A DNA stretch of 64,000 bases, taken from positions 32,001 through 96,000 of the forward strand of contig CATQHZ020000002.1 in NCBI GenBank assembly GCA_958296135.2, given 5' to 3'. This stretch comes from an uncultured Poribacteria bacterium. GTDB taxonomy: Bacteria; Poribacteria; WGA-4E; WGA-3G. This document shows positions 1 through 64,000 of this stretch, one piece after another (within the stretch, counting starts at the first letter, position 1; each line of letters starts with the position of its first letter). The notes beneath the pieces were generated by a model. The model was not told the DNA's origin. It did no database searches and worked only from the letters and a program-made list of their open reading frames with translations. Both the position numbers and the translations under genes were made by a program.

Positions 1-510
1 AAAAGTAGTAATGGCAGCTTGAACAGCTCCATCAAGAACATGATCTCCAACAATACTATTTGATGTAGGGCCAGTAATTCCACAACCAAGTGCTGTATCT
101 GGAAGAGTTCTAAAAGTACTAGAAGCTGCAGGACCTAGACCAGTATTTCTAAAAAGAACTACGCCTTTAGTAAGAACTCCGCATCTTTGAGTTCCAGTAT
201 TAACTGTTTCTAACGCACCATAAATAGGAAACGAATTAGGAGGAGTAGATTGTCGTACTACTTGCACTGTTCCAATTCCGTCATTCATATTAGTTAATCT
301 AGTACTATCTGCATCATCTTGACCTATAGCAGTATCGGAAGTTAAAGTAACTGCGGTATGGACTTTTCTGCCATTTTCTTGAGATGGAAGTACCGAAACC
401 AAATTTCTAGGTCTAGCTGAAGCGTCATAAACTTCTTGTATAACTCCATTAGCATCAGCAATAGAATCATCATATTGACAAGTTCGAATCTCTTTTAATA
501 TATTTGGCAT
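1..510 (-). CDS. Virion (head decoration-like) protein, paralog of 525..1058; runs off the window edge
   Basis: Not in the ORF track. ATG at 510 after an AGGAG RBS; translates MPNILKEIRTCQYDDSIADANG..., matching the neighbour MANILDNIQNCQYDDTIVDSDG, and shares the QRCGVLT-GVV-FR motif. Function inferred from position after the protease/scaffold gene. Confidence 0.7.
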   Translation of the reverse strand, partial: MPNILKEIRTCQYDDSIADANGVIQEVYDASARPRNLVSVLPSQENGRKVHTAVTLTSDTAIGQDDADSTRLTNMNDGIGTVQVVRQSTPPNSFPIYGALETVNTGTQRCGVLTKGVVLFRNTGLGPAASSTFRTLPDTALGCGITGPTSNSIVGDHVLDGAVQAAITTF

Positions 511-524
511 AATATCTCCTCGTA

Positions 525-1058
525 TTATCTACTTAAATCAACTAATAGATATGGTCCAACATATGATAAAATTATTCCTTTGCCAACGCCAGTAGTAGCA
601 CTAACAGCCACCGTTCCATTGTTAAAACCCATTTCACCACTATTTGTATTAGCCGGAGCTTTTTCTACAGATTTACCAATATCTCCAGTTACTCCATCGG
701 CGGCTCCAGTAGCAGCAGTTTTTCTAAAAACTACTACCCCGCTAGTTAAAACCCCACATCTTTGAGTCTTAGTATTAATTGTTTCTAATGCGCCATAAAT
801 ATTTGTGCCAGCACCTTCTAGAGCAACCCTAACAAGTGGTGCAACTTCAGCTATCGAAGCGGTTCGTTGAGTTCCAGATGCTTCTATTAATTCGACCGCA
901 GTATAAACTTTTCTATTACTAGTTCCTTCTTGAACTGGAGTTACATCAACATCCGCTCTTGGAGATTCTACGCTCTTAACTGTTCGTATATTACCATCAG
1001 AATCCACAATGGTATCATCATACTGGCAATTCTGAATATTATCTAATATATTTGCCAT
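525..1058 (-). CDS. Virion (head decoration-like) protein
   Basis: 177 aa, G/T/V-rich, immediately downstream of the prohead protease; function from synteny only. Confidence 0.55.
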   Translation of the reverse strand: MANILDNIQNCQYDDTIVDSDGNIRTVKSVESPRADVDVTPVQEGTSNRKVYTAVELIEASGTQRTASIAEVAPLVRVALEGAGTNIYGALETINTKTQRCGVLTSGVVVFRKTAATGAADGVTGDIGKSVEKAPANTNSGEMGFNNGTVAVSATTGVGKGIILSYVGPYLLVDLSR

Positions 1059-1076
1059 TATGTCTCCTTAGAACTA

Positions 1077-2417
1077 TTAAGCAGTAACTCTAGCTCTTCT
1101 ATATTTATTTTCTTTTTCAGAATCTGTTCTATCTTCAAAAGAATCTTTAGTTCTACGGGCACTATATCTGTATAAAGCATCCGCTGAATCTTTCCAAGCA
1201 TCACGCAAAGCGATAATTGCATCATGTGAAATCTCTCCTTCTAGGCGCTGCTCCATCTGCTCGCGTTCAACTGGGGAAGCCTGATGACTATGTTTTCTGT
1301 CGAATTGTTTCATAGCCTCTGATCTAGCAGTTCTAAGAATTTGGTTATATTGTTTTACGATTACAGCATTCTTTGAACCGTCAACTTTTAATTCATCAAT
1401 TCGTTCATTTAATTTAATAAACGTCTGATCAATATCACCATTATCATCACCATACTCGTTACGCAAACGTTCTAATTCGACAAAATACTCATCTCTTTCT
1501 TCAGCTAACTGATCAAGAGCGTCAGCCTGATCCGTATTCTTCTCTTCAACAGCCCGATCAATCAGATCCTGAATATGTTCGTTGTGAATACTCATTCGAT
1601 TTTCTCCATTTTTAGGTTTGGTCGGTTTTCGACCTATTGATTTTAAGAATTCATCCACTAGAGGTTTTGATGATCTAGTGTCGAATCGCATTTCATATTC
1701 TGAATTTAGTTGGATTCGGTGCTTATCTTCCAGTTTACCTGATTTATAAGCACGCATTGCATTTTGAGCGATTTCCGCTCCTGGGGTAGCACCAAATGGT
1801 ACAACCGAAAACTCTTTTAAATCTGCTTCGTTAATGGTGCTAGTTATAGTAACTTCTTTTAAACCTTTTTTAGGCTCTTTAACTTCTTTACCCTTTTTGT
1901 CAACATAAATTGTTTGACCAGGATAATGACCATTTTCGTCTTCACTAAAAGACATACCAAAAAAACTATAACGTTTCATTTCTGAATCACAATAATCACA
2001 TGTTTCCTGTGTGGGAACAAATCCTACTGATAAATCTCTCATTGTTCCCTCGTCCACAGCGTCAATATAAGCGTTTGATGAACCATAACCTGGTCCATTA
2101 AGTGGAAGATCACGCTGAATATAGAATTTTGAATTAACATTCTTTTCAGTTGAACTATATGTTCCACCAGTACTACGACCAATCTGAGTAAATCGATCAT
2201 GCTGAGCTAATACTGGAACGCCTTTACGTGCCGATCTAGCAAAAGATCGTAATGCGTTTTCACCAATATGAGTATTATATGAATCCAGATTTGTATTACT
2301 TATGGTACCATCGAATTCTTCACGCCTTGACATTCCTTTGCGTTTCTTCTTCTTCTTTCCACCTTTACCATAATTTTTATTAATTGTAAATGCTGGTTTA
2401 TATCTTACATCACTCAT
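1077..2417 (-). CDS. HK97-type prohead protease fused to a scaffold-like coiled coil
   Basis: Motifs VPVLAQHD..IGR, DLSVGF and EFSVVPFGATPGA; charged helical C-terminus; follows the portal. Confidence 0.8.
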   Translation of the reverse strand: MSDVRYKPAFTINKNYGKGGKKKKKRKGMSRREEFDGTISNTNLDSYNTHIGENALRSFARSARKGVPVLAQHDRFTQIGRSTGGTYSSTEKNVNSKFYIQRDLPLNGPGYGSSNAYIDAVDEGTMRDLSVGFVPTQETCDYCDSEMKRYSFFGMSFSEDENGHYPGQTIYVDKKGKEVKEPKKGLKEVTITSTINEADLKEFSVVPFGATPGAEIAQNAMRAYKSGKLEDKHRIQLNSEYEMRFDTRSSKPLVDEFLKSIGRKPTKPKNGENRMSIHNEHIQDLIDRAVEEKNTDQADALDQLAEERDEYFVELERLRNEYGDDNGDIDQTFIKLNERIDELKVDGSKNAVIVKQYNQILRTARSEAMKQFDRKHSHQASPVEREQMEQRLEGEISHDAIIALRDAWKDSADALYRYSARRTKDSFEDRTDSEKENKYRRARVTA

Positions 2418-2418
2418 A

Positions 2419-3912
2419 TTAGGCTCCTATCGCTGGTTGTGGCTCTGGTTCTGGCTCTGGTGCTTGAGGGCTTAATGATTCGAATTCTTCGTTATATCCT
2501 CGCAATAAATTTCGAGCGTCTTGAGCATCTATAACTCCACTTGTAATTAATTGAGTTATATCTGATATACTCATTGTAATTGGTGGTTCATCAGGCAAAA
2601 TATCTAATTGTTTACTAAATGATTTTAGAAGTAGTCTTCCTTCGTAGCGGCTAATAACCCGATCTTCAATTAATTTAGAAATTGATGTAACTTCATTTAA
2701 TAATGTTTCAGCCCTTCTATGCCGAACTAGGGAATTAACTCTTTCTAATTTAAATTTTGGATATAGATTTGGATAACCTGCCGCATTTAGTATTAATTGA
2801 AATTGTCGATTTAGCATCTTTTCGATGCCGCTTTGAAATGATTCAATAAAAATCGTATGCGCTTCTAATTGAATATCGGAATTATCTGAAAGTCCAGAAT
2901 TACTATTGATTCCAAATAAAATTGGATATTGCTTTAGTCCACGTGTAACCCATGTGTCCAATAATTTCTGTATAGATTCAACCGCACCAAAATTTGATCG
3001 ATTAATTCCTCCAATCATTTCGTTTAACACTTCTGATCCAACTACTGGCTGTTTCGCCTTTTGAAGATTCGAGTTTTGCATATATTGTTCGATCTTCTTA
3101 GCATTCTCATCTATAATGGCTTGCTGCTTCTTTGGATCAATACCAATCTCATGAAGTAATTCGCGATCAATCTTCCAAACTTGTCGAGGCCACGCTTGAG
3201 TTTCAATAACTTGCCGTAAGCTTTTCAATAGACCTAATTGAAATACAATTCCAAATAGTGCTGAATTCACCATTGGTCTACCAAAAGGTTTATCTGGAAT
3301 TGGATTAATTGCCTTATAGATAATCGTTGGATCTGTTAAAGCAACAAATCTACCTTTTTCCTCTTGACCTAGTTGCCAATATTGACCTCGCACTGGATCA
3401 TCATCTCGTCTTTGATATCGTGCCTGTGTTGGACTGATAATAACTAAGTCCACAAAATCACGACCATTTAGTTCGAATACTGATTCAGTATAAAAAGCGC
3501 CCCATAAGAATCCTGATGCTATTAATGAATTTACCTTATCGTCTAAATCTTGACCATTATCTTCCATCATTTTTTGAGCGTTATCTAGAATTCTTTGACC
3601 TATTGGATCTTCACATTCTAATGTCCATCCAATATTACAGAATTGATACATATCATGTAATGCTCTATCTAGATCTGGACTACTATTTATAAATATCTCG
3701 ATTAATGCCGCAGCTTTCTGACTACTTAATTGTGATTCGTCAATTGAGTTTAGTTTCCAGTCGTTTTCATTATCAGGACTAATATATGCGAAACCAGTAG
3801 AAAATGGCGTTAAATAATATTCGTCATATGTGGCTCTTCCATCAGCCCTAGTTAAAATTGGAACATAATCTCTTTCTGATACTAATGGATTACCATATTG
3901 ATCTACTAACAT
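2419..3912 (-). CDS. Portal protein
   Basis: 497 aa directly upstream of the protease; portal-like segments GAFYTE, PFGRPM and YPILFG. Confidence 0.75.
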   Translation of the reverse strand: MLVDQYGNPLVSERDYVPILTRADGRATYDEYYLTPFSTGFAYISPDNENDWKLNSIDESQLSSQKAAALIEIFINSSPDLDRALHDMYQFCNIGWTLECEDPIGQRILDNAQKMMEDNGQDLDDKVNSLIASGFLWGAFYTESVFELNGRDFVDLVIISPTQARYQRRDDDPVRGQYWQLGQEEKGRFVALTDPTIIYKAINPIPDKPFGRPMVNSALFGIVFQLGLLKSLRQVIETQAWPRQVWKIDRELLHEIGIDPKKQQAIIDENAKKIEQYMQNSNLQKAKQPVVGSEVLNEMIGGINRSNFGAVESIQKLLDTWVTRGLKQYPILFGINSNSGLSDNSDIQLEAHTIFIESFQSGIEKMLNRQFQLILNAAGYPNLYPKFKLERVNSLVRHRRAETLLNEVTSISKLIEDRVISRYEGRLLLKSFSKQLDILPDEPPITMSISDITQLITSGVIDAQDARNLLRGYNEEFESLSPQAPEPEPEPQPAIGA

Positions 3913-3981
3913 AATTCCTCCTGATTTATTGATTTATATAAGGAGTACCAAGAGTATTTCATAATTTCAAATAAATCTTAT

Positions 3982-4776
3982 TTATTGCTCTTCTACTGAA
4001 AACGCATAAGAAATTGCTTGAGTTCCCTGTAATAATTCCGTAAAAGAATTAGGAACCCAGAATGCTGGGAACACAGATTCGTAATCTTGAGAATTTGGTT
4101 CATCTAGATCCCATAAAGTAAAGTTTGGATTTTGTCTCTGTATATCGTAAACTCGATTTAATTCGGATCTAGCCTCTGATAATGTATTAGCATTTTGCCA
4201 CATTTGATAATTAATAGTTTTTTTAGCATGATTTATATTGCCAACCTGTAAAGTTCTAGTTCCATAAAGATCTTCTTGAATAAACGAATTTCGTATTTGA
4301 CGCGTGGTATTAAATCTTGTAATAGCTCTAGTATCAGATTGATTTAAATCTAAAAGATGACTCATAACTAATATTTGATAAAGACGCATATCTGTAGCAC
4401 CAGATGCTCTTGTGCATTGTAATGTAAGAGTTTGGGCTGAAATTGGAGATACTATGGTTCCTAAGAATGCTACCCTATTATCAAATGTAGAATTAGCCGC
4501 ATAATCACATCCAAATTCATCGATTCTAGCAATAGAAATATTTTGCCCTATTAAATAAATAGTATCAACAGTTTCTGTATTTACAAGATTAATAACAAAT
4601 TCTAATACCCCACTAGTACCCGCTGAATCTGTTTGATAAAATGTATATTTAGTGCCATCAAATATATTTGATAGATTACCTTCAGTAGTCGCCCCTGTCC
4701 TTTGGCTATCTGTTATTAATCTAATTTGAGATGGATTAGTATAAATTTTGGGCATTATGGTCACCTCCCCTGCCAT
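3982..4776 (-). CDS. Tail-associated (distal tail-like) protein
   Basis: Directly after the tape measure gene; beta-rich; start may be at MPKIY. Function from synteny. Confidence 0.5.
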   Translation of the reverse strand: MAGEVTIMPKIYTNPSQIRLITDSQRTGATTEGNLSNIFDGTKYTFYQTDSAGTSGVLEFVINLVNTETVDTIYLIGQNISIARIDEFGCDYAANSTFDNRVAFLGTIVSPISAQTLTLQCTRASGATDMRLYQILVMSHLLDLNQSDTRAITRFNTTRQIRNSFIQEDLYGTRTLQVGNINHAKKTINYQMWQNANTLSEARSELNRVYDIQRQNPNFTLWDLDEPNSQDYESVFPAFWVPNSFTELLQGTQAISYAFSVEEQ

Positions 4777-4835
4777 ATATCTAAAATTTTATTTGGGCAG
4801 TAAATAGACCCATCCTAGCGGTTTTTTGGGCTGTC

Positions 4836-7800
4836 CTAGAGCCTCCCATCGGCTGCCAATTCGTCCATCGTAAAACTGATTTCTTTGACTATACGATTAT
4901 TTATCTCGAATGGTATATTTATAGTAGCATCACCCGAAACGGTATAAGTATTTCCATCTTGCTGTGAAATAGAAGAATTAATTTGATTCCCTTCTCGAAC
5001 TCCATCACTATAATTCCTAACGATATCTCGCGCACTATCGCGTCCTAGATTGTAAGCCATTCGTTGAGATTCCATTCTTCCTGCGGCATTTGCAAGCTGA
5101 TCATTTAACGGATTATTAAAATGTAATCCTTCAAAGAATGAAGTTACACTGTTAATAATTGGAAGATTAGCAAAATCCTTACCAAGATCATCAAATAAAC
5201 CTTCTTGAATTCCAGTTCCAATATTATGAGCAGCTAATGCACCGGATATAACTACTCCTGCTGTTGCTGCCGAAGCCGCTAAACCAGCACCAGATGCTCC
5301 GCTAGCACCCGCCCCTCCCGCTCCTCCAGCACCTCCGCCACCAAATAATGATCCTAATCCACCGCCACCACCAATACCTGGACCTGTAATTGGAATATTA
5401 CTACCTAATCCTAATGAATTTAAAATAAAGTTAGTTGCTCGTGCCGCTAACTGTAAATTTAATTGCTGAAAAATTAGTTTTGGGAAATCAGTTAACTGTT
5501 GACGAACCCAATTAGCCCAAGCATCAGAACGTTCTTCTTCGTATTGTCGTTCTAGCGCTCGTTTCTCTTCTTGATATTCTCGATCGATTTCTAATAATTG
5601 TTCAGCTTGCTGCCGAGCATTTAATCTATCGTTGTTCCGAACAGCCTCTCTTTGGCGTTCAACATCCTCTGATAATCTTTCTAGTGATCTTTCTTGAGCT
5701 CTTGATTGACCTGATCCTATGCCCACAGCATCAAGAATGCTTGGTGCTAAGAATTGATCATATAATGATTCCGCAGAACCGGCAAAATAATCAGAAAATG
5801 CTTGAGATCTTGATAATTGTCTCTGCCTAAAGATTTCGCGTCCTCGTGGAGCGTCTATAGTAGTTCCTAAAAGATCTCCGAATTGTCTTCCAAATGCTCG
5901 AATACCTGTATCTTCGTTTCTTCCACCTAAAACTGATGCGCTAATTCTGTTTAATGAATCTCGTAAATTCCTTAATAGTAAACCAGAAGAACTTAGATTT
6001 GTTATTTCTTCACGTAATTGCATTATTCTTCTAGTCAAATCATCTAGTGGTACATCAATTAAACGTTCTAATTCTTGCCGTAATGGATTATTTTCTGGAA
6101 GAGCATTAATTGATGCCTGAACTGCTGGACGTAATGATTCGAATTGCTGTCGTAAATTGTCTAATTGAGCTATTAATAAACCTATTTCTCGTATTCTTGC
6201 TGGCCTAGTAAAATCAAGTAAACCACGTTGACGATTAAAATCCTCTGATACTCCTAATACCTCTTGCCACGCTTCACCTAATCGCTGTAATGCTTGTCTA
6301 TTAGCATTAATATCGTCGGCAGTTCTAGTATCTGGTAATTGATCGGTCACAGGAAGTGGTTGAGGAATAATTGGAATTGACGGAACATCACGAATTCCAG
6401 TACTTGGTCTTCCTGGCGTATTAAATCCGGTTCTTCCACTTAATATTGGAATTGGTAAAATTCCAGTAGGATTATTTGGATCTGGTGGCGCGCCACCTTC
6501 AACTTCAGCCCTTATAGTCCTATAAGATTCAATAGCACCATTTATTGCTTGTCGAGCAGTATTAGCACTCACGCCTAATCTATCAAGTAAATTCGACCTC
6601 GTAGATACAACTTCTCTGCGACCAGTATCAGTAACATCAATCGGAGATCCTGGAGTAAATTCAGCACCTTGTGGTAAATTTCTTCCGCCTGGTGGAATAA
6701 TTCCGCCAATTAATTGATCAATAGCTGGAGCGCGAGTTCCGGCTGTTGGGCCAGTTAATACGTTTACATCTCCTAATCCAGTTCGCAATTCTCGAAAAGC
6801 TAATCTCCCAACATTTGCAACCTCTTGAAACGTTGCTGATATTCTCCTGAAATTTGTATCAACCTGACCAGATATTCTTAATGCGGTATTTAAGCGTGCT
6901 AAGTCCTCTTCCGAAAAGATTTGACCCAAATTTAATTCTCTGGGAGAAACAGATTGAATTTTACCAATAAAATCTTCAACTCGAAGTAATCTAATAGCAC
7001 TCTCTCTTCCTACTTCATCATATTGATCTCTTAATCTTTGAGTAATTCCAACTAATATTTCTTCTTGATCATTAATTTTTTGTAAATTCGCTTCTTGTTC
7101 CGTAAGAGCTTTATTAATTTCTTGAAGTCGGTCATATCGTTCTCGTTCATCATCATAAAAAATTAATTCGCCACTTCTTCCATAAAATATTGGTGGCCGT
7201 TCTATCTCTAATCGTGATTGTTCTAATCTTCGTATATTACCAATAATATTTGATCTTTCGGTAGCCGCTTGCTCAGTAGCTTGTTCTATTACGGCTTGTG
7301 TCTCCTGTAATGAACCAAAACTGCTTATTACCCGTTGCCTTACATCAGATCTCTCAAAATTAGCACTAATATTAGGATCTCCTACCTCTCTTATAAGAGA
7401 TTCTAATACTGGATTACCTGCAACTAATTGAGCTTGAGTACGGGTTAATGTACCATCTCTTTGTAAAACACGTAATCCAGCGTCTTCAAATTGTGTTCTA
7501 ATACCAGAAGTTGATGTAGATAACTGAGATATTAAAGCGTCAAAATTTTCAATGCCACCAGTAAATAGATTTCGAACCCGATCAGATAATTGATTAAATT
7601 GACCAGTTAATCTACCTGTAGATACTCGCAATTGTTCTTGATTATCAGTTACCCTAGCAATTATATCGCCAGCTCCTTCCGCACCACTGAGAATTGTTTG
7701 ACTTAAAAGAGTCGGTTGTTCGTTTCTTCCAGCTCTTTCATATGCACTTCGTGCTAATGATACTCCACCAAAAAGTGCGGCTCCAACACCAAGTAGTGCT

Positions 7801-9992
7801 AATGGGCTAAGAAAAGCAGATGCAGCCCCACCAGCAACCGCAAGACCACCAGTAACAAAAGGTGATCTAAGACCTCTAAATAATCCGCCAAGACGACCAC
7901 CAACACCACGAACAGCACCACGAACACCACGAGCACCAGGATCTGAAGCTCTAGAAGCACTACGGCCAGCACGATCTTCAGCCGCTTGATAGCGCCTATC
8001 ATCAGCGTTAACAAAAGGACTTCGTAAACCTCGTATTCCAAAGAAATGTCTTTCGCCTGGACGCCCAATTATAGATGAAAGAAATCTTCGACCTCTTGAT
8101 GGTTGTCCAGCAGCGTTTAATAAAAGAGCATCTCGAATAAAATTGTCTCTAGCAGTAAGTCCAGCTAACTGAAATGATTGTTGTCTGGTTATTGTTGGTC
8201 GTCCTCGCTGAAATGAATCTCGATATCGTTGATCCGCATCGGTTAATCTATCTTGAGTGTTGCTAATTTGTCGGCTGGCGAATTCTGGATCATCTAGAAA
8301 TCTTTGAATAAAACGTGAGTTTGATGTAATACCTTCTACCCGAAGCCCTCTAGTTATACCAGAATCCCTTGCAGTCTTAATTCCATATAGAAGTTGTGTT
8401 GATGCTACGGCTAAATCAATTTGTCGCTGTCTACGCCCACCGGATTGACCTGCTAAACGATTATAACCAGTTTGACTTAAATAATCTGTTGGACGCCTTC
8501 TACTAATAATATCTCCAATTAAACCAATACCACCTAATAAAAGCCCGCCACCTATAGCACTTGATGTCACCTGACCAGCTGGAGTTTGACCAAATCTTAG
8601 CACCTCGGTAAAAGTATTAATAGCATCACGAAGTGCTGGTTCGAGTTGGCGACCTAATTCGTTTCTAAATAGAATTAACTCGTTTCTAACGTTATCGAGA
8701 GCGTTCTGAAGTGTTGTTGGATCGGCAATCGGACCTTGAGCTAATCGTTCTGCAATAGCTAAAATACCTTCTGTTGCTGTTTGACCTCGTGATTCAAGAA
8801 CCTGCTGAATATCACCACCTATCTGAGTTCCAAATTCCTCTTGGATAACTCTTCTGATAAATGGAGCCCTTTCTAAGATTGGACGCAAATTTTCCTGATC
8901 AAATCGGCCTCGAGCTTGAATCTGAATGAACTGTCGCAAGACCTCGTTCGTATCTTCAATTGACCCTTGCGATAATGCTACAGCATTTCTAATCTGATTA
9001 ATAAGACGTAATGATTGCTGATCTGTAAAACCACCACTTATCGCCCTTGTGAACGCCTGAGTAGCAGTCACATAATCAAGACCTGGTAATAATGCTATTT
9101 CTTGTAATCTGGGTATAATTGCTTGTTGTCGGAGATCATCTGTTAAATCTCGGATACCTGTTTCTAATCGCTGAACTCGAGCTCTGTCTCGAACAATACT
9201 AGTAAATGCTTGATGAAATGCGTAAATACCACCAGAAAATAATGCTAATTGACCAGCAACCCGCTGAAACGCACCAATAAGTCCAGCACCAGCACCAGCA
9301 CCAAAAAATGATGATCCACCACCAGTCTGACGAACAAAGTTTTCTCGGGCAATCCTTTCTTGAGTTCTATGCTCGCGTGCAGCTTCCCGATTTCGTTCTC
9401 GTGATGTTTCTAGTTGTAATCGGGCTTGAGTATCTAACTCTTTTGTTGTTTTGCTAATTTCTAACTGTTTTGTTCTTTCAGCAGATACAAATCTCTGAGC
9501 TGATGTTCTTGCAGCTGTAGCATTAGCTGAAATCTGTTTTCCTTGTAAATTAATCGCGGCTGTTGATTTTGAAATTTCACGTTGGCGAGTTCTTTGATTA
9601 GCTAGATGTCTTCTTGTAAAATTATTATCAGCTCTACCAGCTTCATTAATATCAGCACGAAGAGCATCCCATTCAGCTTGCTCAGCACGAGATCGAGCTT
9701 GTCTGGCTCTAGCATTTGCTTGTAAACGACGACTTCTATTAGTATCAACCCTGTTAGTTTCTTTGATTTCTTCCTGAATAGCTCGCCATCCAGCCGCTTC
9801 TGCTTTCTGAGCAGCTTCACGAGCACGAGCATTTGCTTCTAAATGACGCCGCCTAGCAATTTCTGCCTGGTTAGCTTGATCGTTAACTCTTTCTTCTAAA
9901 CGACCTAGTTCTAGAAGTTCTCGTTTTATTTCTTCAAAAGCGTCTGCGGTTAAGTCATCAGCTTTTAGTGTTAAAATAATATCTGGAGGCAT
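4836..9992 (-). CDS. Tail tape measure protein
   Basis: 1718 aa, helical, A/G/R/Q-rich; tape-measure core LRQFIQIQARGRFDQENLRPILERAP; follows the chaperone genes. Confidence 0.9.
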   Translation of the reverse strand: MPPDIILTLKADDLTADAFEEIKRELLELGRLEERVNDQANQAEIARRRHLEANARAREAAQKAEAAGWRAIQEEIKETNRVDTNRSRRLQANARARQARSRAEQAEWDALRADINEAGRADNNFTRRHLANQRTRQREISKSTAAINLQGKQISANATAARTSAQRFVSAERTKQLEISKTTKELDTQARLQLETSRERNREAAREHRTQERIARENFVRQTGGGSSFFGAGAGAGLIGAFQRVAGQLALFSGGIYAFHQAFTSIVRDRARVQRLETGIRDLTDDLRQQAIIPRLQEIALLPGLDYVTATQAFTRAISGGFTDQQSLRLINQIRNAVALSQGSIEDTNEVLRQFIQIQARGRFDQENLRPILERAPFIRRVIQEEFGTQIGGDIQQVLESRGQTATEGILAIAERLAQGPIADPTTLQNALDNVRNELILFRNELGRQLEPALRDAINTFTEVLRFGQTPAGQVTSSAIGGGLLLGGIGLIGDIISRRRPTDYLSQTGYNRLAGQSGGRRQRQIDLAVASTQLLYGIKTARDSGITRGLRVEGITSNSRFIQRFLDDPEFASRQISNTQDRLTDADQRYRDSFQRGRPTITRQQSFQLAGLTARDNFIRDALLLNAAGQPSRGRRFLSSIIGRPGERHFFGIRGLRSPFVNADDRRYQAAEDRAGRSASRASDPGARGVRGAVRGVGGRLGGLFRGLRSPFVTGGLAVAGGAASAFLSPLALLGVGAALFGGVSLARSAYERAGRNEQPTLLSQTILSGAEGAGDIIARVTDNQEQLRVSTGRLTGQFNQLSDRVRNLFTGGIENFDALISQLSTSTSGIRTQFEDAGLRVLQRDGTLTRTQAQLVAGNPVLESLIREVGDPNISANFERSDVRQRVISSFGSLQETQAVIEQATEQAATERSNIIGNIRRLEQSRLEIERPPIFYGRSGELIFYDDERERYDRLQEINKALTEQEANLQKINDQEEILVGITQRLRDQYDEVGRESAIRLLRVEDFIGKIQSVSPRELNLGQIFSEEDLARLNTALRISGQVDTNFRRISATFQEVANVGRLAFRELRTGLGDVNVLTGPTAGTRAPAIDQLIGGIIPPGGRNLPQGAEFTPGSPIDVTDTGRREVVSTRSNLLDRLGVSANTARQAINGAIESYRTIRAEVEGGAPPDPNNPTGILPIPILSGRTGFNTPGRPSTGIRDVPSIPIIPQPLPVTDQLPDTRTADDINANRQALQRLGEAWQEVLGVSEDFNRQRGLLDFTRPARIREIGLLIAQLDNLRQQFESLRPAVQASINALPENNPLRQELERLIDVPLDDLTRRIMQLREEITNLSSSGLLLRNLRDSLNRISASVLGGRNEDTGIRAFGRQFGDLLGTTIDAPRGREIFRQRQLSRSQAFSDYFAGSAESLYDQFLAPSILDAVGIGSGQSRAQERSLERLSEDVERQREAVRNNDRLNARQQAEQLLEIDREYQEEKRALERQYEEERSDAWANWVRQQLTDFPKLIFQQLNLQLAARATNFILNSLGLGSNIPITGPGIGGGGGLGSLFGGGGAGGAGGAGASGASGAGLAASAATAGVVISGALAAHNIGTGIQEGLFDDLGKDFANLPIINSVTSFFEGLHFNNPLNDQLANAAGRMESQRMAYNLGRDSARDIVRNYSDGVREGNQINSSISQQDGNTYTVSGDATINIPFEINNRIVKEISFTMDELAADGRL

Positions 9993-9995
9993 ATG

Positions 9996-10229
9996 TCACC
10001 TTTTTAGTGCTGAACCCATTCCGGATACTTGTGCTAATTCGTTTTCTCGCTTAATTTGTGCTGGTCGGCCTGCTTCATAAACAAATAAGTTAAATGTATG
10101 ACGTAAAACATGTGATTTCATTCCAGGATAATGAACATCCGATGGATGAACTCCTATGCATGTACAATAATCCCATAAAGTTTCGTAGTATTGTTTATTA
10201 TTATCAATGAGGTTCCTGAAATCGAGCCA
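9996..10229 (-). CDS. Tail assembly chaperone GT-like extension, probably reached by frameshift
   Basis: 77 open codons (..FRNLIDNNKQYYETLWDYCTCIGVHPSD..GSALKR*) in the +1 frame of 10204..10737, with no start codon near its 5' end; ends 3 nt before the tape measure ATG. Confidence 0.65.
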   Translation of the reverse strand, partial: WLDFRNLIDNNKQYYETLWDYCTCIGVHPSDVHYPGMKSHVLRHTFNLFVYEAGRPAQIKRENELAQVSGMGSALKR

Positions 10230-10737
10230 CTAAGTTATCTCCTATAGCACCCCTAGTAATTTCGTCATAAAGTTCCATTTGTAAACTTACCGGAAGAATT
10301 TTTTTAATTTGATCTACTGATTCGAATTGTGGATCTATTACACATGCTTGAAGCACTTCATAACGAATATCAGCTTCTGTCTTTGAATTTTTTAAACGAT
10401 CTTGAACCGCTTTTCTAATAATTTCTTCGACTTGTTCTTGATTTAAACTTTTATCTTCTGGTAAATCGTATGCTAATGGAGTATTTAATATCTCTTGAAA
10501 TGTTCCTGGATCGATATAGCGACATGTAAATTCAATTAAATCCTCCGCAGGAATCGAATCTACATCGAAAGTTCCATCTTCCTGTTCATATTTCGTTATG
10601 TCCACAGAAGGATCGGGCCAGTAAATATAGAATTCCTCTTGAAATAATTGTGAGGATTTACCTAAATCAAGCTTTTTTGCACCTGATTTTCTTTCTTGTC
10701 TTTTTCTTCCATTAAATACTTTAACTTCTTTACTCAT
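10204..10737 (-). CDS. Tail assembly chaperone (G-like)
   Basis: Acidic 177 aa upstream of the tape measure gene with an overlapping start-less frame at its 3' end. Confidence 0.7.
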   Translation of the reverse strand: MSKEVKVFNGRKRQERKSGAKKLDLGKSSQLFQEEFYIYWPDPSVDITKYEQEDGTFDVDSIPAEDLIEFTCRYIDPGTFQEILNTPLAYDLPEDKSLNQEQVEEIIRKAVQDRLKNSKTEADIRYEVLQACVIDPQFESVDQIKKILPVSLQMELYDEITRGAIGDNLVARFQEPH

Positions 10738-10759
10738 TTTGGTTGCTCCCTTATAAGTA

Positions 10760-11677
10760 TTAACCTAAACTATAAATTTTTGGATAATGAATTTCTAAAT
10801 CGAATATACATCTTATTGTATCTGTTGGCGAGTTTTCCGCATCTGGTAACATTCCCCATCGCGGTAAATTTACATTTCGTACGTCTGCTTGATATTTTCC
10901 CATTTCACCAAATGTGAATGCTTGACCAGGTTGTGGTGGCATGCCAGAAGGAGTATCTGATCTAGTTCGTATATCGCTTGGATCTAGTAATGATTCTAGA
11001 TCTTGAACAAAACCTGTAGCTAACTGATTAATAGTTTTATGATATTCTGGTTGATAATCTGATGGTAAACCAGTTAATCCGTTTATATTAATTGGTTGTA
11101 TAACATTACATAATTTCTTTTGATCTTCCCAATATTGTCCATTTCCAAGCCATGATTTTGGCATTTCCCCATCATTAACAGTCGGTCTCATTGGTAACTC
11201 TGGTTGTGGTTCTGATAAATCTCGAAATACGCAATCAATATTAACTCTTAAGTATTCTACCTGATAACCAAGCCTTGTTTCAGCTGGTCTAGTTCTTTGT
11301 GGCCAATAAAGATCTTTTTCACCACCATTTATATGTAAAAATGCAGATGGAGTTTTAAATATTGGATTTTTATCATCAAAAGTTCCGATACTACCCAAAA
11401 TTCCTGTAACATCAGAATTCTTAATTGGACGACAATATAATCGTCGGAGTGGAGTACTAAAATGACCATTTGATCTACGTGGTGCTAAGTATGATGTTTC
11501 ATCGTAAGTATTAGTTCCTATTGCAGCTAAAGCCGTATTTGATCCTATATCACGCAATCTATTTAAATCTTCATACCCAGCAATCTGATTCTGAAATGGT
11601 ACATCTGGTTCATCTATAATTAGATTGTCACAAAGTTGCTTTTCAATAAATAGAAGTATTGCTTCTCTAAATCCCAT
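10760..11677 (-). CDS. Tail completion/terminator-like virion protein
   Basis: Position within the tail module; no diagnostic motif recognised. Confidence 0.4.
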   Translation of the reverse strand: MGFREAILLFIEKQLCDNLIIDEPDVPFQNQIAGYEDLNRLRDIGSNTALAAIGTNTYDETSYLAPRRSNGHFSTPLRRLYCRPIKNSDVTGILGSIGTFDDKNPIFKTPSAFLHINGGEKDLYWPQRTRPAETRLGYQVEYLRVNIDCVFRDLSEPQPELPMRPTVNDGEMPKSWLGNGQYWEDQKKLCNVIQPININGLTGLPSDYQPEYHKTINQLATGFVQDLESLLDPSDIRTRSDTPSGMPPQPGQAFTFGEMGKYQADVRNVNLPRWGMLPDAENSPTDTIRCIFDLEIHYPKIYSLG

Positions 11678-11716
11678 TTAGTATCTCCTAGTAACAGTAT
11701 GCTTGCCATATCCTGT

Positions 11717-12169
11717 TCAAACTCGACGGTTAATTTGACGTGCGATATATTGTATGTATTCAGATTGGATTTCATTTATAGCTTCTCGAATTGCTGGCCG
11801 TAAGAATGGACGTGCTGGCATTCTACGAGTACCATGTTCGTGATATGGTGCGTATGGATTATTTGTTCCAAATAGTAACTCGTTTCTTGAAATTTGTAAT
11901 ACTGGATCATCTAGAAGTGACGCTTTTAAATCTCCTGTTTGTTCTAATATTGGAAGACCTTGATAACGCCGAGATCTTAAGGTTGATTCCTCTAATGGAG
12001 CCCAACCTGGACCCTCTTGTAGAAAAATATCACGTAATTTTCCCTTAATTATTGGAACAGCAACGGATCTCCAAAAGGGAGCAGTATTGGAGATCCGCGC
12101 GTCTATACGATCTAACTCCCTTCGGACTTCGTTTATTCCATCTATTGATATACGTATACTTAATGGCAT
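11717..12169 (-). CDS. Phage virion morphogenesis protein (HK97 gp10 / Mu G-like)
   Basis: Motifs WAPL..ST, TGDLKASL and GTNNPYAPYHEHGTRRMPARPFL. Confidence 0.85.
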   Translation of the reverse strand: MPLSIRISIDGINEVRRELDRIDARISNTAPFWRSVAVPIIKGKLRDIFLQEGPGWAPLEESTLRSRRYQGLPILEQTGDLKASLLDDPVLQISRNELLFGTNNPYAPYHEHGTRRMPARPFLRPAIREAINEIQSEYIQYIARQINRRV

Positions 12170-12184
12170 ATGAACTACCTACTA

Positions 12185-13693
12185 CTATGATAAATTAGCC
12201 AAAGATAAACTGGATGGTGTATGCCCAGTGCCGCCATAAGTAGTAATTTTTATAGCGTCGGTTTCACTTCCGCCTGATGGCAAGATTCTTCCCCGAACTG
12301 TTTGGCGAACGAAATCGTCACTTTCAACTGGAGTTGATGGATATTCAGTTAATTGAATTTTTGGAAAAGCGAATTTAGTTTCGCTTAGACCACCAACACC
12401 TACTAACGATAATTCTACATCTGTCCACGAATCAGCTTGCAAATAAGCCCTCGCAAAATCTGTATCGCTGCTATGATATTCTAAAGTAAGTTCAACTGTT
12501 GCTGTTCTTTGACGATTATAGACAACACCTGGATAAATATTTCCTAAACGATCGGTAAACTGAGTATTGTTATCAAAAGTTAATGAAATTCCAGTAACCT
12601 GATTAAAAACAGCTGGTGTTGAGCCATTGTCTGCTCGTAATGATGCATTATAACCAGCATATGGAGTGTTATCATCTTGTAATGTAGCGAAATTGCCAGT
12701 TCCATAAGGACCTGTAGCACTACCTCCTCTGGAATTATCAGCAAATGGAGCCGCATTGCCAGCCGGATTTATATTTGGTTCGAATAATCGTCCGACTACC
12801 CCAAACGTACTAGTTACAATCTCTTCACGAGTCGCGCTAAATTCAAATGAACTAATATAAGCATCTGTTACAGTATTAACTGTTCCACCATTACCAGCCG
12901 AATCTAGCCTTCCAGTAACAACTTCCATAGTCATTCCTGGCGTAATTCTATAGTCTGGATCCGATGAAATTTCAACACCTTTTCTGTTTGAAGTTCCAGT
13001 AATTGTAAACCCTCCAGCACCAGCAGTAGCACCTGGCGGATAACTGACAGTCACAGAATTAACTTTATAGAAATAACCACTAGTAGTTGCATCAGTACCA
13101 ATAGCACTCGCAGTAATAGCAACAGATTCTGTGAATACGGCACCGCCATAATCTTCACCAGTTATAGTCACAGTAAGAGGGTTAGTAGGTCCTAAAGTAA
13201 CTCCTGTTAAACTAGCAGCGGTGGCTGCTACAGTAACAGTTAATTGAATTGGACCTTGATCTTGATCAATTTGAGTACTAGCTGGAATACTAGTTCTAAC
13301 AGAAAAATCGCCAGACGCTACAATAGTTTGTGGAGTTCCATCTCCAATTCCAAGTCCACTTGCAGGCTGAATTCCTGATGTTGGAGCGTTTAATAATTGT
13401 CGAAAAAATAGTTCCTGTCTTAATGGTAATGCGTCAATGACGAAATTACCCGCAATACTTAATGGTCCTGGAACCCCTTCAAATTGTTCAATCGTAGTTG
13501 GAATAACTCCTGGCTCTAATAGTGTGCTTGTGGGAACAATTGTCATTGAGTTCACTGCAACCTTATATTTAGAAAAGTCGTCAGCATCAGTAATTTTTAT
13601 TCCTGAAATTAATTGTTCAGCCATCTTAAGATGAGATCCTATTCCAAATGTAAGGGTTGAAGCTAAACCAGCACCTGATACATTAATTGGCAT
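12185..13693 (-). CDS. Major tail (tube) protein
   Basis: 502 aa, T/G/S-rich beta protein with an inserted Ig-like segment, located in the tail module. Confidence 0.7.
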   Translation of the reverse strand: MPINVSGAGLASTLTFGIGSHLKMAEQLISGIKITDADDFSKYKVAVNSMTIVPTSTLLEPGVIPTTIEQFEGVPGPLSIAGNFVIDALPLRQELFFRQLLNAPTSGIQPASGLGIGDGTPQTIVASGDFSVRTSIPASTQIDQDQGPIQLTVTVAATAASLTGVTLGPTNPLTVTITGEDYGGAVFTESVAITASAIGTDATTSGYFYKVNSVTVSYPPGATAGAGGFTITGTSNRKGVEISSDPDYRITPGMTMEVVTGRLDSAGNGGTVNTVTDAYISSFEFSATREEIVTSTFGVVGRLFEPNINPAGNAAPFADNSRGGSATGPYGTGNFATLQDDNTPYAGYNASLRADNGSTPAVFNQVTGISLTFDNNTQFTDRLGNIYPGVVYNRQRTATVELTLEYHSSDTDFARAYLQADSWTDVELSLVGVGGLSETKFAFPKIQLTEYPSTPVESDDFVRQTVRGRILPSGGSETDAIKITTYGGTGHTPSSLSLANLS

Positions 13694-13716
13694 TTGTTTG
13701 TCTCTCCATTTTATAT

Positions 13717-14070
13717 TTATCGGACCGGTCTATTTTGGTCCTTAAGTTGTAATTGTTGTTTTCCAGCAACAACCGCTATGTTTTCAACTGTCAATACCTG
13801 CAGTTGTCCACTTGAAGCACCACGTTGCGTAGTCGCATTAAGTGGCTGACGCGTTATTAAATCGTTTATCTGAATGTCAAAATTAGGTGGATCAATATTG
13901 CCAATGTAACGAAGATCTTGGGCAACAAATCCTTCTGGCTCAAGACGGGGTCGTAGATCTTCTAGTATAATTATTCGCTGATCCGTCTTTTCATAGTCAG
14001 GATCTGGGTTGCGCGAACCTGTTATAAGAACTATTTCTTCTAATTGACGGAGAAATCGACCTCGTCTCAT
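13717..14070 (-). CDS. Head closure / head-tail joining-like protein
   Basis: 117 aa with DIQINDLI..LQVLTVE pattern, upstream of the tail tube gene. Confidence 0.45.
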   Translation of the reverse strand: MRRGRFLRQLEEIVLITGSRNPDPDYEKTDQRIIILEDLRPRLEPEGFVAQDLRYIGNIDPPNFDIQINDLITRQPLNATTQRGASSGQLQVLTVENIAVVAGKQQLQLKDQNRPVR

Positions 14071-14075
14071 AATTA

Positions 14076-14157
14076 TTACCGTTTTAAGTAGTCGGGCTGA
14101 TATAATCAGCGTTTCAAATAATCTGGCGGCTATAAATTACCGTTTTAAATAGTCTGG
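14076..14157 (-). repeat. Three 21-nt copies of the terminase 3' end, each encoding PDYLKR-stop
   Basis: Minus strand: CCAGACTATTTAAAACGGTAA (14137-14157), CCAGATTATTTGAAACGCTGA (14106-14126), CCCGACTACTTAAAACGGTAA (14076-14096). Confidence 0.85.
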
Positions 14158-15561
14158 CAAATTATTTGCCGGTGATATTGATCCTGTTATTGAAATATAA
14201 GGAACATAATCGGTTTGTTTAATCACGTAGCGTACAACATCAAGTCCATCATCATGTAACTTAATTGGAATTTCGTCTTGTAGCGATCCGTTATGTTTAT
14301 CGGGATCTTTGTGGACATAACGTTCGATCTCTTCTGTAGTTCTTGTCGGAAAGTTTTTCTCTACTTGAGAGTAATCGGGTTCGTGATCACGAGAATTCTT
14401 GTTAAAAAATAACTGATTTGCTGAAAACCGTTTTTTTGTTAAGTTAATTCCTGGTAGAACTTCTTTATCAGCATTCTTTATTGGAAGCCCCATTTTTGCT
14501 AATGATTTATTAACTTCCGGCTTATGATCTGCGACTACCCATTCTAAGTCCTCACCTTCTGGTATGTATGAAGCGTTTAACTCGAAGATTTCCTCTCGCA
14601 TTTGGTCAACATCGAGTCCGGTCTTATAGATCTCTTTGTATAAGTAGATCTCTGAATAATCTTCTGGACCACAAAAAAGACTGTAAACGAATGGATGACG
14701 CTCACCATAATCGATTCCACCATACCAAATCCAGTCTTGATCTGATTCGAATCTGCGTCTGTCTATTTCTTCTTCTTCTAAATCATGTAATTCTGGAACG
14801 TAGTAGTCACCATAAACAGTGCCTTCTGCTGAACACCATTCTCCTAAATATCCTCTTCGATATTCGATTCCTACCAAGTTATTCTTTAAATCTTCTATTG
14901 TTTGTAATCCCAACGCTGTCCATTTGCCATCGTAAAATAATGTTGGGTTATCACTGTGAGTTACAGTGATCATTTCTAAAAGACCATCTGCTTGAAGACG
15001 CTTTAAAAAATGTTTTCGATAACTTGGATTACATTCACCTAGTAAAAGTCCTCGTTGAATACCATTATCGATCCAGCCACCACGCCGACCATTACATCGA
15101 CGACCTAAGCGTTGCCAAAATTCAAAATCCGCTTGCTCACATTGACTGTAGAAAGCTACATCCCATTCTGTACCTAGCACTTTTCCACTATCGTCCTCGC
15201 CACCGAAAACCATTTTACCACCATTGAAATATTCTAGATGTGTTGGCGTTCGACGACCATTATGTGGATGAACTGGGTTTGCTGATCGATTGTCTAACCC
15301 AAATGGTAAGATTTTATCTGCAAATTGCGGTAATATTGAATTATACACCGTTGTTTTTTCTTTACGCAAGATAATACTTTGTAAACCTGGTATCTTCATG
15401 TGGAGCGCGTGAACGTATGCCATACACGAAAATGTTTTCGCACACTGATATGGCGAATCCAAAACGACTGTTCTGCTCTTTGTCCGAAACATTTGCTTGA
15501 TCTTTTCGCTTTGAACTGGTATAACAGAAGGATGAAACATTGGATACCGAGATTTATTCAT
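14137..15561 (-). CDS. terL: Terminase large subunit (PBSX-like)
   Basis: ATPase region (SPYQCAKT, ECNP, DNP, GEW) and RNase H-like nuclease region (GGIDYG, ADH, DDGLDVVRY). Confidence 0.9.
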   Translation of the reverse strand: MNKSRYPMFHPSVIPVQSEKIKQMFRTKSRTVVLDSPYQCAKTFSCMAYVHALHMKIPGLQSIILRKEKTTVYNSILPQFADKILPFGLDNRSANPVHPHNGRRTPTHLEYFNGGKMVFGGEDDSGKVLGTEWDVAFYSQCEQADFEFWQRLGRRCNGRRGGWIDNGIQRGLLLGECNPSYRKHFLKRLQADGLLEMITVTHSDNPTLFYDGKWTALGLQTIEDLKNNLVGIEYRRGYLGEWCSAEGTVYGDYYVPELHDLEEEEIDRRRFESDQDWIWYGGIDYGERHPFVYSLFCGPEDYSEIYLYKEIYKTGLDVDQMREEIFELNASYIPEGEDLEWVVADHKPEVNKSLAKMGLPIKNADKEVLPGINLTKKRFSANQLFFNKNSRDHEPDYSQVEKNFPTRTTEEIERYVHKDPDKHNGSLQDEIPIKLHDDGLDVVRYVIKQTDYVPYISITGSISPANNLPDYLKR

Positions 15562-15994
15562 CTAAGAAATCCCCCATCTGCTTTTCTGCGTCTGTTTCTG
15601 GCATATTAAACCCATCATCACCTATATTGTGATTAAGATTTGATGTATTAACTGTATAACCTAAGTTTTTTGCAATTTGTAGAAATGTCGGTATATCGAT
15701 CAATGGAACATCCGTTTCTAGAGTTTCGTCTTGCTCAATGCGCTTATTAACTAGTCCTTCTAAATATTCACGAGAACGTTTATCTGTTCCTTTTAATAAG
15801 TCACAAGGATTGACTTCTAGTGCTCGAGCTAGTTTTACTAGCTTCTTTGCTGTAATCTGAGATTTTCCATTGACCCAACGATTAATCATTACTGATGAAC
15901 ATGGAACCATTGCCGCTAATGATTTTTGAGTTAATCCTTTGTTTTTAATTATACGTTTAAGATAACTTCGATTAACACTATAAGCTTTTATCAT
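15554..15994 (-). CDS. XRE/Cro-type HTH protein in the terminase small subunit position
   Basis: GLTQKSLAAMVPCSSVMINRWVNG HTH; stop overlaps the terL start; start placed at MIKAY behind GGAGGA. Confidence 0.7.
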   Translation of the reverse strand: MIKAYSVNRSYLKRIIKNKGLTQKSLAAMVPCSSVMINRWVNGKSQITAKKLVKLARALEVNPCDLLKGTDKRSREYLEGLVNKRIEQDETLETDVPLIDIPTFLQIAKNLGYTVNTSNLNHNIGDDGFNMPETDAEKQMGDFLDE

Positions 15995-16409
15995 AGAATG
16001 ATCCTCCATGTTTAATAAAATGATATATTCTTTTGTAATAAAGAGTACCTGGATCACGCAGAAAATTCAAAATAAATTAAAATTGGTAGTTTTGAAAGAG
16101 TGTACCATGAAAATCTGGTTTCTTAAAAAAAATATAGAATCTTGGTTACAAGAACATGATTGAAAATTAGAAATTGGCAACAAAAATATGTTAAAATTAA
16201 AAAAAGGCAAGAAAAAAGGGAGAAATCCGCAAATTAATGCAGACTTCTCCCTGAATCGGTGATTAACGCCACCCCAAAACTCCGTTCCCCTGTCATACGC
16301 CTCAATTTGGATTGGATCACCAAATAATGCCACCCTGGCAGTTTTTAGACCGATTTAAGTGACATCTAGATATCCCAATTTCGCTAATTTTTTTGGGCTT
16401 ATTATTTAT

Positions 16410-16945
16410 TGGTCACAAAAAAGAGGTTGTATTTGGGTTTTTGACTCCAAAATCCTTGCGAAGCCCTCAGCCGCACAAGTTGTGCAAGTTCGTTTAAGTC
16501 GTGGTGCAAGTTGCAGCCCTCAGCCGCACAAGTAGGGCAAGTTTTCTAAGTTTTTCCGTATCTCCCCAGCGGCTGGGATATTTTTGTGAGAGGAGCCCAC
16601 AAGCATAAGAAATTATATATTATATATTTTTTAAAAGCTATATATATACTTGCAAACTTGCACAACTTGTGCGGCTGAGGGCTCCAACTTGCTTCGAACT
16701 TGCACAACCTTTGCGCTCGAGGGCTTCGCAGTGCTTTTTTTCATCAAAATTTCAGAGTTAACTCCAAAATCAACAGGATTTTCATTGGAGTTAACATGAT
16801 TTTGTGAAAATTTTCTCCAAAAATTTGAAAAGTTTTCATACAACGACCTGTTTTTTAACGCCCTTGATTAGACTTTGTGGCTGAGGGTCCCGACAACCTC
16901 TTTAAAAAAACATCCCCCTACAGAAAAGTGTTCCCAAATCGACGA
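16410..16945. repeat. Origin-like iteron element, copy A (inverted repeat of about 37833-38366)
   Basis: CCCTCAGCCGCACAAGT at 16464 and 16517, inverted at 16665, degenerate at about 16709 and 16873, around an AT-rich core at about 16607-16650. Confidence 0.8.
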
Positions 16946-16965
16946 TTTTTTCAAGATATCAAGTT

Positions 16966-17370
16966 TCATTCAAAGTCGTATAACTTGAAATTTTCGTCTA
17001 ACTTGAAATTAAGATACGGCTTTGGATCAACTTCAACTAAGCCATGAAAATCATGAATTTTGGTATAACCAGGCTTGAAAAGAACTTGAACTTTTCCAAA
17101 TCCTTTTAGTTCGATAATTTTGCGATCGAGTAAGTGATTTGTAATTTGATTGTAGTCTTCTTTTTTGCGTGTTGAATCAAAATAGAAGATATCCCAGATA
17201 ATATTTTTAAGATCTATGTCTGGTTCGAATTCAATTGTTCCGTTAACAAGAGAAAAACGACCTAGATCGTCAAATCTAGCCCGCTTTCCTTCCAGTAATA
17301 CTCGTTTTAGTTGATTTGGATCAACCATTCTGTATGTGACTTTTCTATTCATTATTATAATTCCTCGCAA
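16966..17370 (-). CDS. Hypothetical protein
   Basis: 134 aa ORF in a tightly packed operon. Confidence 0.6.
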   Translation of the reverse strand: MRGIIIMNRKVTYRMVDPNQLKRVLLEGKRARFDDLGRFSLVNGTIEFEPDIDLKNIIWDIFYFDSTRKKEDYNQITNHLLDRKIIELKGFGKVQVLFKPGYTKIHDFHGLVEVDPKPYLNFKLDENFKLYDFE

Positions 17371-17647
17371 ATTCTATTATTTTGTCAAATGTATCTTTAG
17401 TGAGCCAAGGTGAATTACAGCAACCGCAATTTGTTCCTTTTAATATAAGGAGAAGTTTTATTATGCCAGCAGTTTGAAGATCTGTTATCTTCAAAGATCC
17501 AGCACTTGTAACTTCATATTCTTTTTTCTGACGCTTAAGTTCAAGAATTCTTTGATCGATATTTTCAACCTTCTGCAATTCGTAATGAAAGCCGTCAATT
17601 AGTTCGTGCCAGTTATCTTCAATTTTTATAAATAGTTTCTTACTCAT
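17345..17647 (-). CDS. Hypothetical protein
   Basis: 100 aa ORF overlapping its neighbours; AGGAG RBS. Confidence 0.6.
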   Translation of the reverse strand: MSKKLFIKIEDNWHELIDGFHYELQKVENIDQRILELKRQKKEYEVTSAGSLKITDLQTAGIIKLLLILKGTNCGCCNSPWLTKDTFDKIIEFARNYNNE

Positions 17648-17789
17648 TTTTATTTTTCTCCTTCAAGTTCTTTATCGCCTTCTTCACTTTTCTGTGATCA
17701 TAATAAGCTAATGCTGCTCCAACTAAAGAGCTAATGATACCCACTACAATAAGTATCGCAAACGACCAATAAACTAATTTTAGTGACAT
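17640..17789 (-). CDS. Small single-pass membrane protein (49 aa)
   Basis: Not in the track; MSLKLVYWSFAILIVVGIISSLVGAALAYYDHRKVKK..., GGAGG RBS. Confidence 0.55.
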   Translation of the reverse strand: MSLKLVYWSFAILIVVGIISSLVGAALAYYDHRKVKKAIKNLKEKNKNE

Positions 17790-17814
17790 GATATGACCTC
17801 CATGATCCTTTGGA

Positions 17815-18060
17815 TCAATACGTATGACGTTTCATTGTTCCTTGAATACCTTGAGATTTTCTACGCTTATTTCGGCATTCTTCCCAATGAATCGCCCGTT
17901 GTAAATGATATATTACGCATTCGTTCTCGTAACATGGTAATACCTCATTCAAATATCTAACTCTATCAAGAGTTTCTTGAATTACATCTTCTACTCGAAG
18001 TCCCTTCCGTTCAACTTTATTCCAGTCAGTTAAGTTTTGTTCAGCAAGTTTTTTATTCAT
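17815..18060 (-). CDS. Tad1-like anti-defence signal-sponge protein
   Basis: GLRVEDVIQETLDRV..PCYENECVIYHLQRAIHW...R..R..QGIQGT follows the Tad1 C-terminal pattern (G..ED..DR..REN..AL.W..R...R....GT) as recalled; not verified by search. Confidence 0.6.
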   Translation of the reverse strand: MNKKLAEQNLTDWNKVERKGLRVEDVIQETLDRVRYLNEVLPCYENECVIYHLQRAIHWEECRNKRRKSQGIQGTMKRHTY

Positions 18061-18478
18061 GATTCCACTCCAAATCGCCAGCGAACGTTAATCCTAGTTC
18101 TTTAGCCCATGCACGAGCATAGTTGTCTGCTATTTGAAATACGATTTCTTTTAGAGCCTCATTATAATTATCAACATCTTCTTTTGTGACTACTGTTCGG
18201 CCCCAAAGATTGTGACCAATGAAGATCAGCTTCACATGATCTTCCGACACTTTTTCAGCTTCGGAAACATGTCTATTATATTTACGATAGAAATTTTCAT
18301 GCATTCCAACTGTAATCTCGTTCCACGCGTCCTCGAACCCCAAACACCCAATTGAAAATTCCATTGATTTCGGATCTGTCATTTCCATGAACTCGATCCC
18401 GTCCGCCAAAAGTTGGTGAGTATTACTGCTTACCCAATCTTCGTTTATAGTTGGCAGATGTATAAATAAATCTGTCAT
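18053..18478 (-). CDS. Hypothetical protein
   Basis: 141 aa, AGGAG RBS, first gene behind a class II promoter. Confidence 0.65.
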   Translation of the reverse strand: MTDLFIHLPTINEDWVSSNTHQLLADGIEFMEMTDPKSMEFSIGCLGFEDAWNEITVGMHENFYRKYNRHVSEAEKVSEDHVKLIFIGHNLWGRTVVTKEDVDNYNEALKEIVFQIADNYARAWAKELGLTFAGDLEWNHE

Positions 18479-18501
18479 TATTTTGCTCCTTTTTGTTCCT
18501 T

Positions 18502-18544
18502 TATATTATTAAAATATTAAATTTTCAAGGGCATTTAAATCCAA
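18502..18544 (-). promoter_or_regulatory. Class II repeated promoter-like element, copy 1 of 5
   Basis: Minus strand TTGGATTTAAA-N5-TTGAAAATTTAATATTTTAATAATATA; same element at 41631, 47224, 53452 and 61661. Confidence 0.75.
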
Positions 18545-18971
18545 ATAAATAAATATTTAATATTGAAAATATATTTCTGGTCGTTTAAATCCAAGCGACC
18601 AATATTTTTTATTGAAATGTTTTCAATTGGCGATTTAAATCCAATAAAATGTTTCATTGAAAAAAGTTGAAAAATTTGTTTGCAAAAATTTGGGATCCTG
18701 GTTTATATTATACAAGTAAATGTTTTTCGTCGGATATATCAAGATTGAATTAGATATATTGGATTGATCTCAAAAAGTTGATTTAGGATTTTTACAGGCA
18801 AATTACTAACCGGATTAGGAGTCCCACGTTTTCAAATAGGATTATAACAACATCATCAATGGCAGATGTCTGATCCAACAGCCCATGTTATTGATCTTGA
18901 TTAACATCTTGATTGTAAGGATCATAACCCTGATGGATGTTAGACAATCGATCCCTGTTAACAAAAAATAA

Positions 18972-18995
18972 AGGACCGGAATCCGCTCCGGCCCT
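18972..18995 (-). terminator. GCGGAU-loop hairpin with U-tract closing the island
   Basis: AGGGCCGGA-GCGGAT-TCCGGTCCT followed by TTATTTTTTG on the minus strand. Confidence 0.65.
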
Positions 18996-19027
18996 CTACT
19001 CTGATCGTTATGATCAATCACTCCCTG

Positions 19028-19525
19028 TTAGCAGACTATGGTCACCTCCTGATCTTCGCCGAACAACACCTCCCTGATGATCATGCCAGCCATCTCGATA
19101 TGATAGCCAACAACCTTGTCAGACTCATAATAGCAACAGGGCTTGATGATCCCTAAGAACTGAAGCTGATTGATCGCACAATCCATCGCCTGATAATAAG
19201 TCGGGAGATTCGGATCGACCTTATCATCAAAGTCCTTGATTGTATATCGACATAACCGGTTAAGATCCCGATCATCCCTGTCGGTCGCCTTGATCAACTC
19301 CTCCTCTAGTTCGCGCGGGCTGACCAGATCGGATCCTAATTTAGTCACCGCCTGGACGATATATCCCACAAGATCGGTTGGATTTTTCACATCCCTGATC
19401 CAGTGGGGGAGCTCATCTATCAATGTTGCCGCTTGATCCGCTTTGATGATCGCATTGACGATCCGCTGATCTTCGGTCACAATTATCAACTCGTTGCTCT
19501 TGTGATCAAATATTGGGGTTGTCAT
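19028..19525 (-). CDS. Island family A, winged-helix-like protein
   Basis: C-terminal AINQLQFLGII..GYHIEMAGMIIREVLF is shared with 19608, 24319, 25904 and 29426. Confidence 0.6.
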   Translation of the reverse strand: MTTPIFDHKSNELIIVTEDQRIVNAIIKADQAATLIDELPHWIRDVKNPTDLVGYIVQAVTKLGSDLVSPRELEEELIKATDRDDRDLNRLCRYTIKDFDDKVDPNLPTYYQAMDCAINQLQFLGIIKPCCYYESDKVVGYHIEMAGMIIREVLFGEDQEVTIVC

Positions 19526-19607
19526 TATATTCTCCTGTCGGACTCTAAATTTTAGGGCTTGATTGGGAGAGGATCAACATCCGCGCTGATCCCCTCCGAC
19601 ATCATGA

Positions 19608-20141
19608 TTAGGCTCTTATTGTGACCTCTTGAGCTGTCCCAAAGGACAACTCCTTGAGGACACGGCCAGCTATCAGGAGCCTGACGCCTGTCGCCTCATA
19701 TCGATAGCGATCATGGGGGACAGGATCGGATAGCTCCTCAAAATCAGTCCTGATCAACTCCTGGATATCAAGCAAGGATAGTCCGTGCAAGACAGCCTGA
19801 TCGATCGGATCATCATAGATCTGAGGTTCCTCATATAGATCCTCAAGATCTTGGGACGCCAACTGGGATAGCAGATCCATTCGACCCTGATAGCGAGCCT
19901 CAAGATCAGCCTTGATCTCATCGACGGTGACAAGATCCTGATCGCTTTGGAGGACAACGCTTGTTAGAACGTCATGGAACAGCTCCGGATTGATCATCGC
20001 AGCCACCGTTGTGGGATCTGCAACATCCTCAATGTTTTTGACATCAAACTCATCAACGCTGTTGACGGTGACGAGTCTATTGCTGTTGGGAGGGCTGATC
20101 CTCATTTGAAAGAGAGGATCAACATTGATTTGATAAGACAT
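19608..20141 (-). CDS. Island family A, winged-helix-like protein
   Basis: Start moved to MSYQINVD (AGGAG RBS) because the longer track ORF runs through a promoter and hairpin; C-terminal AGRVLKELSFG. Confidence 0.65.
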   Translation of the reverse strand: MSYQINVDPLFQMRISPPNSNRLVTVNSVDEFDVKNIEDVADPTTVAAMINPELFHDVLTSVVLQSDQDLVTVDEIKADLEARYQGRMDLLSQLASQDLEDLYEEPQIYDDPIDQAVLHGLSLLDIQELIRTDFEELSDPVPHDRYRYEATGVRLLIAGRVLKELSFGTAQEVTIRA

Positions 20142-20251
20142 TATATACTCCTGCTTGATTGGATCTTTATGATCCTTTATTGATTTGTTTGATCTATCAT
20201 ATGTTGGATCAATTATTTGATCCGTCAGGAGAGCGACTCCTTGCCGCCCCC

Positions 20252-20301
20252 CTCCTATATATAATATAGGCGATCGACCGTTGATTTCAGATCGAACATC
20301 C
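20252..20301 (-). promoter_or_regulatory. Class I repeated promoter, copy 1 of 16
   Basis: Slightly diverged match to the 50-bp minus-strand consensus GG(A/T)TGTC(T/C)GATCTGATAAC-N14-TATATTATATATAGGAG. Confidence 0.75.
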
Positions 20302-20385
20302 AATTTTTTTTGGAGCGGACATCCGATCCAGCTGATTGTGATGAGAGGACCGGATCCGCCCGATCCCCTCAACAGCTTGATGATC

Positions 20386-20721
20386 TTAAGCAAGGACATG
20401 ATCGATCCAATTATGAACCCAGCGGACATATTGACGCCGCCAGACCTCAATACGCAATCCGTAATGGTTGCCAACGGTGGGATCCTGATCATATATGCGA
20501 CGCTGGGAGTTGATCGCAGACTCAATATCAGCTCTGAGTTTGCCCATAAACAACCAGACCTCAAGATCCGATCTGAACTTGATCACATATCGCAATCTGA
20601 ACAGATCTTTTTTTAGCGACCGGCAGCCGCTTTTGATCCACTGGTTATCAGACTCTATCATCTCGGTGTGGAGCTGCTCGATCTGCTCCTCGATCGGTTT
20701 GACAACATTTTTGATCGACAT
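20386..20721 (-). CDS. Island family C, small helical protein
   Basis: Start at MSIKNVVKP behind GAGGA; amphipathic helices resembling the two halves of 20838..21512. Confidence 0.6.
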   Translation of the reverse strand: MSIKNVVKPIEEQIEQLHTEMIESDNQWIKSGCRSLKKDLFRLRYVIKFRSDLEVWLFMGKLRADIESAINSQRRIYDQDPTVGNHYGLRIEVWRRQYVRWVHNWIDHVLA

Positions 20722-20837
20722 TATATAATCCTCTATTGGCTCAATTATTATTGAACCGTCTTGATTTGTGGGCAAGGGACCGGATCCGCTCCGATCCCAT
20801 CAGCCCGATTGATTTTTATTGAACAGCTTGTCTCAAT

Positions 20838-21512
20838 CTATAGATCCTCTTGTCCTGTAAGGACATCTTTGAGTCGACTTAGATCAGCAATCCGTTGGCG
20901 TTCTAGCTTCTCATCCGTCTGATCGCACTCCTTGATCCAATTGATCCGTTGATCGATAACAACGACTGCTCGATCTGCGTTCCGGTTCATATTGATGTCG
21001 GCGTACAATCTGCTTAGATCGTCAATCCGCGTCTGGACCGCCCAATCATCATAGCTGTCGGGATCTATCGCATCAAGATCCTGGATCAGCCCCTCATATC
21101 GAGCGTGGATTGCTCCAATATATTTATCGGTGAACATTTTTTTGATCTCCTCGTTGATTGTGACGACGGGACCGGATCCGCCCGATCCATCATCATCTGT
21201 TAGCAAGATCGATCTCGCCTTGTTAAGATTATCGATCCGCTCCTGTTTGTGCTCATCATCAGGGACCAGTCGCCTGATCGTCCTCAACAGTTGATCGACT
21301 CGCTCAACCGTCCTTGTCGGATTATCATCGACATGGACATGATATTGGATCCGCGACAGATCCTTGATTTGATCCCTTAGGATCCGGCATGTGAACAACG
21401 ACGGGACCGATGTTTGCTCGATCCCATCAAGATCGGTGTTGAGATCATCGATCATGACCTCAATTGCCTTATATGCTTGTCGGACATTTGGGCTAACAAA
21501 TTTGATTGTCAA
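20838..21512 (-). CDS. Island family C, two helical domains fused through a hairpin
   Basis: TTG start behind GAGGA; the internal GSGGSGP linker is the translated hairpin; a second RBS and ATG (MFTDKY) lie inside. Confidence 0.6.
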   Translation of the reverse strand: MTIKFVSPNVRQAYKAIEVMIDDLNTDLDGIEQTSVPSLFTCRILRDQIKDLSRIQYHVHVDDNPTRTVERVDQLLRTIRRLVPDDEHKQERIDNLNKARSILLTDDDGSGGSGPVVTINEEIKKMFTDKYIGAIHARYEGLIQDLDAIDPDSYDDWAVQTRIDDLSRLYADINMNRNADRAVVVIDQRINWIKECDQTDEKLERQRIADLSRLKDVLTGQEDL

Positions 21513-21622
21513 TTTTTTATCCTCATTGATTGGATCTTTATGATCCTTTATTGATTGATCTGATCTATCATATGTTGGATCAATTATTTGATCCGTCTGG
21601 GAGCCGCTCATTGCCGCCCCCC

Positions 21623-21672
21623 CTCCTATATATAATATAGGCGATCGGAGCCTGATATCAGATCAGACATCC
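21623..21672 (-). promoter_or_regulatory. Class I promoter, copy 2
   Basis: Matches the 50-bp consensus. Confidence 0.8.
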
Positions 21673-21779
21673 AAAAAAGTGGGATCAATTATTTGATCCA
21701 TCATTTGGGTTCAACATCTATCAGGCTGATTGTGACGAGAGGACCGGATCCGCCCGATCCCCTCAACAGCTTGATGATC

Positions 21780-22439
21780 TTAGGCATCGACCTGATAATG
21801 ATCTTTTAGGATCTGCTTGAGGCGGACTATATGATCCTCGCTGTCCTTAATTTGCTGCCGGATCATGTCCTCAACGCTCAATCCTGTTGTTTTAGCGACG
21901 ACATCATCGATTGTTGCTGTCACAACCTCTGCTGTTGCCGGTTTGACATCCTGAGCCGCGATTGGTTCAGGGACATCAACTCTGATCGCTTCGACAATCG
22001 CATGGATTGGAGCCTTGACATCAACTCTATGATCGCGAGCTTTGATCATGATGTTAAGGACCTCGACACAACGTGGAGTGCAATATCTCTCGCTGGCTTG
22101 ATCGAGCCCGCCATCAATATAGCTCCAAAGTCCGGTGACCGGATCTTTGTCGATCCAACCCCGTCCCATGCCCTTGTCACAACTCCAGATCCTTTTGACC
22201 ATCCGGAGCGGGCTGTTGGGATAGCCACCGGTCTGATTGACGACATGATCATGAACCGGATCGGTTAGCTGCTGCATATCATGGAGCAGATCGCGGAGAG
22301 CAATCGGGCTCCCGTCGCTCGGCATGGACGCCAACATTGCGATATGGACTGTCATCCGCTCTGTTGTTCTGCCGAGGATCAGCAGATCGCTATTATTGAG
22401 GACCGGAGACGCATTGGGTTCAAACATTTGATTGTTCAA
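21780..22439 (-). CDS. Island family B protein (winged-helix-like N-terminus, C-terminal coiled coil)
   Basis: GRGW motif shared with 25063; C-terminal LSVEDMIRQQIKDSEDHIVRLKQILKDHYQ shared with 22655. Confidence 0.6.
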   Translation of the reverse strand: MNNQMFEPNASPVLNNSDLLILGRTTERMTVHIAMLASMPSDGSPIALRDLLHDMQQLTDPVHDHVVNQTGGYPNSPLRMVKRIWSCDKGMGRGWIDKDPVTGLWSYIDGGLDQASERYCTPRCVEVLNIMIKARDHRVDVKAPIHAIVEAIRVDVPEPIAAQDVKPATAEVVTATIDDVVAKTTGLSVEDMIRQQIKDSEDHIVRLKQILKDHYQVDA

Positions 22440-22521
22440 TTTATTTCTCCTGTTGGATCTTATGATCCGTCTTGATTGAGTTGATCAATCATATTATTTT
22501 GGGGAGCCAACCCATCGTCGG

Positions 22522-22571
22522 CTCCTATATATAATATAACGCATTTGGCCTTGATATCAGATCAGACATCC
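22522..22571 (-). promoter_or_regulatory. Class I promoter, copy 3
   Basis: Consensus match, followed by the leader hairpin GGAGCCGACGATGGGTTGGCTCC. Confidence 0.8.
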
Positions 22572-22654
22572 AAAAAATTTTGGCTTTAGACATCCAACCA
22601 ATTTGATGTTGGGAGGGGACCGGCATCCGCGCTGATCCCCTCCGGCTGTTGATT

Positions 22655-23230
22655 TTAAGCAACATCCTGATAATGATTTTTTAAGATCTGCTCCAGTCGA
22701 TCAATATAATCATGCGAGCTTTGGATCTGCTGCCTGATTATAGACTCTAGACTCAGATCTGTTGTCGCCTTGACATCAGGCTTGACCTCTTTGTCCACAA
22801 CAATCGGATCAATGACCTCATCCTGCTCTTGATCGCTATCATTTTGATCCTTGACTTTGTTAAGGACATCCATAAATTGCTCCAGATCCACACCATGATA
22901 GCCCAAATTGCTTTCAACATAGCGTCGGATCTCAACAATGGACGCATCGGTCGCAATCCAGCGGCCAGATTGACATTTGATCCACTGTTTTGCGGACGAC
23001 CACACGGATGTGATCCCAGCGAACTGGTTCTTAGATTTATATTGAGTTTCAAGGAGGTGATTGATCGGGATCAACAGCTCCTGGATAGCAGTCCATATAT
23101 CAGATCTGAACGCTTGATTATCATTATTGATCATGATGTCCAAAGCAACAGCCTGCATCGCGGGACCGATCTTGGTGTGATTTAAGATCATCACATCGTC
23201 GGTTGTCAAAACTCTTTCAGGTGCGAACAT
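22655..23230 (-). CDS. Island family B protein
   Basis: C-terminal LSLESIIRQQIQSSHDYIDRLEQILKNHYQ is paralogous to 21780..22439. Confidence 0.65.
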   Translation of the reverse strand: MFAPERVLTTDDVMILNHTKIGPAMQAVALDIMINNDNQAFRSDIWTAIQELLIPINHLLETQYKSKNQFAGITSVWSSAKQWIKCQSGRWIATDASIVEIRRYVESNLGYHGVDLEQFMDVLNKVKDQNDSDQEQDEVIDPIVVDKEVKPDVKATTDLSLESIIRQQIQSSHDYIDRLEQILKNHYQDVA

Positions 23231-23321
23231 TTTATATACTCCATTAGCGGATAACTTACGCTATCCTATTTGATTGCGATGGGAGGACCGGCATCCGCGC
23301 CAGCCCTCCATCCGGTTAGCA

Positions 23322-23693
23322 TTAAATATCAATTTCGCCTGTCAATATTTCAACAACATAGCGCAGATCCGCCTCAAGATCCGGATATTGACCGTCATCC
23401 GTCCAGCGGCTATAGACGACGCTGATCAGCCTGATTGTCTTGACGCGATCCTTATAGACTGTCAAATGACTCAAGACGCGGCTCAGGACCTCAACCCGAT
23501 CGGTTAGCCGATCATAGACGCCCATCTGTTTGACCGTCATATCATCGATGTTGTCCGTCATGGGTTCCAGCTCGTCCTCGATCTGTTCCAATTGAGTGAT
23601 CATCGCACCGATGGCGAAGTCGACTCTAACGACAGGATCTTGTTGATCGATCAGATCCAAGATCGGCGTTTGATCTATCTTTGCGGTTGTCAT
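23322..23693 (-). CDS. Island family C helical protein
   Basis: End-to-end paralog of 23887..24252 (DQTPILD / DQTTILD, RVD.AI, QYPDL, ILTG). Confidence 0.7.
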   Translation of the reverse strand: MTTAKIDQTPILDLIDQQDPVVRVDFAIGAMITQLEQIEDELEPMTDNIDDMTVKQMGVYDRLTDRVEVLSRVLSHLTVYKDRVKTIRLISVVYSRWTDDGQYPDLEADLRYVVEILTGEIDI

Positions 23694-23755
23694 TTTTATT
23701 TATCCCCTTGTTGAGTTGATCCAAACAATTATTGGGAGCCGCTCATTGCCGCCCC

Positions 23756-23805
23756 CTCCTATATATAATATAACGCATTTGGCCTTGTTATCAGATCAGA
23801 CATCC
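23756..23805 (-). promoter_or_regulatory. Class I promoter, copy 4
   Basis: Consensus match. Confidence 0.8.
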
Positions 23806-23886
23806 AAAAAATTTTGGATCCAGACATCCGACAGCCTGATCGGTTGGGAGAGGACCGGCATCCGCGCCGATCCCCTCAACTGATTA

Positions 23887-24252
23887 TTAAATAATTTCAA
23901 AATTGCCTGTCAATATATCTCTGACATAATTGATGTCGAACACCAGATCCGGATATTGATCCTCCCAAAATCCGTAGGTTGTATCAATCATCTTGACGGT
24001 TTTATCAGGATCCTTATAGATCCTAATATAATTCAAGACTCGACTCAACATCTCAATCAGAGCTGTTTGAGCGTCTAGCGACCGTTGTAATCCTAGAGTC
24101 ATATCAGGATGCTTGTCGACAAACACCTCCAGATCGTTCTCTCTTTCCTCTAATGTTGGCTCTAACGTTCTGATGGCGAGATCGACTCTAAATTCCGCAT
24201 CTGTTTGCTCAAGCCGATCCAATATTGTTGTTTGATCTAATCTGACTGTCAT
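23887..24252 (-). CDS. Island family C helical protein
   Basis: Paralog of 23322..23693. Confidence 0.7.
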   Translation of the reverse strand: MTVRLDQTTILDRLEQTDAEFRVDLAIRTLEPTLEERENDLEVFVDKHPDMTLGLQRSLDAQTALIEMLSRVLNYIRIYKDPDKTVKMIDTTYGFWEDQYPDLVFDINYVRDILTGNFEII

Positions 24253-24318
24253 TTTTTATTTATCCTTATTGATTGTGGACAAGGGACCGGATCCGCTCCG
24301 ATCCCTATCCGGTTATTA

Positions 24319-24846
24319 TTAAGCATCCACGCCACGGTTGGCTCTAACGGTCGCCATATGATCGCTCCCAAACGCCAACTCCTTGAGGACTCTGCCCACA
24401 AGAGTCAGCTTATATTGGGCTTGATCAAGTTCGCAAGTCGGATCAACCTCATTGATTAGATTTATATCAACAAGCTGCTCCAGAGTGGATCCAATCGACT
24501 CCTCGATAACTCGCTCCATCATTGGGATGTCAAAAATATCGACCACCCGATCTAAGCTGTCAATCAGAGCCTCCTGATCGTCAAGATCAAGCCGTCCAAA
24601 CCGAGCCTCGACATCCGCGTCGATCTCGTCACGGCTAACAGGATCCTGATCGCTTTGGGCAATCGATCCCAGAACGATCTCATAAAGATCCTCTTGATTG
24701 CGAAGGGACTCAACACTCATGGGAGTGCAGACATCCTCAATATCCTCGATGTCGCTGACATCCAGATCTGTGACCGTAATATATCGACCTTGATCTGCGA
24801 TGACGACTGTCCTTGTCTCATTTTTGCGATCAAATTTGATTGCCAT
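24319..24846 (-). CDS. Island family A, winged-helix-like protein
   Basis: Start MAIKFD behind GGAG; shares QSDQD.V..DEI.AD.EAR and GRVLKEL.FG with 19608. Confidence 0.65.
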   Translation of the reverse strand: MAIKFDRKNETRTVVIADQGRYITVTDLDVSDIEDIEDVCTPMSVESLRNQEDLYEIVLGSIAQSDQDPVSRDEIDADVEARFGRLDLDDQEALIDSLDRVVDIFDIPMMERVIEESIGSTLEQLVDINLINEVDPTCELDQAQYKLTLVGRVLKELAFGSDHMATVRANRGVDA

Positions 24847-24909
24847 TATATACTCCATCTTGATTTGTTTGATCCAATCATCTCAATTTGGGAGCCAACC
24901 CATCGTCGG

Positions 24910-24959
24910 CTCCTATATATAATATAACGCATTTGGCCCTGTTATCAGATCAGACATCC
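24910..24959 (-). promoter_or_regulatory. Class I promoter, copy 5
   Basis: Consensus match with leader hairpin. Confidence 0.8.
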
Positions 24960-25062
24960 AAAAAAGTGGGATCAATTATTTGATCCATCATTTGGGTTCT
25001 GACATCCGACAGCCTGATTGTCTTGGAGAGGACCGGATCCGCCCGATCCCCTCCGATCATTG

Positions 25063-25581
25063 TTATTCAGATGCATACTTTGATATGATCTGCTCCAACT
25101 GCGTAAAGAGTTGATCAATCCTCTTTTTAGATTTCTCCATAGGACTGCCAGTACTGTCAATAACATCAACGGTTGATAGATCCTCTACTTCTTTTGTGAC
25201 AATTTCTTCAACAACATCGTTGTTATTATATCCATAATCGATGTTATCAAAGAACATCAACCCAAGATCGAAATCCGCTTCAATCTTAGCCTGTTCGATT
25301 GCTCCATCATTGAATGATAGCATGCCGTTAATACCATCGGTTTGACGATCGAGCCAACCCCTGCCGTTCCCATTATCATATCCATAGAACTGAGCAAGCG
25401 ATCCGATCCGATCGATCATACGACCAGTCAACGTGTTGTCGACTATCAACAGCTCCAGATTTGAATCTAAAACCGACTCGATTTCTCTCATCAATTCGCA
25501 CTTGCGGCGAACGCCATCCCGCTCTAGGATAGCGATCCATAACCACTTGGCGGCGTCTCTTTCTCTAACACGGATTGTCAT
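25063..25581 (-). CDS. Island family B protein
   Basis: GNGRGWLDR..DGAIEQA resembles GMGRGWIDK..DGGLDQA of 21780. Confidence 0.6.
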   Translation of the reverse strand: MTIRVRERDAAKWLWIAILERDGVRRKCELMREIESVLDSNLELLIVDNTLTGRMIDRIGSLAQFYGYDNGNGRGWLDRQTDGINGMLSFNDGAIEQAKIEADFDLGLMFFDNIDYGYNNNDVVEEIVTKEVEDLSTVDVIDSTGSPMEKSKKRIDQLFTQLEQIISKYASE

Positions 25582-25645
25582 TTTTTATTTATCCTCTTGT
25601 TGCGTTGATCCAATCATCTCAATTTGGGAACCAACCCATCGTCGG

Positions 25646-25695
25646 CTCCTATATATAATATAACGCATTTGGCCCTGTTATCAGATCGGACAACC
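25646..25695 (-). promoter_or_regulatory. Class I promoter, copy 6
   Basis: Consensus match. Confidence 0.8.
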
Positions 25696-25727
25696 AAAAA
25701 ATTTTGGTTCCGACATCCATCAGGACC

Positions 25728-25826
25728 TCAGACCTCATAACCGAGCAGATAAAGAAATATGCTCACAATGATAATGAAAGTCAAATAGATCCCGATATTC
25801 ATTAACAATCTTTTATATGTGTCCAT
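25728..25826 (-). CDS. 32-aa membrane peptide
   Basis: Not in the track; MDTYKRLLMNIGIYLTFIIIVSIFLYLLGYEV*, AAGG RBS. Confidence 0.45.
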   Translation of the reverse strand: MDTYKRLLMNIGIYLTFIIIVSIFLYLLGYEV

Positions 25827-25903
25827 AAAATCAACCTTTGATATGTCTCCATATGAACAAGAAAGGAGAGCTAGCATCCGCGCCAGCCCTCCTAACATCA
25901 ATC

Positions 25904-26356
25904 CTAGTTGTCAAACAGCAAATCCAATATGATGTGGCCAACCTTTGTCGGCTTGACTCCTTGTTTATTACAACGATGGATGACTCCCATAAGTATCATA
26001 TCATGGACGACATCATAAAACGCTCGATCGAACGCGCTTCTCCTTCGAACCTTGATATCTTGATCATCATCAGGCTGATATGGTTCAAACGATCTGGCGG
26101 TATAATGCTTTAGATCAGATATATGGATCCAATCAAGAGGTCCAAGTTGACTCAACTCCTCACATAGATGGCGTCGGAGCCTCAGATCCTTGAAATCCTT
26201 AAGGACCTCCACGTTGCATAAATATTGCAAATCATTGAACTGATCATCCGTCAATCCGCTGGCGGTGACCGTTTTGACATTATCATTGATTGTGATGGTT
26301 ATCGCTACGCTATGTTCAAATTGGACATCCATGCTATTGAACCTCCGATCCATCAA
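25904..26356 (-). CDS. Island family A, Mrr N-terminal-like winged-helix protein
   Basis: SAFDRAFYDVVHDMILMGVIHR..GVKPTKVGHIIL resembles the Mrr_N winged-helix pattern; start probably at MDVQF. Confidence 0.6.
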   Translation of the reverse strand: MMDRRFNSMDVQFEHSVAITITINDNVKTVTASGLTDDQFNDLQYLCNVEVLKDFKDLRLRRHLCEELSQLGPLDWIHISDLKHYTARSFEPYQPDDDQDIKVRRRSAFDRAFYDVVHDMILMGVIHRCNKQGVKPTKVGHIILDLLFDN

Positions 26357-26522
26357 AGCTGGCTTGAAAGCGGATCAAAACCAGCTTGAGTTGTTCTTCA
26401 AAAACATCCTGCTCGGCCTCTATCATATCAGACCAATGATCATGCTCCGGAACCCAGTCCTCAGGGCTTACATCAAGCTCCTGATTAGTCTCCACGTTAT
26501 CGGTTAACAATGCGGCTTTCAT
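26334..26522 (-). CDS. Small acidic protein
   Basis: 62 aa, AAGGAG RBS. Confidence 0.55.
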   Translation of the reverse strand: MKAALLTDNVETNQELDVSPEDWVPEHDHWSDMIEAEQDVFEEQLKLVLIRFQASFDGSEVQ

Positions 26523-26536
26523 ATTGTTCTCCTTGC

Positions 26537-26662
26537 CTATCTATTTATGTTGGATCTAAAAATCTGAGCAAAGACTCCAACTCCAATTACCATGATTTTG
26601 AACCCAACAGGAGCCTCTTGAAAGAGAAAGATTGCGATGGCGGCTGCTAAAGCTACAAACAT
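26537..26662 (-). CDS. 41-aa membrane peptide
   Basis: Not in the track; MFVALAAAIAIFLFQEAPVGFKIMVIGVGVFAQIFRSNINR*, GGAGG RBS. Confidence 0.5.
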   Translation of the reverse strand: MFVALAAAIAIFLFQEAPVGFKIMVIGVGVFAQIFRSNINR

Positions 26663-26744
26663 TGATTGATCCTCCAAAAAGACAGGTGGGGACCAAAGCC
26701 CCCACCTTGATTATGAGACATCCGCGTCTCATTAATGTTTGCAA

Positions 26745-27377
26745 CTAAGAGACCTGTTCTGCAACAACAGCCTTGACTCGTCCACGCCCATTCCGCTGGA
26801 CGCCAGACTCTTTCAAGTGAGCATTGATCGTCGCGGAGTTGATCCCTTTAAGCTCACCAATGGCGGATCCGCTCATTCCCTTTTCGGTGTGCAGATGACG
26901 CCATTCAGCCTTGTCATCATCGCTATGCTTCCGACGGTTGTTGCTCTTAGTCGGCAACAGCTTGACCGCATCCTCCCTCAACTTATCGAGTCCAGGAACA
27001 TCTGTCCCTCGCTCCTGAGCAAGGACACTCTTAACGATGTTGTCTTTGACGATCAGCCCCTTGAACTTGCCGTGGATCTTGAACGGGATAAGCTTAAGAT
27101 CCATGTTGTCGTTGACAAATTTTTCGTGGATGAACTTAACGACATCCGCTGCCAGCTCGACCTTGCGTCCACGAGCCTTCGGTTTGAGCAAGACAGCTGC
27201 CGACTCGGCGTTGAGCGGAGCAATCCATGTTTGCTTGTCCTCTTTCAACTTGAGGACCTTATTAAGTTCCGCCTGAACGTTGGCGGGGCTATCAGTCTCG
27301 GTGTTGAGTTCAATCGATCCGGCGGCAACGGTTCCGGCATCCGTCTGTTTGTAAAGATCAAATTTATATGCGGACAT
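26745..27377 (-). CDS. Family D HTH DNA-binding protein
   Basis: Start MSAYKF behind AAGGAG; C-terminal HTH GMSGSAIGELKGINSATINAHL; recent duplicate of 28432..29058. Confidence 0.75.
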   Translation of the reverse strand: MSAYKFDLYKQTDAGTVAAGSIELNTETDSPANVQAELNKVLKLKEDKQTWIAPLNAESAAVLLKPKARGRKVELAADVVKFIHEKFVNDNMDLKLIPFKIHGKFKGLIVKDNIVKSVLAQERGTDVPGLDKLREDAVKLLPTKSNNRRKHSDDDKAEWRHLHTEKGMSGSAIGELKGINSATINAHLKESGVQRNGRGRVKAVVAEQVS

Positions 27378-27461
27378 TATATAATCTCCTTGACGGCCTG
27401 ACACAATCAAGCCATAAATTAAAATTACAATCAATTTTTATAGGAGCCAACCCATCGTCGG

Positions 27462-27511
27462 CTCCTATATATAATATAGCCGACTCTTTGTTGTTATCAG
27501 ATCGGACAACC
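27462..27511 (-). promoter_or_regulatory. Class I promoter, copy 7
   Basis: Consensus match. Confidence 0.8.
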
Positions 27512-27597
27512 GATAAATTTTCGCTTTGGACAACCAACCGACCTTGGAGAGCTGACATCCGCGCCAGCTCTCCAATAATCGACATCCTGTCCTGATC

Positions 27598-28248
27598 TTA
27601 ATAATTATCAAGATCGCACTCCATCCATGCTTTGGGATTGAGCCTGCAAACTTGATTATATTTCGCATAAACAGCTTTGAGGAGTCCAACAACACCAATA
27701 ACGGTTTGCGGATCAACATTATGTTTTTGTGCGACCGGTTCAACCCATGCGGTATCGCCTTTTGCAGTCCGGAACCAAGAGTCCGGCGTCTGGTGAGCAA
27801 GGAACGACCGCCAGATATAATGGACCATAAAATCAATCAGCGGATATTCGACATAAACCCGATTGACATTTGCGATCCTGAACGGATGACTCATTTCGCC
27901 GCCGGCAGCCATGACTTGATCCAGATCAGGATCAGCCCACAACTCGCCCAGAAAGCCTTCAACATCGACCATTGGGATATCGATTACAATCCCGTTGGCC
28001 TCATTAATGACTTCAAGTTCGCAGAACTTAACGCTGACATCCATAGGATCGATCCCATAATCATCAACGATTTCGCCAAAGCCATCAAAGACTCCATTGA
28101 ACTCCATCCGGTTATCGGGCAACGCCAACCGACGGGGGAACCCAACCATAACCGAGAGCTTGTCGCTTGTCGCTTCAAAGACCTCGATTTTGGGAGTCAA
28201 TCTATAAGGAGGGACGATATCAACACCTTCAATCAAATTGCTTAACAT
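27598..28248 (-). CDS. Hypothetical protein
   Basis: Start at MLSNLIE behind AGGAG; the longer track ORF overlaps the promoter. Confidence 0.65.
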   Translation of the reverse strand: MLSNLIEGVDIVPPYRLTPKIEVFEATSDKLSVMVGFPRRLALPDNRMEFNGVFDGFGEIVDDYGIDPMDVSVKFCELEVINEANGIVIDIPMVDVEGFLGELWADPDLDQVMAAGGEMSHPFRIANVNRVYVEYPLIDFMVHYIWRSFLAHQTPDSWFRTAKGDTAWVEPVAQKHNVDPQTVIGVVGLLKAVYAKYNQVCRLNPKAWMECDLDNY

Positions 28249-28303
28249 TATATTGTCTCCTAAATTTACAATCATCCATAATTGGGAGCCAACCCATCGT
28301 CGG

Positions 28304-28354
28304 CTCCATATATATAATATAACGCATTTGGCCTTGTTATCAGATCGGACAACC
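28304..28354 (-). promoter_or_regulatory. Class I promoter, copy 8
   Basis: Consensus match. Confidence 0.8.
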
Positions 28355-28431
28355 AAAAAATTTTGGCTCCGACATCCAACCGGTGGGGACGAGCCGACAT
28401 CCGCGCCAGCTCGTCCTTTATTGTCATCCGG

Positions 28432-29058
28432 TTATGCATTTGTGACAACAGCCTTGACTCGTCCACGCCCATTCCGCTGGACGCCAGACTCTTTCAAGTG
28501 AGCATTGATCGTCGCGGAGTTGATTCCAAGCTCCTTACCGATCCTGAAGCCACTCCAACCGTCTTCGGTGTGCATGCGACGCCATTCAGCCTTGTCATCA
28601 TCGCTATACTTCCGACGATTGTTGCTCTGAGCCGGCAACAGCTTGACCGCTTGCTCCCTCAACTCATCGATGCCAGCAACATCCGTTCCACGTTCCTGAG
28701 CAAGGACACTCTTAACGATGTTGTCCTTAACCAACAGGCCCTCGAACTTATTATGAACCTTAAAGGGGATTACTTTAAGATCCACATTGTCGTTGACAAA
28801 TTTTTCGTGGATGAACTTAACGACATCCGGTTCCAGCTCGACTTTGCGTCCACCGACCTTCGGTTTGAGCAAAACTGCTGCTGTCTCGACGTTGAGTGCA
28901 GCAACATGATACTTTTTGTTCTTGTTCAGCTCGATCATATCATTAACAGCCGCCTGAACGATGGCGGGGCTATGAGTCTCGGTGCTAAGATCAACAGATC
29001 CGGCTGCGACCACTCCATCATCGTTGCGCTCATAAAGATCATATTTGACGGTTAACAT
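28432..29058 (-). CDS. Family D HTH DNA-binding protein
   Basis: Start MLTVKY; long stretches of nucleotide identity with 26745..27377. Confidence 0.75.
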   Translation of the reverse strand: MLTVKYDLYERNDDGVVAAGSVDLSTETHSPAIVQAAVNDMIELNKNKKYHVAALNVETAAVLLKPKVGGRKVELEPDVVKFIHEKFVNDNVDLKVIPFKVHNKFEGLLVKDNIVKSVLAQERGTDVAGIDELREQAVKLLPAQSNNRRKYSDDDKAEWRRMHTEDGWSGFRIGKELGINSATINAHLKESGVQRNGRGRVKAVVTNA

Positions 29059-29142
29059 TTTAAATGTCTCCTTGACGACTTGACGCATCAAGCCATAAAT
29101 TAAAATTACAATCAATTTTTATAGGAGCCAACCCATCGTCGG

Positions 29143-29192
29143 CTCCTATATATAATATAGCCGACTCTTTGTTGTTATCAGATCGGACAACC
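29143..29192 (-). promoter_or_regulatory. Class I promoter, copy 9
   Basis: Identical to copy 7. Confidence 0.8.
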
Positions 29193-29425
29193 GATAAATT
29201 TTCGCCCAAGACAACCAACCGACTGTGCGGTTTATTTTTTATCGCTGTTGCCAAGTACTACTATCCATATTGTTATTATATTCGCCATTACAGCGATTAA
29301 CATAAGATCTATGTTATCCATTTGATCATCCCTCCCTGATTGTGACTAATGGGACTGGATCCGCCCAACCCCATCAGCCCGTTCGCTCCATAAGATCCGA
29401 TCTAATGGATCAGATCTGATACGAT

Positions 29426-30058
29426 CTAATAGATATCTGTGATACCTTTAAGATCGAATACAATTGCCATCAGGACTCGTCCCGCCTTTGTGACAGAGAC
29501 TGCTCTTAGTTCTGTGTCATCCTGAACGCGGAGTCCATCAAAGAGCTGTTCCATGATAAACTGATCCATAAGGCTCCAGAACTGATATCCGACCACGTCT
29601 GGCATATGATCAATCTCGTCTGGACTCATTTGACCATCATCAAGGATGGCTTCCGCAGCCAATCCCCTCAGATTGTGTTGATCATCCTCATCATGACTCC
29701 AAACCAACTGGTTCAAGATATCTTGAGGGGTGACCACAATATTTTGATCAAATTCAACCGAGGATAGCAGAGCCTCTTCAAACTCAGACTCCCAAACTCC
29801 ATCGGGGTTGTCATCGATCATGCGTTTCATAGCAGCGACCGATATGTTAACGATCCGAGCTGCGTCCAAGACCTCATGATTGAAGCTGTTAACACGCCAC
29901 CGATCGGTTTTGGCAACATCTTCAACAAGATAATCTAAATATGTCCTTTCAACGGGATTGACATTGTGAACAACAACGGTTTTGATCGATCCATCATTGT
30001 TCTCGATTTTGATTTCAACACCCTGTCGCTCTTTGATCGACACATTTTTGATCGACAT
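29426..30058 (-). CDS. Island family A, winged-helix-like protein
   Basis: Start MSIKNVS; C-terminal VSVTKAGRVLMAIVF. Confidence 0.6.
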   Translation of the reverse strand: MSIKNVSIKERQGVEIKIENNDGSIKTVVVHNVNPVERTYLDYLVEDVAKTDRWRVNSFNHEVLDAARIVNISVAAMKRMIDDNPDGVWESEFEEALLSSVEFDQNIVVTPQDILNQLVWSHDEDDQHNLRGLAAEAILDDGQMSPDEIDHMPDVVGYQFWSLMDQFIMEQLFDGLRVQDDTELRAVSVTKAGRVLMAIVFDLKGITDIY

Positions 30059-30118
30059 TTTATATCTCCTCTTAATTGTCACAATCAATCAATTATTTGG
30101 GAGCCAACCCATCGTCGG

Positions 30119-30169
30119 CTCCATATATATAATATAGCCGACTCTTTGTTGTTATCAGATCAGACAACC
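30119..30169 (-). promoter_or_regulatory. Class I promoter, copy 10
   Basis: Consensus match. Confidence 0.8.
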
Positions 30170-30250
30170 GATAAATTTTCGCTTTGGACAACCAACCGAC
30201 CGTGAAGGGCTGACATCCGCGTCGGCCCTCCAATTTAGATCAAGATCTTG

Positions 30251-30661
30251 TTAATCCAATTTGTTTATGATATATTCAAGATCATCTTTTGTTATATTGT
30301 CTTTTCCAGATTTCTCCACGCCATCCAATCTGTTTTCAATATAATAGATCAACTCAGAACGAACATCCATCAGAGTCTCATAAAGCTTATCTTTAGCCTC
30401 GTTAAGCTTCTCCATAACAACGGCTTCCTCAAGCTCATACCACTCGATTGCGTCTGCCAACGTCGGCAGTTCCCAGACATCTGTTCTAGTGATATCGCAT
30501 ACAATCTCAGCCGCTTGTTTTGGACCATAATCAGCGTCCTGAGCCAACGGCGATTCAGGCTCCGCAAGAACCTCAATTGCTTGATGTTCCGCAACGATTT
30601 CATTATACTCTTGTTCAATCAACGCAACGTTGTATACTTCCTTATGAACTTGGCTTATCAT
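30251..30661 (-). CDS. Acidic helical hypothetical protein
   Basis: Start MISQVH coupled to the upstream stop (TAATG), GGAGGAG RBS. Confidence 0.6.
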   Translation of the reverse strand: MISQVHKEVYNVALIEQEYNEIVAEHQAIEVLAEPESPLAQDADYGPKQAAEIVCDITRTDVWELPTLADAIEWYELEEAVVMEKLNEAKDKLYETLMDVRSELIYYIENRLDGVEKSGKDNITKDDLEYIINKLD

Positions 30662-31056
30662 TATACTCCTCCCAAAAAGATGGTTGCCAACCAATCGACA
30701 ACTTTGATTGTGACATATGCTATTGTCGCCAAACCAATTACGGCTAGGCAGCCAGAACAACCATCATTATCATCATCGTCGTCGTCATCATTATTGTCAA
30801 CTTTTACTTTCAATTTGACGGTTGTATTTGTTCTAAGCACTTTGAGTGTGGTGACAAACGCCGCCTCGATAGCTTCAACATCATCAGGATCATGATCATC
30901 ATAGACTTCCTCAAAGATGTCCATAAAATCAGATCCAATATTTTCATAAACATCAGTTTGATCATCCGCGATCACGAACCTGAGTTCATAAGCTAATTCC
31001 TTTGGATCTACTCTATCGTCACCATTTAGATATGCGAACAAATTATACTTGATCAT
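30661..31056 (-). CDS. Acidic protein with poly-Asp tract and C-terminal membrane anchor
   Basis: NNDDDDDDDNDGCSGCLAVIGLATIAYVTI...; start MIKYNL. Confidence 0.6.
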   Translation of the reverse strand: MIKYNLFAYLNGDDRVDPKELAYELRFVIADDQTDVYENIGSDFMDIFEEVYDDHDPDDVEAIEAAFVTTLKVLRTNTTVKLKVKVDNNDDDDDDDNDGCSGCLAVIGLATIAYVTIKVVDWLATIFLGGV

Positions 31057-31118
31057 TTTATGGTCTCCAATAACATTAAATTTACAATCATTTTTTATAG
31101 GAACCAACCCAGCGTTGG

Positions 31119-31168
31119 CTCCTATATATAATATAGCCGACTCTTTGCTGTTATCAGATCAGACAACC
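31119..31168 (-). promoter_or_regulatory. Class I promoter, copy 11
   Basis: Consensus match. Confidence 0.8.
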
Positions 31169-31189
31169 GATAAATTTTTCGCTTGGCGA

Positions 31190-31540
31190 TCAATCCGACC
31201 GATTTGTTTTGACATCTGGGTTAAGTTCGATCATATGATTTACCCAGTTTACAAGTTCATCAATATCGGTTTTGGGTTCATATAAACTTTCGCTGATCTC
31301 CATATATGTCCATATGAATTTCTCCATAAGGTTACCCTGCGGATTTGGTCTTATGTTCTTTAATGTCCACAAATATAACCGGTATGGCATCCATTTAATC
31401 ATATGGCGAAACCGGTTACCAAACCGTGGTTCTTCAGACCCTTTCAACAAATTGCGGGAATCATTAAAAACTTTCCACTCTTCGATATCGATCAACGCTG
31501 CTCCATAATCTTCTTCAAGACTGTCTTTTAATTCAATCAT
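31190..31540 (-). CDS. Hypothetical protein
   Basis: 116 aa, AAGGAG RBS. Confidence 0.6.
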   Translation of the reverse strand: MIELKDSLEEDYGAALIDIEEWKVFNDSRNLLKGSEEPRFGNRFRHMIKWMPYRLYLWTLKNIRPNPQGNLMEKFIWTYMEISESLYEPKTDIDELVNWVNHMIELNPDVKTNRSD

Positions 31541-31551
31541 GATAGCTCCTT

Positions 31552-32595
31552 TTAACTGAAGATGATATCTTCATTTAAGTCCATATCATATGCTGCGAAC
31601 CGCATCTTGAGACAAGCTCGTTCAAAGATGTTAGTTATAGCGGCATTTGTATATGGTTTTTTGGTTAATTCTTGATCAGCAAGTTCTGCAGCAACCTCAG
31701 ATCCACTCAGATTACCGAGAAATCCTCTATTGTAATTCAGGACGACAAATCTCTCCATATCATCTAGATTGACGAGGAGGCTATCAAACAGATCTTTATA
31801 TTCAACTTCTGCGATATAGTCTCGCGCTCCGGTGAGCAAATTCGATCCATCGTCAGGAATTGTGTCCATAACCTCCGCATAATCAAATTCATCATCATTG
31901 ATAACTTGATTTAACGAAGATGTGTGCCTAATTTCAAGCATTGCTATTTCGGGAGCCTCTAACATTGTTGTTATGCCAATATCATACTCTTCAGATCTAA
32001 TATAGAATGCTAGTTCATCATAAGTCGCTTGTCGTTCTAATTGCCGTTCAAGCTCTTCCCTGATCCGTGGCAACTTAGCTTGTAGCATTTGCTTATGATA
32101 AGCTAATCGAACTACAGGACCACCATTTGTGACTAACTGCTGGATCTCGGTAAACATATGCATTTGAGCCCAGTAAGGAAAGTCTTTATCCTCATTGATT
32201 GTCCATTTTTCAAGAGCTGTATAGATCCCCAAAATTCCTTCATGGATTAGATCCACGCTATCAATTGGAAACCGTTCTGTTGCCCAACGGAATCGATTAG
32301 CAGTCTTGGCTGCCAACCTATATAGGAACAGGACAAGTAACTCTCGACTTTCCTCAGATCCCATCTGAGCGTCCATAGCCAGATCATTTATTGCTTTCGG
32401 ATCGATTACCGGATGTAACCACGGTTTGGAGTCCGCTCCACTATAACCCAAAAGCGTCCATAACAACTCATAAGGATTGTCATAATCTAACCTATTGAAA
32501 TCGGCGAAGTCCCGAATCTCCATATGATGTTTAGTCACATAATCAGGATCTAATTTTAACCAATTTCGCATGCCATCATAACCACCTTGAATCAT
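31552..32595 (-). CDS. Sigma-70 family RNA polymerase sigma factor
   Basis: Region 2 DLIHEGILGIYTALEKW..F.YWA, region 3 LERQATYDELA..SSLNQ, region 4 HTH. Confidence 0.85.
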   Translation of the reverse strand: MIQGGYDGMRNWLKLDPDYVTKHHMEIRDFADFNRLDYDNPYELLWTLLGYSGADSKPWLHPVIDPKAINDLAMDAQMGSEESRELLVLFLYRLAAKTANRFRWATERFPIDSVDLIHEGILGIYTALEKWTINEDKDFPYWAQMHMFTEIQQLVTNGGPVVRLAYHKQMLQAKLPRIREELERQLERQATYDELAFYIRSEEYDIGITTMLEAPEIAMLEIRHTSSLNQVINDDEFDYAEVMDTIPDDGSNLLTGARDYIAEVEYKDLFDSLLVNLDDMERFVVLNYNRGFLGNLSGSEVAAELADQELTKKPYTNAAITNIFERACLKMRFAAYDMDLNEDIIFS

Positions 32596-32660
32596 TTTTT
32601 TATGCTCCCATTGAACGGAGACCTTTCGGTTCCATATTTAATTAAAATTTAAGTTCATTG

Positions 32661-32711
32661 TCCTTTATATATAATATAGGCGATTTGGAGCGGTTATCAG
32701 ATCAGACAACC
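32661..32711 (-). promoter_or_regulatory. Class I promoter, copy 12 (upstream of a sigma factor)
   Basis: Consensus match. Confidence 0.8.
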
Positions 32712-32756
32712 GATAAATTTTCGCCCAAGACAACCGCTCTGGCTGATGGTTTGGAT

Positions 32757-33386
32757 CTACTCCGGCTTAGATACAAGGATCGCAACCGGTTCTGGTTTAC
32801 TTCGATATCCATTACGTTCCCGCAATGCTGTATTGACGCTGACAGAACTAACATTATAGATCTTAGAAATCTTATTACCACTCATTCCTTGTTCTTCATG
32901 CATCCGATACCATTCTTCTTTCATCTCATCGGTTATTTTTTTCTTGCGACCGGTTTTCTTTGGTATACGTGCCAGGGCTTGTTTGCGAAGTTCATCAATC
33001 CCCTCGACCTCAGTATATTTTTCCTGAGCCAAGATCGATTGCAACAATTGGGTTGTAAGCCGTAACTCAAATTCTTGATAGACTTTGTAAAGCAATTGGA
33101 TAGGAGACTGTCCAGCCTCAATAAACTGCTTATGAATAAACACAATGATATCGTCAGAAAGTCTGGTTCTGCCTCTTGGTTTTGGTTTCAGTAAGAACTC
33201 CACACCTTCTACTTGCTGTGGATAAACATAGGACTTCTTACTTTTATGTAATTCAAGCAACTCTTTTGTTTTGCTAATCGACTTCGAACTCGCCGGATCT
33301 AGTTCAATTGTTTGATCATGAACTAGACCAGTATCGGTGACGTTAAAAACCTTAAATGCTAACATCATAACCTCCTTACAGATCAT
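32757..33386 (-). CDS. Family D HTH protein
   Basis: LLKPKPRGR, SILAQE, GIDELRKQA and C-terminal HTH shared with 26745 and 28432. Confidence 0.75.
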   Translation of the reverse strand: MICKEVMMLAFKVFNVTDTGLVHDQTIELDPASSKSISKTKELLELHKSKKSYVYPQQVEGVEFLLKPKPRGRTRLSDDIIVFIHKQFIEAGQSPIQLLYKVYQEFELRLTTQLLQSILAQEKYTEVEGIDELRKQALARIPKKTGRKKKITDEMKEEWYRMHEEQGMSGNKISKIYNVSSVSVNTALRERNGYRSKPEPVAILVSKPE

Positions 33387-33388
33387 GA

Positions 33389-33985
33389 TTATCGATTATG
33401 TTTTGTTCGAACTCCATTTGCTTCAATAAACCCAAGTTGACTCCTTAACATTTTATTAATTGCTGTATCAGAATAATTAAATTCATCCATTCTGGATATT
33501 TCCCGACCACTTAACCCGTTACCACCATCATGCAATGCCAGGATCTTTACTTTATCCTCTTCAGATATTGGGTTTCTTTTCTTGCGGACTACTTTTCGGT
33601 TATCAACTCCCTCGATTAACTCATCAGGCACAGCTACATCAGCATATGTTTTGCGAGCTAATACGTTTGCAACGGACTCAGCCGATACTACAATTTGATT
33701 TTCTTTATGCAACCGAGATCCAATGATGAAAGGACTTAATCCTTCATTAGATCTAAGTTCAAAGATCTTTATTACAAGATCATCAGATAACTTAGCGGCT
33801 CCACGTCGTTTTGGCTTAATGAGTGGCCAGATATGATCTTCATACATTGGCCACACATAATACTTCTTATCCTTTTCCAGATCGCGAACTTTCTTTAAGG
33901 ACTCTGTATCGCTTTCCTCAAACTCAAGTTCCTGATCCAATACAACTTCTTGTCCATCAAACCGGTAAACGTGATACTTAAGCAT
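33389..33985 (-). CDS. Family D HTH protein (diverged)
   Basis: LIKPKRRG, NVLAR and GLSGREISR HTH. Confidence 0.7.
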   Translation of the reverse strand: MLKYHVYRFDGQEVVLDQELEFEESDTESLKKVRDLEKDKKYYVWPMYEDHIWPLIKPKRRGAAKLSDDLVIKIFELRSNEGLSPFIIGSRLHKENQIVVSAESVANVLARKTYADVAVPDELIEGVDNRKVVRKKRNPISEEDKVKILALHDGGNGLSGREISRMDEFNYSDTAINKMLRSQLGFIEANGVRTKHNR

Positions 33986-34415
33986 TTTTGATCCTCTCTG
34001 TAATTTCTATATGGTTTCGCAACCGATCCAAATCGTAAGATGCATGATCCAATTCGTTATATGCCTTTATTCCTACAATCTGCGATATGGCTGTCCGAAT
34101 AACGCCTTCGATTTCGCGTTGCATTATCGGTAAATTAAGAGACGGAGACATCGTTGCTCCATAAAAGCGCATGACTAATTTAATGTCCGGAACGCAATTC
34201 CGTAAGATCTTCCTGACTGGTTCATCTTTCAATATTGTGAAATCGACTCCAGCCGTTACCGGAGATTGAATATTTGTCATAATAAGAATGAAAGGATCCC
34301 ATTCTTCGCCGGTCTCCTTAACTTCTTTATGATGAAATTCATATCCCGCTATAATGTTCTTGGCTGCCGATTCAATGCTTTGATTTAAGGTCTCGATCAA
34401 CTTTTGGTTCAACAT
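33978..34415 (-). CDS. Hypothetical protein
   Basis: 145 aa, GGAGG RBS. Confidence 0.65.
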   Translation of the reverse strand: MLNQKLIETLNQSIESAAKNIIAGYEFHHKEVKETGEEWDPFILIMTNIQSPVTAGVDFTILKDEPVRKILRNCVPDIKLVMRFYGATMSPSLNLPIMQREIEGVIRTAISQIVGIKAYNELDHASYDLDRLRNHIEITERIKNA

Positions 34416-34451
34416 TTTAAATCCTCCATTATGCTTAATTTTAATTCATTT

Positions 34452-34501
34452 CTCCTATATATAATATAGGCGATTTGGCCCTGTTATCAGATCAGACAAC
34501 C
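34452..34501 (-). promoter_or_regulatory. Class I promoter, copy 13
   Basis: Consensus match. Confidence 0.8.
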
Positions 34502-34557
34502 GATAAATTTTCGCCATAGACTGAGACAGGCTGTTCAGTGACAACCAACCGCCCTAC

Positions 34558-35406
34558 TCATATCTTAAATCCCATTTGGTCGAGAATATCTTTCAATTCT
34601 GGATCTTTCTTTGCAGCAATCTTAATTTTTTTAATAGCATTAAGTTTAATGATTGATACAGCTTGAGTGGTAAGATTAAGTTCTTCTCCAATTTCTCTTC
34701 CGCTTAATCCATCTCGAACTCGTTCTAGTACGAACCTTTCTCGATCATCTAATGATTTCATAACATAATTCAATAGATCTTTTAATTCGATCTCGTTAAT
34801 CTGAGATTTTTGACGTGGATCTTCTATTGTTTCCTGAAGTTCAACCATTGAATCTTCAAATACTGGTTTATTTAAACTTTGAGCTGATCCAGCAAACTCA
34901 AGCAACCCTACATATTCTCGCAATGTAAGCTTAGATTTGTAAGATTTCTGAAACTCTTTATGATTTTTAATAACCTCAGGGTTCTCCATAAGTTCATCTG
35001 TTGTAGCTTCTCGCCCAAGTTTTTCTTCAATCGAAGACTTAATCCGCAACAATTTTAATAGAGCATATGTTTGTGGTTCCGGCAATCTGATTATATGCCG
35101 ACTTTTATTAAGATATCTTAACATTTGCTGCTGAATTGCTTTTGGAGCATAAGTTCTTAACCTAGCTCTATTGATATCATATTTATCCACAGCTCGAATA
35201 AGCCCTATAAATCCTTCTTGAACCAAATCTTCATACGATCCATAACCGGAATATTCTGTTGCCATTTTAAGAACTAAATATTTATGTCCCATTATTAAAT
35301 CATCTCTTGCTAATTCGTCACCATCTTTCATTTTTTCATAAAGATCTTGTTCTTGTTCTTTGCTTATATAGATTTTAGTTTCCATATAATTCATAACTTG
35401 ATTCAT
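34558..35406 (-). CDS. Sigma-70 family RNA polymerase sigma factor
   Basis: EDLVQEGFIGLIRAVDKYD..LRTYA, IIRLP, LGREATTDEL and LSGREIGEELNLTTQAVS; start MNQVM behind AAGGAG. Confidence 0.9.
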   Translation of the reverse strand: MNQVMNYMETKIYISKEQEQDLYEKMKDGDELARDDLIMGHKYLVLKMATEYSGYGSYEDLVQEGFIGLIRAVDKYDINRARLRTYAPKAIQQQMLRYLNKSRHIIRLPEPQTYALLKLLRIKSSIEEKLGREATTDELMENPEVIKNHKEFQKSYKSKLTLREYVGLLEFAGSAQSLNKPVFEDSMVELQETIEDPRQKSQINEIELKDLLNYVMKSLDDRERFVLERVRDGLSGREIGEELNLTTQAVSIIKLNAIKKIKIAAKKDPELKDILDQMGFKI

Positions 35407-35407
35407 A

Positions 35408-35647
35408 TTAGGTCTCCTTAAGTTTGTATAACCATTTATCTGTATCTCCATCATGAAATAACTCTAGTTTGCCACCAACGGTTAACTTCCATGATGCTCT
35501 TGCCGTAATATCTCCTTCACGCATCATTCTTGCGGTCTCAACTACTCCTCCCTTGTCTCGAATGAAGTCTAGAATTATAGTGTCTATTTCTTCTCTAGAC
35601 TTATCTTTATACAAAGAATCTAGTTTAATTACTCGATCATCGATCAT
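35408..35647 (-). CDS. Small hypothetical protein
   Basis: 79 aa, translationally coupled. Confidence 0.55.
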
Positions 35648-36087
35648 TCTTCATCTCCATATTTTTCTTTAAGATCTTCAAGTTCCACAAGAGCATCGTC
35701 AAGATCGAACGAAACGTGCAATAGAGAACTTTTTAATTCTTCGATCGACTCCCTTGCCAATAGTAATTCTTCATAATATTCATCACGTTCGCCTTCCATA
35801 ATCGATAATTCATCTTCCATACTTTCATAGTTATCTTTAATGTCTTCAAGTTGGCTTTCAAGATCATCAATTTCTTCATACGGATCAACTGAATTACCAG
35901 ATTGGTCAACTTTTTCATACGTTTTATGAAAGATTTCTGGTTTACATGGATACTTTTCGCCATTTACACCAATTATTAGATAGTCTCCAACTTCACCACG
36001 CATGGTTCCTTCTAAGGTTTCTATGTGGATAACTTCTTTTATCTCTTTAGCTTGAACTACTACTGGTTTCTTTCTATATAATTCCAT
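35644..36087 (-). CDS. PGDYG-like phage domain with acidic coiled coil
   Basis: [18 protein letters not shown]....[25 protein letters not shown]. Confidence 0.7.
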
Positions 36088-36455
36088 TACAAATACGCTC
36101 CATATGATTCTTTTTTAGTAATCTGAACTGCTAGATCACCAATTTCAATTTGTCTTTTATTTTTAAATTCATCTTTCGCATTTACTCCAGAATGCCGAAA
36201 TGCCCAATATTGATAAAGTGCTTGTTCCGGTTTTGCCAAAGATGTTTTTTCGTTAACTTCAATAACTTCAATAATGTCTTTTTCAATACGAACTATATCA
36301 AGAGGATCTTTTGAGTCAGGATCAAGTATCTCTTCTGATCCATAAACAGTAAACATCATTCTATTTTTAATTCCATCACTAGATCCTTTATTTAGAATAA
36401 GTGTATGCCCATAAATTCCTGCAATTTTAGCTTCATTCATATATTTAGACCGCAT
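36087..36455 (-). CDS. Small beta-barrel protein (FlgT C-terminal-like)
   Basis: [32 protein letters not shown] pattern. Confidence 0.5.
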
Positions 36456-36837
36456 ATCTGTATGGAACTTTGACGCAATTATCTTCTACTGCATAAAGTT
36501 CAATAACCTTTTCAAAATTTATAAGTTTTTTAATATGATTCTTAGACTTTAACCCATCAAACCGATCATGAATTTGGCTTTCTGTTAAATCCATAAATTT
36601 ATCTACATCAAGCTCTCGTCTCGGGTCACAGTATAACCACAACCATGATAAATGCAACAATTCTAAATCATCTGGGGTTACATGTCGCTCACTTAAATAC
36701 CTATAAATGTCTATACCTCTTCCTTCAAGAGCTCGTTGCTCCACACTGGAACGTGACTCGTTTTTCTTACGAGCCACTTTGTTCTTTTTTGATAAATCGC
36801 TACTAATTGCCATATTACCCTCCAGCTTTGACAGCAC
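36445..36837 (-). CDS. Hypothetical protein
   Basis: ORF in a packed operon. Confidence 0.55.
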   Translation of the reverse strand: MLSKLEGNMAISSDLSKKNKVARKKNESRSSVEQRALEGRGIDIYRYLSERHVTPDDLELLHLSWLWLYCDPRRELDVDKFMDLTESQIHDRFDGLKSKNHIKKLINFEKVIELYAVEDNCVKVPYRYAV

Positions 36838-37036
36838 CCATTACTACTATTTCTAGTGGGTATCCATCAAATGATCGTTGAATGTCCAATCTTTTCGCTA
36901 ACGCCGAATTTTCATTGTCGACGTAAACCTTTAGAACTGGTTTACCGGTTTCATTCCCAACACCAACTCCAACAAATCCATCTTCATCACCATAATAGTG
37001 AACAAATAATTGTTTTGCTTTATTAATTTCCATCAT
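36815..37036 (-). CDS. Small hypothetical protein
   Basis: 73 aa, GGAGG RBS. Confidence 0.6.
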   Translation of the reverse strand: MMEINKAKQLFVHYYGDEDGFVGVGVGNETGKPVLKVYVDNENSALAKRLDIQRSFDGYPLEIVVMGAVKAGG

Positions 37037-37045
37037 GTGCCTCCA

Positions 37046-37795
37046 TTAACTCTGATCACCATAATAATCAAAGTAGTTACGTGCCGTTTCTCGTAATCTT
37101 AGCCTATACAACCTAGAACTATCATTATCGAATTGATCTACAAGCTCTTCCCACAAGAATCGAATAAAGTTCTCGGTTGTAGCATTTTCTCGAATTACTT
37201 CATTAAGAACTCTGTTTCTAAGTGGTTCTAGAACTTTTTCTACAGTTTCATCCATAAACTCTGGACTAATAACCGTTCCATGAAGCGGATCCAGAGTTCC
37301 TCTTACAGAAACCGATAAGATATACTCATGACCGTGAAGTGTATTACACTTACCGTAAAGTTCGACATTTTCTTCAACAATTAAATCATCATTATTAGTT
37401 CTGTGAGCAGCATTAAAAGTATAAGTTCGTGTAGTATCCATAAAGTTGTTATCCCCAGCATCATGCCATACGTTTTTATTTTCATGCAATCTAATTCTTC
37501 TGACTAACCCATAATTCAATCTTATTGATTCCCATAACTTAGCAGCCAATACCGAAAACGAATAGTCAATTGTTTTATGGTCAAAATTTTCTAGTATTTT
37601 ATTAATGTCAGCGTCTAAAAGGCCTAAATCCATTATCATATGTGATCTTGGATCTCTTGTTCCGCAAATTTCTACTAGGAGTTCGCAATTTCGACCATCA
37701 TATAACTGATCGCAATCCCGCTTATCCCAAATTTCATCGTCAATTCTTCGTCTACTTGCTATCTCAAATCTATAAGACCTAGTTCCATAATTCAT
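37046..37795 (-). CDS. queD: 6-carboxytetrahydropterin synthase (QueD/PTPS), tandem two-domain form
   Basis: Second domain FNAAHR..YGKCNTLHGHEY..ATTEN..RLRET; first domain degenerate, lacking C..LHGH. Confidence 0.85.
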   Translation of the reverse strand: MNYGTRSYRFEIASRRRIDDEIWDKRDCDQLYDGRNCELLVEICGTRDPRSHMIMDLGLLDADINKILENFDHKTIDYSFSVLAAKLWESIRLNYGLVRRIRLHENKNVWHDAGDNNFMDTTRTYTFNAAHRTNNDDLIVEENVELYGKCNTLHGHEYILSVSVRGTLDPLHGTVISPEFMDETVEKVLEPLRNRVLNEVIRENATTENFIRFLWEELVDQFDNDSSRLYRLRLRETARNYFDYYGDQS

Positions 37796-37832
37796 AGTTT
37801 ACCTCTTGTTATTTCCAATATATTGTAATAAT

Positions 37833-38366
37833 TCGTCTGATTTGGGAACACTTTTCATACAACGACTTGTTTTTTAAAAAGCCTGCTACCTCCCTCAGCC
37901 ACAAAGGAAAGATAGGTATGATAAAAAACACCTCGCTGCACGAAAACTTTTCAAATTTCTGGAGAAAATTTTCACGAAATCGGGTTAACGCCAACTAAAA
38001 AACCGTTGATTTTGGAGTTAACTCCGAATTTTTTCATGAAAAAAGCACCGGCAACCCCTCGAGCGCAAAGTGGCTGCAAGTTCGAAGCAAGTTGGAGCCT
38101 TGCAATCCACAAGTCCGCTAAGTTTCATAGTATATTTATAGTAGGTATATATATTATATTATATATATTTCTTATGCTTGTGGGCTCCTCTTACCCAAAC
38201 CCCAGCCGCTGGGGGATATAGGAAAAACTTAGAAAACTTAGCGAACTTGTGCGGCTGAGGGCTGCAACTTGCACCACGACTTGCAACAACTTAGCGAACT
38301 TGTGCGGCTGAGGGGTTCGCAAGGATTTTAACCCAAACGCCCAAAACCAACCTTTATTTTGTGACT
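37833..38366. repeat. Origin-like iteron element, copy B (inverted relative to copy A), downstream of the primase-helicase
   Basis: ACTTGTGCGGCTGAGGG at 38245 and 38298, opposed degenerate copies at about 37892 and 38056, AT-rich core at about 38129-38172. Confidence 0.8.
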
Positions 38367-38493
38367 AAACGGATATCCAGATTGCTCCCAAACGCCCATA
38401 AAAATCGCTTAAATGGCGTTATATGGGGTTTTGGGAGACCAATTAGGATAAGGGGAGGGGAGACAGCCAGGAGCCGTCTTAAATCGACGATTT

Positions 38494-41118
38494 TTAGGAT
38501 AATTCGCCTTCGCTTGATAAATTTTTAAACGAATAAGCGTTCTTATTATCCTTCTTACCATTCGTGACTAATTTCCAGTGTCCAAAGACTTTATCAACAT
38601 TCGCTCTAAAATAAAGTCCAAGGTTTCGCCTTCGAGCATTCTCATGATAACTTTCGCTACCTTTGAACCAAGATCCAAGTAAATTATCATCTTCTTCACC
38701 ATCACGAAATGATGCTATATCAAATACATCTGACACTGTCCATGATTCTTCATTAAACTGATGAATAACTTTATCGCGAAAAATACACCAATCGCTAAAT
38801 TCTGGATTAGCTTTTATGCGAGCTTCAGTATCATTATTCAAAAATTGCTGTAATGGTCTTATTGGATTACCTAATTCATCATTAACTTCATAATCAATAT
38901 TAGTATCAAGCATCTGAAATATACCACTCATATATTTCGCCCAAACATTAGATCTATGTTTCGCCCGACCTCTTTGTTTTCCATTATTAATCCATTCTGT
39001 TACAATAGCATAAACTGCTGAAAATAATACTTCTCGATTCTTAATCGTATCGCTTAAAATCGATTCTGTTTTAAATTCTCGTTCAGCAACTCTCTGTTCT
39101 GCGTCAAGCCTAATAAAACAAGCTCTATCAACAAGATCAGCATTAGCATCAACGTTATTTCCAGTCAATATGTAAGTCGCAGTATTATCAGCTCGAATCA
39201 TTTTACTTTTACCAAGAATTCTAAATCGAATTGTTGGTTCACTAATAGCAGATGCCAAAGAACTGCTAGCTACGATGACCTGTTCTGTAATGTTATCAAG
39301 AACTACAACCTCTGTCCCAAGAATAAGTTCAGCACCAATAGCCTTTCTAATTTCCTCTTCATTTGTGGGCAACTGGGTACTTCCGGCAGGTTCGCCAGTA
39401 ATGACTGCAGAAAGAATCTGTGCAAGAGTTGATTTGCCAGCTCCTTGACTATTAGCAGTAATAATAAACAGTGGAGGCAATTCTCCTTCTGGAAGTGCTG
39501 GTCGAACAAGCATAGTAATTAAAAGAGCGATCGTATTACAAAGATCGGAATAATCTTTAAACGGAAAATCAGCCAACCACTCACCTAAAGTATTGTAAGC
39601 TGTTTCAATACTCATATCCTGAACTTCTACTAATTTACTCGGTTCTAAATACATCTGAGATTCTTTATGATATCCAGGTTCATTAATAATCTCCCAACTT
39701 TTAGTCACAATTGGATGATTAATAATCTGTATTAAATATGGAATTTTATCCAAATTTTGATGATGAATAATATCAGATCCGATGCTAGTTGGTGGTTCTG
39801 GTAAAAGAACTTCGCTAACCATATCTTCTTTCTTTGTCAATCTATAAAAACTAGCAATTCTATTTAGAGCTCCTTTAATATCTTCCCGAGTAAACTGTTC
39901 AAAAATACTAGATGTAACTTCTTTACTATAATCTTCACTAACACGTTTCATCTCGGTACTATACCTGATACGTCCCAATTGATTTTCTTTTACAAAGATC
40001 TTAACTATATTAGGATCTTCTTTTTCTATTAATCTCATAACTTCAGTAGCCACTTCATTTGATTTACGTGGCTCAATTATATCATCATCTGTTAAACCAT
40101 ATGTATAAACGCTTGGTAATATTTTCTGTTTTTGTTTCGCATTTTCTTTCATAACTTTTTTAACCGGTTTTGTTTTAATTTCTTCTTTCGGCTGAAAGAC
40201 TTGATTACAATAATCAATTGCTCTTTGAATACTAGTTTCAATATACGTTTCTCCTTTTTCCTCACGATAAAGACCACTTTCTTCAAACAGGCGTTTCATT
40301 TGATCTGCATTCTTTCCAGTATAGAACGCAAGCATATTTAGAAACGCTAAATCAGCACTACTTTGACTCTTACCATAATCCTTCCAATTACCACTAAACA
40401 GATCTTGAAATTTATCTCCATTAGATGCACTAGTGGCTATTTTAAGAACTGTATTATCATCTAAATATTCATAATTACTAATTACTTGTGACCTTTTCTT
40501 TCTTTTCTTAATCCCAAACGAATCAATAATACTTTTGCAGGCTTGTTTAACAGCATCTCTATGATGCCCATTACTAAAATCAGGTTGACAACTAGAAATT
40601 TTATCTCCTGTAGTTGCGAAAATTCTATTTCCATGATAAAATTCTATTGCCGCTCCCGAATTATCTTTCCATTCCTTCTTAAATCCAGACTTCGCACTTG
40701 TAATAGTTCGTTTTAGTTCAACAAATTCATTATCGTCAAGTAACTCTTCCGTCCATAAAATAGCATGAATCCCAGTTCCGGAAGGTGAAAACTCTACATA
40801 AGCACCATTTTCTAGTAAAAGCTCTATGATCCGCTTACTTGGTTCATGCCATCTATCTGTTTTCTTATCATATACATTATCAAAATCGAATCCTGTCCAA
40901 CTATCACCTAAAGCGAACGAAACCCCATCAAACTTAAATAATTTCCGAGCTGAATTCGCCTGACCAAACGAGCTCCATGTGTCAGGATTGCTATGTGATG
41001 CTGATTTATTTTGAACAGTCTTTGGTACATTATTATATTTACCCTTTCTTTTCTCTTTCCTCCAACATACCCATCTATTTGCTTTCCTCATTTCTATTGG
41101 AATAGCTTCATAATTCAC
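38494..41118 (-). CDS. Primase-polymerase (AEP, NrS-1-like) fused to a helicase-type ATPase
   Basis: RWVCWR, GFDFD, EFSPSGTGIH, SQSSADLAFLNMLAFYT, Walker A QGAGKS and Walker B VVVLDN; GTG start behind GGAGG (the track start lies inside the tRNA). Confidence 0.85.
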   Translation of the reverse strand: MNYEAIPIEMRKANRWVCWRKEKRKGKYNNVPKTVQNKSASHSNPDTWSSFGQANSARKLFKFDGVSFALGDSWTGFDFDNVYDKKTDRWHEPSKRIIELLLENGAYVEFSPSGTGIHAILWTEELLDDNEFVELKRTITSAKSGFKKEWKDNSGAAIEFYHGNRIFATTGDKISSCQPDFSNGHHRDAVKQACKSIIDSFGIKKRKKRSQVISNYEYLDDNTVLKIATSASNGDKFQDLFSGNWKDYGKSQSSADLAFLNMLAFYTGKNADQMKRLFEESGLYREEKGETYIETSIQRAIDYCNQVFQPKEEIKTKPVKKVMKENAKQKQKILPSVYTYGLTDDDIIEPRKSNEVATEVMRLIEKEDPNIVKIFVKENQLGRIRYSTEMKRVSEDYSKEVTSSIFEQFTREDIKGALNRIASFYRLTKKEDMVSEVLLPEPPTSIGSDIIHHQNLDKIPYLIQIINHPIVTKSWEIINEPGYHKESQMYLEPSKLVEVQDMSIETAYNTLGEWLADFPFKDYSDLCNTIALLITMLVRPALPEGELPPLFIITANSQGAGKSTLAQILSAVITGEPAGSTQLPTNEEEIRKAIGAELILGTEVVVLDNITEQVIVASSSLASAISEPTIRFRILGKSKMIRADNTATYILTGNNVDANADLVDRACFIRLDAEQRVAEREFKTESILSDTIKNREVLFSAVYAIVTEWINNGKQRGRAKHRSNVWAKYMSGIFQMLDTNIDYEVNDELGNPIRPLQQFLNNDTEARIKANPEFSDWCIFRDKVIHQFNEESWTVSDVFDIASFRDGEEDDNLLGSWFKGSESYHENARRRNLGLYFRANVDKVFGHWKLVTNGKKDNKNAYSFKNLSSEGELS

Positions 41119-41147
41119 ATTTTTACCTCCACCATAAAAATAAAAAA

Positions 41148-41230
41148 TGCCGGCGGATGGAATCGAACCATCAATGTCCCGAAGGACCACGGATTTACAG
41201 TCCGCTGCCTTACCAATTGGCTACACCGAC
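41148..41230 (-). tRNA. tRNA-Tyr (GTA), no encoded CCA
   Basis: GTCGGTGTAGCCAATTGGTAAGGCAGCGGACTGTAAATCCGTGGTCCTTCGGGACATTGATGGTTCGATTCCATCCGCCGGCA: cloverleaf, long variable arm, GTTCGA T-loop. Confidence 0.92.
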
Positions 41231-41275
41231 ATTAGAATAACATTATTAAATAGAGTACCAGGATTTTTTGAAAAC

Positions 41276-41608
41276 TTAACTTTTATCTCGCGTTTCTTTA
41301 AGCAATCCTGCTATAAACTCGTCAAAACCCTCTACATTTTGTTCGACAAATACAACTCTAATATATTCTACAAATTCTACCATCGGATCGTTATCTTTGA
41401 CCTTGACCAACTCAAACAATCTTTCAAGTTCTCTAATAACTTTAATTATTTGTTGTTTGCCAGCAACGCTATACCATCTTTGCGTTAAATGCTCATAAAT
41501 TTCGCGATATTCTTTTACCCGATCTTCATGATAGTCAATTTTTTCGTTTGCGGCTTCAATTTGTTGCGTTATATCGTCGATCTTAACCTTAAGTTTTTTG
41601 CTATCCAC
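41276..41608 (-). CDS. Coiled-coil hypothetical protein
   Basis: 110 aa, GTG start, AGGAGG RBS. Confidence 0.6.
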   Translation of the reverse strand: MDSKKLKVKIDDITQQIEAANEKIDYHEDRVKEYREIYEHLTQRWYSVAGKQQIIKVIRELERLFELVKVKDNDPMVEFVEYIRVVFVEQNVEGFDEFIAGLLKETRDKS

Positions 41609-41630
41609 TTTTCGGTCCTCCTGTCTACCT

Positions 41631-41666
41631 TTAAAATATTAAATTTTCAACCCAATTTAAATCCAA
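41631..41666 (-). promoter_or_regulatory. Class II promoter-like element, copy 2 (upstream of tRNA and primase)
   Basis: Consensus match. Confidence 0.7.
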
Positions 41667-41691
41667 CAAAAAACCCATTATGATTAATGGA

Positions 41692-41836
41692 CTTTCAATC
41701 TCCCAATGGGCTGCCAAAAGGCTTCCCAACGCCGTCCCAAAACGGCATATTCAACCCATTTTGGGTTCCAAAAGGGAGATGGGGCTCCATATAAAAGGGA
41801 GCCCATAGTTCATAGGTACCAAATAAAATTGAACTT
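41692..41836. repeat. Intergenic direct repeat, similar to about 61729-61871
   Basis: Shares GGGGCTCCATATAAA(A/G)GGGAGCCCATAGTTCATAGGTAC(C/T)AAATAAAATTGAACT and TTCCCAACGCCG. Confidence 0.75.
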
Positions 41837-42126
41837 CATTTTTTCAAGATATGATCTGCTAAAAGTGCGCATAGATCGTATTTAATATAATTAGATACGT
41901 TCTCTTGAAATTCTTCCGGTGTCATTTCTTTCAGGCTTCTGCCATAAATGAGATGAACTACATATAGCATTTCATATTTTGAAAACTTATGATCCTCTAT
42001 AACTCTAAATATTTCGTTTTCGAGATCAATTCGATCCAGATCAGGATCTGTTAAATCAATGTCTTTGTGACCAATAATAAATTGATCTAAAGATTGACAT
42101 AACAGATCCTCGGTTCTAATGCTCAT
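41836..42126 (-). CDS. Hypothetical acidic protein
   Basis: 96 aa ORF. Confidence 0.6.
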   Translation of the reverse strand: MSIRTEDLLCQSLDQFIIGHKDIDLTDPDLDRIDLENEIFRVIEDHKFSKYEMLYVVHLIYGRSLKEMTPEEFQENVSNYIKYDLCALLADHILKK

Positions 42127-42131
42127 TGTTA

Positions 42132-42560
42132 TTAGAGCCCCAACTCATATTCAAGATCCGCAACCAAATTAGCAGGCGGATACCCAACTTTCTTGCTATA
42201 AAAGAATACTTCGCCCTCTTCCTTACGCTTGTAGTATCGGCGAAATTCAAAGACCCTGTTCAAAAACGCTTTGCCAGCAGCCTTCGATTTTTGCAACTGA
42301 TATACAAAAGTTTGCTGTTCGGTTTTATCATCTTCGTCACGATCCAAATATGCTAGGATCATTTCGCTTATGTCGCATACTGGGATATCTTCAACAAACT
42401 GATCGATCTCGTTATCAACGACTTGATTCAAATAAACTTCGGGTTTGGTCTGCATGATTTGGTCCTCATTATCGGTTTGATTAACATGTACCAATTGTTC
42501 GACATCATCAACGACTTCTACAGCTACCTTCTTTGTTAGATCCGTCAATCGATTTTGCAT
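42132..42560 (-). CDS. Hypothetical protein
   Basis: 142 aa behind a class I promoter. Confidence 0.65.
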   Translation of the reverse strand: MQNRLTDLTKKVAVEVVDDVEQLVHVNQTDNEDQIMQTKPEVYLNQVVDNEIDQFVEDIPVCDISEMILAYLDRDEDDKTEQQTFVYQLQKSKAAGKAFLNRVFEFRRYYKRKEEGEVFFYSKKVGYPPANLVADLEYELGL

Positions 42561-42628
42561 TTTTTTATTATCCTTTATTATTGATCCATTTTTTTAATCA
42601 TTTTTTATTTAAAAATTAGGAGCCATTA

Positions 42629-42678
42629 CTCCTATATATAATATCGCCAATTTGGCTCGGTTATCAGATCAGACAACC
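42629..42678 (-). promoter_or_regulatory. Class I promoter, copy 14
   Basis: Consensus match. Confidence 0.8.
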
Positions 42679-42700
42679 GATAAATTTTTCGCCCAGACAT

Positions 42701-43000
42701 CTAACCGTCGGATGGTTCTCCTACTATATAAAATCTGTCATATCTTACTTCAATTTCGATTTCTGGGACTTCCATTAATGAATCAAACGCATATATCCAA
42801 GCTTTTAACGCATCAGATACTTTATAGATCTGAATCTTATAGTCTTTTGCATATTGGTTTAAAGAGATTGGGCAAAATACCCAACCTCTACCAACACGAA
42901 CTTCATCGTCAATCTGCTCACGCAAACATAAAGCGATCGGACCACTTGTATCCGTATCCTTAACGCCTTGTTTAATATATGATTGATCTACTTTAAACAT
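42701..43000 (-). CDS. Hypothetical protein
   Basis: 99 aa, translationally coupled. Confidence 0.6.
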   Translation of the reverse strand: MFKVDQSYIKQGVKDTDTSGPIALCLREQIDDEVRVGRGWVFCPISLNQYAKDYKIQIYKVSDALKAWIYAFDSLMEVPEIEIEVRYDRFYIVGEPSDG

Positions 43001-43362
43001 TATCGTACCTCATGAACTTCTTTCCATTTAGCAACCAAACGAGCCTTTCCATAAACCATCATATACTCATCAATGCAATCATGAAAGTCATGAAATTCAA
43101 TACCGGATACTAGGGCATCAAATTCTTCTATTGTTGCATAAGTGAACAACATATAGTCAAAAGAATTAAAATTACTGCAAAGCAAAACGCTTTCGCAAGC
43201 TGTTTCAAGATCGCATGCAGAATCATTTATTGCTTCATCTACTTCTATTACTAGATGAGTAAAAAGCTCTTCTAGTTTCTTATCAAAATACCGATACATT
43301 TTACTTTCACCGTCGCCACCCTTTATGAATTCATCAAAAATATGATACATGTTATTCCTCAA
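43000..43362 (-). CDS. Hypothetical acidic protein
   Basis: ORF in a packed operon. Confidence 0.6.
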   Translation of the reverse strand: MRNNMYHIFDEFIKGGDGESKMYRYFDKKLEELFTHLVIEVDEAINDSACDLETACESVLLCSNFNSFDYMLFTYATIEEFDALVSGIEFHDFHDCIDEYMMVYGKARLVAKWKEVHEVR

Positions 43363-44644
43363 TATTAATTTTAACGTTTGGAAAAGACAATTTTTTAGTT
43401 TTTGTTTTCTTTACTTTAGGCACTTGTTTTACTGGATTAAATAAATCCGTCTGTTTAGGAGTTCCATCAAATAAAACTTCTTCTTCGTTATCCACAATAG
43501 GAACTGCTCCAGCAAATCTTTGTTGAGTTATCTCAATATTTTCTTTGCTTACATCAATACCGATCCAGTGGTATCCCAACTTTTCCGCAATTATTGCAGT
43601 TGTTCCAAATCCAAGAAACGCATCTAATACTCGTGGCGGTCGATCGTCAGGACTTTTAATAAATTTTAAAATACGTTCTATAAGTTCTTCGGTCTTACCA
43701 CCTTTATGACCTCCATTTTCTGGTATTGATACTTGCTCTGGTTTAACGTCATGCCAAGTATCATCAATACCGAACCAGGAATGCCCATTAACTTCTTTTG
43801 GATACTCTTTTTTGTGAACAGCAAATGATCCAAGCTTCTTAACTAGTTCTCGAATATGATTTCCATCTTTTAATGTAATATGCTTTCTATTTTTGATATA
43901 ATAGAGCCGCCCATCATTTAAAAGATGATTCATTTTATTATGATTATGCATCCACTTCTTAACTAAGCCATAGAAATTTGTTTCTGGCCTCGTCACAAAA
44001 GTAACAGGATATTGAGCATATCTCCTAATACCATCAGTATGAGGGAACTTTTCTTCAATTTCTTTATCTTTAATTACTCTAAATTCAGCCTTCTGATCAA
44101 ATTCATACTTTGTTTGATCTTTCGCATAAAATAAAACATATCCAGAACATCTACCCAATCGTTTACTAAATCCGGTTTCGCTTCGTTTACCTTTTCTACC
44201 AACGCTACGTCGATAATTAATCAAATTAATTTTATTATTAAATCCAAAGATCATATCTAGTAAGATTTCGAGATATGCAACTTCTTTATCATCACAAATA
44301 AGAAATAATGATCCATGATCCATTAAAATTCTATGAATTTCGCATAATCGAACCGCCATAAATGTTAAATATGACTTTCGACTTATGTTTTGTTCAGGCA
44401 ACCTATACAAAAATTCATAAACATCTAAATTTAAATCATATAAATTTCTAACATCATCATCTCGATCATCATTCCACTTCCATTCATTTCGATCATCATC
44501 AAAATTTGTATAATTTCGCCCACTATTAAATGGAGGATCAATACAGACTGCATCGACATAATTATCGGGAATCTTTTTAAGAACTTCTAAATTATCGCCG
44601 CAATAGACAGTTCTGTTTGGAAATTTATCGCTAGTTTTAAACAT
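43352..44644 (-). CDS. Beta-class N6A/N4C DNA methyltransferase
   Basis: GDNLEVL, IDPPFNS, then VLDAFLGFGTT and WIGID. Confidence 0.9.
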   Translation of the reverse strand: MFKTSDKFPNRTVYCGDNLEVLKKIPDNYVDAVCIDPPFNSGRNYTNFDDDRNEWKWNDDRDDDVRNLYDLNLDVYEFLYRLPEQNISRKSYLTFMAVRLCEIHRILMDHGSLFLICDDKEVAYLEILLDMIFGFNNKINLINYRRSVGRKGKRSETGFSKRLGRCSGYVLFYAKDQTKYEFDQKAEFRVIKDKEIEEKFPHTDGIRRYAQYPVTFVTRPETNFYGLVKKWMHNHNKMNHLLNDGRLYYIKNRKHITLKDGNHIRELVKKLGSFAVHKKEYPKEVNGHSWFGIDDTWHDVKPEQVSIPENGGHKGGKTEELIERILKFIKSPDDRPPRVLDAFLGFGTTAIIAEKLGYHWIGIDVSKENIEITQQRFAGAVPIVDNEEEVLFDGTPKQTDLFNPVKQVPKVKKTKTKKLSFPNVKINIEE

Positions 44645-44650
44645 AATAAA

Positions 44651-45232
44651 TTATTTTCCTGTGACTTTACTGGCTCTTTTCTTAATATCATCTAGTGACT
44701 GTATTGCGGATATAAAATTTTTATTCAAATAATAATGTTCTTTACGATTTTTATATTGATCGTCTTTTAGGTTTTTTTGAAAATATTGCTCATGATCTCC
44801 TTCAAATAAATGAAGGAGAAACATATCAGGAGCAGTAGTTTGATGATCTTTTAAACGTCTAAACGGATCTTGACTCCTTCCAATCTTTATATAATCGGAA
44901 CTACCGTTCCATAGTACATATGTATATTGATTAGCAGGATCAATCGGTTTAATATTAATATCTACTGTTAAATTTCGGTTATTAATCGATCTTATTTCTA
45001 TTCCAGGTTGCCCAATAGAACTTCTTACTTCTGGTTCAAGTTCCTCAAACATAAAAGCATTATTAGGCAACCCTATTAACTTATGACTTCCAAATACAGA
45101 TCCTACATATTTTTTAATATGATTAAAATGATCTAAATTCTCGACAGTCCAAGGTTTTTTACCATGCTTTTGAATAATAGCATTTTTAAGATCTCCGATA
45201 TTTGGAAACTTCACATATGATCCTTTGCTCAC
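44651..45232 (-). CDS. GIY-YIG / T5orf172-like nuclease-domain protein
   Basis: YTYVL..YIKIGRSQDPFRRLKDHQT..E. Confidence 0.7.
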   Translation of the reverse strand: MSKGSYVKFPNIGDLKNAIIQKHGKKPWTVENLDHFNHIKKYVGSVFGSHKLIGLPNNAFMFEELEPEVRSSIGQPGIEIRSINNRNLTVDINIKPIDPANQYTYVLWNGSSDYIKIGRSQDPFRRLKDHQTTAPDMFLLHLFEGDHEQYFQKNLKDDQYKNRKEHYYLNKNFISAIQSLDDIKKRASKVTGK

Positions 45233-45243
45233 TTTTTATCTCC

Positions 45244-45915
45244 TTAAATTAATGTTACCTGTTTATCGTTTTCTTCTGCCAATTGATCTTGTCGATTTAA
45301 TACAAGAGCATCTATAAAAAGCTTTAAAACCTCTGGATTTTTCATTATAGCAGGCAATAGAACTTTGTTTTCTGCTTCCTTAATATGTTCTCCCAACCGC
45401 TTAATTATGTAACCCTTTAAGGCAATATTCTGAACACCAAGTTCCTTTGCTAATGTCGATCCAGCATCAATAAAATGATAATTTGGCTGATCCGGAATCA
45501 TATCTTTATACATAGAACCCAATAAAAATATATGGGTTGTATGATCATTTTTAGTTAACGGTAATTCAAGAGCTTGAACATATTGTTTACCAAGCAAATA
45601 AATTATCAGATCCCATTTTTGAGCTTCCCGACTCATATCATTATGAATCTGAAGTTCCCTTGCTGTGGATAAAATCTCTTCATTCGACATCGAATTAAAT
45701 GTAACATTGTAAGGCGATACCATATCAAGTTCTTTAAGCAACCCATATTTGGCACTTATGATATATAATCCCATTCCAAACATACCGTAAGTATCGCGCA
45801 TATCACGCACGCCATGTGAAACGTAATGGTGCTGGAGCCCTTGATAAAAGACTCCAGCATATCCAGGTATATTCATCTTCTTTGCGGTACAGCTAGTCAC
45901 TATTAACGTCTTCAT
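45244..45915 (-). CDS. YaaA/DUF6884-like protein, a family often found near TGT/DpdA genes
   Basis: LIVTSCTAKK, FYQG, YIISAKYGLL and PYNVTF. Confidence 0.65.
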   Translation of the reverse strand: MKTLIVTSCTAKKMNIPGYAGVFYQGLQHHYVSHGVRDMRDTYGMFGMGLYIISAKYGLLKELDMVSPYNVTFNSMSNEEILSTARELQIHNDMSREAQKWDLIIYLLGKQYVQALELPLTKNDHTTHIFLLGSMYKDMIPDQPNYHFIDAGSTLAKELGVQNIALKGYIIKRLGEHIKEAENKVLLPAIMKNPEVLKLFIDALVLNRQDQLAEENDKQVTLI

Positions 45916-46157
45916 TTTCCTTCATACCTCGTATAAATTTCATCTTCTTCCTTTTGTGTTCTTTTAGAAAGTTCCTCTACACGCCAATGATCAAAATAGT
46001 TTTCCTCATAGATCTCGTCGCTGTCAGGATATTCATCTTGATCTTTATCCATTTCTTCTCTTATGATCTGATCTCGTTCTTCATAATGCCGGTTCCACAG
46101 ATCATGGATTTCCCACTGCATTCCTTCGCTCATATACATACCTCTCAAGGTTGTCAC
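45912..46157 (-). CDS. Small acidic protein
   Basis: D/E-rich, at most 81 aa. Confidence 0.55.
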   Translation of the reverse strand: MTTLRGMYMSEGMQWEIHDLWNRHYEERDQIIREEMDKDQDEYPDSDEIYEENYFDHWRVEELSKRTQKEEDEIYTRYEGK

Positions 46158-46527
46158 GATCTTCCATAATCTGAATAATTATGATCTCGCGATTTTGATC
46201 CAACTTCTCATTAGCAATTCTAAGAGCTATCTTAAGGCAAGCATTACGAAAGTCTAAACCATACTTAGTCGGATGTTTCTCTAGATCTTTCTTTCGGAAA
46301 GTTATCTCAATTTCAACACCCTTATCTGGATTCCAACTTAAACAATTAGGATCTACACTATAAGATACTCGCTGATCATAAAACCATGGATGATCATCAT
46401 CATAAAACCATTTCCAATTCCACCAACTAAAATTAATTTCATCAGCTACTTCTTCAAGAGTTTCTCTCAGATACTCGTAATCTTCTTTAGAATCATCTAT
46501 TGTCTTTTGAGTAAGAATAAAAGTCAT
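46102..46527 (-). CDS. Hypothetical protein, tandem paralog of 46524..46928
   Basis: Shared MTFILT, EINFSW, RVSYSV, KHPTKYGL.FRN.CLK.ALR and YERRNA. Confidence 0.7.
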   Translation of the reverse strand: MTFILTQKTIDDSKEDYEYLRETLEEVADEINFSWWNWKWFYDDDHPWFYDQRVSYSVDPNCLSWNPDKGVEIEITFRKKDLEKHPTKYGLDFRNACLKIALRIANEKLDQNREIIIIQIMEDRDNLERYVYERRNAVGNP

Positions 46528-46928
46528 TGTTTTTCCTTTGCATTCCTTCGCTCATATGTACATTTCTCCATTGCTTTGCTATCTTCTCTTATAGTAATAG
46601 TTAGGAACTTACGATTTTCGCTCAACATCTCATTAGCAAATCTAAGAGCGGTTTTAAGACAATCATTACGAAAGTTTAAACCATACTTAGTCGGATGTTT
46701 CTTCAGATCTTCCTTTCGGAAATTTATCGAAATTTCAGCGCTCTCATTTACATGCACATCCAAATTTGAAAAATCAGGACTTACACTATAAGATACTCTA
46801 GAATCAAAAACCATTTCGAACCAACTAAAATTAATTTCTGTAGATACTTCATAAAGAGCATCGCTTAGATACGTAAGATCTTCATTAATAGGAGTAAGTT
46901 TTTCCCTGTCCGTAAGAATAAAAGTCAT
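46524..46928 (-). CDS. Hypothetical protein, tandem paralog of 46102..46527
   Basis: Start set at MTFILTDREK by alignment with the paralog. Confidence 0.7.
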   Translation of the reverse strand: MTFILTDREKLTPINEDLTYLSDALYEVSTEINFSWFEMVFDSRVSYSVSPDFSNLDVHVNESAEISINFRKEDLKKHPTKYGLNFRNDCLKTALRFANEMLSENRKFLTITIREDSKAMEKCTYERRNAKEKQ

Positions 46929-47202
46929 TGTTCTTCCTCTTTTTTCTATATTGTTTGCGATTTTCATCTCGATCAAAATACGCATTATGAATTGTTCTGC
47001 CATCTGGCATCAAAATTACACGCAGGCACTTTCTTTCGGATTGAATAAACTTCCAAACGGAAATTCTGTTGTTATCTTGCACCTTATACTTGGTTGGGTT
47101 CTCAATTGCATCTCTAATCCAAGAGAACTTGATATTTTTACGATCATTTCTTTGACGGCTCTTATAGAAATACGTTGTATACCGATATTGTACATGGCTC
47201 AT
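46885..47202 (-). CDS. DUF4258/BrnT-like small toxin-fold protein
   Basis: WIRDAIENP..QDNNRISVW..CLRVILMPDGRTIHNAYFDR. Confidence 0.55.
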   Translation of the reverse strand: MSHVQYRYTTYFYKSRQRNDRKNIKFSWIRDAIENPTKYKVQDNNRISVWKFIQSERKCLRVILMPDGRTIHNAYFDRDENRKQYRKKRKNNDFYSYGQGKTYSY

Positions 47203-47223
47203 TTTTTTATCTCCTTATTGCTT

Positions 47224-47266
47224 TATATTATTAAAATATTAAATTTTCAACCCCATTTAAATCCAA
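47224..47266 (-). promoter_or_regulatory. Class II promoter-like element, copy 3
   Basis: Consensus match. Confidence 0.75.
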
Positions 47267-47295
47267 GCAATGGGGAGCCGGAGCTCCCAATTTTT

Positions 47296-47541
47296 TCAAT
47301 CTATGCTAATGATATTAACTCCATCTCGAGCACTAACAATAGCACTTATGAACTTCTCCATCCATTCATCACATTCTTCTTCTGTCCCCTTAAATAATGT
47401 TACTGTTTCGTAACAATCTTGATAGAAGCTAGCACATCTAGCTCTAACGCGCCAACCGTCAGTAAGTTTTGCTGAATGAATATCAAAGACATTATCAAAA
47501 TTAACAAGCGTTCCATCAAGGCCTTCAAGTAGGATTTTCAT
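47296..47541 (-). CDS. Hypothetical protein
   Basis: 81 aa, AAGGA RBS. Confidence 0.6.
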   Translation of the reverse strand: MKILLEGLDGTLVNFDNVFDIHSAKLTDGWRVRARCASFYQDCYETVTLFKGTEEECDEWMEKFISAIVSARDGVNIISID

Positions 47542-47551
47542 TTATTTGTCC

Positions 47552-48364
47552 TTAATTTAAATTTAGAATAAGTAATTCGTTATAGATCTTACATTTATTT
47601 CGCCAAGCAACATCTATAACATCAAAATCTTTATACAGTTCTCTAATTAGATCATGGTCGCCATAAGACATCATCCAATTAGGAATTTGTTTTAATCTTT
47701 CCGCTAACTCGTTATGATCAAACAGATCTTCAAATCCAACCTGCTGATAATAATATTCTTTTTCAACATATGGTGGATCTAAATATAGAAGCCGCCCATT
47801 AGAACTATCTAACGCTTCTCTGTAATCCGCATACTTAATTGTTACCAATTTATTTTGCCACGATCGAAATTTAGTAAATCGTTTTAAGCTTAAATTCTTA
47901 AGTTTACTACTTAAAGCAATTCTTAAGTTTTTGCCGCCCCACCCAACAGATGTAACATTCCAATACATGGATGCTCTACGTAAATCATCATATTGATTAC
48001 CATTAAAATCTAATGATCCCTTTTTAAATCCATTATATGTATAATACCTTCTTTCTTCATACGAAAGAGGATAAAATTTTAACAGATCATCTATAACTAG
48101 ATCAGCGTCATTAATCCAATACTTCCAAAAGTTAGCTAGTGGTTCAAAGAAATCGGATCCATGAACTTTAATATTAAGATCGGTTAATCTAAGTTCTAGA
48201 CCGCCGCCACCAAAAAATGGCGATACTATTTCTTTTGTTCCTTTTGGCAAATATTTTAAAAAACAGGGATAGAAGTTCCGCTTACTACCCATATACTTTA
48301 ACGGAGTCTCAATTGATGGAGACCCCAATAAATTTAATTGCTTGTCTTTCATATTCAACCTCAA
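47552..48364 (-). CDS. Dam-family (D12 class) adenine methyltransferase
   Basis: PLKYMGSK, SPFFGGG, YLDPPY, WMMSY and ELLI. GATC specificity is not established. Confidence 0.88.
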   Translation of the reverse strand: MRLNMKDKQLNLLGSPSIETPLKYMGSKRNFYPCFLKYLPKGTKEIVSPFFGGGGLELRLTDLNIKVHGSDFFEPLANFWKYWINDADLVIDDLLKFYPLSYEERRYYTYNGFKKGSLDFNGNQYDDLRRASMYWNVTSVGWGGKNLRIALSSKLKNLSLKRFTKFRSWQNKLVTIKYADYREALDSSNGRLLYLDPPYVEKEYYYQQVGFEDLFDHNELAERLKQIPNWMMSYGDHDLIRELYKDFDVIDVAWRNKCKIYNELLILNLN

Positions 48365-48383
48365 TATTTTTTTTAACTCTTTG

Positions 48384-48433
48384 TTCCTATATATAATATA
48401 GCCGATGGGGGGCTGTTATCAGAGCAGACAACC
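48384..48433 (-). promoter_or_regulatory. Class I promoter, copy 15 (GATC replaced by GAGC/GCTC; upstream of the Dam-like gene)
   Basis: Plus strand ttatcagaGcagacaacc versus consensus ttatcagaTcagacaacc. Confidence 0.75.
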
Positions 48434-48460
48434 ACTCTTTTTCGCCCCCAGACAACTAAC

Positions 48461-50158
48461 CTATTTTCTGATCACCATTTTCCTTGTGGCTATAAAATTC
48501 TTAGTAATCAGCGTGTAAAAGTAAACTCCACTGGCTACTCGTTCTCCATATTCATTTTTGCCATCCCAATATGCCGCCCTTGATCTACTCATATAAACCC
48601 CGCTTGGCTGATGTCCAAGATCTAATGATCTGACAAGTTGCCCATTCACTCCATAGATTTCTATAGTCACATTGGTTGGTTCATCCAATTCATATGGAAT
48701 CCACGTTTCAGGATTAAACGGGTTTGGATAGTTAACGCCCAATGCGGCGTTAGTCACAAAAGTAGGTTGTTGAGGAGCCGCTCCATAACTCGATCTATCC
48801 TGACCGAATAACTGATCTCCCATATATTTAATGTCATTTATTACTTGTCGATACCTTATATTATCCTGTTTAATAAAATCATTCATCGTTTCTTGAGCAA
48901 TATATGGACCATTGTCATCAATTATTTCATCAATTATTTCTTCGATTTCTATAAACCCATCATTATGACATGTCATACAGCTTGTTCCATTAATAATTGG
49001 ACTATTATCTGAAATATCATCTGGAGTATTATCTGGAATTGCAACAATATCAGTTGGAGCCTGTGGTAGCCTTACTCCTTTACTATTAGTAATAAAATAA
49101 GCATGTAATCCATTTGGTAATGTGAATATCATTTCGCCGCCAGCATGTTCAAAATTTAATGGATGTTCAGCAATATTATTTATTCCAGTGCTATTATCAA
49201 AATCATATGATCTATAATAAACACCATTAGCGGCTTCTGATTTCATAAGAGGATACTTAAACGGAATTCGTTCAACTATTCTATTGTGGTAAGATACATT
49301 AGATTTACCTTCTGCTATTCCAACGACATCATATAATTTCTGGCTAGCAAATGGATTTGGAGTATAGAAAACAATTCCTCCAAGAGGTGAATACGGGATT
49401 GATGGAGATAATCTTTCATTAGTCAATTCATCTTCAGTATTTGGTAATCTTAATATATCATGATATAAAGGAGGTTTAGAAGCGTTTTCAAGAAACCAAT
49501 CAATAGGAATAATCGGATATTTTGGTTGTGTTACCCCATCAACCATATCTAATATTTCATCATAAATAGAATTTGATTGATAAGATCCATCATCTTGATA
49601 ATGAGCTTCTAATAATTGCCAACTTGTAGATCCTGCAGGACCAAAAGAAGTTCGAACATTAATTGAAAAAATCATTCCATATGATCCATGAACTATTTCA
49701 GGATAAATAATTGTTGGTCTCCATGAAAAACGATTTAATAACTTAGTTAAATCTATAAAATCTGATTTTCTATTATTAGTCACAGTAAAATATCGTTTCC
49801 ATTCTTGATCGTATCCATCACCATATTCTAAATCATCTTTAACAAGAGATAAAATTTCATTATCACTTAATTCATGCCAATCAGAACTTCTAGAATCGAC
49901 CCAATCTTGTATAGAGTCAATATCGGATTGATCTAATTCTGGTTTGCCTAATGGCATTACTCCAAACCCATCTACTCCATTAGTAATCGCATTAGGAATT
50001 AAATTTACATTTCGATCTAAAAATTGATTATCATGACAACTACTACAATTCTTTTCAAGTATATTAGAAACTTCTTGTTCTATTTGTGCTGGCGATGGTC
50101 CAGCATTCAGTGACATACAAGCTGATAATGCCATAGCGCCAAGCGTCTTGAACTTCAT
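48461..50158 (-). CDS. Secreted protein with two CxxCH heme motifs and a Poribacteria-type C-terminal FlgD-Ig/sorting domain
   Basis: Signal peptide; CSSCH and CMTCH; C-terminus NYPNPFNPETWIPYEL..AAYWDGKNEYGERVASGVYFYTL..ATRKMVIRK. Confidence 0.8.
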   Translation of the reverse strand: MKFKTLGAMALSACMSLNAGPSPAQIEQEVSNILEKNCSSCHDNQFLDRNVNLIPNAITNGVDGFGVMPLGKPELDQSDIDSIQDWVDSRSSDWHELSDNEILSLVKDDLEYGDGYDQEWKRYFTVTNNRKSDFIDLTKLLNRFSWRPTIIYPEIVHGSYGMIFSINVRTSFGPAGSTSWQLLEAHYQDDGSYQSNSIYDEILDMVDGVTQPKYPIIPIDWFLENASKPPLYHDILRLPNTEDELTNERLSPSIPYSPLGGIVFYTPNPFASQKLYDVVGIAEGKSNVSYHNRIVERIPFKYPLMKSEAANGVYYRSYDFDNSTGINNIAEHPLNFEHAGGEMIFTLPNGLHAYFITNSKGVRLPQAPTDIVAIPDNTPDDISDNSPIINGTSCMTCHNDGFIEIEEIIDEIIDDNGPYIAQETMNDFIKQDNIRYRQVINDIKYMGDQLFGQDRSSYGAAPQQPTFVTNAALGVNYPNPFNPETWIPYELDEPTNVTIEIYGVNGQLVRSLDLGHQPSGVYMSRSRAAYWDGKNEYGERVASGVYFYTLITKNFIATRKMVIRK

Positions 50159-50210
50159 AACATGGCTCCCACATGAGTTCGGGAGGGGAATTGAACCCCT
50201 CCCAATGTTA

Positions 50211-50408
50211 CTAATAGTCTTGCGTAACTAGAAAGTTAATTTTATTTCGAAGCCCATCATATAAATCATTAATTTCTTTTTGTGACTTACATTTATCTAG
50301 TTTTTGATCCGCAATAGCAAACTGATTAAGAATCTCTTTACGCATTACACCGATCACGGTTTTTGTTATCGGAATGTTATGATTTAAAAGCTCTGAATTT
50401 ATACTCAT
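50211..50408 (-). CDS. Small hypothetical protein
   Basis: 65 aa ORF. Confidence 0.5.
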   Translation of the reverse strand: MSINSELLNHNIPITKTVIGVMRKEILNQFAIADQKLDKCKSQKEINDLYDGLRNKINFLVTQDY

Positions 50409-50413
50409 TTTAA

Positions 50414-51130
50414 TTACTCCTTTGCATATTTAGCATCATAGTTTCTGATAACTCTTAACGCTTGTGCCAATTCCGCATTATCAGATTCTAATTCTTCAAC
50501 TTTATTTGTTAACGCTTCAACAAGTATTGTAAGATCATCATTATTATTATTCAATTCTTCGTTTTTACGTGTTAAAGATTCAACTTCCTCTAGAAGATCT
50601 TTATTATCATGTTCAGAATCTTCGAGTTTAAGAGTTAATTGGTTAATATTTGCTATTTGATTTTCGATTCGCTGATCTTTCGCTGCTAATTCTTTTTTGT
50701 GTTCTTGTTCTTTTTCAACTATTTCTGCGATCGCTTTTACTACTGATTGGACATCCATTTGTTCTTCTCCTGTATTTGGATTAGAAATTAAATTAGAAAC
50801 TTCATTTATTACATCGATATGATACTTACCATATCGATCTTCCATAAGTTTATCTGCATTATCCGTTAACTGATATTGACCCCAACCAATTCGAGGTAGA
50901 ATACCAAAAGTTTCAAGGTTGTTAATTGCCGAATCAAATACCGCTTCATGCCATTCGTCATAAATTACAGATATTTGATTAGCAACATTATGAACAATAT
51001 CTTGTCGGTTGACGGTACCATCTCTAAATTTCTTAACTTCCAAATATATAAGGATATGTGTCGCTTTAGATCTTGAAGTTAAATTAAGAACCCTTATTTG
51101 CTCGTCTGTTAAACCTAGATCTTTAATCAT
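50414..51130 (-). CDS. Winged-helix plus long coiled-coil protein
   Basis: FDSAINNLETFGILPRIGWGQYQLTD followed by heptad repeats. Confidence 0.6.
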   Translation of the reverse strand: MIKDLGLTDEQIRVLNLTSRSKATHILIYLEVKKFRDGTVNRQDIVHNVANQISVIYDEWHEAVFDSAINNLETFGILPRIGWGQYQLTDNADKLMEDRYGKYHIDVINEVSNLISNPNTGEEQMDVQSVVKAIAEIVEKEQEHKKELAAKDQRIENQIANINQLTLKLEDSEHDNKDLLEEVESLTRKNEELNNNNDDLTILVEALTNKVEELESDNAELAQALRVIRNYDAKYAKE

Positions 51131-51141
51131 CTTTAACCTCC

Positions 51142-51438
51142 TTACAGGTTGAGCAGCATTTCGCTGCTCATGATTGGCGGTCCAAGATCATAATCAACCT
51201 TGTCTCCCCACTCCAAATACTCTTCTTCTTCTTCATTAAGATCGATATTATGTTCTAGTTTGACGTTAATCGCATCAACAATATCGTCAAAATCATGCAA
51301 AATGATCTGTTCTTCAAGATAGCCACGATCAATATAATTAAGTTCGTCTTCCTTCATATCAACAATATCTTCAAAGGTAAATACTTCATGAAACTGTTCA
51401 AGTTCGATCTGATTCATATTATATAGTTTCTTACGCAT
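51142..51438 (-). CDS. Highly acidic small protein
   Basis: 98 aa, very D/E-rich. Confidence 0.6.
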   Translation of the reverse strand: MRKKLYNMNQIELEQFHEVFTFEDIVDMKEDELNYIDRGYLEEQIILHDFDDIVDAINVKLEHNIDLNEEEEEYLEWGDKVDYDLGPPIMSSEMLLNL

Positions 51439-51829
51439 TTTTCTTATCCTCCAATTCTTGATATCGTTCCTGTTTCTTTAAAAGCTCTTCCAAATATTGT
51501 TCGCAAACCTCTTTATATTGTTCTAGATGACGTTCGCTACGATGCGATCGAGCCGCCAATGTAATTTCATATCGGAACAACCACATCTTGAGACTATTTT
51601 CCCAAGTTTCGCCATAATTGCCTTCGCTTACATAATGTGGCCGAACCTCTTGTAAAAGCTCTATTCCTTCAGAGTGCAATACTTCCAAATTTTCGTCCAA
51701 AGTTCCTTCTTCAAATTCATTCAATAAATCTTCTACTTCATAAATCAGATCAGAACATTCCCATTTATCATTTGGAATTGGCAAATCTTTCTGACCAGGA
51801 ACTCGAGGACCATTTGTCCAGTTAACCAT
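51431..51829 (-). CDS. Acidic hypothetical protein
   Basis: 132 aa behind a class I promoter. Confidence 0.6.
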   Translation of the reverse strand: MVNWTNGPRVPGQKDLPIPNDKWECSDLIYEVEDLLNEFEEGTLDENLEVLHSEGIELLQEVRPHYVSEGNYGETWENSLKMWLFRYEITLAARSHRSERHLEQYKEVCEQYLEELLKKQERYQELEDKKNA

Positions 51830-51867
51830 TTTTATTAACCCCTTAAATTTTTATTTTTTAATCATTT

Positions 51868-51917
51868 CTCCTATATATAATATAGGCGATTTGGCCTTGT
51901 TATCAGATCAGACAACC
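51868..51917 (-). promoter_or_regulatory. Class I promoter, copy 16
   Basis: Consensus match. Confidence 0.8.
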
Positions 51918-51981
51918 GAAAAATTTTTCGCCCAGCCAACAGGGAGAGGGGGTTGTTCCTCCCCTCCAAAAATTGAATTTA

Positions 51982-52257
51982 TTATTTGCTAGCCCTGATT
52001 TCAAAATCAGGCGATATTCGTATAATTCTATCAGACTTCGCTAAATCTCCATTTCTTATTTGATTTTCAGTAAATTCAGCACCGCTTTTAGCTTGATTTA
52101 TGAATCCTTGATCGTGATTATATGAATCAATTATGAATTTAAGATCTTTAGTTGGATCAATACCATTATCCACAAGGGCTTTGATACGTCCAATCTGCCA
52201 CGCTAACGAATCCGCTCTTAGCATTTTTTGATTTAACCGTCGCATTTTCTTATCCAT
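51982..52257 (-). CDS. Hypothetical protein
   Basis: 91 aa, AGGAGG RBS. Confidence 0.6.
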   Translation of the reverse strand: MDKKMRRLNQKMLRADSLAWQIGRIKALVDNGIDPTKDLKFIIDSYNHDQGFINQAKSGAEFTENQIRNGDLAKSDRIIRISPDFEIRASK

Positions 52258-52265
52258 TTAACCTC

Positions 52266-53414
52266 CTAAAAGAATGATACTTGTTGGTTTTTGTAAACCG
52301 TAGAAAAGATTTTAAATTGAGCATTACCATATTTTTCAAGTAATCCTACTTCAAGATCTCTATGCGTCCAACTTATTTGATCAAGCATGCAAAAATTGTG
52401 CATTCTTCTATACAAATATCCTGGTATACCTTCTACGTTTGATTCTTTTTTTAATCGGCTAAGATCTTCACAAAACGGACATCTATGATTTGTGACTTCC
52501 CGAGCCCATCTAAGTTTTTCTTCTGTCATATTGTCGTCTTCATTATCCCGAAGGAGACTACACGATATGCCACCAATATATGGAAAATAAATCTTGCCAA
52601 GCCCAGCACCAATAATCGGAGTGCTTGCGTCAAAGGTCCTAATACCCAAATAGTGCAATATAAATACAGATCCTGGAGACGATATTCCTAAACAATGAAT
52701 TCCAACTCCTTTCTTTTTTAATACTTTTTGTAATTCGTTTAACATAGTTAACGCAGCACCTCTTAATTGTCGTGGCGATCCAGGATGCGTTAAGCATGAT
52801 GCGGAATAAGATGCAAATTTACTCTTATCAAGCATTGGTTTATATGAATTATACATATAATCAATATCTTGATCCTTTCTTAAATGAAATACTGGTGCGA
52901 CTTTACCTTGAATTTCTGGTTTTAAGCACTCAAAAAACTTAAGGGACGCTTCAATTGTATTGTTAATCTTTCTTTTATATCCGTCATGATAAACATCAGA
53001 CAGATTTGGCGGATGATCGGGCATAATGTAAATGTCCGCCCAATCATATTCGTTATAGAGTTCTTCATTGTGCTTCTGAAGATCATCTAAATTAGAAATA
53101 CCTCTACTCTTTAACGATCCTGTTAGAACTTGAAATCCCCCAGAATCAAACATTATATTATCAATTACGCCTTCGCCTTTTAACTCCTTAAGATAATCTA
53201 AAATGCCTTTATTTTTTCGTAAAGCCACAGGTGTTAAGAGCATATTTCTAAATGGTTTTGCTTTTGGCGTTCCTTGCCAATCATAATTGTTAACCAAATC
53301 CATCGCAAATTCAACATGATCAGACATTACGTTTCTGGTTGGAGTACCAATCGCCTGAAAGAATGAACTTTTATGTCGTTTGAACCCGTCATTTTCTTCC
53401 TTAAGATCTACCAT
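52266..53414 (-). CDS. tRNA-guanine transglycosylase-fold enzyme (TGT or DNA-modifying DpdA-like)
   Basis: MFDSGGFQ, PDHPP, IHCLG, FDAST and Zn-site remnant CPFC...HN. Confidence 0.8.
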   Translation of the reverse strand: MVDLKEENDGFKRHKSSFFQAIGTPTRNVMSDHVEFAMDLVNNYDWQGTPKAKPFRNMLLTPVALRKNKGILDYLKELKGEGVIDNIMFDSGGFQVLTGSLKSRGISNLDDLQKHNEELYNEYDWADIYIMPDHPPNLSDVYHDGYKRKINNTIEASLKFFECLKPEIQGKVAPVFHLRKDQDIDYMYNSYKPMLDKSKFASYSASCLTHPGSPRQLRGAALTMLNELQKVLKKKGVGIHCLGISSPGSVFILHYLGIRTFDASTPIIGAGLGKIYFPYIGGISCSLLRDNEDDNMTEEKLRWAREVTNHRCPFCEDLSRLKKESNVEGIPGYLYRRMHNFCMLDQISWTHRDLEVGLLEKYGNAQFKIFSTVYKNQQVSFF

Positions 53415-53451
53415 TTATTACCTCTATATTTTTTAAGTCTTTTTGTCCCTC

Positions 53452-53494
53452 TATATTATTAAAATATTAAATTTTCAAGCCCAATTAAATCCAA
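53452..53494 (-). promoter_or_regulatory. Class II promoter-like element, copy 4 (upstream of the TGT/DpdA-like gene)
   Basis: Consensus match. Confidence 0.75.
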
Positions 53495-53500
53495 TAAAAT

Positions 53501-56500
53501 TTAAAATTCAATAAAATTTTCAGCCCGTTTGTTCCTATTAGTAGGAATAACACATCCTTTTCCAAACAATTCCTCAATTTTGTCAACGATCTTTGGATTG
53601 TAATCCAATTTATAGTCACTAGAACTTTGAGCAACTACTGTTCCATAATCGATAGTCTTCAAATGTAATACTAAGTTCTTATTACCCTGATAATCTTTAA
53701 CTATTTGTTGTAATGATTCCAATTTTTCTTGGTTATCAATGTCAGGTTCTTGAATAACTACTTCGACTGTATCTATGAGTTTGCCTATATCCTCTAGATT
53801 CATAATCCGATTAATAACTAATTGTTTAGTCTTCTTTCTAGAATCGGTTGATAGTGATCCGTGTACTAATGAAATCATTCCGCTTTCAACTTGATCAGAA
53901 TACGATTGCCAAGTATTCGGAAACGCTACCGCATTAAGAGTTCCTTCTAGATCTTCTATTACCATAGAAGCCATTGATTCTTTCTTTCTAGTCTTAAACG
54001 GTTTAAGATCTGTAATCAATCCAACTAAATAAATATCATTTTTCCTATCTAAAGCGGTTACCGTATTAGAATTCGTAAAATTCTTTATTATTTGTTTGTG
54101 CTGTTCCAATGGATGACCAGAAACATAGAATCCGAGTTGATCCTTTTCATTTTGGAGCTGTTCTATAATTGACCATGGTTCAACCTCTTTCATTGTGGCT
54201 ACAGCTTTCGGACCGCTATCAAACATATCAAATAAATTAACTTGCCCTTGATCTTTATCAGATTTTGCACTTTCTGCAGTCTTCATAACTAGATCAAGAT
54301 TTTCCAGAAATTGTGCCCGATGACCATCAAACGAATCTAACGCTCCACACATGATTAAGTTTTGGATCGTCTTCTTACTAACCGTCTTTGTATCAACTCG
54401 CTCGCAAAAGTCTTCAAATGATTCGAATTTACCATCTTTTCTAGCATTAAGTATCTCTTCGATCGCGCTTTCACCAACATTACTAATTGCAATTAATCCG
54501 AACAGAATAGAATCTTTGTCCACAGAAAAATGGCGTTGACTTCTATTGATATCTGGCGGCAACAATTTTATGGTTCTATCTAGAAATTCTTCTAGGTTAA
54601 CGCATTCATTCCTATACTTAATAAATTTATCGGTATTTGTATGCTCACCAGTCATCATCGCCGCCATAAATTCATGCGGATAATGAGTTTTTAAGTATGC
54701 CATTCTATAAGCTAGAATCGAATAAGCGACCGTATGACTTTTATTAAACGCATATTGACCAAACGGTTCCAAAATATCAAAAACTTGACTAGCTTTCTCT
54801 TCAGAAATTCCATTTTCTATAGCACCATCAACAAACTTTTCGCGCTGTTCCATTAGAAGCGGTTTATTCTTCTTACCCATTGCCGATCTAAGCACATCAG
54901 CTTCACCCATTGTGAACCCAGCCATATCTCGAGCGATCTGCATTACCTGTTCCTGATAAACACAAACCCCATAAGTTCCTTCTAGAGCATCTTTTAACAG
55001 AGGATCTAAGTAAGTAATTGCTTCCCGACCATGCTTCCTATTAATAAATTGCTTCATCATTCCACTCTTCAGTGGTCCAGGTCGGTATAATGCTGGAATT
55101 GCTACAAATTCCTCAAAACTTTCTGGTCGTAAATCAATTGTTACCTGTTTCATACCAGGCGATGTCTCTAATTGAAATAATCCTTGAAGTAATCCCTTTT
55201 GAATTAAATTAAAAGTTGGTTCATCATCAAACGGAATCTCAGTTAATATGATTTCTTTACCATGATTTTCTTTAATTAGTTCTAGGCAATCATAAACTTC
55301 AGTTAAACTCCTGATTCCGAGCGTATCAAACTTAATAATTCCAATATCTTCTACGGCTTTACCTTCATATTGTGTCGCTATTTGATCGTTTCGATCCTTA
55401 AAAAGTGGAACATAATCTGTCAGAGGTCCATTTGACACCACAATAGCAGAGGCATGACAAGAAACATGGCGTTTCATTCCCTCCACTTTCTGTGCTAAAT
55501 CAATTAACTCTCGATTTTTTGGAAGTTCAGCCTCTTTTCTCAATGCAGAATTTTCTGATAATGCATCATCTATTGTAAACTTATTAGCAGATTCTGGAAT
55601 TAAACTAGTAATCTTCTTAATTTGTTCGTTTGGTATTTCTAATGCTTTACCAACATTATTAATTGCCGCTTTTGCACTTAATGTTGAAAATGTTGCTACC
55701 TTTCCGACAGAATCATGCCCATATTTATCAACTAAATATTGGATTACATGTTCCCGCGCTCGATCCGAGAAATCAATATCAATATCTGGCGGACTAATTC
55801 TATCCAGATTTAGAAAACGTTCAAAAAAGCATCCATAATCCATCGGATTAAATGTAATTACATCAAGTGCGAAAAGCACCAAACTGCTACCACCACTACC
55901 ACGAGCAGAAAGAGGATATCCTTTGCTATTAGCAAAGCGCACATAATCCCAAACAACCAAGAAATAACCGGCATACCCTGTTTTAGCAATGATTTCCAGT
56001 TCATAATCTAGCCGTTCCTTAATTTCGGTTGATAATTCCCCATATTTCTTTTTCAAACTTGTATAACAAAGTTCTTTTAGGTAAGAATCATTAGTATGAC
56101 CTTGAGGAACTTCGTATTCTGGCAGTAAATTATCTCCATAATCAAGCTCAATATTACAGCGTTCCGCAATCCGCATAGTATTTGTTAATGCTTCTTCCGG
56201 ATACATCTTGAGAGCTTCTTTCATTTCGTCATAAGTTTTAAAATAGAAATGATTATCAAACATCATTCTATCTGTATCATTAACCGTCTTCTTCATTTGA
56301 ATGCAAAGCAGAATATCATGCATATAATGATCTTCTCGATTCAGGTAATGACAGTCATTAGTTCCAACTATTGGTATATCGTATTCTTTTGCTAATTCAT
56401 AAATAACTGGATAAGCTTGTTCTTCTTCTTTAATATAATGATTTTGCACTTCGGCATACAAATTGTCTTTGCCAAGCACATCGATTAACTGCTTAAAATT

Positions 56501-56962
56501 AGCAATACCCTTCTCTTTACTTGTGGATATAGCTTTCGGCACAAAGCCAGCAACACAACCAGTTAATCCAATGATTCCTTCATTGTGATCTCGAAGAATT
56601 TCCATATCGATTCGTGGTTTACTATAGAATCCTTCTGTATAGCCCACAGAAACCATCTTAAGTAGATTCTTATATCCAGTAGCATTTTCGGCAAGCAATG
56701 TTAAATGATATGGTGGTCCCTGTTCCTTGCCTCTAGTCTTTCTACTGCCTGGCGCGACATAAACTTCACAGCCAACAATTGGATTGACACCCTTTTGCCG
56801 AGCCTTTGTCATGAAATCCCATGCAGTAAACATATTTCCATGATCTGTTAAACCCACAGCGGATGAGCTGTTTTGGACAGCCCAATCCACCATGTCTTCG
56901 ATCTTACAAGCACCATCAAGCAGACTTCCATCTGAATGATTATGTAAATGTATAAATTCCAT
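53501..56962 (-). CDS. dnaE: DNA polymerase III alpha subunit
   Basis: PHP domain HLHNHS..SLLDG and TDHGN, RGSGGSS, PDIDIDF, YAFNKSH, LGFYVSGHPL, C-terminal OB fold. Confidence 0.97.
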   Translation of the reverse strand: MEFIHLHNHSDGSLLDGACKIEDMVDWAVQNSSSAVGLTDHGNMFTAWDFMTKARQKGVNPIVGCEVYVAPGSRKTRGKEQGPPYHLTLLAENATGYKNLLKMVSVGYTEGFYSKPRIDMEILRDHNEGIIGLTGCVAGFVPKAISTSKEKGIANFKQLIDVLGKDNLYAEVQNHYIKEEEQAYPVIYELAKEYDIPIVGTNDCHYLNREDHYMHDILLCIQMKKTVNDTDRMMFDNHFYFKTYDEMKEALKMYPEEALTNTMRIAERCNIELDYGDNLLPEYEVPQGHTNDSYLKELCYTSLKKKYGELSTEIKERLDYELEIIAKTGYAGYFLVVWDYVRFANSKGYPLSARGSGGSSLVLFALDVITFNPMDYGCFFERFLNLDRISPPDIDIDFSDRAREHVIQYLVDKYGHDSVGKVATFSTLSAKAAINNVGKALEIPNEQIKKITSLIPESANKFTIDDALSENSALRKEAELPKNRELIDLAQKVEGMKRHVSCHASAIVVSNGPLTDYVPLFKDRNDQIATQYEGKAVEDIGIIKFDTLGIRSLTEVYDCLELIKENHGKEIILTEIPFDDEPTFNLIQKGLLQGLFQLETSPGMKQVTIDLRPESFEEFVAIPALYRPGPLKSGMMKQFINRKHGREAITYLDPLLKDALEGTYGVCVYQEQVMQIARDMAGFTMGEADVLRSAMGKKNKPLLMEQREKFVDGAIENGISEEKASQVFDILEPFGQYAFNKSHTVAYSILAYRMAYLKTHYPHEFMAAMMTGEHTNTDKFIKYRNECVNLEEFLDRTIKLLPPDINRSQRHFSVDKDSILFGLIAISNVGESAIEEILNARKDGKFESFEDFCERVDTKTVSKKTIQNLIMCGALDSFDGHRAQFLENLDLVMKTAESAKSDKDQGQVNLFDMFDSGPKAVATMKEVEPWSIIEQLQNEKDQLGFYVSGHPLEQHKQIIKNFTNSNTVTALDRKNDIYLVGLITDLKPFKTRKKESMASMVIEDLEGTLNAVAFPNTWQSYSDQVESGMISLVHGSLSTDSRKKTKQLVINRIMNLEDIGKLIDTVEVVIQEPDIDNQEKLESLQQIVKDYQGNKNLVLHLKTIDYGTVVAQSSSDYKLDYNPKIVDKIEELFGKGCVIPTNRNKRAENFIEF

Positions 56963-57435
56963 TAACCACTCCTAATAGGTTTTGGCAATCTAATAATTTC
57001 ATTAATTGAGTCTGGATTATCAAAATATTCCTGAGTTATTTGCCAGAATTGTAGTCTTGGATATTCTATTCCATTATGATTAAAGCAACCCATTGATTTA
57101 GCTTCTTCTCTCATTCCAGTGCTAACTTTTTCCACAGTAATAAATACTCCGGCTATCGCATTATTTATGTTCATAGAATGACAAAACGCTCTAATCTGAG
57201 CAAGCGTCGGTTTTCCAGATTTAACTTCTGCCATAACTGGACCTTTAGCTGATTCTAATCCTTCTGAAATCCATTCAGAATAGTGACCAATACCATCAAA
57301 TCCACCATCGGCAGAATTATTAGTTGGAGTTAGATTTAGTTTACTAACTGCCCAATCAGAAAAACTATGATAAAGCTTACTATTTAACAGATCATTAAGT
57401 TCATTCATATTATCTGGATTTAATTGATTTTGCAT
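56962..57435 (-). CDS. Stand-alone Mrr-cat / PD-(D/E)xK-like domain duplicated from the neighbouring MTase C-terminus
   Basis: DGGFDG..AEVKSGKPTLAQIRAF..GVFIT; near-identical DNA to about 57600-57835. Confidence 0.7.
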   Translation of the reverse strand: MQNQLNPDNMNELNDLLNSKLYHSFSDWAVSKLNLTPTNNSADGGFDGIGHYSEWISEGLESAKGPVMAEVKSGKPTLAQIRAFCHSMNINNAIAGVFITVEKVSTGMREEAKSMGCFNHNGIEYPRLQFWQITQEYFDNPDSINEIIRLPKPIRSG

Positions 57436-57508
57436 TATATCTCCTTAGTATTATTTTGTTTTAATTAGACAATATTACAGTGGGGAGTGAATATACACTC
57501 CCATAATT

Positions 57509-59071
57509 TTATATTATTTCTAATAGATCAGCTTGATTATCTTCTACATGTGGATCCATTTTTCTGCTAATTTTAATTCTATCTGGCAATTTAATTAATT
57601 GATTAATTGACTCTGGATTGTCAAAATATTCTTGAGTTATTTGCCAGAATTGTATTTTTTTATATTGAATGCCATTATGATTAAAGTTTCCCATTTTACT
57701 GCCTTCTTCTTTCATTCCAGCACTAACTTTTTCCACAGTAATGAATACTCCGGCTATCGCATTATTTTTCTTTACTGATTGACAAAATGCTCTAACCTGA
57801 GCCAGTGTTGGTTTTCCAGATTTGACTTCTGCTATAACAATTCCATCATTTAGTTTCATATTTTGCGGAACCCATACCTCGACATCGCCAACTCCATCAT
57901 AACCTCCATCATTAGAATTCTGAGTTGGATTTAATCCTATTCTTGTAACCGCCCAATTAGCAAAATCATGATAAGATTTATTATTCTTAACTAATTCATG
58001 AACTTCCTGCATATTGGTCGGATAACCTTCCAAATCATAATCAATACAAGCTTTTAATTTATATCTTTCATATATCCGATCTTTCATTGGTTCAAGAGCT
58101 AGTAATGTAAGATCTATTCCTTCCCAACGTCTTCTTTTTGCTTGAGCCGCATCAATTGTTGTTCCGCAACCAGCAAATGGATCTAAAACTAAATCTCCTT
58201 TATTTGAAGATGCTTCAATCATCATTTCATATAATTTTCTTGGCTTTTGAGTTGGATAACCTGTTCGCTCTTTACTCTGAGTTGCTGTACCAAAACTAGG
58301 TATATCAGTCCAATAATCTGGAGTTGGAATTCCTAAATATTCATCAAGATACTTTCTTTTTCCATGTTCTTTGGTATAAACCTTATATCGTCTTCCATCT
58401 TCATCAATTTTAGGAAATCTTTTTTCAAGATCTTCTTGACTTATATTTTGATACAATCGATTGAAAGTAGACTTATTTGATTTTCTATAAAATAGAATAT
58501 TATCATGCTTTCTTGGATACCCATACTTAGGAGGATTTCCTTTAACTGCATATGTCCAGATTATTTCATTTAGAAAATTTTCGTTATCGCAATTATTTTT
58601 TTGATCAAAAACAGCATCAAAAATTACTTTTAAATAATGGCTTGCTGTCGGATCGCAATGCAGATAAATACTTCCTGTCGGTTTTAAAATTCTATGCATT
58701 TCAACAATTCGTGGCCCCATAAAAGCTAAATATGAACGCATAGCACCACGCCATCCAGTTTCTTTATGTTGCAATAAATAATCACAGCCAATTAGAGCTT
58801 GATCAACTGAACTATAAACCGTATCATTTAATAAATCATCTTTAGCTCTAATCCGAATATCTTCTCTAGAATTTTCTGCCGATTTATCGTAAAACCATAT
58901 ATCGGTAAATGCTTTCTTTTGAGCTTGCGATTCTAAAAAGTCGTTATAATCTCTTCCACTATTAAAAGGTGGATCTGTGCATATTATATCAACTCTATTA
59001 GACTTCATTTCGCGCATTACTTCTAAATTATCGCCAAAATAAAGTTTATTTCTCATTATCATCTCCTTCAA
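57509..59071 (-). CDS. Beta-class DNA methyltransferase fused to a restriction-endonuclease-like domain
   Basis: GDNL, DPPFNS, GYPTQKP and DPFAGCGTT; C-terminal DGGYDG..EVKSG. Confidence 0.88.
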   Translation of the reverse strand: MKEMIMRNKLYFGDNLEVMREMKSNRVDIICTDPPFNSGRDYNDFLESQAQKKAFTDIWFYDKSAENSREDIRIRAKDDLLNDTVYSSVDQALIGCDYLLQHKETGWRGAMRSYLAFMGPRIVEMHRILKPTGSIYLHCDPTASHYLKVIFDAVFDQKNNCDNENFLNEIIWTYAVKGNPPKYGYPRKHDNILFYRKSNKSTFNRLYQNISQEDLEKRFPKIDEDGRRYKVYTKEHGKRKYLDEYLGIPTPDYWTDIPSFGTATQSKERTGYPTQKPRKLYEMMIEASSNKGDLVLDPFAGCGTTIDAAQAKRRRWEGIDLTLLALEPMKDRIYERYKLKACIDYDLEGYPTNMQEVHELVKNNKSYHDFANWAVTRIGLNPTQNSNDGGYDGVGDVEVWVPQNMKLNDGIVIAEVKSGKPTLAQVRAFCQSVKKNNAIAGVFITVEKVSAGMKEEGSKMGNFNHNGIQYKKIQFWQITQEYFDNPESINQLIKLPDRIKISRKMDPHVEDNQADLLEII

Positions 59072-59270
59072 GATCTTTTAAATATAGTTCTATGTCTAGC
59101 GTTTGTTCTACGAATGTATAAGCATCATATAAACCTTCCAGAATTTCTTTAATTTCTGGAACTTTATCCTCACCATGTTTTTCTACAATATCTTCGATCG
59201 CATCAAGTAAATGATCAAGAGCTATATCTACATCTCGTATTAAGCTGTGGTCGAATCTTTCTTCTGGCAT
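59046..59270 (-). CDS. Small acidic protein
   Basis: 74 aa, GGAGG RBS. Confidence 0.55.
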   Translation of the reverse strand: MPEERFDHSLIRDVDIALDHLLDAIEDIVEKHGEDKVPEIKEILEGLYDAYTFVEQTLDIELYLKDLEGDDNEK

Positions 59271-59418
59271 TCGTCCTCCTCCTTGTCAACTACCTTATAT
59301 TCCCACCCATTTCCACCCCAAACTCTAATCATTTCTTTACCTTCTGGCAAATTAATTTGTGCCTGAGAACCTAATATTGCCATCGCAACTTCATAAAAGT
59401 TATACTTTTTCATTTAAT

Positions 59419-60528
59419 TTATCCTACTAGATCTTTGACAGCCTGATATACTCCAGACATTTCTTGCTTATTAAATCTATGAGATATTTGACGTAAAATA
59501 TCGGTCACAGAAAGATCGTGGTCCAGATCTTTCATGGCGAGTTCTACACGTCTTTTAAATGTAAATCTTTGATCGAATTCATCTAGGACTTTTTGAATTC
59601 TGCGTTCGCTAAGTTCTATTTGCTGTTTTGGGAACTCTTCTAGAAGTAATGCGCATAGCGATTTATGATCTACTTTATCAAAGACTTCTAAAACGTTATT
59701 TGCTGTGGCTCTAATAATATTGACATCCAACGGATAGGAAGCCCAATGAATCTTCTCAATACTAGTCGGTTTACATTTAAATAAATGCCATTTGTAATCT
59801 TTATCTTGTAAATACCATACAGATCCTTCTTCACCTTTGAATCCTTTTTCTGTGACTATTAAATTCTTTTCCCATTCTTGCTGTTCTAATTGATAATTAA
59901 AGATATAGTCACAATCATAAACGTTTAATAGTTCTGCGGATGGTATTTTACTGCTATAACTTAATCCCGCCGCCGGATCAATGCTAAAATTAGATGGTGG
60001 ATGTATTTGGATATCGTCTTCCGTCTGCTCCAAAGCAAATAGAAATTTGATATCTAATTTATGATCATACTCAATTAAATGATGATGATCTTTGCCATAC
60101 ATTTCAAATGCGAACCCAGTTAAGAATGGATACTCCTGAAATAATGTTGGTATATTTATGTATTGCACTAAACATAACTTCCATTTGTCAAGAATAACGC
60201 CACGCAAGAATGGAAATAACCGCACCTTAAACGTGGTATAAATATGACCATTATATTTATAACGATACATGAAAATATTAGTGCCATCATACTTTCTATA
60301 CGAGAAAATCCGATACGCACTTGGAAATTTCCAATTACCGCTTTGATTAAATGGATATTTCAACTTTGGTGTTCCATAAATAGTTTGCGGAGCAGGTTCT
60401 CCATTAATTTTATGAATTATCAACGCACCATACTTGTGACCTTTATCCATAGAAATTTCACAATCAAGTTCGTTGCCTGGATTAAAAGGATCACGCTCTA
60501 AGAATTTTCTCGTATTTTTAAATGTCAT
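59419..60528 (-). CDS. ATP-dependent (RNA) ligase-like nucleotidyltransferase
   Basis: Motif I KYDGTN, III FEMYG, IV EEGSV and V FKCK. Confidence 0.7.
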   Translation of the reverse strand: MTFKNTRKFLERDPFNPGNELDCEISMDKGHKYGALIIHKINGEPAPQTIYGTPKLKYPFNQSGNWKFPSAYRIFSYRKYDGTNIFMYRYKYNGHIYTTFKVRLFPFLRGVILDKWKLCLVQYINIPTLFQEYPFLTGFAFEMYGKDHHHLIEYDHKLDIKFLFALEQTEDDIQIHPPSNFSIDPAAGLSYSSKIPSAELLNVYDCDYIFNYQLEQQEWEKNLIVTEKGFKGEEGSVWYLQDKDYKWHLFKCKPTSIEKIHWASYPLDVNIIRATANNVLEVFDKVDHKSLCALLLEEFPKQQIELSERRIQKVLDEFDQRFTFKRRVELAMKDLDHDLSVTDILRQISHRFNKQEMSGVYQAVKDLVG

Positions 60529-60530
60529 GA

Positions 60531-60698
60531 TTAGTCCTCATTTATCCAAAATAATGCAGTTGCTGTAGCTAACGCTACTAACGATAAAAATATGATGGCA
60601 GCCCATTTCATTATTTCAGTTTGAAGATTAAATCCCGCTAGAACTACTCCAACAGGCATCAATAATACTAAAACTGCCTTTCCAAATGATTTTAACAT
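60531..60698 (-). CDS. 55-aa two-helix membrane protein
   Basis: Not in the track; MLKSFGKAVLVLLMPVGVVLAG..WAAIIFLSLVALATATALFWINED*. Confidence 0.5.
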   Translation of the reverse strand: MLKSFGKAVLVLLMPVGVVLAGFNLQTEIMKWAAIIFLSLVALATATALFWINED

Positions 60699-60780
60699 AA
60701 TTACCCCCTATTTGATAACATCAAAAACAAAATAACCCATAAACAAATCGAAGTAAATTCATCCATGATTTAAGCTCCCA

Positions 60781-61641
60781 TTAAATTAATTTAACAGTAT
60801 CACCATATCTTTTAGGAAAGATTACTACTTCTTTGGCTGATTTATGAGTATTTGTTCCTTGATTCCACCATTGATGTTTAATAATAAAATCATCATCAGA
60901 ATAAAGATCAAGAATCAATTCATGATTATTATATGATAACATCCATAAAGAATTACGATTTCTTAATATGTCTCTAAGTTCTTCATGATTAAAATCAGTA
61001 TGAAATTTATGGCTATCTCCATATAAGTTTCCGCGTACTGGATATGGAGGATCAAGATATGTGAACGTATCCGGATACCGATTTAATTGATCTTTGTAAT
61101 CTAAAAGATCTACTGTTATTAATGAATTACGAAAGACATCTAATCTATCAAAGAATGTCATTCGATCATGTTCATATCCTTTTAAATATGCATCCCGACC
61201 AATAATAACATAATTTCTTAAACCAGCAAATGGTATTCCATTCCATGAAAGACAATAAAACAACCATAAATACGCCGCCCGATCAAGATTATTTGTAATT
61301 TTAAAATAATCTTCTTTTTGAAGTTCTTTTAATTCTTCTCTTGTATCACTAAGTAATATTTCTTGTGCTCTTCTAGATAAGTTTTTATTATCAGTTAAAA
61401 TATGCTTCCATAAATTAACCAGCGGTTCAAATAGATCAGATCCAAGCACCCTAATATTTCTACCAGTCAAATACAATTCAAAAGATCCGCCACCAAAAAA
61501 TGGTGATACTACTTCTTTCGTACCTGGAGGTAGAATATTAGCGAAATGTTTTGCTGCTGTAGATTTACTTCCTGGATATCTAAATACTCTATCTACAGAT
61601 CTATTATCTTGTTCAAAGAAATTGAACTGTTTATTAGGCAT
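60781..61641 (-). CDS. Second Dam-family (D12 class) adenine methyltransferase
   Basis: FRYPGSK, SPFFGGGS, YLDPPY and WMLSYN; paralog of 47552..48364. Confidence 0.88.
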   Translation of the reverse strand: MPNKQFNFFEQDNRSVDRVFRYPGSKSTAAKHFANILPPGTKEVVSPFFGGGSFELYLTGRNIRVLGSDLFEPLVNLWKHILTDNKNLSRRAQEILLSDTREELKELQKEDYFKITNNLDRAAYLWLFYCLSWNGIPFAGLRNYVIIGRDAYLKGYEHDRMTFFDRLDVFRNSLITVDLLDYKDQLNRYPDTFTYLDPPYPVRGNLYGDSHKFHTDFNHEELRDILRNRNSLWMLSYNNHELILDLYSDDDFIIKHQWWNQGTNTHKSAKEVVIFPKRYGDTVKLI

Positions 61642-61660
61642 TATTTTTTAGTCTCCTTGT

Positions 61661-61703
61661 TATATTATTAAAATATTAAATTTTCAATCCCTTTTAAATC
61701 CAA
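61661..61703 (-). promoter_or_regulatory. Class II promoter-like element, copy 5 (upstream of the second Dam-like gene)
   Basis: Consensus match. Confidence 0.75.
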
Positions 61704-61728
61704 TATTTTTTGGGGAGCAATAAAAATT

Positions 61729-61871
61729 TTCAACTCCCATATTGGGCTCCGAAAAGTTTTCCCAACGCCGCCTTAAACCCGCCATAATGGGGCTTCTCCA
61801 ACTCCCAATTGGGTTTGGGGCTCCATATAAAGGGGAGCCCATAGTTCATAGGTACTAAATAAAATTGAACT
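61729..61871. repeat. Intergenic direct repeat, similar to about 41692-41836
   Basis: Shared hairpin GGGCTCC..GGAGCCC and downstream ATAGTTCATAGGTAC.AAATAAAATTGAACT. Confidence 0.75.
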
Positions 61872-61884
61872 TTTTATTTTCAAT

Positions 61885-62397
61885 CTATTTACGCGATTTA
61901 TTCTGCTTTAAGTAGTGAGATAAAACTTCCTGAATTACTGGAACTGGTATTAACTGCTTAAGAGCATTTCTCTGTGCTTTATGAACAGCTTTCGTAAAAG
62001 CAAACGGATCATTTTTCTTAAATGCTTTTTTCGGTTGTTCACAAGCACCATATCTTGAAGATCCTGTTATTGTATCAACCGCTTTGGCAATCGCTCTCCA
62101 AGCGTCTTCAGTTTCTTCATATTGAATTGACTCGATCTCCAGACCACCACGCCGATTAGCGGCTTCATTAATACCCGCTAACGTTAATCCTTGAATTGTT
62201 CTTCCACCCGATTTGATCGAGTAGACATAATCCTGAATTGCATGACCTCTCATATCAGCAATAATTGATTCGTCATCAATGATCTGAAGTTTTGTTCCAA
62301 ATTCTTCCAATGGCTCTCCATCGCTAGTCACCGGAATTCCATCGCTTGATATTACAGCTTCTTTATTCTCCATTAGTTTCTCCTTGTTTGTGTTCAT
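61885..62397 (-). CDS. Rad52-fold single-strand annealing-like protein
   Basis: AKAVDTITG..YG..FAFTKAVHKAQRNALKQLI pattern. Confidence 0.55.
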   Translation of the reverse strand: MNTNKEKLMENKEAVISSDGIPVTSDGEPLEEFGTKLQIIDDESIIADMRGHAIQDYVYSIKSGGRTIQGLTLAGINEAANRRGGLEIESIQYEETEDAWRAIAKAVDTITGSSRYGACEQPKKAFKKNDPFAFTKAVHKAQRNALKQLIPVPVIQEVLSHYLKQNKSRK

Positions 62398-62782
62398 TAT
62401 ATATTACTTCAATTTCTAGATCCTGCAAATCCAACTTAGAATGCTTTTTCAAAACATTAAACGTATCTTCTAAAGAATCAGCAATAACTTCCATTGTCTT
62501 TAATCCTTTAAGAGTTATGTTTTCAGATACAATAATAACGCATGTAATTTTATTAGACCCTTCTTCAGACGTAACTAGTAACACCGGATTAAAATCTTCA
62601 AACTCATAACTAGAAGTCATTACCATCATTTTTAAAAAATGAATTTCTAAATCATGTGTTATTCTATCGAATACAGTATACTCTATCGGTTGATCTAACA
62701 AACTAATAAAGTTCTGGCTAGAAACTACCCCAACTCCAATACAAATAACACATAAAATTACGATCAATAATTTATTTGTCAT
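62363..62782 (-). CDS. Hypothetical protein with N-terminal signal/anchor
   Basis: LLIVILCVICIGVGVV. Confidence 0.55.
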   Translation of the reverse strand: MTNKLLIVILCVICIGVGVVSSQNFISLLDQPIEYTVFDRITHDLEIHFLKMMVMTSSYEFEDFNPVLLVTSEEGSNKITCVIIVSENITLKGLKTMEVIADSLEDTFNVLKKHSKLDLQDLEIEVIYNEHKQGETNGE

Positions 62783-63110
62783 TTTGTTTTACCTTATTAA
62801 GATTTTCAGCCATACTTTGAAGATCGTTTCTTCTTAATTCTACTTCTTGTCTAATACTATTAACATGTGCCCGATATAAATAAAGATTATTTTCTGCTAT
62901 TTCATGCGATATAACATAACTTATAAATAGGCGATCTAGAATCTTTCTAATTAAGCGACATTGATCTTCATTAAATGTTGAAGCATTATACATACCTCTT
63001 TCTGATGCGTAATCCAACAGAAAACCTAATTCTTCTTCATCGAAGTTCGTTCCTAATTTTGGATGATCTAATTTACGTAAAATTTGTTCTGGCGTTTGTT
63101 CTTTTGACAT
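62772..63110 (-). CDS. Hypothetical protein
   Basis: 112 aa, AAGGAG RBS. Confidence 0.6.
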   Translation of the reverse strand: MSKEQTPEQILRKLDHPKLGTNFDEEELGFLLDYASERGMYNASTFNEDQCRLIRKILDRLFISYVISHEIAENNLYLYRAHVNSIRQEVELRRNDLQSMAENLNKVKQNDK

Positions 63111-63111
63111 T

Positions 63112-63846
63112 TTATTCTCCTTGATAGAAATAAAACCACTGTTCCATACATAATTGATAAAACAGCTTCTTTGATCTTGAATTAATATCTGCGATTCCTG
63201 GATCGATTATTACTTTAAACCATACTATAAATTCATGTAGCCTACTTATAAGATCATCACTTTTTGAATTCCATTCTTCAAATACTAATTTACAAGCTAA
63301 TTTCCGAAAACTTTCAGTATACTCATCACGCCAACCTTTACTTTCTGTAAGTTGATTAAGTTCTTGAATCTTAAGTATGATGTTATTTGTTCCGCTTGTT
63401 TCTTCCCAAAGCTTTTTTCCATAAGCCGTTGCTTGCTTAATCAACTCAGATTCTCTTTGATACGAATCCTTTGTTTCTCCTTCATCTTTTCCAAGTAAAA
63501 CTACCTTGGTTATCCTTTGTAATTTATGCTTCTTATTTAATGTGACCCGAGCCTGAAATGTTATTTGATCATTTACCTTAAGTATTGAACTCCATTGCCC
63601 ACAATTTAACCATAACTCATCAAATAGTTGACCTTTTACGTTCTCCATTAATGGATAATCGTCACAAATGCTAGCGACTCTATCTGGATCTAGACGAACA
63701 TTTGATAAACATATAATTCTTTGTGGTCCAGCATATCCCATTGTTTTATCAAACTTGGTTACCGTCGCATTAAATGGCCATCTAACACCATCAAGTAATT
63801 TTAAATTATTTCTGTCCATGTTATTGGCTCCATACACTTTGGACAC
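63112..63846 (-). CDS. Hypothetical protein
   Basis: Up to 244 aa; start uncertain. Confidence 0.6.
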   Translation of the reverse strand: MSKVYGANNMDRNNLKLLDGVRWPFNATVTKFDKTMGYAGPQRIICLSNVRLDPDRVASICDDYPLMENVKGQLFDELWLNCGQWSSILKVNDQITFQARVTLNKKHKLQRITKVVLLGKDEGETKDSYQRESELIKQATAYGKKLWEETSGTNNIILKIQELNQLTESKGWRDEYTESFRKLACKLVFEEWNSKSDDLISRLHEFIVWFKVIIDPGIADINSRSKKLFYQLCMEQWFYFYQGE

Positions 63847-64000
63847 TTTCCATTACGAACTCGTTTAAGTAATTTCTTTCTCTTCCATTCTTGCCCACAA
63901 GGGCAAACTCCTTTCCATTTATCTAGTCCGTGTTTAATCGTATGACAAATACTAGCCTTACATCCAATTGATTTCGCCGTCTGCTTCCAATAAAAGTCAT

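Follow-up and report, generated by a model that had tools for sequence, protein, structure and literature searches.

A gene block saturated with GATC in a tailed phage co-assembled with a Poribacteria bacterium

Contig C2, a tailed phage of about 144 kb, carries a block of small genes with a real and very strong excess of the tetranucleotide GATC, and the evidence supports selection or drive at the level of the DNA, not of the encoded proteins. In the window, the whole 64,000-nt stretch of DNA that was analysed, exact counting gave 31.9 GATC/kb in the core at 18850-25000, with 118 sites (6.3/kb) in the left flank at 1-18849 and 271 (8.3/kb) in the right flank at 31201-64000. The zero-order observed/expected ratio was 8.4 in the core, 3.9 in the 25-31 kb part and 2.3 in the remaining window, and against 300 dinucleotide-preserving shuffles the core held 196 sites vs 81.9±7.2 (z 15.8, shuffle maximum 101) and 25001-31200 held 89 vs 48.5±6.1 (z 6.6). 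An earlier note on this DNA, based on hand counts, had described a saturated island of about 12 kb with an abrupt start near 18.85 kb. Its counts of 12 sites in 19741-19980, 9 in 23521-23760 and 1 in 1-480 proved exact, its figure of about 4 for 30001-30240 becomes 3, and the abrupt start is seen in the site positions themselves, with 2 sites in 18479-18849 and then 18872, 18893, 18920, 18950 and onward. Saturation is a fitting description of 18.85-25 kb but not of 25-31.2 kb, a weaker shoulder (14.4/kb) in which GATC reaches only about 1.8x the phage average. From the left border the density runs 43, 37 and 34/kb and drops to 10-13/kb; it climbs in the direction of transcription. In the literature we found no description of such a GATC-saturated early-gene block.

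The nine core genes (4545 nt) contain 146 GATC, whereas within-gene synonymous shuffles gave 98.4±5.1 (z 9.3, maximum 117), codon permutations 58.2±6.4 (z 13.7; 1000 randomizations of each kind), and the core proteins recoded with the background codon usage of the phage would be expected to carry 58.1±4.7. The excess thus survives a codon-preserving control, and because the proteins and codon usage of the block need far fewer GATC, selection or repair drive on the DNA is indicated. Under the same synonymous-codon control the 11 genes of 25063-31056 hold 66 sites vs 46.2±4.2 (z 4.7). When all 256 tetranucleotides are ranked, GATC deviates most (z 9.3), followed by TCAA at 5.9. Before a codon that starts with C, Asp in the 20 island genes is encoded GAT:GAC in the ratio 115:0, vs 153:58 in other contexts there, and control NAY|C pairs give odds ratios of 1.2-2.0. 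Asp|C opportunities are realised as GATC in 82 of 83 cases (including Leu 30/30 and Arg 10/11), xxG|ATC is realised in 56 of 105 core cases but in 77 of 1935 background cases, and the ratio of realised to potential GATC is 0.59-0.63 in island bins vs 0.17-0.40 elsewhere. The proteins are skewed as well, as had been noticed from the translations: block proteins contain 200 GATC-permissive dipeptides vs 144.9±8.1 (z 6.8), Asp makes up 11.7% of island residues vs 6.4% elsewhere, and ATC serves as the Ile codon in 65% vs 11%.

Non-coding DNA is as dense as coding DNA, both in the core (31.1 vs 32.1 GATC/kb) and at 25-31 kb (15.6 vs 14.0). All 16 flank combinations of NGATCN are in use, which makes the tetranucleotide the unit, and the spacing of the sites has no helical periodicity. 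Once codon usage is accounted for, the word biases that remain are symmetric between the strands (z of a word against z of its reverse complement, r 0.58 for the island, 0.32 for the background), which fits with recognition of duplex DNA. Together with the codon shuffles, the Asp|C pairs and the skewed proteins, this equal density and this symmetry back the proposal of the earlier note that selection acts on the DNA itself. Three diverged paralogue pairs share 4, 8 and 3 GATC sites where 1.8, 1.0 and 0.8 are expected, and in all seven full-length relatives from other assemblies permissive dipeptides are over-represented (z 1.9-3.0). Within the 224-aa family 37 of 54 GATC-bearing dipeptides are identical vs 186 of 392 others; in the 175-aa family the corresponding conservation, 56/80 vs 503/770, is not clearly above background. 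The island also differs in base composition, a point little stressed before: its G+C is 0.45-0.49 vs 0.34 elsewhere, and GC3 is 0.53 in the core, 0.48 in the shoulder and 0.21 elsewhere.

The host of the phage is most likely the Poribacteria bacterium with which it was co-assembled, represented by contig C1, and the phage probably infects a sponge symbiont. The assignment is based on their joint assembly, on likeness in codon usage and in palindromes, and on one 24-nt identity; a search for a CRISPR spacer match tying the phage to a host found none. In the bacterial contig GATC is the most depleted palindrome (O/E 0.34; Markov 0.24) and GAT is shunned before C (36% vs 59%), whereas across the phage it is the most enriched word, with 727 sites vs 550±16 in 108 background genes (z 10.9). 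Over its whole length the phage avoids GTAC, AGCT, TGCA and GGCC. It carries seven tRNAs for A/T-ending codons, and its codon usage (RSCU) correlates with that of C1 at +0.38 and +0.23 in the island and at -0.53 in the rest of the phage.

Two D12 (Dam-class) adenine methylase genes, reported earlier as Dam-family, do lie on the phage contig (PF02086, E 4e-24 and 7e-22). With the Dam-family model they reach 49.6 and 62.2 bits, both below its cut-off of 114.85; at E<=0.001 one of them matched a single solved adenine methylase, and no match was to an enzyme named Dam. GATC is the putative substrate of these enzymes, and the sites in the block are candidates for N6-adenine methylation. Members of the SeqA, MutH/Sau3AI, DpnI and DpnII families were found nowhere in the whole assembly, so that a known host GATC reader for the block to titrate is not in evidence. 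The TGT/DpdA-like enzyme once attributed to the phage was not recovered on its contig with Pfam PF01702, all three matches being on the bacterial contig.

Small ORFans, most of them acidic, are arrayed along the block, and every unit has a P1 promoter, a leader and a 3' hairpin (Table 1). P1 is a conserved, repeated, sigma-70-like promoter; GATC overlaps its -35 hexamer in 15 of 16 copies, and the sole copy that lacks it (reading GCTC) is the promoter of a D12 methylase gene (47552..48364). The core copies form a subtype of their own (families D11-D13), and the GATC density is not set by promoter class alone, since it is only 5-14/kb in the genes that P1 drives outside the core. Because P1 drives a sigma factor gene, and because the codons of the island are host-like and those of the remaining phage are not, the P1-driven block is presumably early; with its own promoter class, its ORFans and its host-like codon usage, it has the look of an early accessory module, in keeping with the early role that had been proposed. 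The supposed winged-helix proteins belong instead to a bipartite helix-turn-helix family without likeness to SeqA, DpnI or MutH. As candidate roles of the block the earlier note had named a decoy, a self-mark on first-entering DNA and a platform for these proteins.

Table 1. Features of the GATC-rich block and related loci, in window positions
Feature	Position	Strand	Remarks
GATC-saturated core	18850..25000	.	196 GATC in 6151 nt, mean gap 31 nt
Weaker shoulder	25001..31200	.	89 GATC (14.4/kb), GC3 0.48, 11 small genes
Left border, three tandem TGGATTTAAA boxes	18534..18660	-	50 nt apart
GATC-dense tail past last terminator	18842..18964	.	4 sites in 123 nt
Hairpin then U-run	18965..19000	-	closes array; dG -26.9, z -5.2
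ORFan, 165 aa	19028..19525	-	pI 4.5, 34 GATC/kb
ORFan, 177 aa	19608..20141	-	pI 4.2, paralogue of 24319-24846
P1 promoter copy	20248..20314	-	CTGATA-16-TATATT; GATC on -35 hexamer, second GATC before -10
ORFan, 111 aa	20386..20721	-	basic
ORFan, 224 aa	20838..21512	-	TTG start, 43 GATC/kb, 3 relatives in ENA assemblies
P1 promoter copy	21619..21685	-	
ORFan, 219 aa	21780..22439	-	paralogue of 22655-23230
P1 promoter copy	22518..22584	-	
ORFan, 191 aa	22655..23230	-	paralogue of 21780-22439
ORFan, 123 aa	23322..23693	-	paralogue of 23887-24252
P1 promoter copy	23752..23818	-	
ORFan, 121 aa	23887..24252	-	paralogue of 23322-23693
ORFan, 175 aa	24319..24846	-	net charge -25, 5 relatives at 75-93% identity
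P1 promoter copy	24906..24972	-	small hairpin terminator ahead
Small hairpin GGATCAA...TTGATCC + T-run terminator	24986-24969		ahead of P1 copy 24906..24972
Six more P1 copies	25642, 27458, 28301, 29139, 30116, 31115 (25642..31181)	-	
Bipartite HTH DNA-binding protein, 210 aa	26745..27377	-	one of four paralogues
Other bipartite HTH paralogues	28432-29058, 32757-33386, 33389-33985		
Sigma-70-family protein	31552..32595	-	behind P1; 14 relatives, 53-86% identity, ENA/Logan assemblies
Second sigma-70-family protein	34558..35454	-	
Five P1 copies outside the block	about 32693, 34483, 42660, 48415, 51899		
D12 (Dam-class) adenine methylase	47552..48364	-	behind P1
Second D12 (Dam-class) adenine methylase	60781..61641	-	behind P2 promoter (window 61702)

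On the left the array runs up to P2, the late-type promoter that serves the structural genes: the last TGGATTTAAA box is a full P2 promoter, of which the contig has 14 copies, and it drives the gene at 18053-18478 and the structural module. Of the large 3' hairpins, only the one that closes the array is a canonical intrinsic terminator, the GATC-dense tail beyond it holds a degenerate P1-like half-site in inverted orientation, and the GATC excess ends within about 30 nt at this module border. Variants co-occur here, with Logan contigs diverging from the reference at 18491 and 18544, and summed Logan contig depth is 16-50 over most of the island (exact contigs 15-47) vs about 110 in the flank. 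In three of four runs, all from one sample, the matches listed include error-free Logan contigs that cover 18499-20184 or 18499-19795. Orthologues are mosaics, the paralogue families reflect local duplication, and other assemblies hold relatives of the core proteins with 66-93% identity.

We tentatively favour selection at the DNA level for dense Dam-type methylation sites that would mark or tune an early module. The block would be a hyperplastic early-gene array in which a host-like codon shift forms a first layer, with GATC laid on top about every 31 bp through genes, leaders, promoters and hairpin stems. The phage's own putative Dam-class methylases, one expressed from P1 and one from P2, would modify these sites, and the resulting dense N6-adenine methylation could act in cis as a mark on the early module, labelling the DNA as phage in a host whose chromosome is purged of GATC. 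The -35 GATC of the P1 promoters may couple early transcription to methylation state, and the passage from full methylation at entry to hemimethylation after replication might then serve as a timer for early shut-off. As for what the mark would do, a timer or promoter switch is conceivable though rather doubtful, a protective self-mark against host nucleases is unlikely, and methylation-enhanced recombination of the variable block has a slim chance. Several observations count against our preferred reading: the methylases score below the Dam-family cut-off, the searches of the assembly found no known GATC reader, P1-driven genes outside the core are much poorer in GATC, the spacing lacks helical periodicity, and conservation in the 175-aa family is near background. 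In addition, the 25-31 kb part has the same GC3 yet half the GATC, and the whole-phage enrichment and the strain-variable, mosaic block would also be expected from a neutral drive.

Such a drive is possible, although we hold it to be somewhat improbable. A methylase-linked bias of mismatch repair or gene conversion would make and keep GATC, leaving density without function; it would run fastest in the block, since recombination among co-infecting relatives is most frequent there, and GC-biased conversion in the course of that recombination would have raised GC3. Besides the phage-wide excess, it would explain the gradient decaying from the left border, the strain variability, the mosaic orthologues and the locally duplicated paralogues, with the repeated promoter-hairpin cassettes as ready exchange substrates, and Elhai 2015 (PMC4390886) proposes a ratchet of this kind for a GATC-containing palindrome, cyanobacterial HIP1, tied to GATC and CGATCG methylases. 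It sits less easily with the uncoupling of GC3 and GATC (0.48 and 14 GATC/kb at 25-31 kb), and with GATC winning every conflict, GAC being absent before C and accounting for 27% of Asp codons elsewhere in the island. The stop of the excess within some 30 nt, the lack of a MutH-type enzyme in the assembly and the regulatory-looking -35 placement, from which the methylase promoter is excepted, speak against it too.

It is unlikely that the core came in recently, by recombination at P1/hairpin cassettes, with a related phage of higher G+C and GATC content as the donor. Such import would fit the steps in composition at the two ends, the strain variability of the region, the separate subtype of the core P1 copies and the relatives of core proteins in other assemblies, but promoters, hairpins and paralogue families are common to the adjoining, less GATC-rich DNA, so any donor would be a close relative under the same pressures. 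Moreover, the remaining phage is also GATC-enriched, and no GATC-rich donor was found in any collection searched. Import accounts for the position of the island, not for dense GATC in the donor.

T4 RegB uses GGAG to end early expression, and GAUC in early transcripts could in like manner be recognised by an RNA-binding regulator or cut by a sequence-specific RNase, its palindromy being coincidental. This we regard as very unlikely: nearly all of the GATC-dense DNA is indeed transcribed (genes, leaders, 3' hairpins), at a density that climbs with transcription, but the word biases are strand-symmetric, sites also fall in the -35 elements of promoters and within the 123 nt past the terminal terminator, host DNA is GATC-depleted, and only 16 of 256 tetranucleotides are palindromes, of which GATC is the classic methylase site, here in a genome that encodes two D12 methylases. 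A by-product of amino-acid or codon composition, or an assembly artefact of ligated GATC-cut fragments, has next to no probability and is refuted as far as the sequence itself can tell, for although the island is rich in Asp and in ATC-encoded Ile and composition by itself lifts the expectation to 58 GATC in 4.5 kb, the observed count exceeds every synonymous shuffle and every codon permutation, non-coding DNA is equally dense, ORFs run unbroken across dozens of GATC sites over which paralogues and orthologues align, and the error-free Logan contigs cross the left part in three of the four runs among the matches listed.

GATC clusters read through Dam methylation include E. coli oriC with SeqA, the pac site of phage P1 and Dam-sensitive promoters such as IS10 pIN, and oriC has 11 GATC in 245 bp. 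The density here is comparable (12-13 sites per 240 nt), GATC lies within a promoter hexamer, and a Dam-class methylase is encoded in the same genome. Those clusters, however, are 0.1-0.3 kb long with a known reader, whereas the block is 6 kb of coding DNA with nine proteins reshaped, no SeqA, MutH or DpnI homologue was found here, and methylation is putative. Phage genomes avoid restriction sites, and the block strongly avoids other palindromes (GCGC 4 vs 18.5, GGCC 6 vs 18.1), but for GATC the sign is reversed in the phage. Among the highly iterated palindromes of cyanobacteria, HIP1 (GCGATCGC) is likewise a methylase-linked, GATC-containing palindrome over-represented in coding and non-coding DNA, and the repair ratchet offers a ready explanation for both (Elhai 2015, PMC4390886). 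The 8-mer HIP1 is scattered across an entire chromosome, whereas here a bare tetranucleotide with all 16 flanks fills one phage gene block, and the presumed host is depleted in GATC.

Small ORFans that are each flanked by a conserved composite terminator/promoter, and that vary between close relatives with mosaic orthologues, recall the promoter-early stem-loop (PeSL) cassettes in hyperplastic regions of T4-like phages (PMC4122927); the likeness need not make the present phage T4-like, and PeSL regions are not known to carry a saturating methylation motif or such a GC3 shift. Differences between early and late codon usage in phages (PMC5683454) find a parallel in the host-like codons of the early-type block and the A/T-ending codons and own tRNAs of the remaining phage. 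Codon adaptation would account for the GC3 shift; since recoding with any fixed codon usage leaves the GATC excess in place, it does not explain GATC.

The density of GATC changes abruptly near 19 kb of the window. Counted kilobase by kilobase, it lies between 2 and 11 sites per kb up to 19 kb, runs at 36, 36, 38, 26, 28 and 28 across 19-25 kb and at 16, 15, 13, 9, 20 and 12 across 25-31 kb, stays near 12 until 35 kb and then varies between 2 and 17, such that the island (18850-31200) consists of a saturated core (18850-25000) and a weaker shoulder (25001-31200). The sharp onset described in the earlier note is borne out, as 18479-18849 holds 2 sites and one follows every ~30 nt from 18872 on; the hand counts were also right, exact counting giving 12, 9 and 1 in three stretches and 3 in a fourth for which "about 4" had been noted. 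With 196 GATC, the core exceeds the zero-order expectation 8.4-fold and the average over 300 dinucleotide-preserving shuffles 2.4-fold (81.9±7.2; maximum 101; z 15.8).

Because stop-free leaders inflate the raw ORFs of this region, genes were curated by hand from starts and ribosome sites, yielding 26 minus-strand genes between 19028 and 35454. The nine core genes carry 146 GATC, compared with 98.4±5.1 in 1000 within-gene synonymous-codon shuffles (maximum 117; z 9.3), 58.2±6.4 after codon permutation, and 58.1±4.7 when the core proteins are recoded to match codon usage in 108 further genes of the phage. The codon context of Asp is decisive. Across the 20 island genes, the GAT:GAC ratio for Asp is 115:0 before a codon starting with C and 153:58 otherwise, and the same context test for Asn, His, Tyr, Phe and Cys returns odds ratios of 1.1-2.0 or has too few C-ending codons. 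Within the core, 82/83 possible GATC are realized in the Asp·C frame (Asp-Leu 30/30, Asp-Arg 10/11), 56/105 in the xxG·ATC frame and 8/12 in the xGA·TCx frame; the corresponding background figures are 435/598, 77/1935 and 215/402. The core proteins themselves are shifted toward GATC-permissive dipeptides (200 vs 144.9±8.1 in residue shuffles; z 6.8), and Asp makes up 11.7% of island proteins vs 6.4%. With codons and proteins both controlled for, the excess therefore does not vanish, as the earlier note had allowed that it might under a control for composition, but stands above all 1000 synonymous shuffles and above codon permutation. Background phage genes are GATC-enriched as well (727 vs 550±16), and the observed/expected ratio (O/E) for the whole phage contig, C2, is 2.4.

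Several observations locate the cause of this excess at the level of the DNA duplex. Core non-coding sequence is as dense in GATC (50 in 1606 nt, 31.1/kb) as coding sequence (146 in 4545 nt, 32.1/kb), the two are likewise similar in the shoulder (15.6/kb vs 14.0/kb), and the 123 nt past the terminal terminator hold 4 GATC. All 16 NGATCN flank combinations are present, none of them dominant, so no longer motif underlies the pattern. In the synonymous-shuffle test GATC ranks first of the 256 tetranucleotides (z 9.3), and the next outliers are reverse-complement pairs, with TCAA/TTGA and ATTG/CAAT enriched and GAAT/ATTC depleted; across 117 word pairs, the z score of a word correlates with that of its reverse complement at r 0.58 in the core and 0.32 in the background. 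Such strand symmetry would not be expected of a cause operating on RNA or on translation. Neighboring sites are spaced a little more regularly than chance would give (coefficient of variation 0.82 vs a random 5th percentile of 0.87), and no helical phasing of GATC at 10-11 nt was detected, the normalized amplitude being 0.08 at 10.5 nt vs 0.48 at 3 nt. These data require a force on duplex DNA that favors GATC, strongest in the last 6 kb of the region driven by the repeated sigma-70-like promoter P1 and weaker phage-wide. Among longer words in the 20 island genes (19028-31056), GAATC/GATTC are depleted (3 and 1 copies; z -3.2, -3.0) and GAGTC/GACTC enriched (30 and 11 copies; z +5.0, +3.8), biases that may reflect a second strand-symmetric word constraint.

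The island also differs from the remaining phage in base composition. GC3 is 0.53 in the core, 0.48 at 25-31 kb and 0.21 in the rest of the phage, and relative synonymous codon usage correlates with that of the Poribacteria contig, C1, at +0.38 for the core, +0.23 for the shoulder and -0.53 for the remaining phage. This shift matches the known pattern of early phage genes using host-like codons (PMC5683454); an identical rise in GC3 would follow from biased gene conversion, or from escape from silencers that act on A/T-rich DNA. GC3 and GATC are uncoupled, the shoulder keeping its GC3 with half the GATC, and in every conflict between the two forces it is GATC that prevails.

The assembly comprises four contigs, and the window corresponds to bases 32001-96000 of one of them, C2. 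This contig (143,886 bp, 36.8% G+C) is a tailed phage, with backbone genes for a prohead protease, a tail-tube protein, a DnaE-type polymerase and an NrS-1-type primase-polymerase; its minus strand carries 165/177 ORFs in a greedy call, and a search of the contig for a terminal overlap found none. It codes for two sigma-70-family proteins, a tmRNA (C2:113571-113916, tag EDNFEYALAA) and seven tRNAs (Pro, Val, Asn, Ser, Tyr, Leu, Arg) that read A/T-ending codons. C1 (5.01 Mb, 54.4% G+C, own GC3 0.62) belongs to Candidatus Poribacteria: over 550 aa, its RpoB shows 84% identity to two genomes of this name and 52-71% to the 78 other loci listed, all but three of which are also labelled Poribacteria. 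We infer that C1 is the phage host from co-assembly, the avoidance of GTAC, AGCT and GGCC by C1 and C2 alike, the codon leaning, and a stretch of 24 identical bases (C1:3774395-3774418). This stretch lies inside a C-terminal domain common to a 565-aa phage protein and a C1 protein, a sharing that hints at a host link or gene exchange. A crude repeat finder flags ~18 CRISPR-like repeat arrays on C1, of up to 46 repeats (e.g. near 129286, 272100 and 4396602), none of which gave a spacer-like match to C2 at E<0.01.

On the presumed host the force acts in the opposite direction. C1 contains 6570 GATC sites, or 1.31 GATC/kb (O/E 0.34 zero-order, 0.24 Markov), the lowest Markov value of the 16 four-base palindromes, and writes Asp before C as GAT in 36% of cases in its long ORFs, vs 59% elsewhere. 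The palindrome counts of C1 and C2 thus make GATC at once the most enriched word of the phage and the most purged word of the bacterium, and site density in the phage core is 25 times that of the host. Among the remaining palindromes, several are under-represented in the phage (GTAC z -13, AGCT -7.7, TGCA -6.5, GGCC -5.4), and within the island GCGC (4 vs 18.5) and GGCC (6 vs 18.1) are scarce, an avoidance that fits strong restriction pressure on phage DNA. Host restriction-modification was considered as the cause of the GATC purge and rejected, the D12 methylase of C1 having no recognizable nuclease neighbor. In the assembly, which is 94.7% complete, searches for the SeqA, MutH/Sau3AI, DpnI and DpnII families (PF03925, PF02976, PF06044, PF04556) returned no match, so any GATC reader would be of another kind.

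Potential writers of a GATC mark are encoded by the phage itself. The two Dam-class adenine methylase genes (PF02086, D12) reported earlier were recovered on C2, with GATC as their putative target. On the Dam-family model TIGR00571 the proteins score only 49.6 and 62.2 bits, below its cut-off of 114.85, and for one of the two a lone adenine methylase of known structure came up as a match (1e-13). Three PF01555 methylases bring the DNA methylase genes of C2 to five. One of these three is joined to an Mrr-like / inactive-restriction-endonuclease fold, so that the phage may carry a restriction-modification enzyme of its own. PF01555 has undergone an extraordinary expansion in the Poribacteria contig, with 68 matches on C1, 3 on C2 and 1 on C3 (72 in the assembly); most of those on C1 lie in open frames of 280-1060 aa, e.g. 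C1:4722766-4723527 and C1:580012-580884. The TGT/DpdA-like enzyme that the earlier note attributed to the phage was not recovered there, as PF01702 gives 3 matches, all on C1 and none on C2 (E<=0.001). Two of the C1 genes (C1:2717148-2717996 and C1:951545-952309) are divergent TGT-family members found besides the canonical tgt, and these are possible DpdA-type enzymes of the bacterium, not the phage.

Transcription units of the region follow a common plan on the minus strand, in which a 60-nt P1 is followed by a leader rich in GGATCAA words, a small gene and a hairpin. The hairpins have 11-13 pairs, a conserved GCGGAU-type loop, dG values of -22 to -27 kcal/mol and z scores of -1.7 to -5.2; only the last of these large hairpins (18965-19000) has a U-run, and some units carry an extra small GGATCAA...TTGATCC hairpin with a T-run. 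Repeated terminator/promoter cassettes around small ORFans, a trait of PeSL-type regions, are thus present here. A consensus scan describes P1 as CTGATA-16-TATATT. It occurs in 16 copies on C2, all at 20.2-51.9 kb of the window, 11 of them at 20.2-31.2 kb, and was found on no other contig of the assembly. In 15/16 aligned copies the -35 hexamer shares its first base with a GATC, and the sole exception stands before a D12 methylase gene. In the late-type promoter P2, which is highly conserved, TTGAAA and an A/T-rich -10 region come after a TGGATTTAAA box; its 14 full copies across C2 precede structural genes, tRNAs and the D12 methylase gene other than 47552-48364. Since P1 drives a sigma-factor gene and P2 the structural genes, P1 is presumably early and P2 later. 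At the outer island edge, 12 nt on the plus strand (18862-18874) match the upstream half of P1 in inverted orientation, pointing inward; this may be what is left of a former copy, or a promoter for antisense transcription. An Rfam search of 16-36 kb gave as its sole match a sub-threshold plant microRNA family (16505-16693), taken as chance.

Positions in the window of methylase genes, promoter elements and other features of phage contig C2
Feature	Position	Strand	Remark
D12 (PF02086) methylase gene	47552-48364	-	
D12 (PF02086) methylase gene	60781-61641	-	
PF01555 methylase fused to Mrr-like / inactive-restriction-endonuclease fold	57509-59062	-	
P1 with GCTC instead of the -35 GATC	copy at 48415, 48340-48455		sole such copy; before D12 methylase gene 47552-48364
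Three tandem P2-type boxes	boxes 18543-18643, region 18534-18660		50-nt spacing; left island border
tRNA gene	41147-41231		one of seven on C2
565-aa protein	48461-50158	-	FlgD-Ig / sorting-type C-terminal domain

Population data on the island came from Logan, a resource of pre-assembled contigs of sequencing runs, in which four runs of one sample and one study, possibly the assembly's own, contain this phage; no RNA run is among those listed. Logan contigs without a single difference from the reference span 18499-20184 in two runs, 18499-19795 in one run, and most units, breaking at the repeated cassettes. As such contigs cross the island junction, the junction is not an assembly artefact, with the reservation that the sample may be the assembly's own. 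An assembly of ligated GATC fragments, the form of artefact considered, was rejected in addition on the grounds that ORFs are intact and that alignments of paralogues and of orthologues run through the sites unbroken. The sample holds at least one further variant, with ~90% identity in the flank (depth ~50 of ~110), which departs from the reference at 18491 and 18544. Within the block, summed depth falls to 16-50, minor variants skip 102, 271 and 2483 nt, and a loose variant end has 4 GATC within 30 letters where it adjoins the P1 copy at 21627. The departures, the fall in depth and the loose end indicate that the block is strain-variable and that at least one alternative cassette is GATC-dense. 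Error-free depth is 47 over 18499-20184, 15 over 20663-23785, and back to 44 by 31-32 kb. This three-fold dip could reflect a strain mixture, the probable cause, or a library effect; modification as its source was set aside, as the GATC-dense contig 18499-20184 is at full depth.

Relatives were found as proteins in ENA/Logan assemblies only, encoded on contigs that include ones of 89, 62, 36 and 408 kb. The 224-aa island protein has three (two full-length with 66-73% identity and one fragment) and the 175-aa protein five (75-93% identity); they are mosaics of one another, and two have N-terminal read-through that translates the leader and a GATC-bearing hairpin. All 7/7 full-length relatives show the excess of GATC-permissive dipeptides (z 1.9-3.0). 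In one family 37/54 GATC-bearing dipeptides are conserved vs 186/392 others, and in the second the figures are 56/80 vs 503/770, not clearly better. Diverged island paralogues have 4, 8 and 3 GATC sites in common, against 1.8, 1.0 and 0.8 expected, most sites being private to one copy. These comparisons suggest a picture of site maintenance plus turnover. Pattern or tblastn searches elsewhere gave nothing related: IMG/VR was scanned with the DnaE-type polymerase, an island protein, the P1 pattern and a sigma-factor alignment, and GTDB genomes and JGI metagenomes with that alignment. INPHARED phages yielded polymerase matches only below 60% identity and none for the island protein. A profile search with the sigma-factor alignment of 176 same-phylum genomes returned 19 at E<=1e-10, including the phage's own; the 18 others (E 1e-11 to 1e-12) were rejected as phage relatives, these values being at the level of cellular sigma factors.

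How the force arises can be stated only with graded confidence. As the leading possibility, to which we give somewhat less than an even chance, the phage may be under positive selection for dense substrate sites of its own Dam-class methylases, which would serve as a cis-acting label or switch for the early module; the most specific pointer to selection is the placement of GATC at the P1 -35 element combined with the exempt methylase promoter, a single observation. An unlikely elaboration would have the phage use the host-purged word as a private epigenetic code, with a near-continuously methylated early block and methylation-switched promoters. In this proposal, a 6-kb early block is built for near-continuous N6-methylation at GATC; dense methylation would therefore render phage DNA, and above all the first-acting module, physically distinguishable from host DNA, and early promoters would be switched by a methylation state that replication erases.

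The principal rival to selection, a somewhat improbable one, is a repair or conversion drive that is linked to a methylase and serves no function, as has been proposed for HIP1 (PMC4390886). Such a drive would be concentrated in this block because the block recombines most. Promoter-terminator cassettes mediate such gene shuffling in PeSL regions (PMC4122927), and m6A is reported to promote the assembly of RecA to a degree that scales with the density of GATC (PMC12403123). That the core was imported from a richer relative is doubtful, and such an origin shifts the question of GATC density elsewhere and leaves it unanswered. Of the conjectural roles put forward in the earlier note (decoy, mark on first-entering DNA, platform), the decoy would lack a known GATC reader to titrate, none having been found in the assembly. 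A signal acting on RNA is very unlikely in view of the strand-symmetric word biases, and the shuffle results leave a by-product of composition or an artefact with next to no probability.

Comparison with known systems sets selection on methylase substrate sites, the reading we prefer, in context. As in Dam/SeqA-type clusters, GATC is clustered far above chance; unlike them, the assembly has no match to SeqA, MutH or DpnI. HIP-type palindromes share the genome-wide excess and equal density in coding and non-coding sequence; the phage sites differ in lacking an 8-nt GC-rich form, as all 16 flanks are used and no extension dominates. For T5-type first-step-transfer regions, which lie at a genome end or terminal repeat and enter first, the pertinent observation is that C2 has no terminal overlap. 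The phage also differs from those with 7-deazaguanine (DpdA/TGT) modification, lacking any PF01702 match on C2. Dam-read GATC clusters, methylase-tied iterated palindromes and hyperplastic early regions with promoter-terminator cassettes are familiar ingredients; what is new is that they occur together, at such a scale, and with a mirrored usage in the host. Avoidance of motifs by phages is textbook knowledge, and unlike avoidance, what is seen here is saturation with a methylation motif that rewrites codon choice at 82/83 sites and bends the proteins. In full-text searches of the literature, which covered the main text of articles, gut-phage methylome papers (e.g. PMC10711547) among them, no kilobase-scale GATC-saturated viral gene block was found described.

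If the sites are methylated and read, the island would represent a novel viral means of timing or shielding the genes used first and would offer a concrete role for the many orphan Dam-class methylases of phages; were the private-code proposal true, a virus would possess a methylation device written into its sequence at genome scale, and nothing comparable has been described. If a drive is responsible, the island would be an unusually clean natural case of one reshaping coding sequence, localized to a recombination-prone block, of the sort missing from the HIP1 debate. The mirror image of GATC usage in host and phage makes the question testable with existing long-read sponge metagenomes.

The island proteins themselves give few clues to function. 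Pfam gave no significant match for 20 of them, PHROGs yielded two weak matches to unannotated families among the 10 scanned, an ESM Atlas search returned no usable match, and the AlphaFold model of the 175-aa family has a pLDDT of 43.7. Acidic proteins predominate (pI 4.0-4.8, net charge -12 to -25), paralogue families are present, and from size, acidity and position one might guess at an anti-defence role. A bipartite helix-turn-helix family has four members, two in the shoulder and two just outside; its model reaches pLDDT 84.8, with SETMAR/mariner and POU domains as best Foldseek matches (E 9e-3 or weaker). Its paralogues were considered as GATC readers and set aside because they bear no likeness to SeqA, DpnI or MutH. 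Longer proteins elsewhere contain 4-12 copies of the C-terminal module of this family. Two giant open frames outside the window, C2:125876-140839 (4987 aa) and C2:119091-125864 (2257 aa), occupy the upstream end of the gene array that runs along one strand of C2.

Follow-up and report, generated by a model that had tools for sequence, protein, structure and literature searches.

Nearly every gene of the island described here is followed by a hairpin with the same six-nucleotide loop, GCGGAU, on stems that vary from copy to copy, and the question is what such an element does. The window, a stretch of 64,000 nt, is included in a 144-kb contig of a large phage. The phage is not T4-like, and it encodes a DnaE-type polymerase and its own sigma factors. 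Its ORFan island comprises ~12 kb with ~20 genes and 11 sigma-70-like promoter copies. Of 18 island proteins searched against PHROGs, 17 had no informative match, and homologues of one island protein are encoded in metagenome assemblies. The island probably represents an early region or one for host takeover.

Arrangement of the GCGGAU hairpins

The preliminary description had counted about 17 GCGGAU-loop hairpins after nearly every island gene, and we found 17, all in the same orientation on the minus (mRNA) strand between 18965 and 30232. The three that had been given as examples (20342–20371, 27544–27575 and 26713–26732) are among them. In the direction of transcription, the first hairpin (30203–30232, 12 bp including one A·C pair, 39.2 bits) lies 18 nt past the stop codon of gene 30661–30251, and a promoter copy comes next. 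It is followed by hairpins at 29344–29379 (15 bp, 36.6 bits, 46 nt past the stop codon of gene 30058–29426), 28387–28416 (12 bp, 15 nt past that of gene 29088–28432 from family F1) and 27544–27575 (13 bp, 22 nt past that of gene 28275–27598). The hairpin at 26713–26732, with a 7-bp stem wholly unlike that after the other F1 gene, is located 12 nt past the stop codon of an F1 paralogue (gene 27377–26745), and directly 3′ of it is a canonical terminator-like hairpin with a U-tract and the loop CUUU (26684–26707, minus strand). Two 12-bp hairpins follow, at 25864–25893 (10 nt past the stop codon of gene 26353–25904, with a partly T-rich tail) and 25025–25054 (8 nt past that of gene 25581–25063). 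The hairpin at 24282–24306 has a 7-nt loop (AGCGGAU) on a 9-bp stem and lies 12 nt past the stop codon of gene 24858–24319, with the next ATG 29 nt downstream and no promoter between. Next are 23848–23877 (12 bp, 9 nt past the stop codon of gene 24252–23887), 23282–23309 (11 bp, 12 nt past that of gene 23693–23322, next ATG at +51 nt), 22612–22643 (13 bp including one A·C pair, 11 nt past that of gene 23230–22655 from family F3) and 21736–21765 (12 bp, 14 nt past that of gene 22427–21780). The copy at 21169–21188 (7 bp, longer with a 1-nt bulge) lies in frame inside ORF 21611–20838, has no preceding stop codon and is translated as GSGGSGP, with an ATG and its ribosome-binding site ~20 nt downstream. 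The stop codon of this ORF at 20838 is followed after 39 nt by the hairpin at 20776–20798, with an AGCGGAU loop, an 8-bp stem and the next ATG at +54 nt. The array continues with 20342–20371 (12 bp, 14 nt past the stop codon of gene 20721–20386) and 19566–19597 (13 bp, 10 nt past that of gene 20141–19608, next ATG at +40 nt) and ends at 18965–19002, a terminator-like 16-bp hairpin whose 3′ arm merges into a U-tract and which marks the island end.

Additional copies are found within genes, again on the minus strand. The short copy that had been reported near 24608 is present (24608–24623, 5 bp, 13.4 bits, in gene 24858–24319). A strong one at 25258–25293 in gene 25581–25063, which was outside the training set, scores 18.3 bits and has an AU-rich stem with 11 contiguous pairs, or up to 15 with one mismatch. 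Weak copies at 26248–26265 (6 bp with a mismatch) and 30959–30974 (5 bp) are possibly due to chance. Two hairpins that lie beyond the island, near 50189 and 51942, carry other loops, as had been noted.

The window contains 60 matches to the motif ATCCGC (22.4 ± 4.6 expected; none of 100 shuffles reached 60), with ~30 plus-strand matches within 18981–30220. The minus strand of the 144-kb contig has 33 hexaloop hairpins whose stems reach 10 bp or more. Twelve of these carry the GCGGAT loop, all of them within the island, and this loop is absent from the 17 comparable hairpins of the plus strand. No loop was seen twice in 200 Markov simulations of the island, and a covariance model run with filters off gave no match with E < 0.1 outside 18965–31129.

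Structure, strand and loop of the element

The stems range from 7 to 16 bp and differ in sequence yet stay paired, as the preliminary description had proposed, though most fall under two themes that are themselves related, GGAGGGGAUCGG(C) and GGAG(A/G)GCUGGC. Summed over the 17 copies, they contain 163 Watson–Crick pairs, 31 G·U pairs, two A·C pairs and no other mismatches, so the pairing holds on the mRNA strand only, in line with the earlier reading of mismatches as G·U pairs on this strand. Six copies were folded as both strands, and in five of them the sense strand was the more stable by 7.4–15 kcal/mol. In an ungapped alignment of the 17 copies (A1), the six loop positions are the only invariant columns. 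When a 13-bp helix is modelled on this set, 86% of the cells are paired (63% after shuffling) and double-sided changes occur at 12 of the 13 pairs. The covariance check that had been suggested gave a covariation score of 0.759, compared with 0.329 for shuffled alignments; none of 500 shuffles reached 0.759, and the score in slid registers is at most 0.23.

The loop is more constrained than the stem. This is seen in the six invariant columns, in the host-chromosome copy described below, and in the two F1 paralogues, whose proteins are 73% identical and whose hairpins have identical loops on the stems GGACGAGCUGGC and AUGAGAC. Near-identical copies also exist, including those at 20342–20371, 21736–21765 and 25025–25054. 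A U-tract had been ascribed to the last copy only; it is present there (18965–19002) and absent in 15 of the 17, but a partial one is found at 25864–25893. Ordinary terminators with U-tracts are found at other places of the phage genome and in the host. Judged by its sequence, the GCGGAU element is not a classical intrinsic terminator. It is specific in both structure and loop, would act on the mRNA strand and is probably recognised by a protein. The general proposal that had been put forward, a protein-recognised element for processing, stabilisation or antitermination, fits all tests run, and the earlier interpretation as a whole is partly supported.

Promoter modules and mosaic cassettes

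All 11 island promoter copies have a 5′ hairpin at the inferred +1 position, with folding energies of −14.7 to −18.9 kcal/mol, whereas the five promoter copies outside the island give 0 to −7.7 kcal/mol at +1 and are not accompanied by a GCGGAU hairpin. The first island module (31098–31170, minus strand, like all the following) consists of an upstream box, CTGATA-16-TATATT and a 5′ hairpin of type B, with no GCGGAU hairpin upstream. Type B hairpins are also found in the promoter-like modules at 30099–30171, 29122–29194, 28284–28356, 27441–27513, 25625–25697, 24889–24961 (with an extra upstream hairpin, GGATCAAATAATTGATCC) and 22501–22573, and type A hairpins in those at 23735–23807, 21602–21674 (with an extra upstream hairpin) and 20231–20303 (with a diverged box). 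The distance from the foot of a GCGGAU hairpin to the −10 element of the next promoter copy is 66–99 nt in eight cases and 185–202 nt in two; the remaining seven of the 17 copies are without a promoter, and five of the between-gene copies have no intervening promoter.

The intergenic modules have a mosaic make-up. Both 5′ hairpin types (A and B) are seen with the extra hairpin and also without it, which gives all four possible combinations, and box and spacer variants are mixed as well. For modules that follow unrelated genes, homology begins at the stop codon; the 3′ modules of 20342–20371 and 21736–21765, for example, are 91% identical from the stop codon on, and the genes upstream of them are unrelated. 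The element is known from this phage and from one locus of the host chromosome, where a single diverged cassette sits between housekeeping genes. It contains a gene homologous to, and only 25% identical with, island gene 23230–22655, then a hairpin with the identical loop on a stem (GGCGGGCUAGA/UUUAGUCCGCC) different from those of the island, and then island-type promoter boxes. At this host locus the hairpin is combined with TTGGATGTCT-N25-TATATT, and the two occur together only once in 5 Mb.

Function of the hairpins and related systems

We tentatively favour the explanation that the hairpins are a 3′-UTR element of mobile expression cassettes, which would form or protect mRNA 3′ ends and whose loop would be read by a putative factor. 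Structure, strand, loop constraint, position, lack of U-tracts, mosaicism and the host copy were observed directly, whereas we infer where transcription starts, that the element has a part in stabilisation or processing and that a reader exists. A full cassette would consist of a sigma-70-like promoter, whose transcript would begin with the stable 5′ hairpin, one or two ORFs, and a 12–16 bp stem with the invariant GCGGAU loop 8–25 nt past the stop codon. The element would work in the mRNA, not as an intrinsic terminator, and would fix and protect the 3′ ends of messages as a barrier against 3′ exonucleases after read-through or processing. It may also partly insulate the next promoter. The loop would be the docking site of the trans-acting factor; no RNA-binding Pfam family was found among 120 phage proteins, 20 island and neighbouring proteins and 4 giant ORFs.

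The position of 10 of the 17 hairpins 66–202 nt upstream of a promoter copy suits equally well an element of the PeSL (promoter-early stem-loop) type that is purely an attenuator or insulator, in which a pause or partial termination limits promoter occlusion or downstream over-expression and the loop is conserved for tuning hairpin nucleation or pausing, without a factor that reads it. In a reporter assay, PeSL stem-loops lowered expression in the manner of a strong terminator (PMC2839356). Outside the island, the promoter copy at 51884 is preceded by a hairpin whose G-rich stem is similar and whose loop differs, and the last GCGGAU copy is merged with a U-tract. Such a role is nevertheless unlikely: unlike the other terminators of phage and host, 15 of the 17 copies lack a U-tract, five are in promoter-less gene pairs, at least one strong copy is intragenic, one is directly followed by a separate canonical terminator, and pausing alone fails to explain an invariant 6-nt loop over completely different stems. 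The invariant loop could instead belong to a translational operator, at which an RNA-binding protein of phage or host would repress or activate the next gene (cf. RegA and the coat proteins of RNA phages). In five cases the next start codon is ~20–54 nt downstream, and AAUCA occurs within 22 nt downstream of 10 of the 17 copies (1.1 expected). However, the hairpins neither include nor mask the ribosome-binding site or start codon, and they lie at a similar distance from the upstream stop codon (8–25 nt in 14 of 17) but at widely varying ones from the downstream start (29–359 nt in the 15 copies measured). Moreover, a promoter lies between hairpin and next gene in 10 of 17, and the main transcript of that gene would therefore lack the hairpin, so we consider an operator improbable.

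In principle, the loop could be under constraint as single-stranded DNA, at a hairpin of the attC, IS200/IS605-end or rolling-circle-origin kind that is extruded from the sense DNA strand and recognised through its loop to excise, insert or copy cassettes. The layout of one ORF plus one hairpin, the mosaic modules and the cassette among host housekeeping genes accord with this, DNA hairpins tolerate G·T pairs, and origins of HUH nucleases share the signature of an invariant loop over covarying stems. The earlier proposal of a cassette recombination signal is partly supported by the mosaicism and the diverged host copy. However, neither a recombinase nor the defining features of attC were found: Pfam searches found no tyrosine recombinase in either replicon, Y1 transposases number two on the host chromosome and none on the phage contig, and no Rep, relaxase or integrase is present among the 120 + 20 + 4 phage proteins. 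There are no extrahelical bases or conserved stem-foot motifs like the R′/R″ boxes, ordinary homologous recombination between repeats explains the mosaicism equally well, and a DNA site has little probability in our view. A selfish or passive palindromic repeat, MITE- or REP-like, that spread within the island with a loop too young to diverge would account for the near-identical copies and for the confinement to one island of one phage and one host locus. It is very improbable given that the stems have diverged with compensation at every position beneath a loop that all 17 copies and the host copy share unchanged, that placement relative to stop codons is regular and orientation single, and that the phage contig has no transposase. 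The suggested sponge or distributed target for CsrA/RsmA was rejected. The GGA at hexaloop positions 3–5 directly on the stem has the geometry of the high-affinity ANGGAX consensus, in which the first A is irreplaceable according to PMC4005645, and the many copies are reminiscent of sponge RNAs. The idea fails because CsrA (PF02599) is absent from the phage contig, the host assembly and 112 of 112 host-family genomes, with control genomes matched, and because G takes the place of the required A in all 17 copies. Hfq and ProQ are likewise absent, the copies are spread over ~11 kb of mRNA and not gathered on one small RNA, and a CsrA-bearing lineage as the real host is disfavoured by the host-chromosome cassette and a genus-restricted gene family.

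The cassettes resemble, but are not, the PeSL modules of T4-type phages (Arbiol et al. 2010, PMC2839356; Comeau et al. 2014, PMC4122927). Both are repeated composite modules that combine a strong sigma-70-like promoter and its A/T-rich upstream region with a G-rich/C-rich stem-loop containing G·U (G-T) pairs, both cluster in a plastic, ORFan-rich region, and both give evidence of gene shuffling by recombination between modules, read here from the mosaic modules of one phage. The PeSL stem-loop lies within or adjoins the promoter, has a non-conserved loop (Gn-loop-Cn) and acted as a terminator, whereas the present hairpin takes its position from the stop codon before it, has an invariant loop, is without a promoter in seven of 17 cases and mostly lacks a U-tract, in a phage that is not T4-like.

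Stem-loops that come directly after the coding parts of many genes of a single transcription programme, and that fix or protect 3′ ends in RNA instead of stopping the polymerase, as proposed here, are also found at RNase III-processed ends of T7 early mRNAs, in REP elements of E. coli operons and in chloroplast 3′ inverted repeats, and the conserved stem-loop of histone mRNAs is read by a dedicated protein, SLBP. Typical RNase III sites would need longer and less regular stems than those seen here, conservation is in the loop and not in the stem and a flanking tetranucleotide as in REP, and the binding protein or processing enzyme is putative. In integrons, each cassette ORF is followed by attC, a folded imperfect palindrome with R′/R″ core sites, extrahelical bases and conserved stem feet. 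The island is likewise an array of unrelated small genes with one palindrome after each, but it has no integrase or core sites, most cassettes carry their own promoter, and the conservation is in the loop. As a compact block of small genes under many strong promoters, the island is similar to the host-takeover module of SPO1, which has ~20–26 early genes of unknown function; the host phyla of the two phages differ, and we know of no invariant-loop 3′ hairpins described for SPO1.

The same modules recur between unrelated genes, and homology is therefore available for recombination. Under the favoured explanation, recombination between modules would shuffle the cassettes of the island and would have moved one of them into the host chromosome.

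The GCGGAU hairpin and its loop

The hexamer ATCCGC occurs 60 times in the window (22.4 ± 4.6 expected), and this ∼3-fold excess is due to plus-strand occurrences within the island, a block of ∼20 small, mostly acidic ORFs at 18.9–31.2 kb with a G+C content of 0.42–0.47 versus ∼0.35 elsewhere. None of 18 island proteins had a Pfam match, and 17 of the 18 had none in PHROGs. On the minus (mRNA) strand, stems of 7–16 bp are capped by GCGGAU in 17 places, in agreement with the preliminary description, which had reported about 17 hairpins with a near-invariant loop and differing but paired stems. Across the 17 stems there are 163 Watson–Crick pairs, 31 G·U pairs, two A·C mismatches and no others, so the earlier statement that mismatches resolve as G-U on the mRNA strand also holds. 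The 31 G·U pairs therefore correspond to 31 A·C mismatches on the template strand, and the predicted fold of the sense strand was better by 7.4–15 kcal/mol in five of the six copies that were compared, with a tie in the sixth. The predicted energies of 15 hairpins range from −15.5 to −22.6 kcal/mol. Bulged bases are absent from 16 of the 17 copies, the feet of the stems are variable, and in an ungapped alignment of all copies the six loop positions are the only invariant columns.

The preliminary description had proposed a covariance model as a check, and the outcome was strong covariation. In a 13-bp helix, 86% of the cells pair and double-sided changes are found in 12 of the 13 pairs. The covariation score was 0.759 versus 0.329 for shuffled alignments (none of 500 reached the observed value) and at most 0.23 for slid registers, with part of the signal stemming from one-pair register shifts beside the loop. 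Two copies with the 7-nt loop AGCGGAU score against pairing in the ungapped alignment, and to that extent the figure errs on the low side. With a model built from the 17 copies (filters off), nothing with E < 0.1 was found outside 18965–31129, and an intragenic copy at 25257–25294, on which the model had not been trained, was recovered with 18.3 bits. Among hexaloop hairpins of the whole contig whose stems reach 10 bp or more, the GCGGAT loop is present in 12 of 33 on the minus strand, all 12 of them in the island, and in none of 17 on the plus strand. No loop recurred in 200 Markov simulations of the island.

The behavior of loop and stem can be followed in paralogous genes, which are old (protein identity within the island families is 73%, 44%, 35% and 27%). 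In the pair with 73% identity (family F1, genes 29088–28432 and 27377–26745), the stems are wholly different (GGACGAGCUGGC and AUGAGAC, respectively) and the loop is the same. Downstream of the unrelated genes 20721–20386 and 22427–21780, the 3′ modules share 91% identity, and their homology starts at the stop codon. The loop is the constrained part of the hairpin, which is very probably a stem-loop element of the sense strand that is under selection and whose loop is sequence-specific. An Rfam search of 17000–33000 at E values up to 5 returned no family, the sole match being a chance snoRNA (E 3.4), and among the papers listed by a literature search for the loop sequence, which concern tRNA and the like, none describes this element. 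Reading of the sequence for a loop-complementary partner (kissing or pseudoknot) revealed no conserved AUCCGC nearby, and the loops of the 5′ hairpins described below are not complementary.

Gene ends, promoters and mosaic modules

The hairpin starts 8–25 nt past the stop codon of the preceding ORF in 14 of the 17 copies and 39 and 46 nt past it in two more. The copy at 21169–21188 has no preceding stop and lies in frame inside an ORF, where it would be translated as GSGGSGP; this ORF looks like two fused cassettes. The GSGGSGP peptide resembles a flexible linker and joins the paralogous ORFs 21512–21150 and 21146–20838. Downstream of the hairpins lies a promoter-like element (10 copies), the next ORF directly, after ∼20–54 nt (five copies), a canonical terminator (one copy) or the end of the island (one copy). 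An intrinsic (Rho-independent) terminator was considered as the identity of the element and rejected: the stems are G+C-rich as in such terminators, but 15 of the 17 copies lack a U-tract. The preliminary description was thus right that the hairpins other than the last are not classical intrinsic terminators; its claim that only the last copy carries a U-tract stands for 18965–19002 but has to be amended for a partly T-rich tail at 25864–25893. Ordinary hairpin-plus-U-tract terminators are used elsewhere in phage and host, and the copy at 26713–26732 is followed at once by a canonical terminator with a different loop.

The promoter-like element is composed of an A/T tract, the box TTGG(A/T)TGTC, CTGATA-16-TATATT and then AGGAG, often with a second, TTGGATGTC-like box ∼30 nt further upstream. 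It is present in 16 copies on the contig, 11 in the island (20231–31170) and five outside it (window 32678, 34468, 42645, 48400 and 51884), and, judged from its sequence, transcription would start at these copies. All 11 island copies have a stable 5′ hairpin of one of two sequence types at the inferred start site (−14.7 to −18.9 kcal/mol). At the five outside copies the 5′ hairpin is weak or missing (0 to −7.7 kcal/mol), and there is no upstream GCGGAU hairpin. With a 5′ hairpin at the promoters and a GCGGAU hairpin at the 3′ side, island messages would therefore be bracketed at both ends. A layout of 5′-terminal and 3′ hairpins protects bacterial mRNAs from 5′-end-dependent and 3′-exonucleolytic decay.

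The sequence GATC is present within the −35 box of every promoter copy and is abundant in the island in general, with 283 sites in 12.3 kb (18900–31200) and 128 sites in 20001–24000 alone (15.5 expected). The density is ∼6.6 sites per kb in the remainder of the phage and 1.31 per kb in the host chromosome, where GATC is depleted. Island coding sequence contains 208 sites versus 140.5 ± 7 after synonymous-codon shuffling, and 72 sites lie in 3.3 kb of intergenic sequence. A Dam-type methylase of the phage is encoded at window 47552–48364.

Between hairpin and start codon the sequence is mosaic: an extra hairpin (GGATCAAATAATTGATCC) occurs in some modules and not in others, the 5′ hairpin belongs to type A or type B, and all four combinations were observed; three box variants and several spacer variants also occur in mixed association. 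This pattern needs recombination among modules and does not require a dedicated recombinase. The suggestion of the preliminary description that the hairpin is a cassette recombination signal is supported in part, in that the modules are mosaic and must have recombined, but no dedicated recombinase was found. Tyrosine recombinases (PF00589, phage integrase, including the Xer type) gave no match in the whole assembly, with matches in 14 of 14 control genomes; this absence may be genuine, or the first-look filter may have failed to pick the family up. No Y1 transposase (PF01797) was detected on the phage contig (two in the host chromosome), and no Rep or relaxase was found among the phage proteins scanned. 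In contigs from four runs of one sample, no joint coincided with a hairpin, and the irregularities were confined to repeat-associated breaks, loose ends and some microdiversity. At 24459–24523, a second haplotype with eight substitutions in 65 nt was seen in two of the four runs, and loose contig ends at 30764–30799, within the poly-Asp repeat of gene 31056–30661, suggest that this repeat varies in length.

The closest comparison is with promoter-early stem-loop cassettes (PeSLs) of T4-type phages. According to the published accounts, each of these repeated modules joins a strong promoter of the sigma-70 type to an A/T-rich upstream region and to a Gn/Cn stem-loop that includes G-T pairs. PeSLs are concentrated beside ORFans in plastic genome regions, behaved as terminators in reporter assays and bring about shuffling (PMC2839356; PMC4122927). 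The island likewise has a repeated, predicted sigma-70-like promoter with an A/T-rich upstream region in an ORFan block. The foot of the hairpin lies 66–202 nt upstream of the −10 box in 10 of the 17 copies, with no promoter following the other seven. PeSL modules are expected to coincide with indels or replacements between close phage genomes, a property for which the mosaicism inside this one genome gives indirect support. Unlike the PeSL stem-loop, the island hairpin takes its position from the upstream stop codon, also occurs without a promoter, lacks U-tracts and has an invariant loop. Because of these four differences it is not counted as a PeSL, and we file the island, which is like PeSLs in outline, as a related kind of system.

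The phage and the copy in the host chromosome

The contig (143,886 bp, 36.8% G+C; the window is its bases 32001–96000) is a large phage, assembled together with a host main chromosome of 5.01 Mb and 54.4% G+C. It encodes portal, protease, terminase, tape-measure and capsid proteins, replication proteins (DnaE-type polymerase, primase-helicase, sliding clamp and SSB), a class II ribonucleotide reductase, DnaK, DnaJ, three sigma-like proteins and at least six DNA methyltransferases, one of them Dam-type (D12), and 157 of its 169 called ORFs are on the minus strand. Four queuosine-pathway genes (QueD-like, FolE, QueC and radical-SAM, QueE-like) are located at window 37046–37795 and at 1205–1756, 3512–4192 and 9938–10642 of another stretch of the contig, L067. 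This set suggests 7-deazaguanine modification of phage DNA; no transglycosylase was recognized. Two giant ORFs, probably fibres or adhesins, span contig positions 125,876–140,839 (4987 aa, with nine Ig-like He_PIG repeats) and 119,091–125,864 (2257 aa, T/S-rich, no family match). The protein encoded at 48461–50158 has a C-terminal domain that resembles type-IX-secretion sorting signals, of which the host has 14, and its DNA is 67–78% similar to corresponding parts of several host genes. The phage also carries nine tRNA genes and a tmRNA gene at contig positions 113,571–113,916 (L067 18071–18416; tag EDNFEYALAA), the 3′ end of which equals the host ssrA at 29 of 30 bases. This 30-nt match was rejected as a CRISPR spacer or attachment site, as it corresponds to the conserved 3′ end of tmRNA genes.

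Searches for a related phage were negative. No match was obtained with megablast of the island and of 40–60 kb against phage records, with the hairpin pattern in viral contigs or with tblastn of two island proteins against phages. No relative was found with the sigma-like protein in viral contigs, with the terminase in viral or genome contigs, or when aligned F1 homologues served as the query for both contig sets. The hairpin pattern, limited to two stem types, matched 46 loci in metagenome contigs, one match each, with 52–76% GC and none phage-like, and these are treated as chance or coding matches. The covariance model revealed no cluster in 111 other genomes of the host family (60 candidates scored per genome), 19 of which contain portal relatives that are only 25–30% identical. 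Homologues of one island protein were found in five metagenome assemblies (51–81% identity), one of them on a 52.7-kb contig.

The best outside evidence for the constraint on the loop comes from the host chromosome. At ∼385,700–387,500 (positions 2299–4006 of locus L071), genes for an aminotransferase and a Zn-dehydrogenase flank a 2-kb insert with a lower G+C content. This insert carries a 180-aa ORFan and two ORFs (∼385,960–387,000) homologous to F3, a second family of paralogous island genes (tblastn E 1e-7, 25% identity). The hairpin GGCGGGCUAGA-GCGGAU-UUUAGUCCGCC is located 10 nt past the stop codon; it contains two G·U pairs and no A·C, its stem has little in common with the phage stems, and its loop is identical. 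It is followed by TTGGATGTCT-N25-TATATT, a combination unique in the 5-Mb chromosome. The co-occurrence of F3 gene, GCGGAU hairpin and promoter boxes at this locus shows that gene, hairpin and promoter travel together. In the host chromosome as a whole, the covariance model gave two matches of at least 30 bits, and among hexaloop hairpins GCGGAT was counted six times and its complement seven times (rank 25 of 1556), a count that decides neither for nor against enrichment.

The F3 domain is found only in two host copies, three strong phage copies, one weak phage match (E 2e-4) and, among 159 genomes of the order that were searched, one genome of the same genus, where the syntenic locus has a single F3 homologue and a different hairpin. 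This distribution, together with the host cassette, ties the phage to this host genus. The N-terminal domain of F3 (22655–23230, 21780–22427, 25063–25581 and the host homologues) was modeled confidently (pLDDT 88.9), and a fold search returned only weak winged-helix matches (E at least 0.095). The domain could be a DNA- or RNA-binding module.

Possible roles of the hairpin

The preliminary description had considered a distributed sponge for a host RNA-binding protein, with CsrA/RsmA in view, and had proposed a check of the host for csrA. The high-affinity site of CsrA is given as an ANGGAX hexaloop whose core bases, including the first A, are not replaceable (PMC4005645). The first loop base of the island hairpins is G in all 17 copies, and the CsrA family (PF02599) had no match in the assembly of phage and host or in any of the 112 host-family genomes, with controls matched; the proposal was therefore abandoned. 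Hfq and ProQ were not found either. The 14 type-IX-secretion sorting domains of the host are taken as a pointer to the Bacteroidota group, in which such chaperones are typically lacking. Hairpin promoters of the N4 type reside on the template strand and are used by a phage-encoded virion RNA polymerase. This identity is unlikely, as no RNA polymerase family was recognized among the phage proteins scanned and the template strand would carry 31 A·C mismatches; the DxDGD motif is absent from the giant phage ORFs, which are fibre-like. Integron attC sites have conserved core sites at the feet of the stem and extrahelical bases; the island element has variable feet, no bulges in 16 of 17 copies and its conservation in the loop, and the assembly contains no IntI-type tyrosine recombinase, so this identity was rejected. 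Hairpin ends of REP/RAYT or IS200/IS605 elements were rejected as well, since there is no Y1 HUH transposase on the phage contig and, with two covariance-model matches of at least 30 bits, the element shows no enrichment in the host chromosome.

The hairpin may well serve to form and protect the 3′ ends of mRNAs through a putative loop-binding reader, with shuffling as a by-product, a reading to which we assign nearly an even chance. A hairpin at the end of a gene would lead to a message 3′ end that is formed and protected through this reader, the 5′ hairpin would shield the start of the message and the GCGGAU hairpin its end, and cassettes would be shuffled as a consequence of the modules they share. 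The main rival, in which the hairpin is purely an attenuator or insulator, seems unlikely. Lower probabilities again go to a role as translational operator, as recombination site in single-stranded DNA or as passive repeat, and to the binding of CsrA.

A bolder and somewhat doubtful extension of protection by a reader is that the GCGGAU hexaloop is the address tag of a putative new RNA-binding protein in a lineage without CsrA, Hfq and ProQ. By analogy with the histone stem-loop and SLBP, of which it would be a prokaryotic counterpart coupled to cassette mobility, it would mark the 3′ end of every message of self-contained cassettes (promoter, 5′ cap hairpin, ORF and 3′ tag) mobile between a large phage and the chromosome of its host. 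Should the loop be the address of a protein, the island would be a 17-fold replicated natural experiment and could lead to a new RNA-binding factor in a lineage for which the searches returned none of the three classical global RNA chaperones. The pair of 5′ and 3′ hairpins could provide portable expression parts for a poorly tractable host group. The concept of modular regulatory cassettes, established in T4-type phages, would come to include a phage unrelated to these, an element tied to the 3′ ends of genes and exchange between phage and host chromosome. If the reading is true, the island also shows a large phage armouring both ends of the messages from its accessory genes, which evolve fast.

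Follow-up and report, generated by a model that had tools for sequence, protein, structure and literature searches.

The DNA analysed here, a window of 64,000 nt whose numbering is used for all coordinates, belongs to a 144-kb phage contig (C2) that was binned together with the 5.0-Mb contig of a bacterium (C1). The runs that contain the window hold 3.6-3.8 million contigs apiece; thus, the assembly is probably a metagenome bin, and C1 as the host is an assumption. The avoidance of GTAC common to C1 (O/E 0.37) and the phage (O/E 0.51) is a small point in favor of C1-like cells as hosts. At about 19.0-31 kb lies an island, an array of about 17 small, fast-evolving, partly paralogous ORFan genes on the minus strand behind one promoter type. 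The island and the phage features that bear on it are as follows.

14137-15561, minus strand: terminase large subunit gene (phrog_5653, E = 1.5e-15)
15554-16057, minus strand: HTH protein encoded just ahead of the terminase gene (Pfam HTH_3, E = 3.3e-12)
19028-19525, 19608-20141, 20386-20721, 20838-21611, 21780-22427, minus strand: first five of nine ORFan genes of the island core (tier 1)
22655-23230, 23322-23693, 23887-24252, 24319-24858, minus strand: other four tier-1 ORFan genes
25063-25581, 25904-26353, 26745-27377, 27598-28275, minus strand: first four of eight further small ORFan genes
28432-29088, 29426-30058, 30251-30661, 30661-31056, minus strand: other four of these eight
20252-31135, minus strand: promoter box, 11 copies in the island, on the coding strand GGWTGTCYGATCTGATAACA, N14-15, TATATTATATATAGGAG; plus-strand core starts 20252, 21623, 22522, 23756, 24910, 25646, 27462, 28305, 29143, 30120 and 31119
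34452-34468, minus strand: promoter box outside the island
42629, 48384 (preceding a D12 methylase gene) and 51868: more promoter copies outside the island
31552-32595, minus strand: sigma-factor-like protein bordering the island on the right (phrog_351, E = 1.1e-9)
34558-35454, minus strand: sigma-70 family protein with regions 2, 3 and 4
37046-37795, minus strand: QueD (PTPS)
38494-41190: NrS-1-like primase-polymerase (Pfam NrS1-1_pol-like_HBD, E = 8.9e-19)
41147-41231, minus strand: tRNA-Tyr, anticodon GTA, one of 7 phage tRNAs
47552-48364, minus strand: D12-class (Dam-like) adenine methylase (Pfam PF02086, E = 5.8e-23)
60781-61641: second D12-class (Dam-like) adenine methylase (Pfam PF02086, E = 3.2e-24)

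Genes and promoters of the island

The tier-1 ORFs (19028-24858) fall into at least three paralogue families, and 14-23% of the residues of each are Asp or Glu. Pfam gave no match for any of the nine and PHROGs one weak match; among those of the eight ORFans of 25063-31056 that were scanned, neither collection gave a match. In ENA/Logan assemblies, 14 protein clusters are related to the sigma-factor-like protein of the right border. GC is 0.46 in the island and 0.36 in the rest of the phage, and codon usage and many k-mers differ too: codon usage correlates with that of the co-binned bacterium at r = 0.37 for the island and r = -0.55 for the remaining phage, and codons read by phage tRNAs are rare in the island compared to the rest (TTA, 0.07 versus 0.46; CCA, 0.18 versus 0.63; TCA, 0.03 versus 0.27).

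A scan gave a sigma-70-like promoter consensus, CTGATA-N16-TATATT, with 13 matches in the window against 0.04 expected. The island holds 11 of the 15 promoter boxes in the window; these promoters are the phage's own and are used outside the island too. Elsewhere on the contig are FolE, QueC and QueE, which with QueD make up the preQ0 pathway, and the contig carries five DNA methylase genes.

The left edge of the island is sharp, near 18.8-19.0 kb, and lies 3.4 kb from the terminase large-subunit gene, with the island upstream. In many cos or pac phages, a genome end is located upstream of the terminase genes. The HTH protein next to the terminase gene may be the small terminase subunit. Alternative flanks occur in Logan contigs at 18489-18499, 31182 and 32725; the depth of these contigs (X1) is 16-30 for the core, 24-53 for the remaining island and 44-93 for the flanks. 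C2 has no terminal repeat. Given that depth in the island is below that of the flanks rather than doubled, a collapsed terminal repeat of the T5 or SPO1 kind is not supported.

Depletion of a short degenerate word

An earlier note had described, from hand counts, an avoidance of GTA/TAC and of most GAA/TTC in this region. Its counts of GTA plus TAC were all reproduced (1 in 19021-19500, 0 in 21121-21480, 0 in 22081-22440 and 1 in 24301-24780, with 8 in positions 1-120). Across 19001-25000, GTA+TAC occurs 14 times, or 2.3/kb versus 26.4/kb in the rest of C2 (ratio, 0.09), and GAA+TTC 58 times, or 9.7/kb versus 46.7/kb (ratio, 0.21); of the other trimer pairs, TAA/TTA comes lowest, with a ratio of 0.37. 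Both strands are affected, with coding-strand counts of 6 for GTA, 8 for TAC, 36 for GAA and 22 for TTC. GATC is found 192 times, at 32/kb versus 6.6/kb in the rest of C2. Glutamate is indeed mostly GAG here and GAA elsewhere, as the note had it (GAA in 20 of 97 codons versus 963 of 1195 elsewhere in the window). The survivors that it had seen in GAAC/GTTC make up 35 of the 58 remaining GAA/TTC, against 23.6% expected (binomial P = 2.4e-9), and 11 of the 12 in-frame TTC codons are preceded by G.

The two depletions are those of a single degenerate word, GWAD in IUPAC notation, or HTWC on the opposite strand. The island/rest ratio is 0.10 for GAAD and 0.08 for GTAD, with GAAC/GTTC spared at 0.60. 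GWAD/HTWC is 10.6-fold down in 19001-25000 (5.83/kb versus 61.7/kb in the rest of C2), and in this core the purge affects every frame, the spacers and both strands, with a longest run free of the word of 1082 nt (20907-21989). The spacers (1356 nt) hold no coding-strand HTWC and 6 GWAD. No 6-kb window of C1 or of the remaining C2 is near this level, the minimum being 51.8/kb in 114 C2 windows away from the island, 29.7/kb in 5006 windows of C1 and 43.5/kb in 51 GC-matched C1 windows. GTC and GTT show no depletion, the dinucleotide GA has an odds ratio of 1.48 with GAT, GAC and GAG enriched, and CAA/TTG and TCA/TGA exceed the expectation of the codon null described below.

In that null, synonymous codons were permuted in 1000 runs while the protein sequence and the island's own codon usage were kept. 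Out of frame (frames 1 and 2), GTA was observed 0 and 3 times versus 7.1 and 14.8 expected, TAC 1 and 5 versus 9.1 and 18.0, GAA 3 and 9 versus 16.1 and 23.7, and TTC 7 and 0 versus 17.9 and 9.1; in no case did more than 1 of the 1000 permutations reach so low a count. Applied to genes outside the island, the codon test gave O/E values of 0.73-1.24. Freezing all codons that touch a GATC (301 of 1548) left GAA at 11 versus 29.3 expected, TAC at 5 versus 22.2, GTA at 3 versus 16.8 and TTC at 7 versus 20.6, which are depletion ranks 1, 2, 4 and 6 of 64 trimers. A first-order Markov model with GATC masked predicts 86.3 GTA+TAC and 190.1 GAA+TTC, and 500 dinucleotide-preserving shuffles with GATCs kept in place gave 71.2 +/- 6.7 (minimum, 48) and 165.0 +/- 9.1 (minimum, 132), versus the observed 14 and 58. 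The depletion is therefore DNA-level purifying selection against a very short word, as the earlier note had supposed, and not an effect of GC content, codon usage or the GATC excess. GATC in the island is itself under positive selection and is also selected, more weakly, in the remaining phage (out-of-frame O/E, 1.8-2.0). Since GAA, TAC and TTC are common codons in the co-binned bacterium (0.56, 0.48 and 0.56), their avoidance in the island is not codon adaptation.

The feature is wider than the 19001-25000 first noted.

19001-25000: tier 1 (core), GWAD/HTWC 5.8/kb versus 61.7/kb elsewhere, GATC 32/kb, GC 0.46
25001-30500: weaker tier 2, coding-strand HTAC 0.07, HTTC 0.23, GTAD 0.34 and GAAD 0.40 of background, GATC about 15/kb
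30501-33000: ramp, return to background composition

On the coding strand of the core, GTAD is at 0.07 and GAAD at 0.13 of background, and the purge is the same on the two strands. Beyond the core, GWAD is lost more from the transcribed strand than from the coding strand; its counterpart, coding-strand HTWC (1-4 per gene, with 4-13 GWAD), is the most persistently depleted form across about 19.0-31.1 kb. The level of the purge is set by position, not ancestry: in one paralogue family, the three tier-1 members have 3.7-12.0 sites/kb and the fourth, in tier 2, has 17.4. Protein identity among paralogues is 22-37%.

Possible readers of the word

We tentatively favor the idea that the purge reflects evasion of a short-motif, DNA-targeting host defense in a T5-like, first-exposed early region. 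We imagine that the island is, like the pre-early first-step-transfer region of T5, the part of the phage that works first, from incoming DNA, before the cell is disarmed, and that GWAD/HTWC would be lost because it serves such a defense as its very short recognition element. The purge would be confined to the island if exposure there alone occurs while the defense is still active, and the dense GATC would bear methyl marks from the two Dam-like methylases. We infer early entry or early exposure; the sigma-70-like promoters, the bacterium-like codon usage and the avoidance of phage-tRNA codons suggest early-gene character. A precedent is phage T5, in which, according to an excerpt of PMC5389539, type I-E spacers interfere only against the first-injected 10,160-bp pre-early region and spacers against early and late genes are without effect. 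The earlier note's proposal of a short-motif host activity acting before counter-defenses are made is compatible with all observations and is the one we favor, although no such activity was found.

As candidate reader, we would rank first a type I CRISPR-Cas system with TWC (TAC and TTC) as its PAM, followed by a frequent-cutting nuclease or nickase. For type I-B and for type I-G systems, both TAC and TTC are listed among the natural PAMs (Table 1 of PMC8482600, as excerpted). C1 has a type I-B locus with a 70-repeat array and, adjoining a second array, effector genes of type I-D together with a Cas4g/Cas1g fusion (628.8 bits; cut-off, 560). Published type I-D PAMs are GTN, GTT, GTG and GCN, and the lack of depletion of GTC and GTT weighs against this candidate. 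None of 100 C1 spacers matched any contig of the assembly, C2 included, and the two arrays searched (86 of the 100 spacers) had no match among 50,697 phage records. No spacer-like match to 14001-34000 was found in 112 genomes of the family; the matches listed from these were mostly to one low-complexity GAT-repeat stretch or short and at chance level. The fourth position is normally not part of a PAM. That it counts here, with GTTC/GAAC spared, argues against a PAM, and the strand bias of tier 2 is not what a plain duplex-level reader predicts.

That bias is the one new fact that fits the phage's own modification as the cause, which we regard as unlikely. The phage would modify G or A in GWAD, and the word would be purged where parental, modified DNA is transcribed, if the modified base, on the transcribed strand above all, hinders or stops RNA polymerase or the binding of regulators; genes read later, off fresh copies, would need no purge. 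Limitation to early genes would then require no staged entry, and the phage has the four preQ0 genes and the five methylases. No evidence known to us indicates that a template with 7-deazaguanines or N6-methyladenine hinders bacterial RNA polymerase. The core is purged equally on both strands, and the island is packed with GATC, which the phage's Dam-like methylases probably target. The DpdA motifs mapped in phages, down to 2 nt (GA and GA/GGC, in the excerpt of PMC10484667), are a misfit with the enrichment of GA, GAT, GAC and GAG. No DpdA/TGT-like gene was found on the contig by Pfam TGT at E <= 1, by PHROGs (45 unassigned proteins) or NCBIfam (21 proteins), or by a PDB sequence search of the 2 best-sized candidates. 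The earlier note's interpretation thus stands for short-word selection, with little support for deazaguanine insertion as its cause. A primase might also account for the tier 2 bias if replication is codirectional with transcription, since the coding strand would then be the lagging-strand template; primases are classical 3-nt readers. The phage's NrS-1-like enzyme, or the host primase, would prime at a trinucleotide such as GWA or TWC, with this heavily transcribed block kept free of sites. Helix-bundle-domain primase-polymerases (pRN1 ORF904, NrS-1) read GTG (PMC8718748, as excerpted), but the known words, GTG and TTTGGTTA, differ from GWAD, and 6-12 kb without priming sites on both strands would bring no evident gain; we consider this very improbable.

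An RNA-level reader, a host endoribonuclease such as a MazF/PemK-type toxin released on infection, would cut early mRNAs at HUWC (UAC, UUC) until neutralized by the phage, in keeping with the persistence of the HTWC depletion. Toxins of this family with UAC-containing sites are known, and C1 encodes two or more full-length members of the PemK_toxin family (77.8 and 25.2 bits), but such genes are widespread in bacteria, so their presence weighs little. A reader of mRNA alone fails in the core, where the complement is equally purged, and coding-strand HTWC is absent even from the spacers, which carry promoter copies; we see this as quite unlikely. It is also improbable, in our judgment, that there is no dedicated reader and that the purge is a by-product of a drive toward GATC and other favored words, stems from biased mutation or marks the island as acquired from a foreign donor. 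Certainly, GC, codon usage and many k-mers differ together, CAA/TTG and TCA/TGA are enriched beyond the codon null, and the alternative flanks and lower depth inside are as expected for a swappable variable module. However, the four trimers remain among the most depleted with GATC-touching codons frozen, the shuffles never came near the observed counts, and no window of C1 or the remaining C2 resembles the island. Paralogues this divergent cannot owe a ten-fold shortage of a word to shared ancestry; the level tracks position, with two tiers, a ramp and a sharp left edge; and the promoters belong to the phage itself. If a donor genome had a ten-fold GWAD deficit, the question would merely move there.

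Comparison with known systems

The island resembles the T5 pre-early (first-step-transfer) region in being a run of small early genes that spans about 10 kb; that only this region of T5 is hit by type I-E CRISPR (PMC5389539, as excerpted) would lead one to expect a region-limited sequence constraint. Family scans (Pfam, PHROGs) gave no homologues of T5 pre-early genes. Terminal redundancy, as in T5, is without support here, and two-step entry and a terminal position of the island would be presumed. Davison and Brunel (1979) reportedly found the T5 pre-early region to be without the EcoRI sites that the rest of T5 has; the word purged here is of 3-4 bp, not 6 bp, and is ten-fold reduced rather than absent by small numbers. 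The SPO1 host-takeover module likewise consists of many small genes annotated without function, each unit with a strong promoter and a terminator-like hairpin, as the island units have. It is located within the terminal redundancy, a placement that is not supported for the island; it shares no sequence similarity with the island, and we know of no k-mer purge in it.

Depletion of PAMs or restriction sites in phages similarly leaves a short word rare on both strands and in all frames, and TAC and TTC are catalogued PAMs, as noted above. Reported PAM depletions are, to our knowledge, weak and genome-wide, whereas this one is ten-fold and limited to 6-12 kb, and its fourth position counts. The DpdA systems of phages CAjan and iggy share the phage-borne preQ0 synthesis genes and very short motifs (GA, GA/GGC), but DpdA was not detected here and the depleted word is not GA. 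Chlorella viruses, which infect eukaryotic algae, have frequent-cutting nucleases or nickases with methylase partners, at sites such as CCD and RAG. Those systems account for methylation protection rather than a regional purge, and no nuclease of this type was identified here; the likeness lies in words of 2-4 bp, in a final base that is degenerate, as D is in GWAD, and in the many virus-encoded methylases, of which this phage has five.

A short word purged from one block of the phage contig

An earlier note had reported, from hand counts that we reproduced in every case, that GTA/TAC and GAA/TTC are avoided in part of the phage contig, C2 (CATQHZ020000002.1). In 19001-25000 (window coordinates, unless a contig is named), there are 14 GTA plus TAC, 58 GAA plus TTC, and 192 GATC; the remainder of C2 has 26.4, 46.7, and 6.6/kb, respectively. 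The ratios for GTA/TAC (0.09) and GAA/TTC (0.21) are outliers among the 32 trimer pairs, the next being 0.37, and both strands are hit. A 2-kb scan over all of C2 found no comparable region outside the island, an array of ~17 small minus-strand genes without family assignment at ~19.0-31 kb. C1, the main contig of the co-binned bacterium, has 16.1/kb for GTA/TAC and 39.0/kb for GAA/TTC, and therefore the island is no copy of the bacterium.

The trimers that survive point to the form of the word. GAAC/GTTC account for 35 of the 58 remaining GAA/TTC (P = 2.4e-9), and 11 of the 12 in-frame TTC codons in the core (19001-25000) are preceded by G. Written as GWAD/HTWC over both strands (W, A or T; D, not C; H, not G), the word falls to 5.83/kb in the core versus 61.7/kb in the rest, with ratios of 0.10 for GAAD and 0.08 for GTAD; the ratio for GAAC/GTTC is 0.60. 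The lowest densities in other 6-kb windows are 51.8/kb among 114 of C2 and 29.7/kb among 5006 of C1, and the minimum for 51 GC-matched C1 windows of that size is 43.5/kb. One stretch of 1082 nt is free of GWAD/HTWC.

The earlier note had allowed that higher GC together with the GATC excess might account for everything. That explanation is rejected by the codon, frozen-GATC, Markov, and shuffle nulls, all of which the depletion survives, so that it is real beyond matched nulls. When synonymous codons were permuted 1000 times, leaving the proteins and the codon usage of the island unchanged, out-of-frame copies of all four trimers were from 2.5-fold to infinitely below expectation, and for each trimer at most 1 run in 1000 was as low as observed; the same test on genes outside the island gave O/E of 0.73-1.24. 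With the GATC-touching codons frozen (301 of 1548), GAA, TAC, GTA, and TTC still took ranks 1, 2, 4, and 6 when the 64 trimers were ordered by depletion. A first-order Markov model with GATC masked expected 86 GTA plus TAC and 190 GAA plus TTC, and 500 dinucleotide-preserving shuffles with GATC kept in place reached minima of 48 and 132, versus the 14 and 58 observed. In the core spacers (1356 nt), the coding strand has no HTWC, 6 GWAD, and 40 GATC; the core depletion is independent of frame and strand and takes in noncoding DNA. The selective pressure has reached protein composition, with Asp, Ile, and Val up in island proteins and Phe, Tyr, Lys, Asn, and Glu down (Asp, 11.6% versus 7.0%; Phe, 1.8% versus 4.3%).

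The affected region exceeds the 19000 to 25000 that the earlier note had assigned to it. GWAD/HTWC number ~3 per 500 nt at 19.0-25.0 kb and ~8.5 up to 30.5 kb, and are at a background of ~27 by 33 kb; the left edge is sharp, near 18.8-19.0 kb. Each of the four oriented forms falls to 0.06-0.13 of background in the core. Across the second tier (25001-30500), HTAC (0.07) and HTTC (0.23) stay low on the coding strand, whereas GTAD (0.34) and GAAD (0.40) relax, and each of the genes in 25063-31056 holds 1-4 HTWC and 4-13 GWAD. Within one paralogue family, core members have 3.7-12.0 sites/kb versus 17.4 in the second tier; therefore, place, not descent, sets the level of depletion. What we see is purifying selection that acts on the DNA to keep out GWAD/HTWC; it is restricted to an array of early-type genes, and its strength depends on position.

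Two further explanations failed. Host codon adaptation is rejected for GAA, TAC, and TTC, which C1 uses at 0.56, 0.48, and 0.56 and for all of which it has tRNAs; among the four avoided codons, only GTA is rare in C1. The purged set is also not that of the one-mismatch neighbors of GATC or GTAC, since GAAC, GTTC, and GGAC/GTCC are kept or enriched.

Genes, promoter boxes, and GATC in the island

The island genes include at least four paralogue families. Pfam gave no match for the 14 island ORFs scanned (19.0-30.1 kb), and PHROGs gave one weak match for the 19 ORFs of 19.0-31.5 kb. One four-member family has a confident predicted fold (pLDDT 85.2, pTM 0.82) with no match in the PDB at E <= 0.001; the best PDB rows are mostly winged-helix proteins (E ~0.02-0.05, TM 0.33-0.42), and a winged-helix likeness of the modeled fold would be a lead only. 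Codon usage in the island correlates with that of C1 at r = 0.37, versus r = -0.55 for the rest of the phage, and the island shuns codons served by the phage's own tRNAs. Usage turned toward C1 and away from the phage tRNAs fits expression before the phage has remodeled the cell. At 30661-31056 lies a 131-amino-acid protein with the run DDDDDDDND, whose GAT repeat gives low-complexity DNA matches in many genomes.

Most island genes are preceded by a copy of a repeated, sigma-70-like promoter box.

20252-51884: the 15 promoter box copies of the window (11 inside the island)

The box consists, in order, of two GGWTGTC repeats, GATC abutting a CTGATA hexamer, N16, TATATT, and then GGAG, with a hairpin (5') after GGAG in most island copies. 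In a T5-like pre-early region, host polymerase would read the genes from promoters of host type; the box here fits the sigma-70 consensus at 9 positions of 12, although the phage itself also encodes sigma-family proteins. GATC abutting the -35-like hexamer (TCTGATCTGATAACA) is kept in 14 of the 15 copies, and one copy outside the island precedes a Dam-like methylase gene. Going by this arrangement, promoter activity could depend on DNA methylation state. Terminator-like hairpins are enriched as well (20 versus 7.7 expected). Scanning IMG/VR with the 17-nt promoter core returned 117 loci, with a single copy in each of the 80 listed; we read these as chance matches.

There is selection for GATC itself, with 152 copies versus 99 expected given proteins and codon usage (z = 10). 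A by-product of changing GAA/TTC to GAT/ATC would not look this way: outside GATC, GAT/ATC is up 1.17-fold, while GATC is up 4.8-fold. The GATC copies have no extended sequence context and no helical phasing, showing the 3-nt coding period only. In the rest of the phage, out-of-frame GATC has an O/E of 1.8-2.0, whereas C1 avoids GATC (O/E 0.24) along with GTAC (0.37). The phage avoids GTAC (0.51), GGCC, GCGC, and CGCG (O/E 0.44-0.57 overall). Selection for GATC in the phage and its avoidance in C1 point to adaptive use of Dam-type methylation. A DpnII family search of the assembly found no GATC endonuclease in the bacterium, and the D12 methylase of C1 has no recognizable nuclease among its neighbors.

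What might read the word

We infer that whatever reads the word has a bearing on the island block alone. Elements of 2-4 nt are read as CRISPR PAMs and by base-modifying enzymes, mRNA interferases, primases, and frequent-cutting nucleases. A host DNA-targeting defense that reads GWAD/HTWC is a possible explanation and the one we rank first, because both strands of the core, spacers included, are depleted of the word; because TAC and TTC appear in Table 1 of PMC8482600 as PAMs of type I-B and I-G systems; because C1 carries a type I-B locus and type I-D effectors with a Cas4g/Cas1g fusion; and because T5 offers a direct precedent for pressure limited to ~10 kb, interference there being described in PMC5389539 as arising only from spacers against the first-injected pre-early region. 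The C1 CRISPR loci lie at 3645400-3656000 and 4385000-4396600 of that contig. They comprise the type I-D effector genes (Cas10d, Csc2, Csc1, and Cas3'), combined with the fusion, and, separately, the type I-B locus, whose array has 70 repeats. Next to IscB and TnpB genes is a third C1 array.

Standing against a host defense are the absence of any spacer match, the uncertain link to the host (C1 is assumed to be that host), and the GATC load, which is left over. None of 100 C1 spacers matched, two C1 arrays had no match in phage records, and 112 related genomes gave no spacer-like match. A fourth position in a PAM is unusual and counts against a PAM in particular. The likeness to T5 would be one of working, as site avoidance in a first-exposed region. 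We do not file the island as a T5-type pre-early region, because the terminal redundancy of such a region would double the depth, and contig depth here gave no sign of it.

One can envision a fuller scheme, with two-step entry of the phage and the island as its landing zone. This zone would have been purged more than 10-fold of a 3- to 4-bp element (TWC with a non-G before it), either the PAM of a host type I CRISPR or the site of an ultra-short-motif DNA-targeting defense, and a methylated GATC coat, one per 31 bp, would add a second protective layer. Taken as a single reading, the scheme is doubtful. The island stops 3.4 kb short of the terminase large-subunit gene, on its upstream side, a position no more than suggestive of a first-entering genome end.

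Deazaguanine modification of the DNA, which the earlier note had suggested as one possible cause, draws on the preQ0 pathway genes of C2 (FolE, QueC, QueD, and QueE) and on the transcribed-strand bias of the second tier, which speaks for it. Even so, we think it unlikely: the known motifs given in PMC10484667 are GA-type, and no DpdA (TGT-superfamily) transglycosylase was found on C2 by Pfam TGT (E <= 1), PHROGs (45 proteins), NCBIfam (21 proteins), or PDB sequences (2 proteins). A very divergent DpdA is possible, and PMC10484667 mentions phages with modified DNA in which no DpdA has been identified. Avoidance of mRNA interferase (MazF/PemK) sites would fit the coding-strand component, but it should deplete the sense strand only, whereas the core has lost the complementary word to an equal extent and its spacers are depleted as well; this makes an RNA target rather improbable. 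An origin as a by-product, from a foreign donor, or by mutational bias is no likelier than deazaguanine, as the frozen-GATC ranks, the GATC-keeping shuffles, and the position-graded gene counts are hard to reconcile with it. Avoidance of primase sites, for which PMC8718748 gives a family precedent of 3-nt reading, has no rationale and is very improbable. Something else takes the remaining probability.

Site avoidance is a standard footprint of defense, usually weak, genome-wide, and directed at sites of 4-8 bp. Here, a word of ~5 bits is removed 10-fold across frames, spacers, and strands in one 6- to 12-kb block only. To our knowledge, from a literature search that was not exhaustive, a region-confined 10-fold purge of so short a word is apparently undescribed. 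Two questions thereby become testable by sequence: what part of a large uncultured phage lies exposed until its counter-defenses take effect, and what very short element the host, or phage chemistry, reads. If the island is indeed a landing zone, sequence alone would reveal, for an uncultured phage-host pair, how the phage enters, which region is exposed, and what word the defense recognizes. A simple scan for local collapse of one short word with a jump in GATC could locate similar regions in phages.

The phage genome, its variants, and the bacterium

C2 (143,886 bp, 36.8% GC; the window is its bases 32001-96000) is a phage genome, whole or most of it; C1, from the same assembly, has 5.01 Mb and 54.4% GC. 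Of the 153 open frames on C2, 146 are on the minus strand. Its genes encode capsid, portal, prohead protease, tape measure, tail tube, and the terminase large subunit; others encode PolIII alpha and beta, an NrS-1-like primase-polymerase, RNR, DnaK/DnaJ, and five DNA methylases, two of them D12/Dam-like. Runs holding the window have 3.6-3.8 million contigs each, and therefore the assembly is probably a bin from a community sample. No RNA datasets were listed as holding the window.

Relatives were sought widely. Phage records gave no match to the phage DNA, IMG/VR gave nothing by two single proteins or by alignment, and JGI metagenomes and species genomes gave nothing. The capsid protein had one match, at 27% identity, in 176 genomes of the phylum, a sigma-factor search of genomes returned cellular sigma factors only, and protein relatives came from ENA/Logan assemblies only, some on contigs of up to 89 kb and others belonging to an island family.

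In all four runs from one sample, Logan depth over the core is ~0.3-0.5 of the flank value, contig depth being a weak measure, with the minimum at 20.0-24.7 kb. A collapsed terminal repeat is rejected, as depth is not doubled and C2 has no terminal repeat. Logan contigs break at the promoter repeats, and in four runs they switch at 18489-18499, 31182, and 32725 to other low-GC sequence. Co-occurring variants with different islands would explain the alternative flanks and low depth; another possible cause is poor representation in libraries of DNA that is GATC-dense or modified. A 550-bp inverted repeat, 80% identical (16412-16959 and 37818-38365), brackets a 21-kb segment with the whole island.

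Two extra TGT-superfamily genes with defense-like surroundings lie at C1 2708000-2727000 and 951000-954000. One, fused to DUF5591, has an Eco57I/MmeI-type methylase and a PLD-helicase protein for neighbors, and the other adjoins a 530-amino-acid unknown protein and a HepT-like toxin gene; these genes may represent a host 7-deazaguanine DNA system.

C2 carries seven tRNAs and one tmRNA; an Rfam scan of 15-45 kb found tRNA-Tyr only. The phage has tRNA-Asn(GTT) and tRNA-Tyr(GTA), two queuosine-family tRNAs, alongside a preQ0 pathway without detectable DpdA, and that pathway may serve tRNA rather than DNA. At C2 7271-7344, ARAGORN calls a Val tRNA whose anticodon, AAC, is an unusual one among bacteria. 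The tmRNA, at C2 113571-113916 (outside the window), encodes the tag EDNFEYALAA, and C2 125876-140839 is a single open frame, 4987 codons long, in which repeats of ~880 bp occur.
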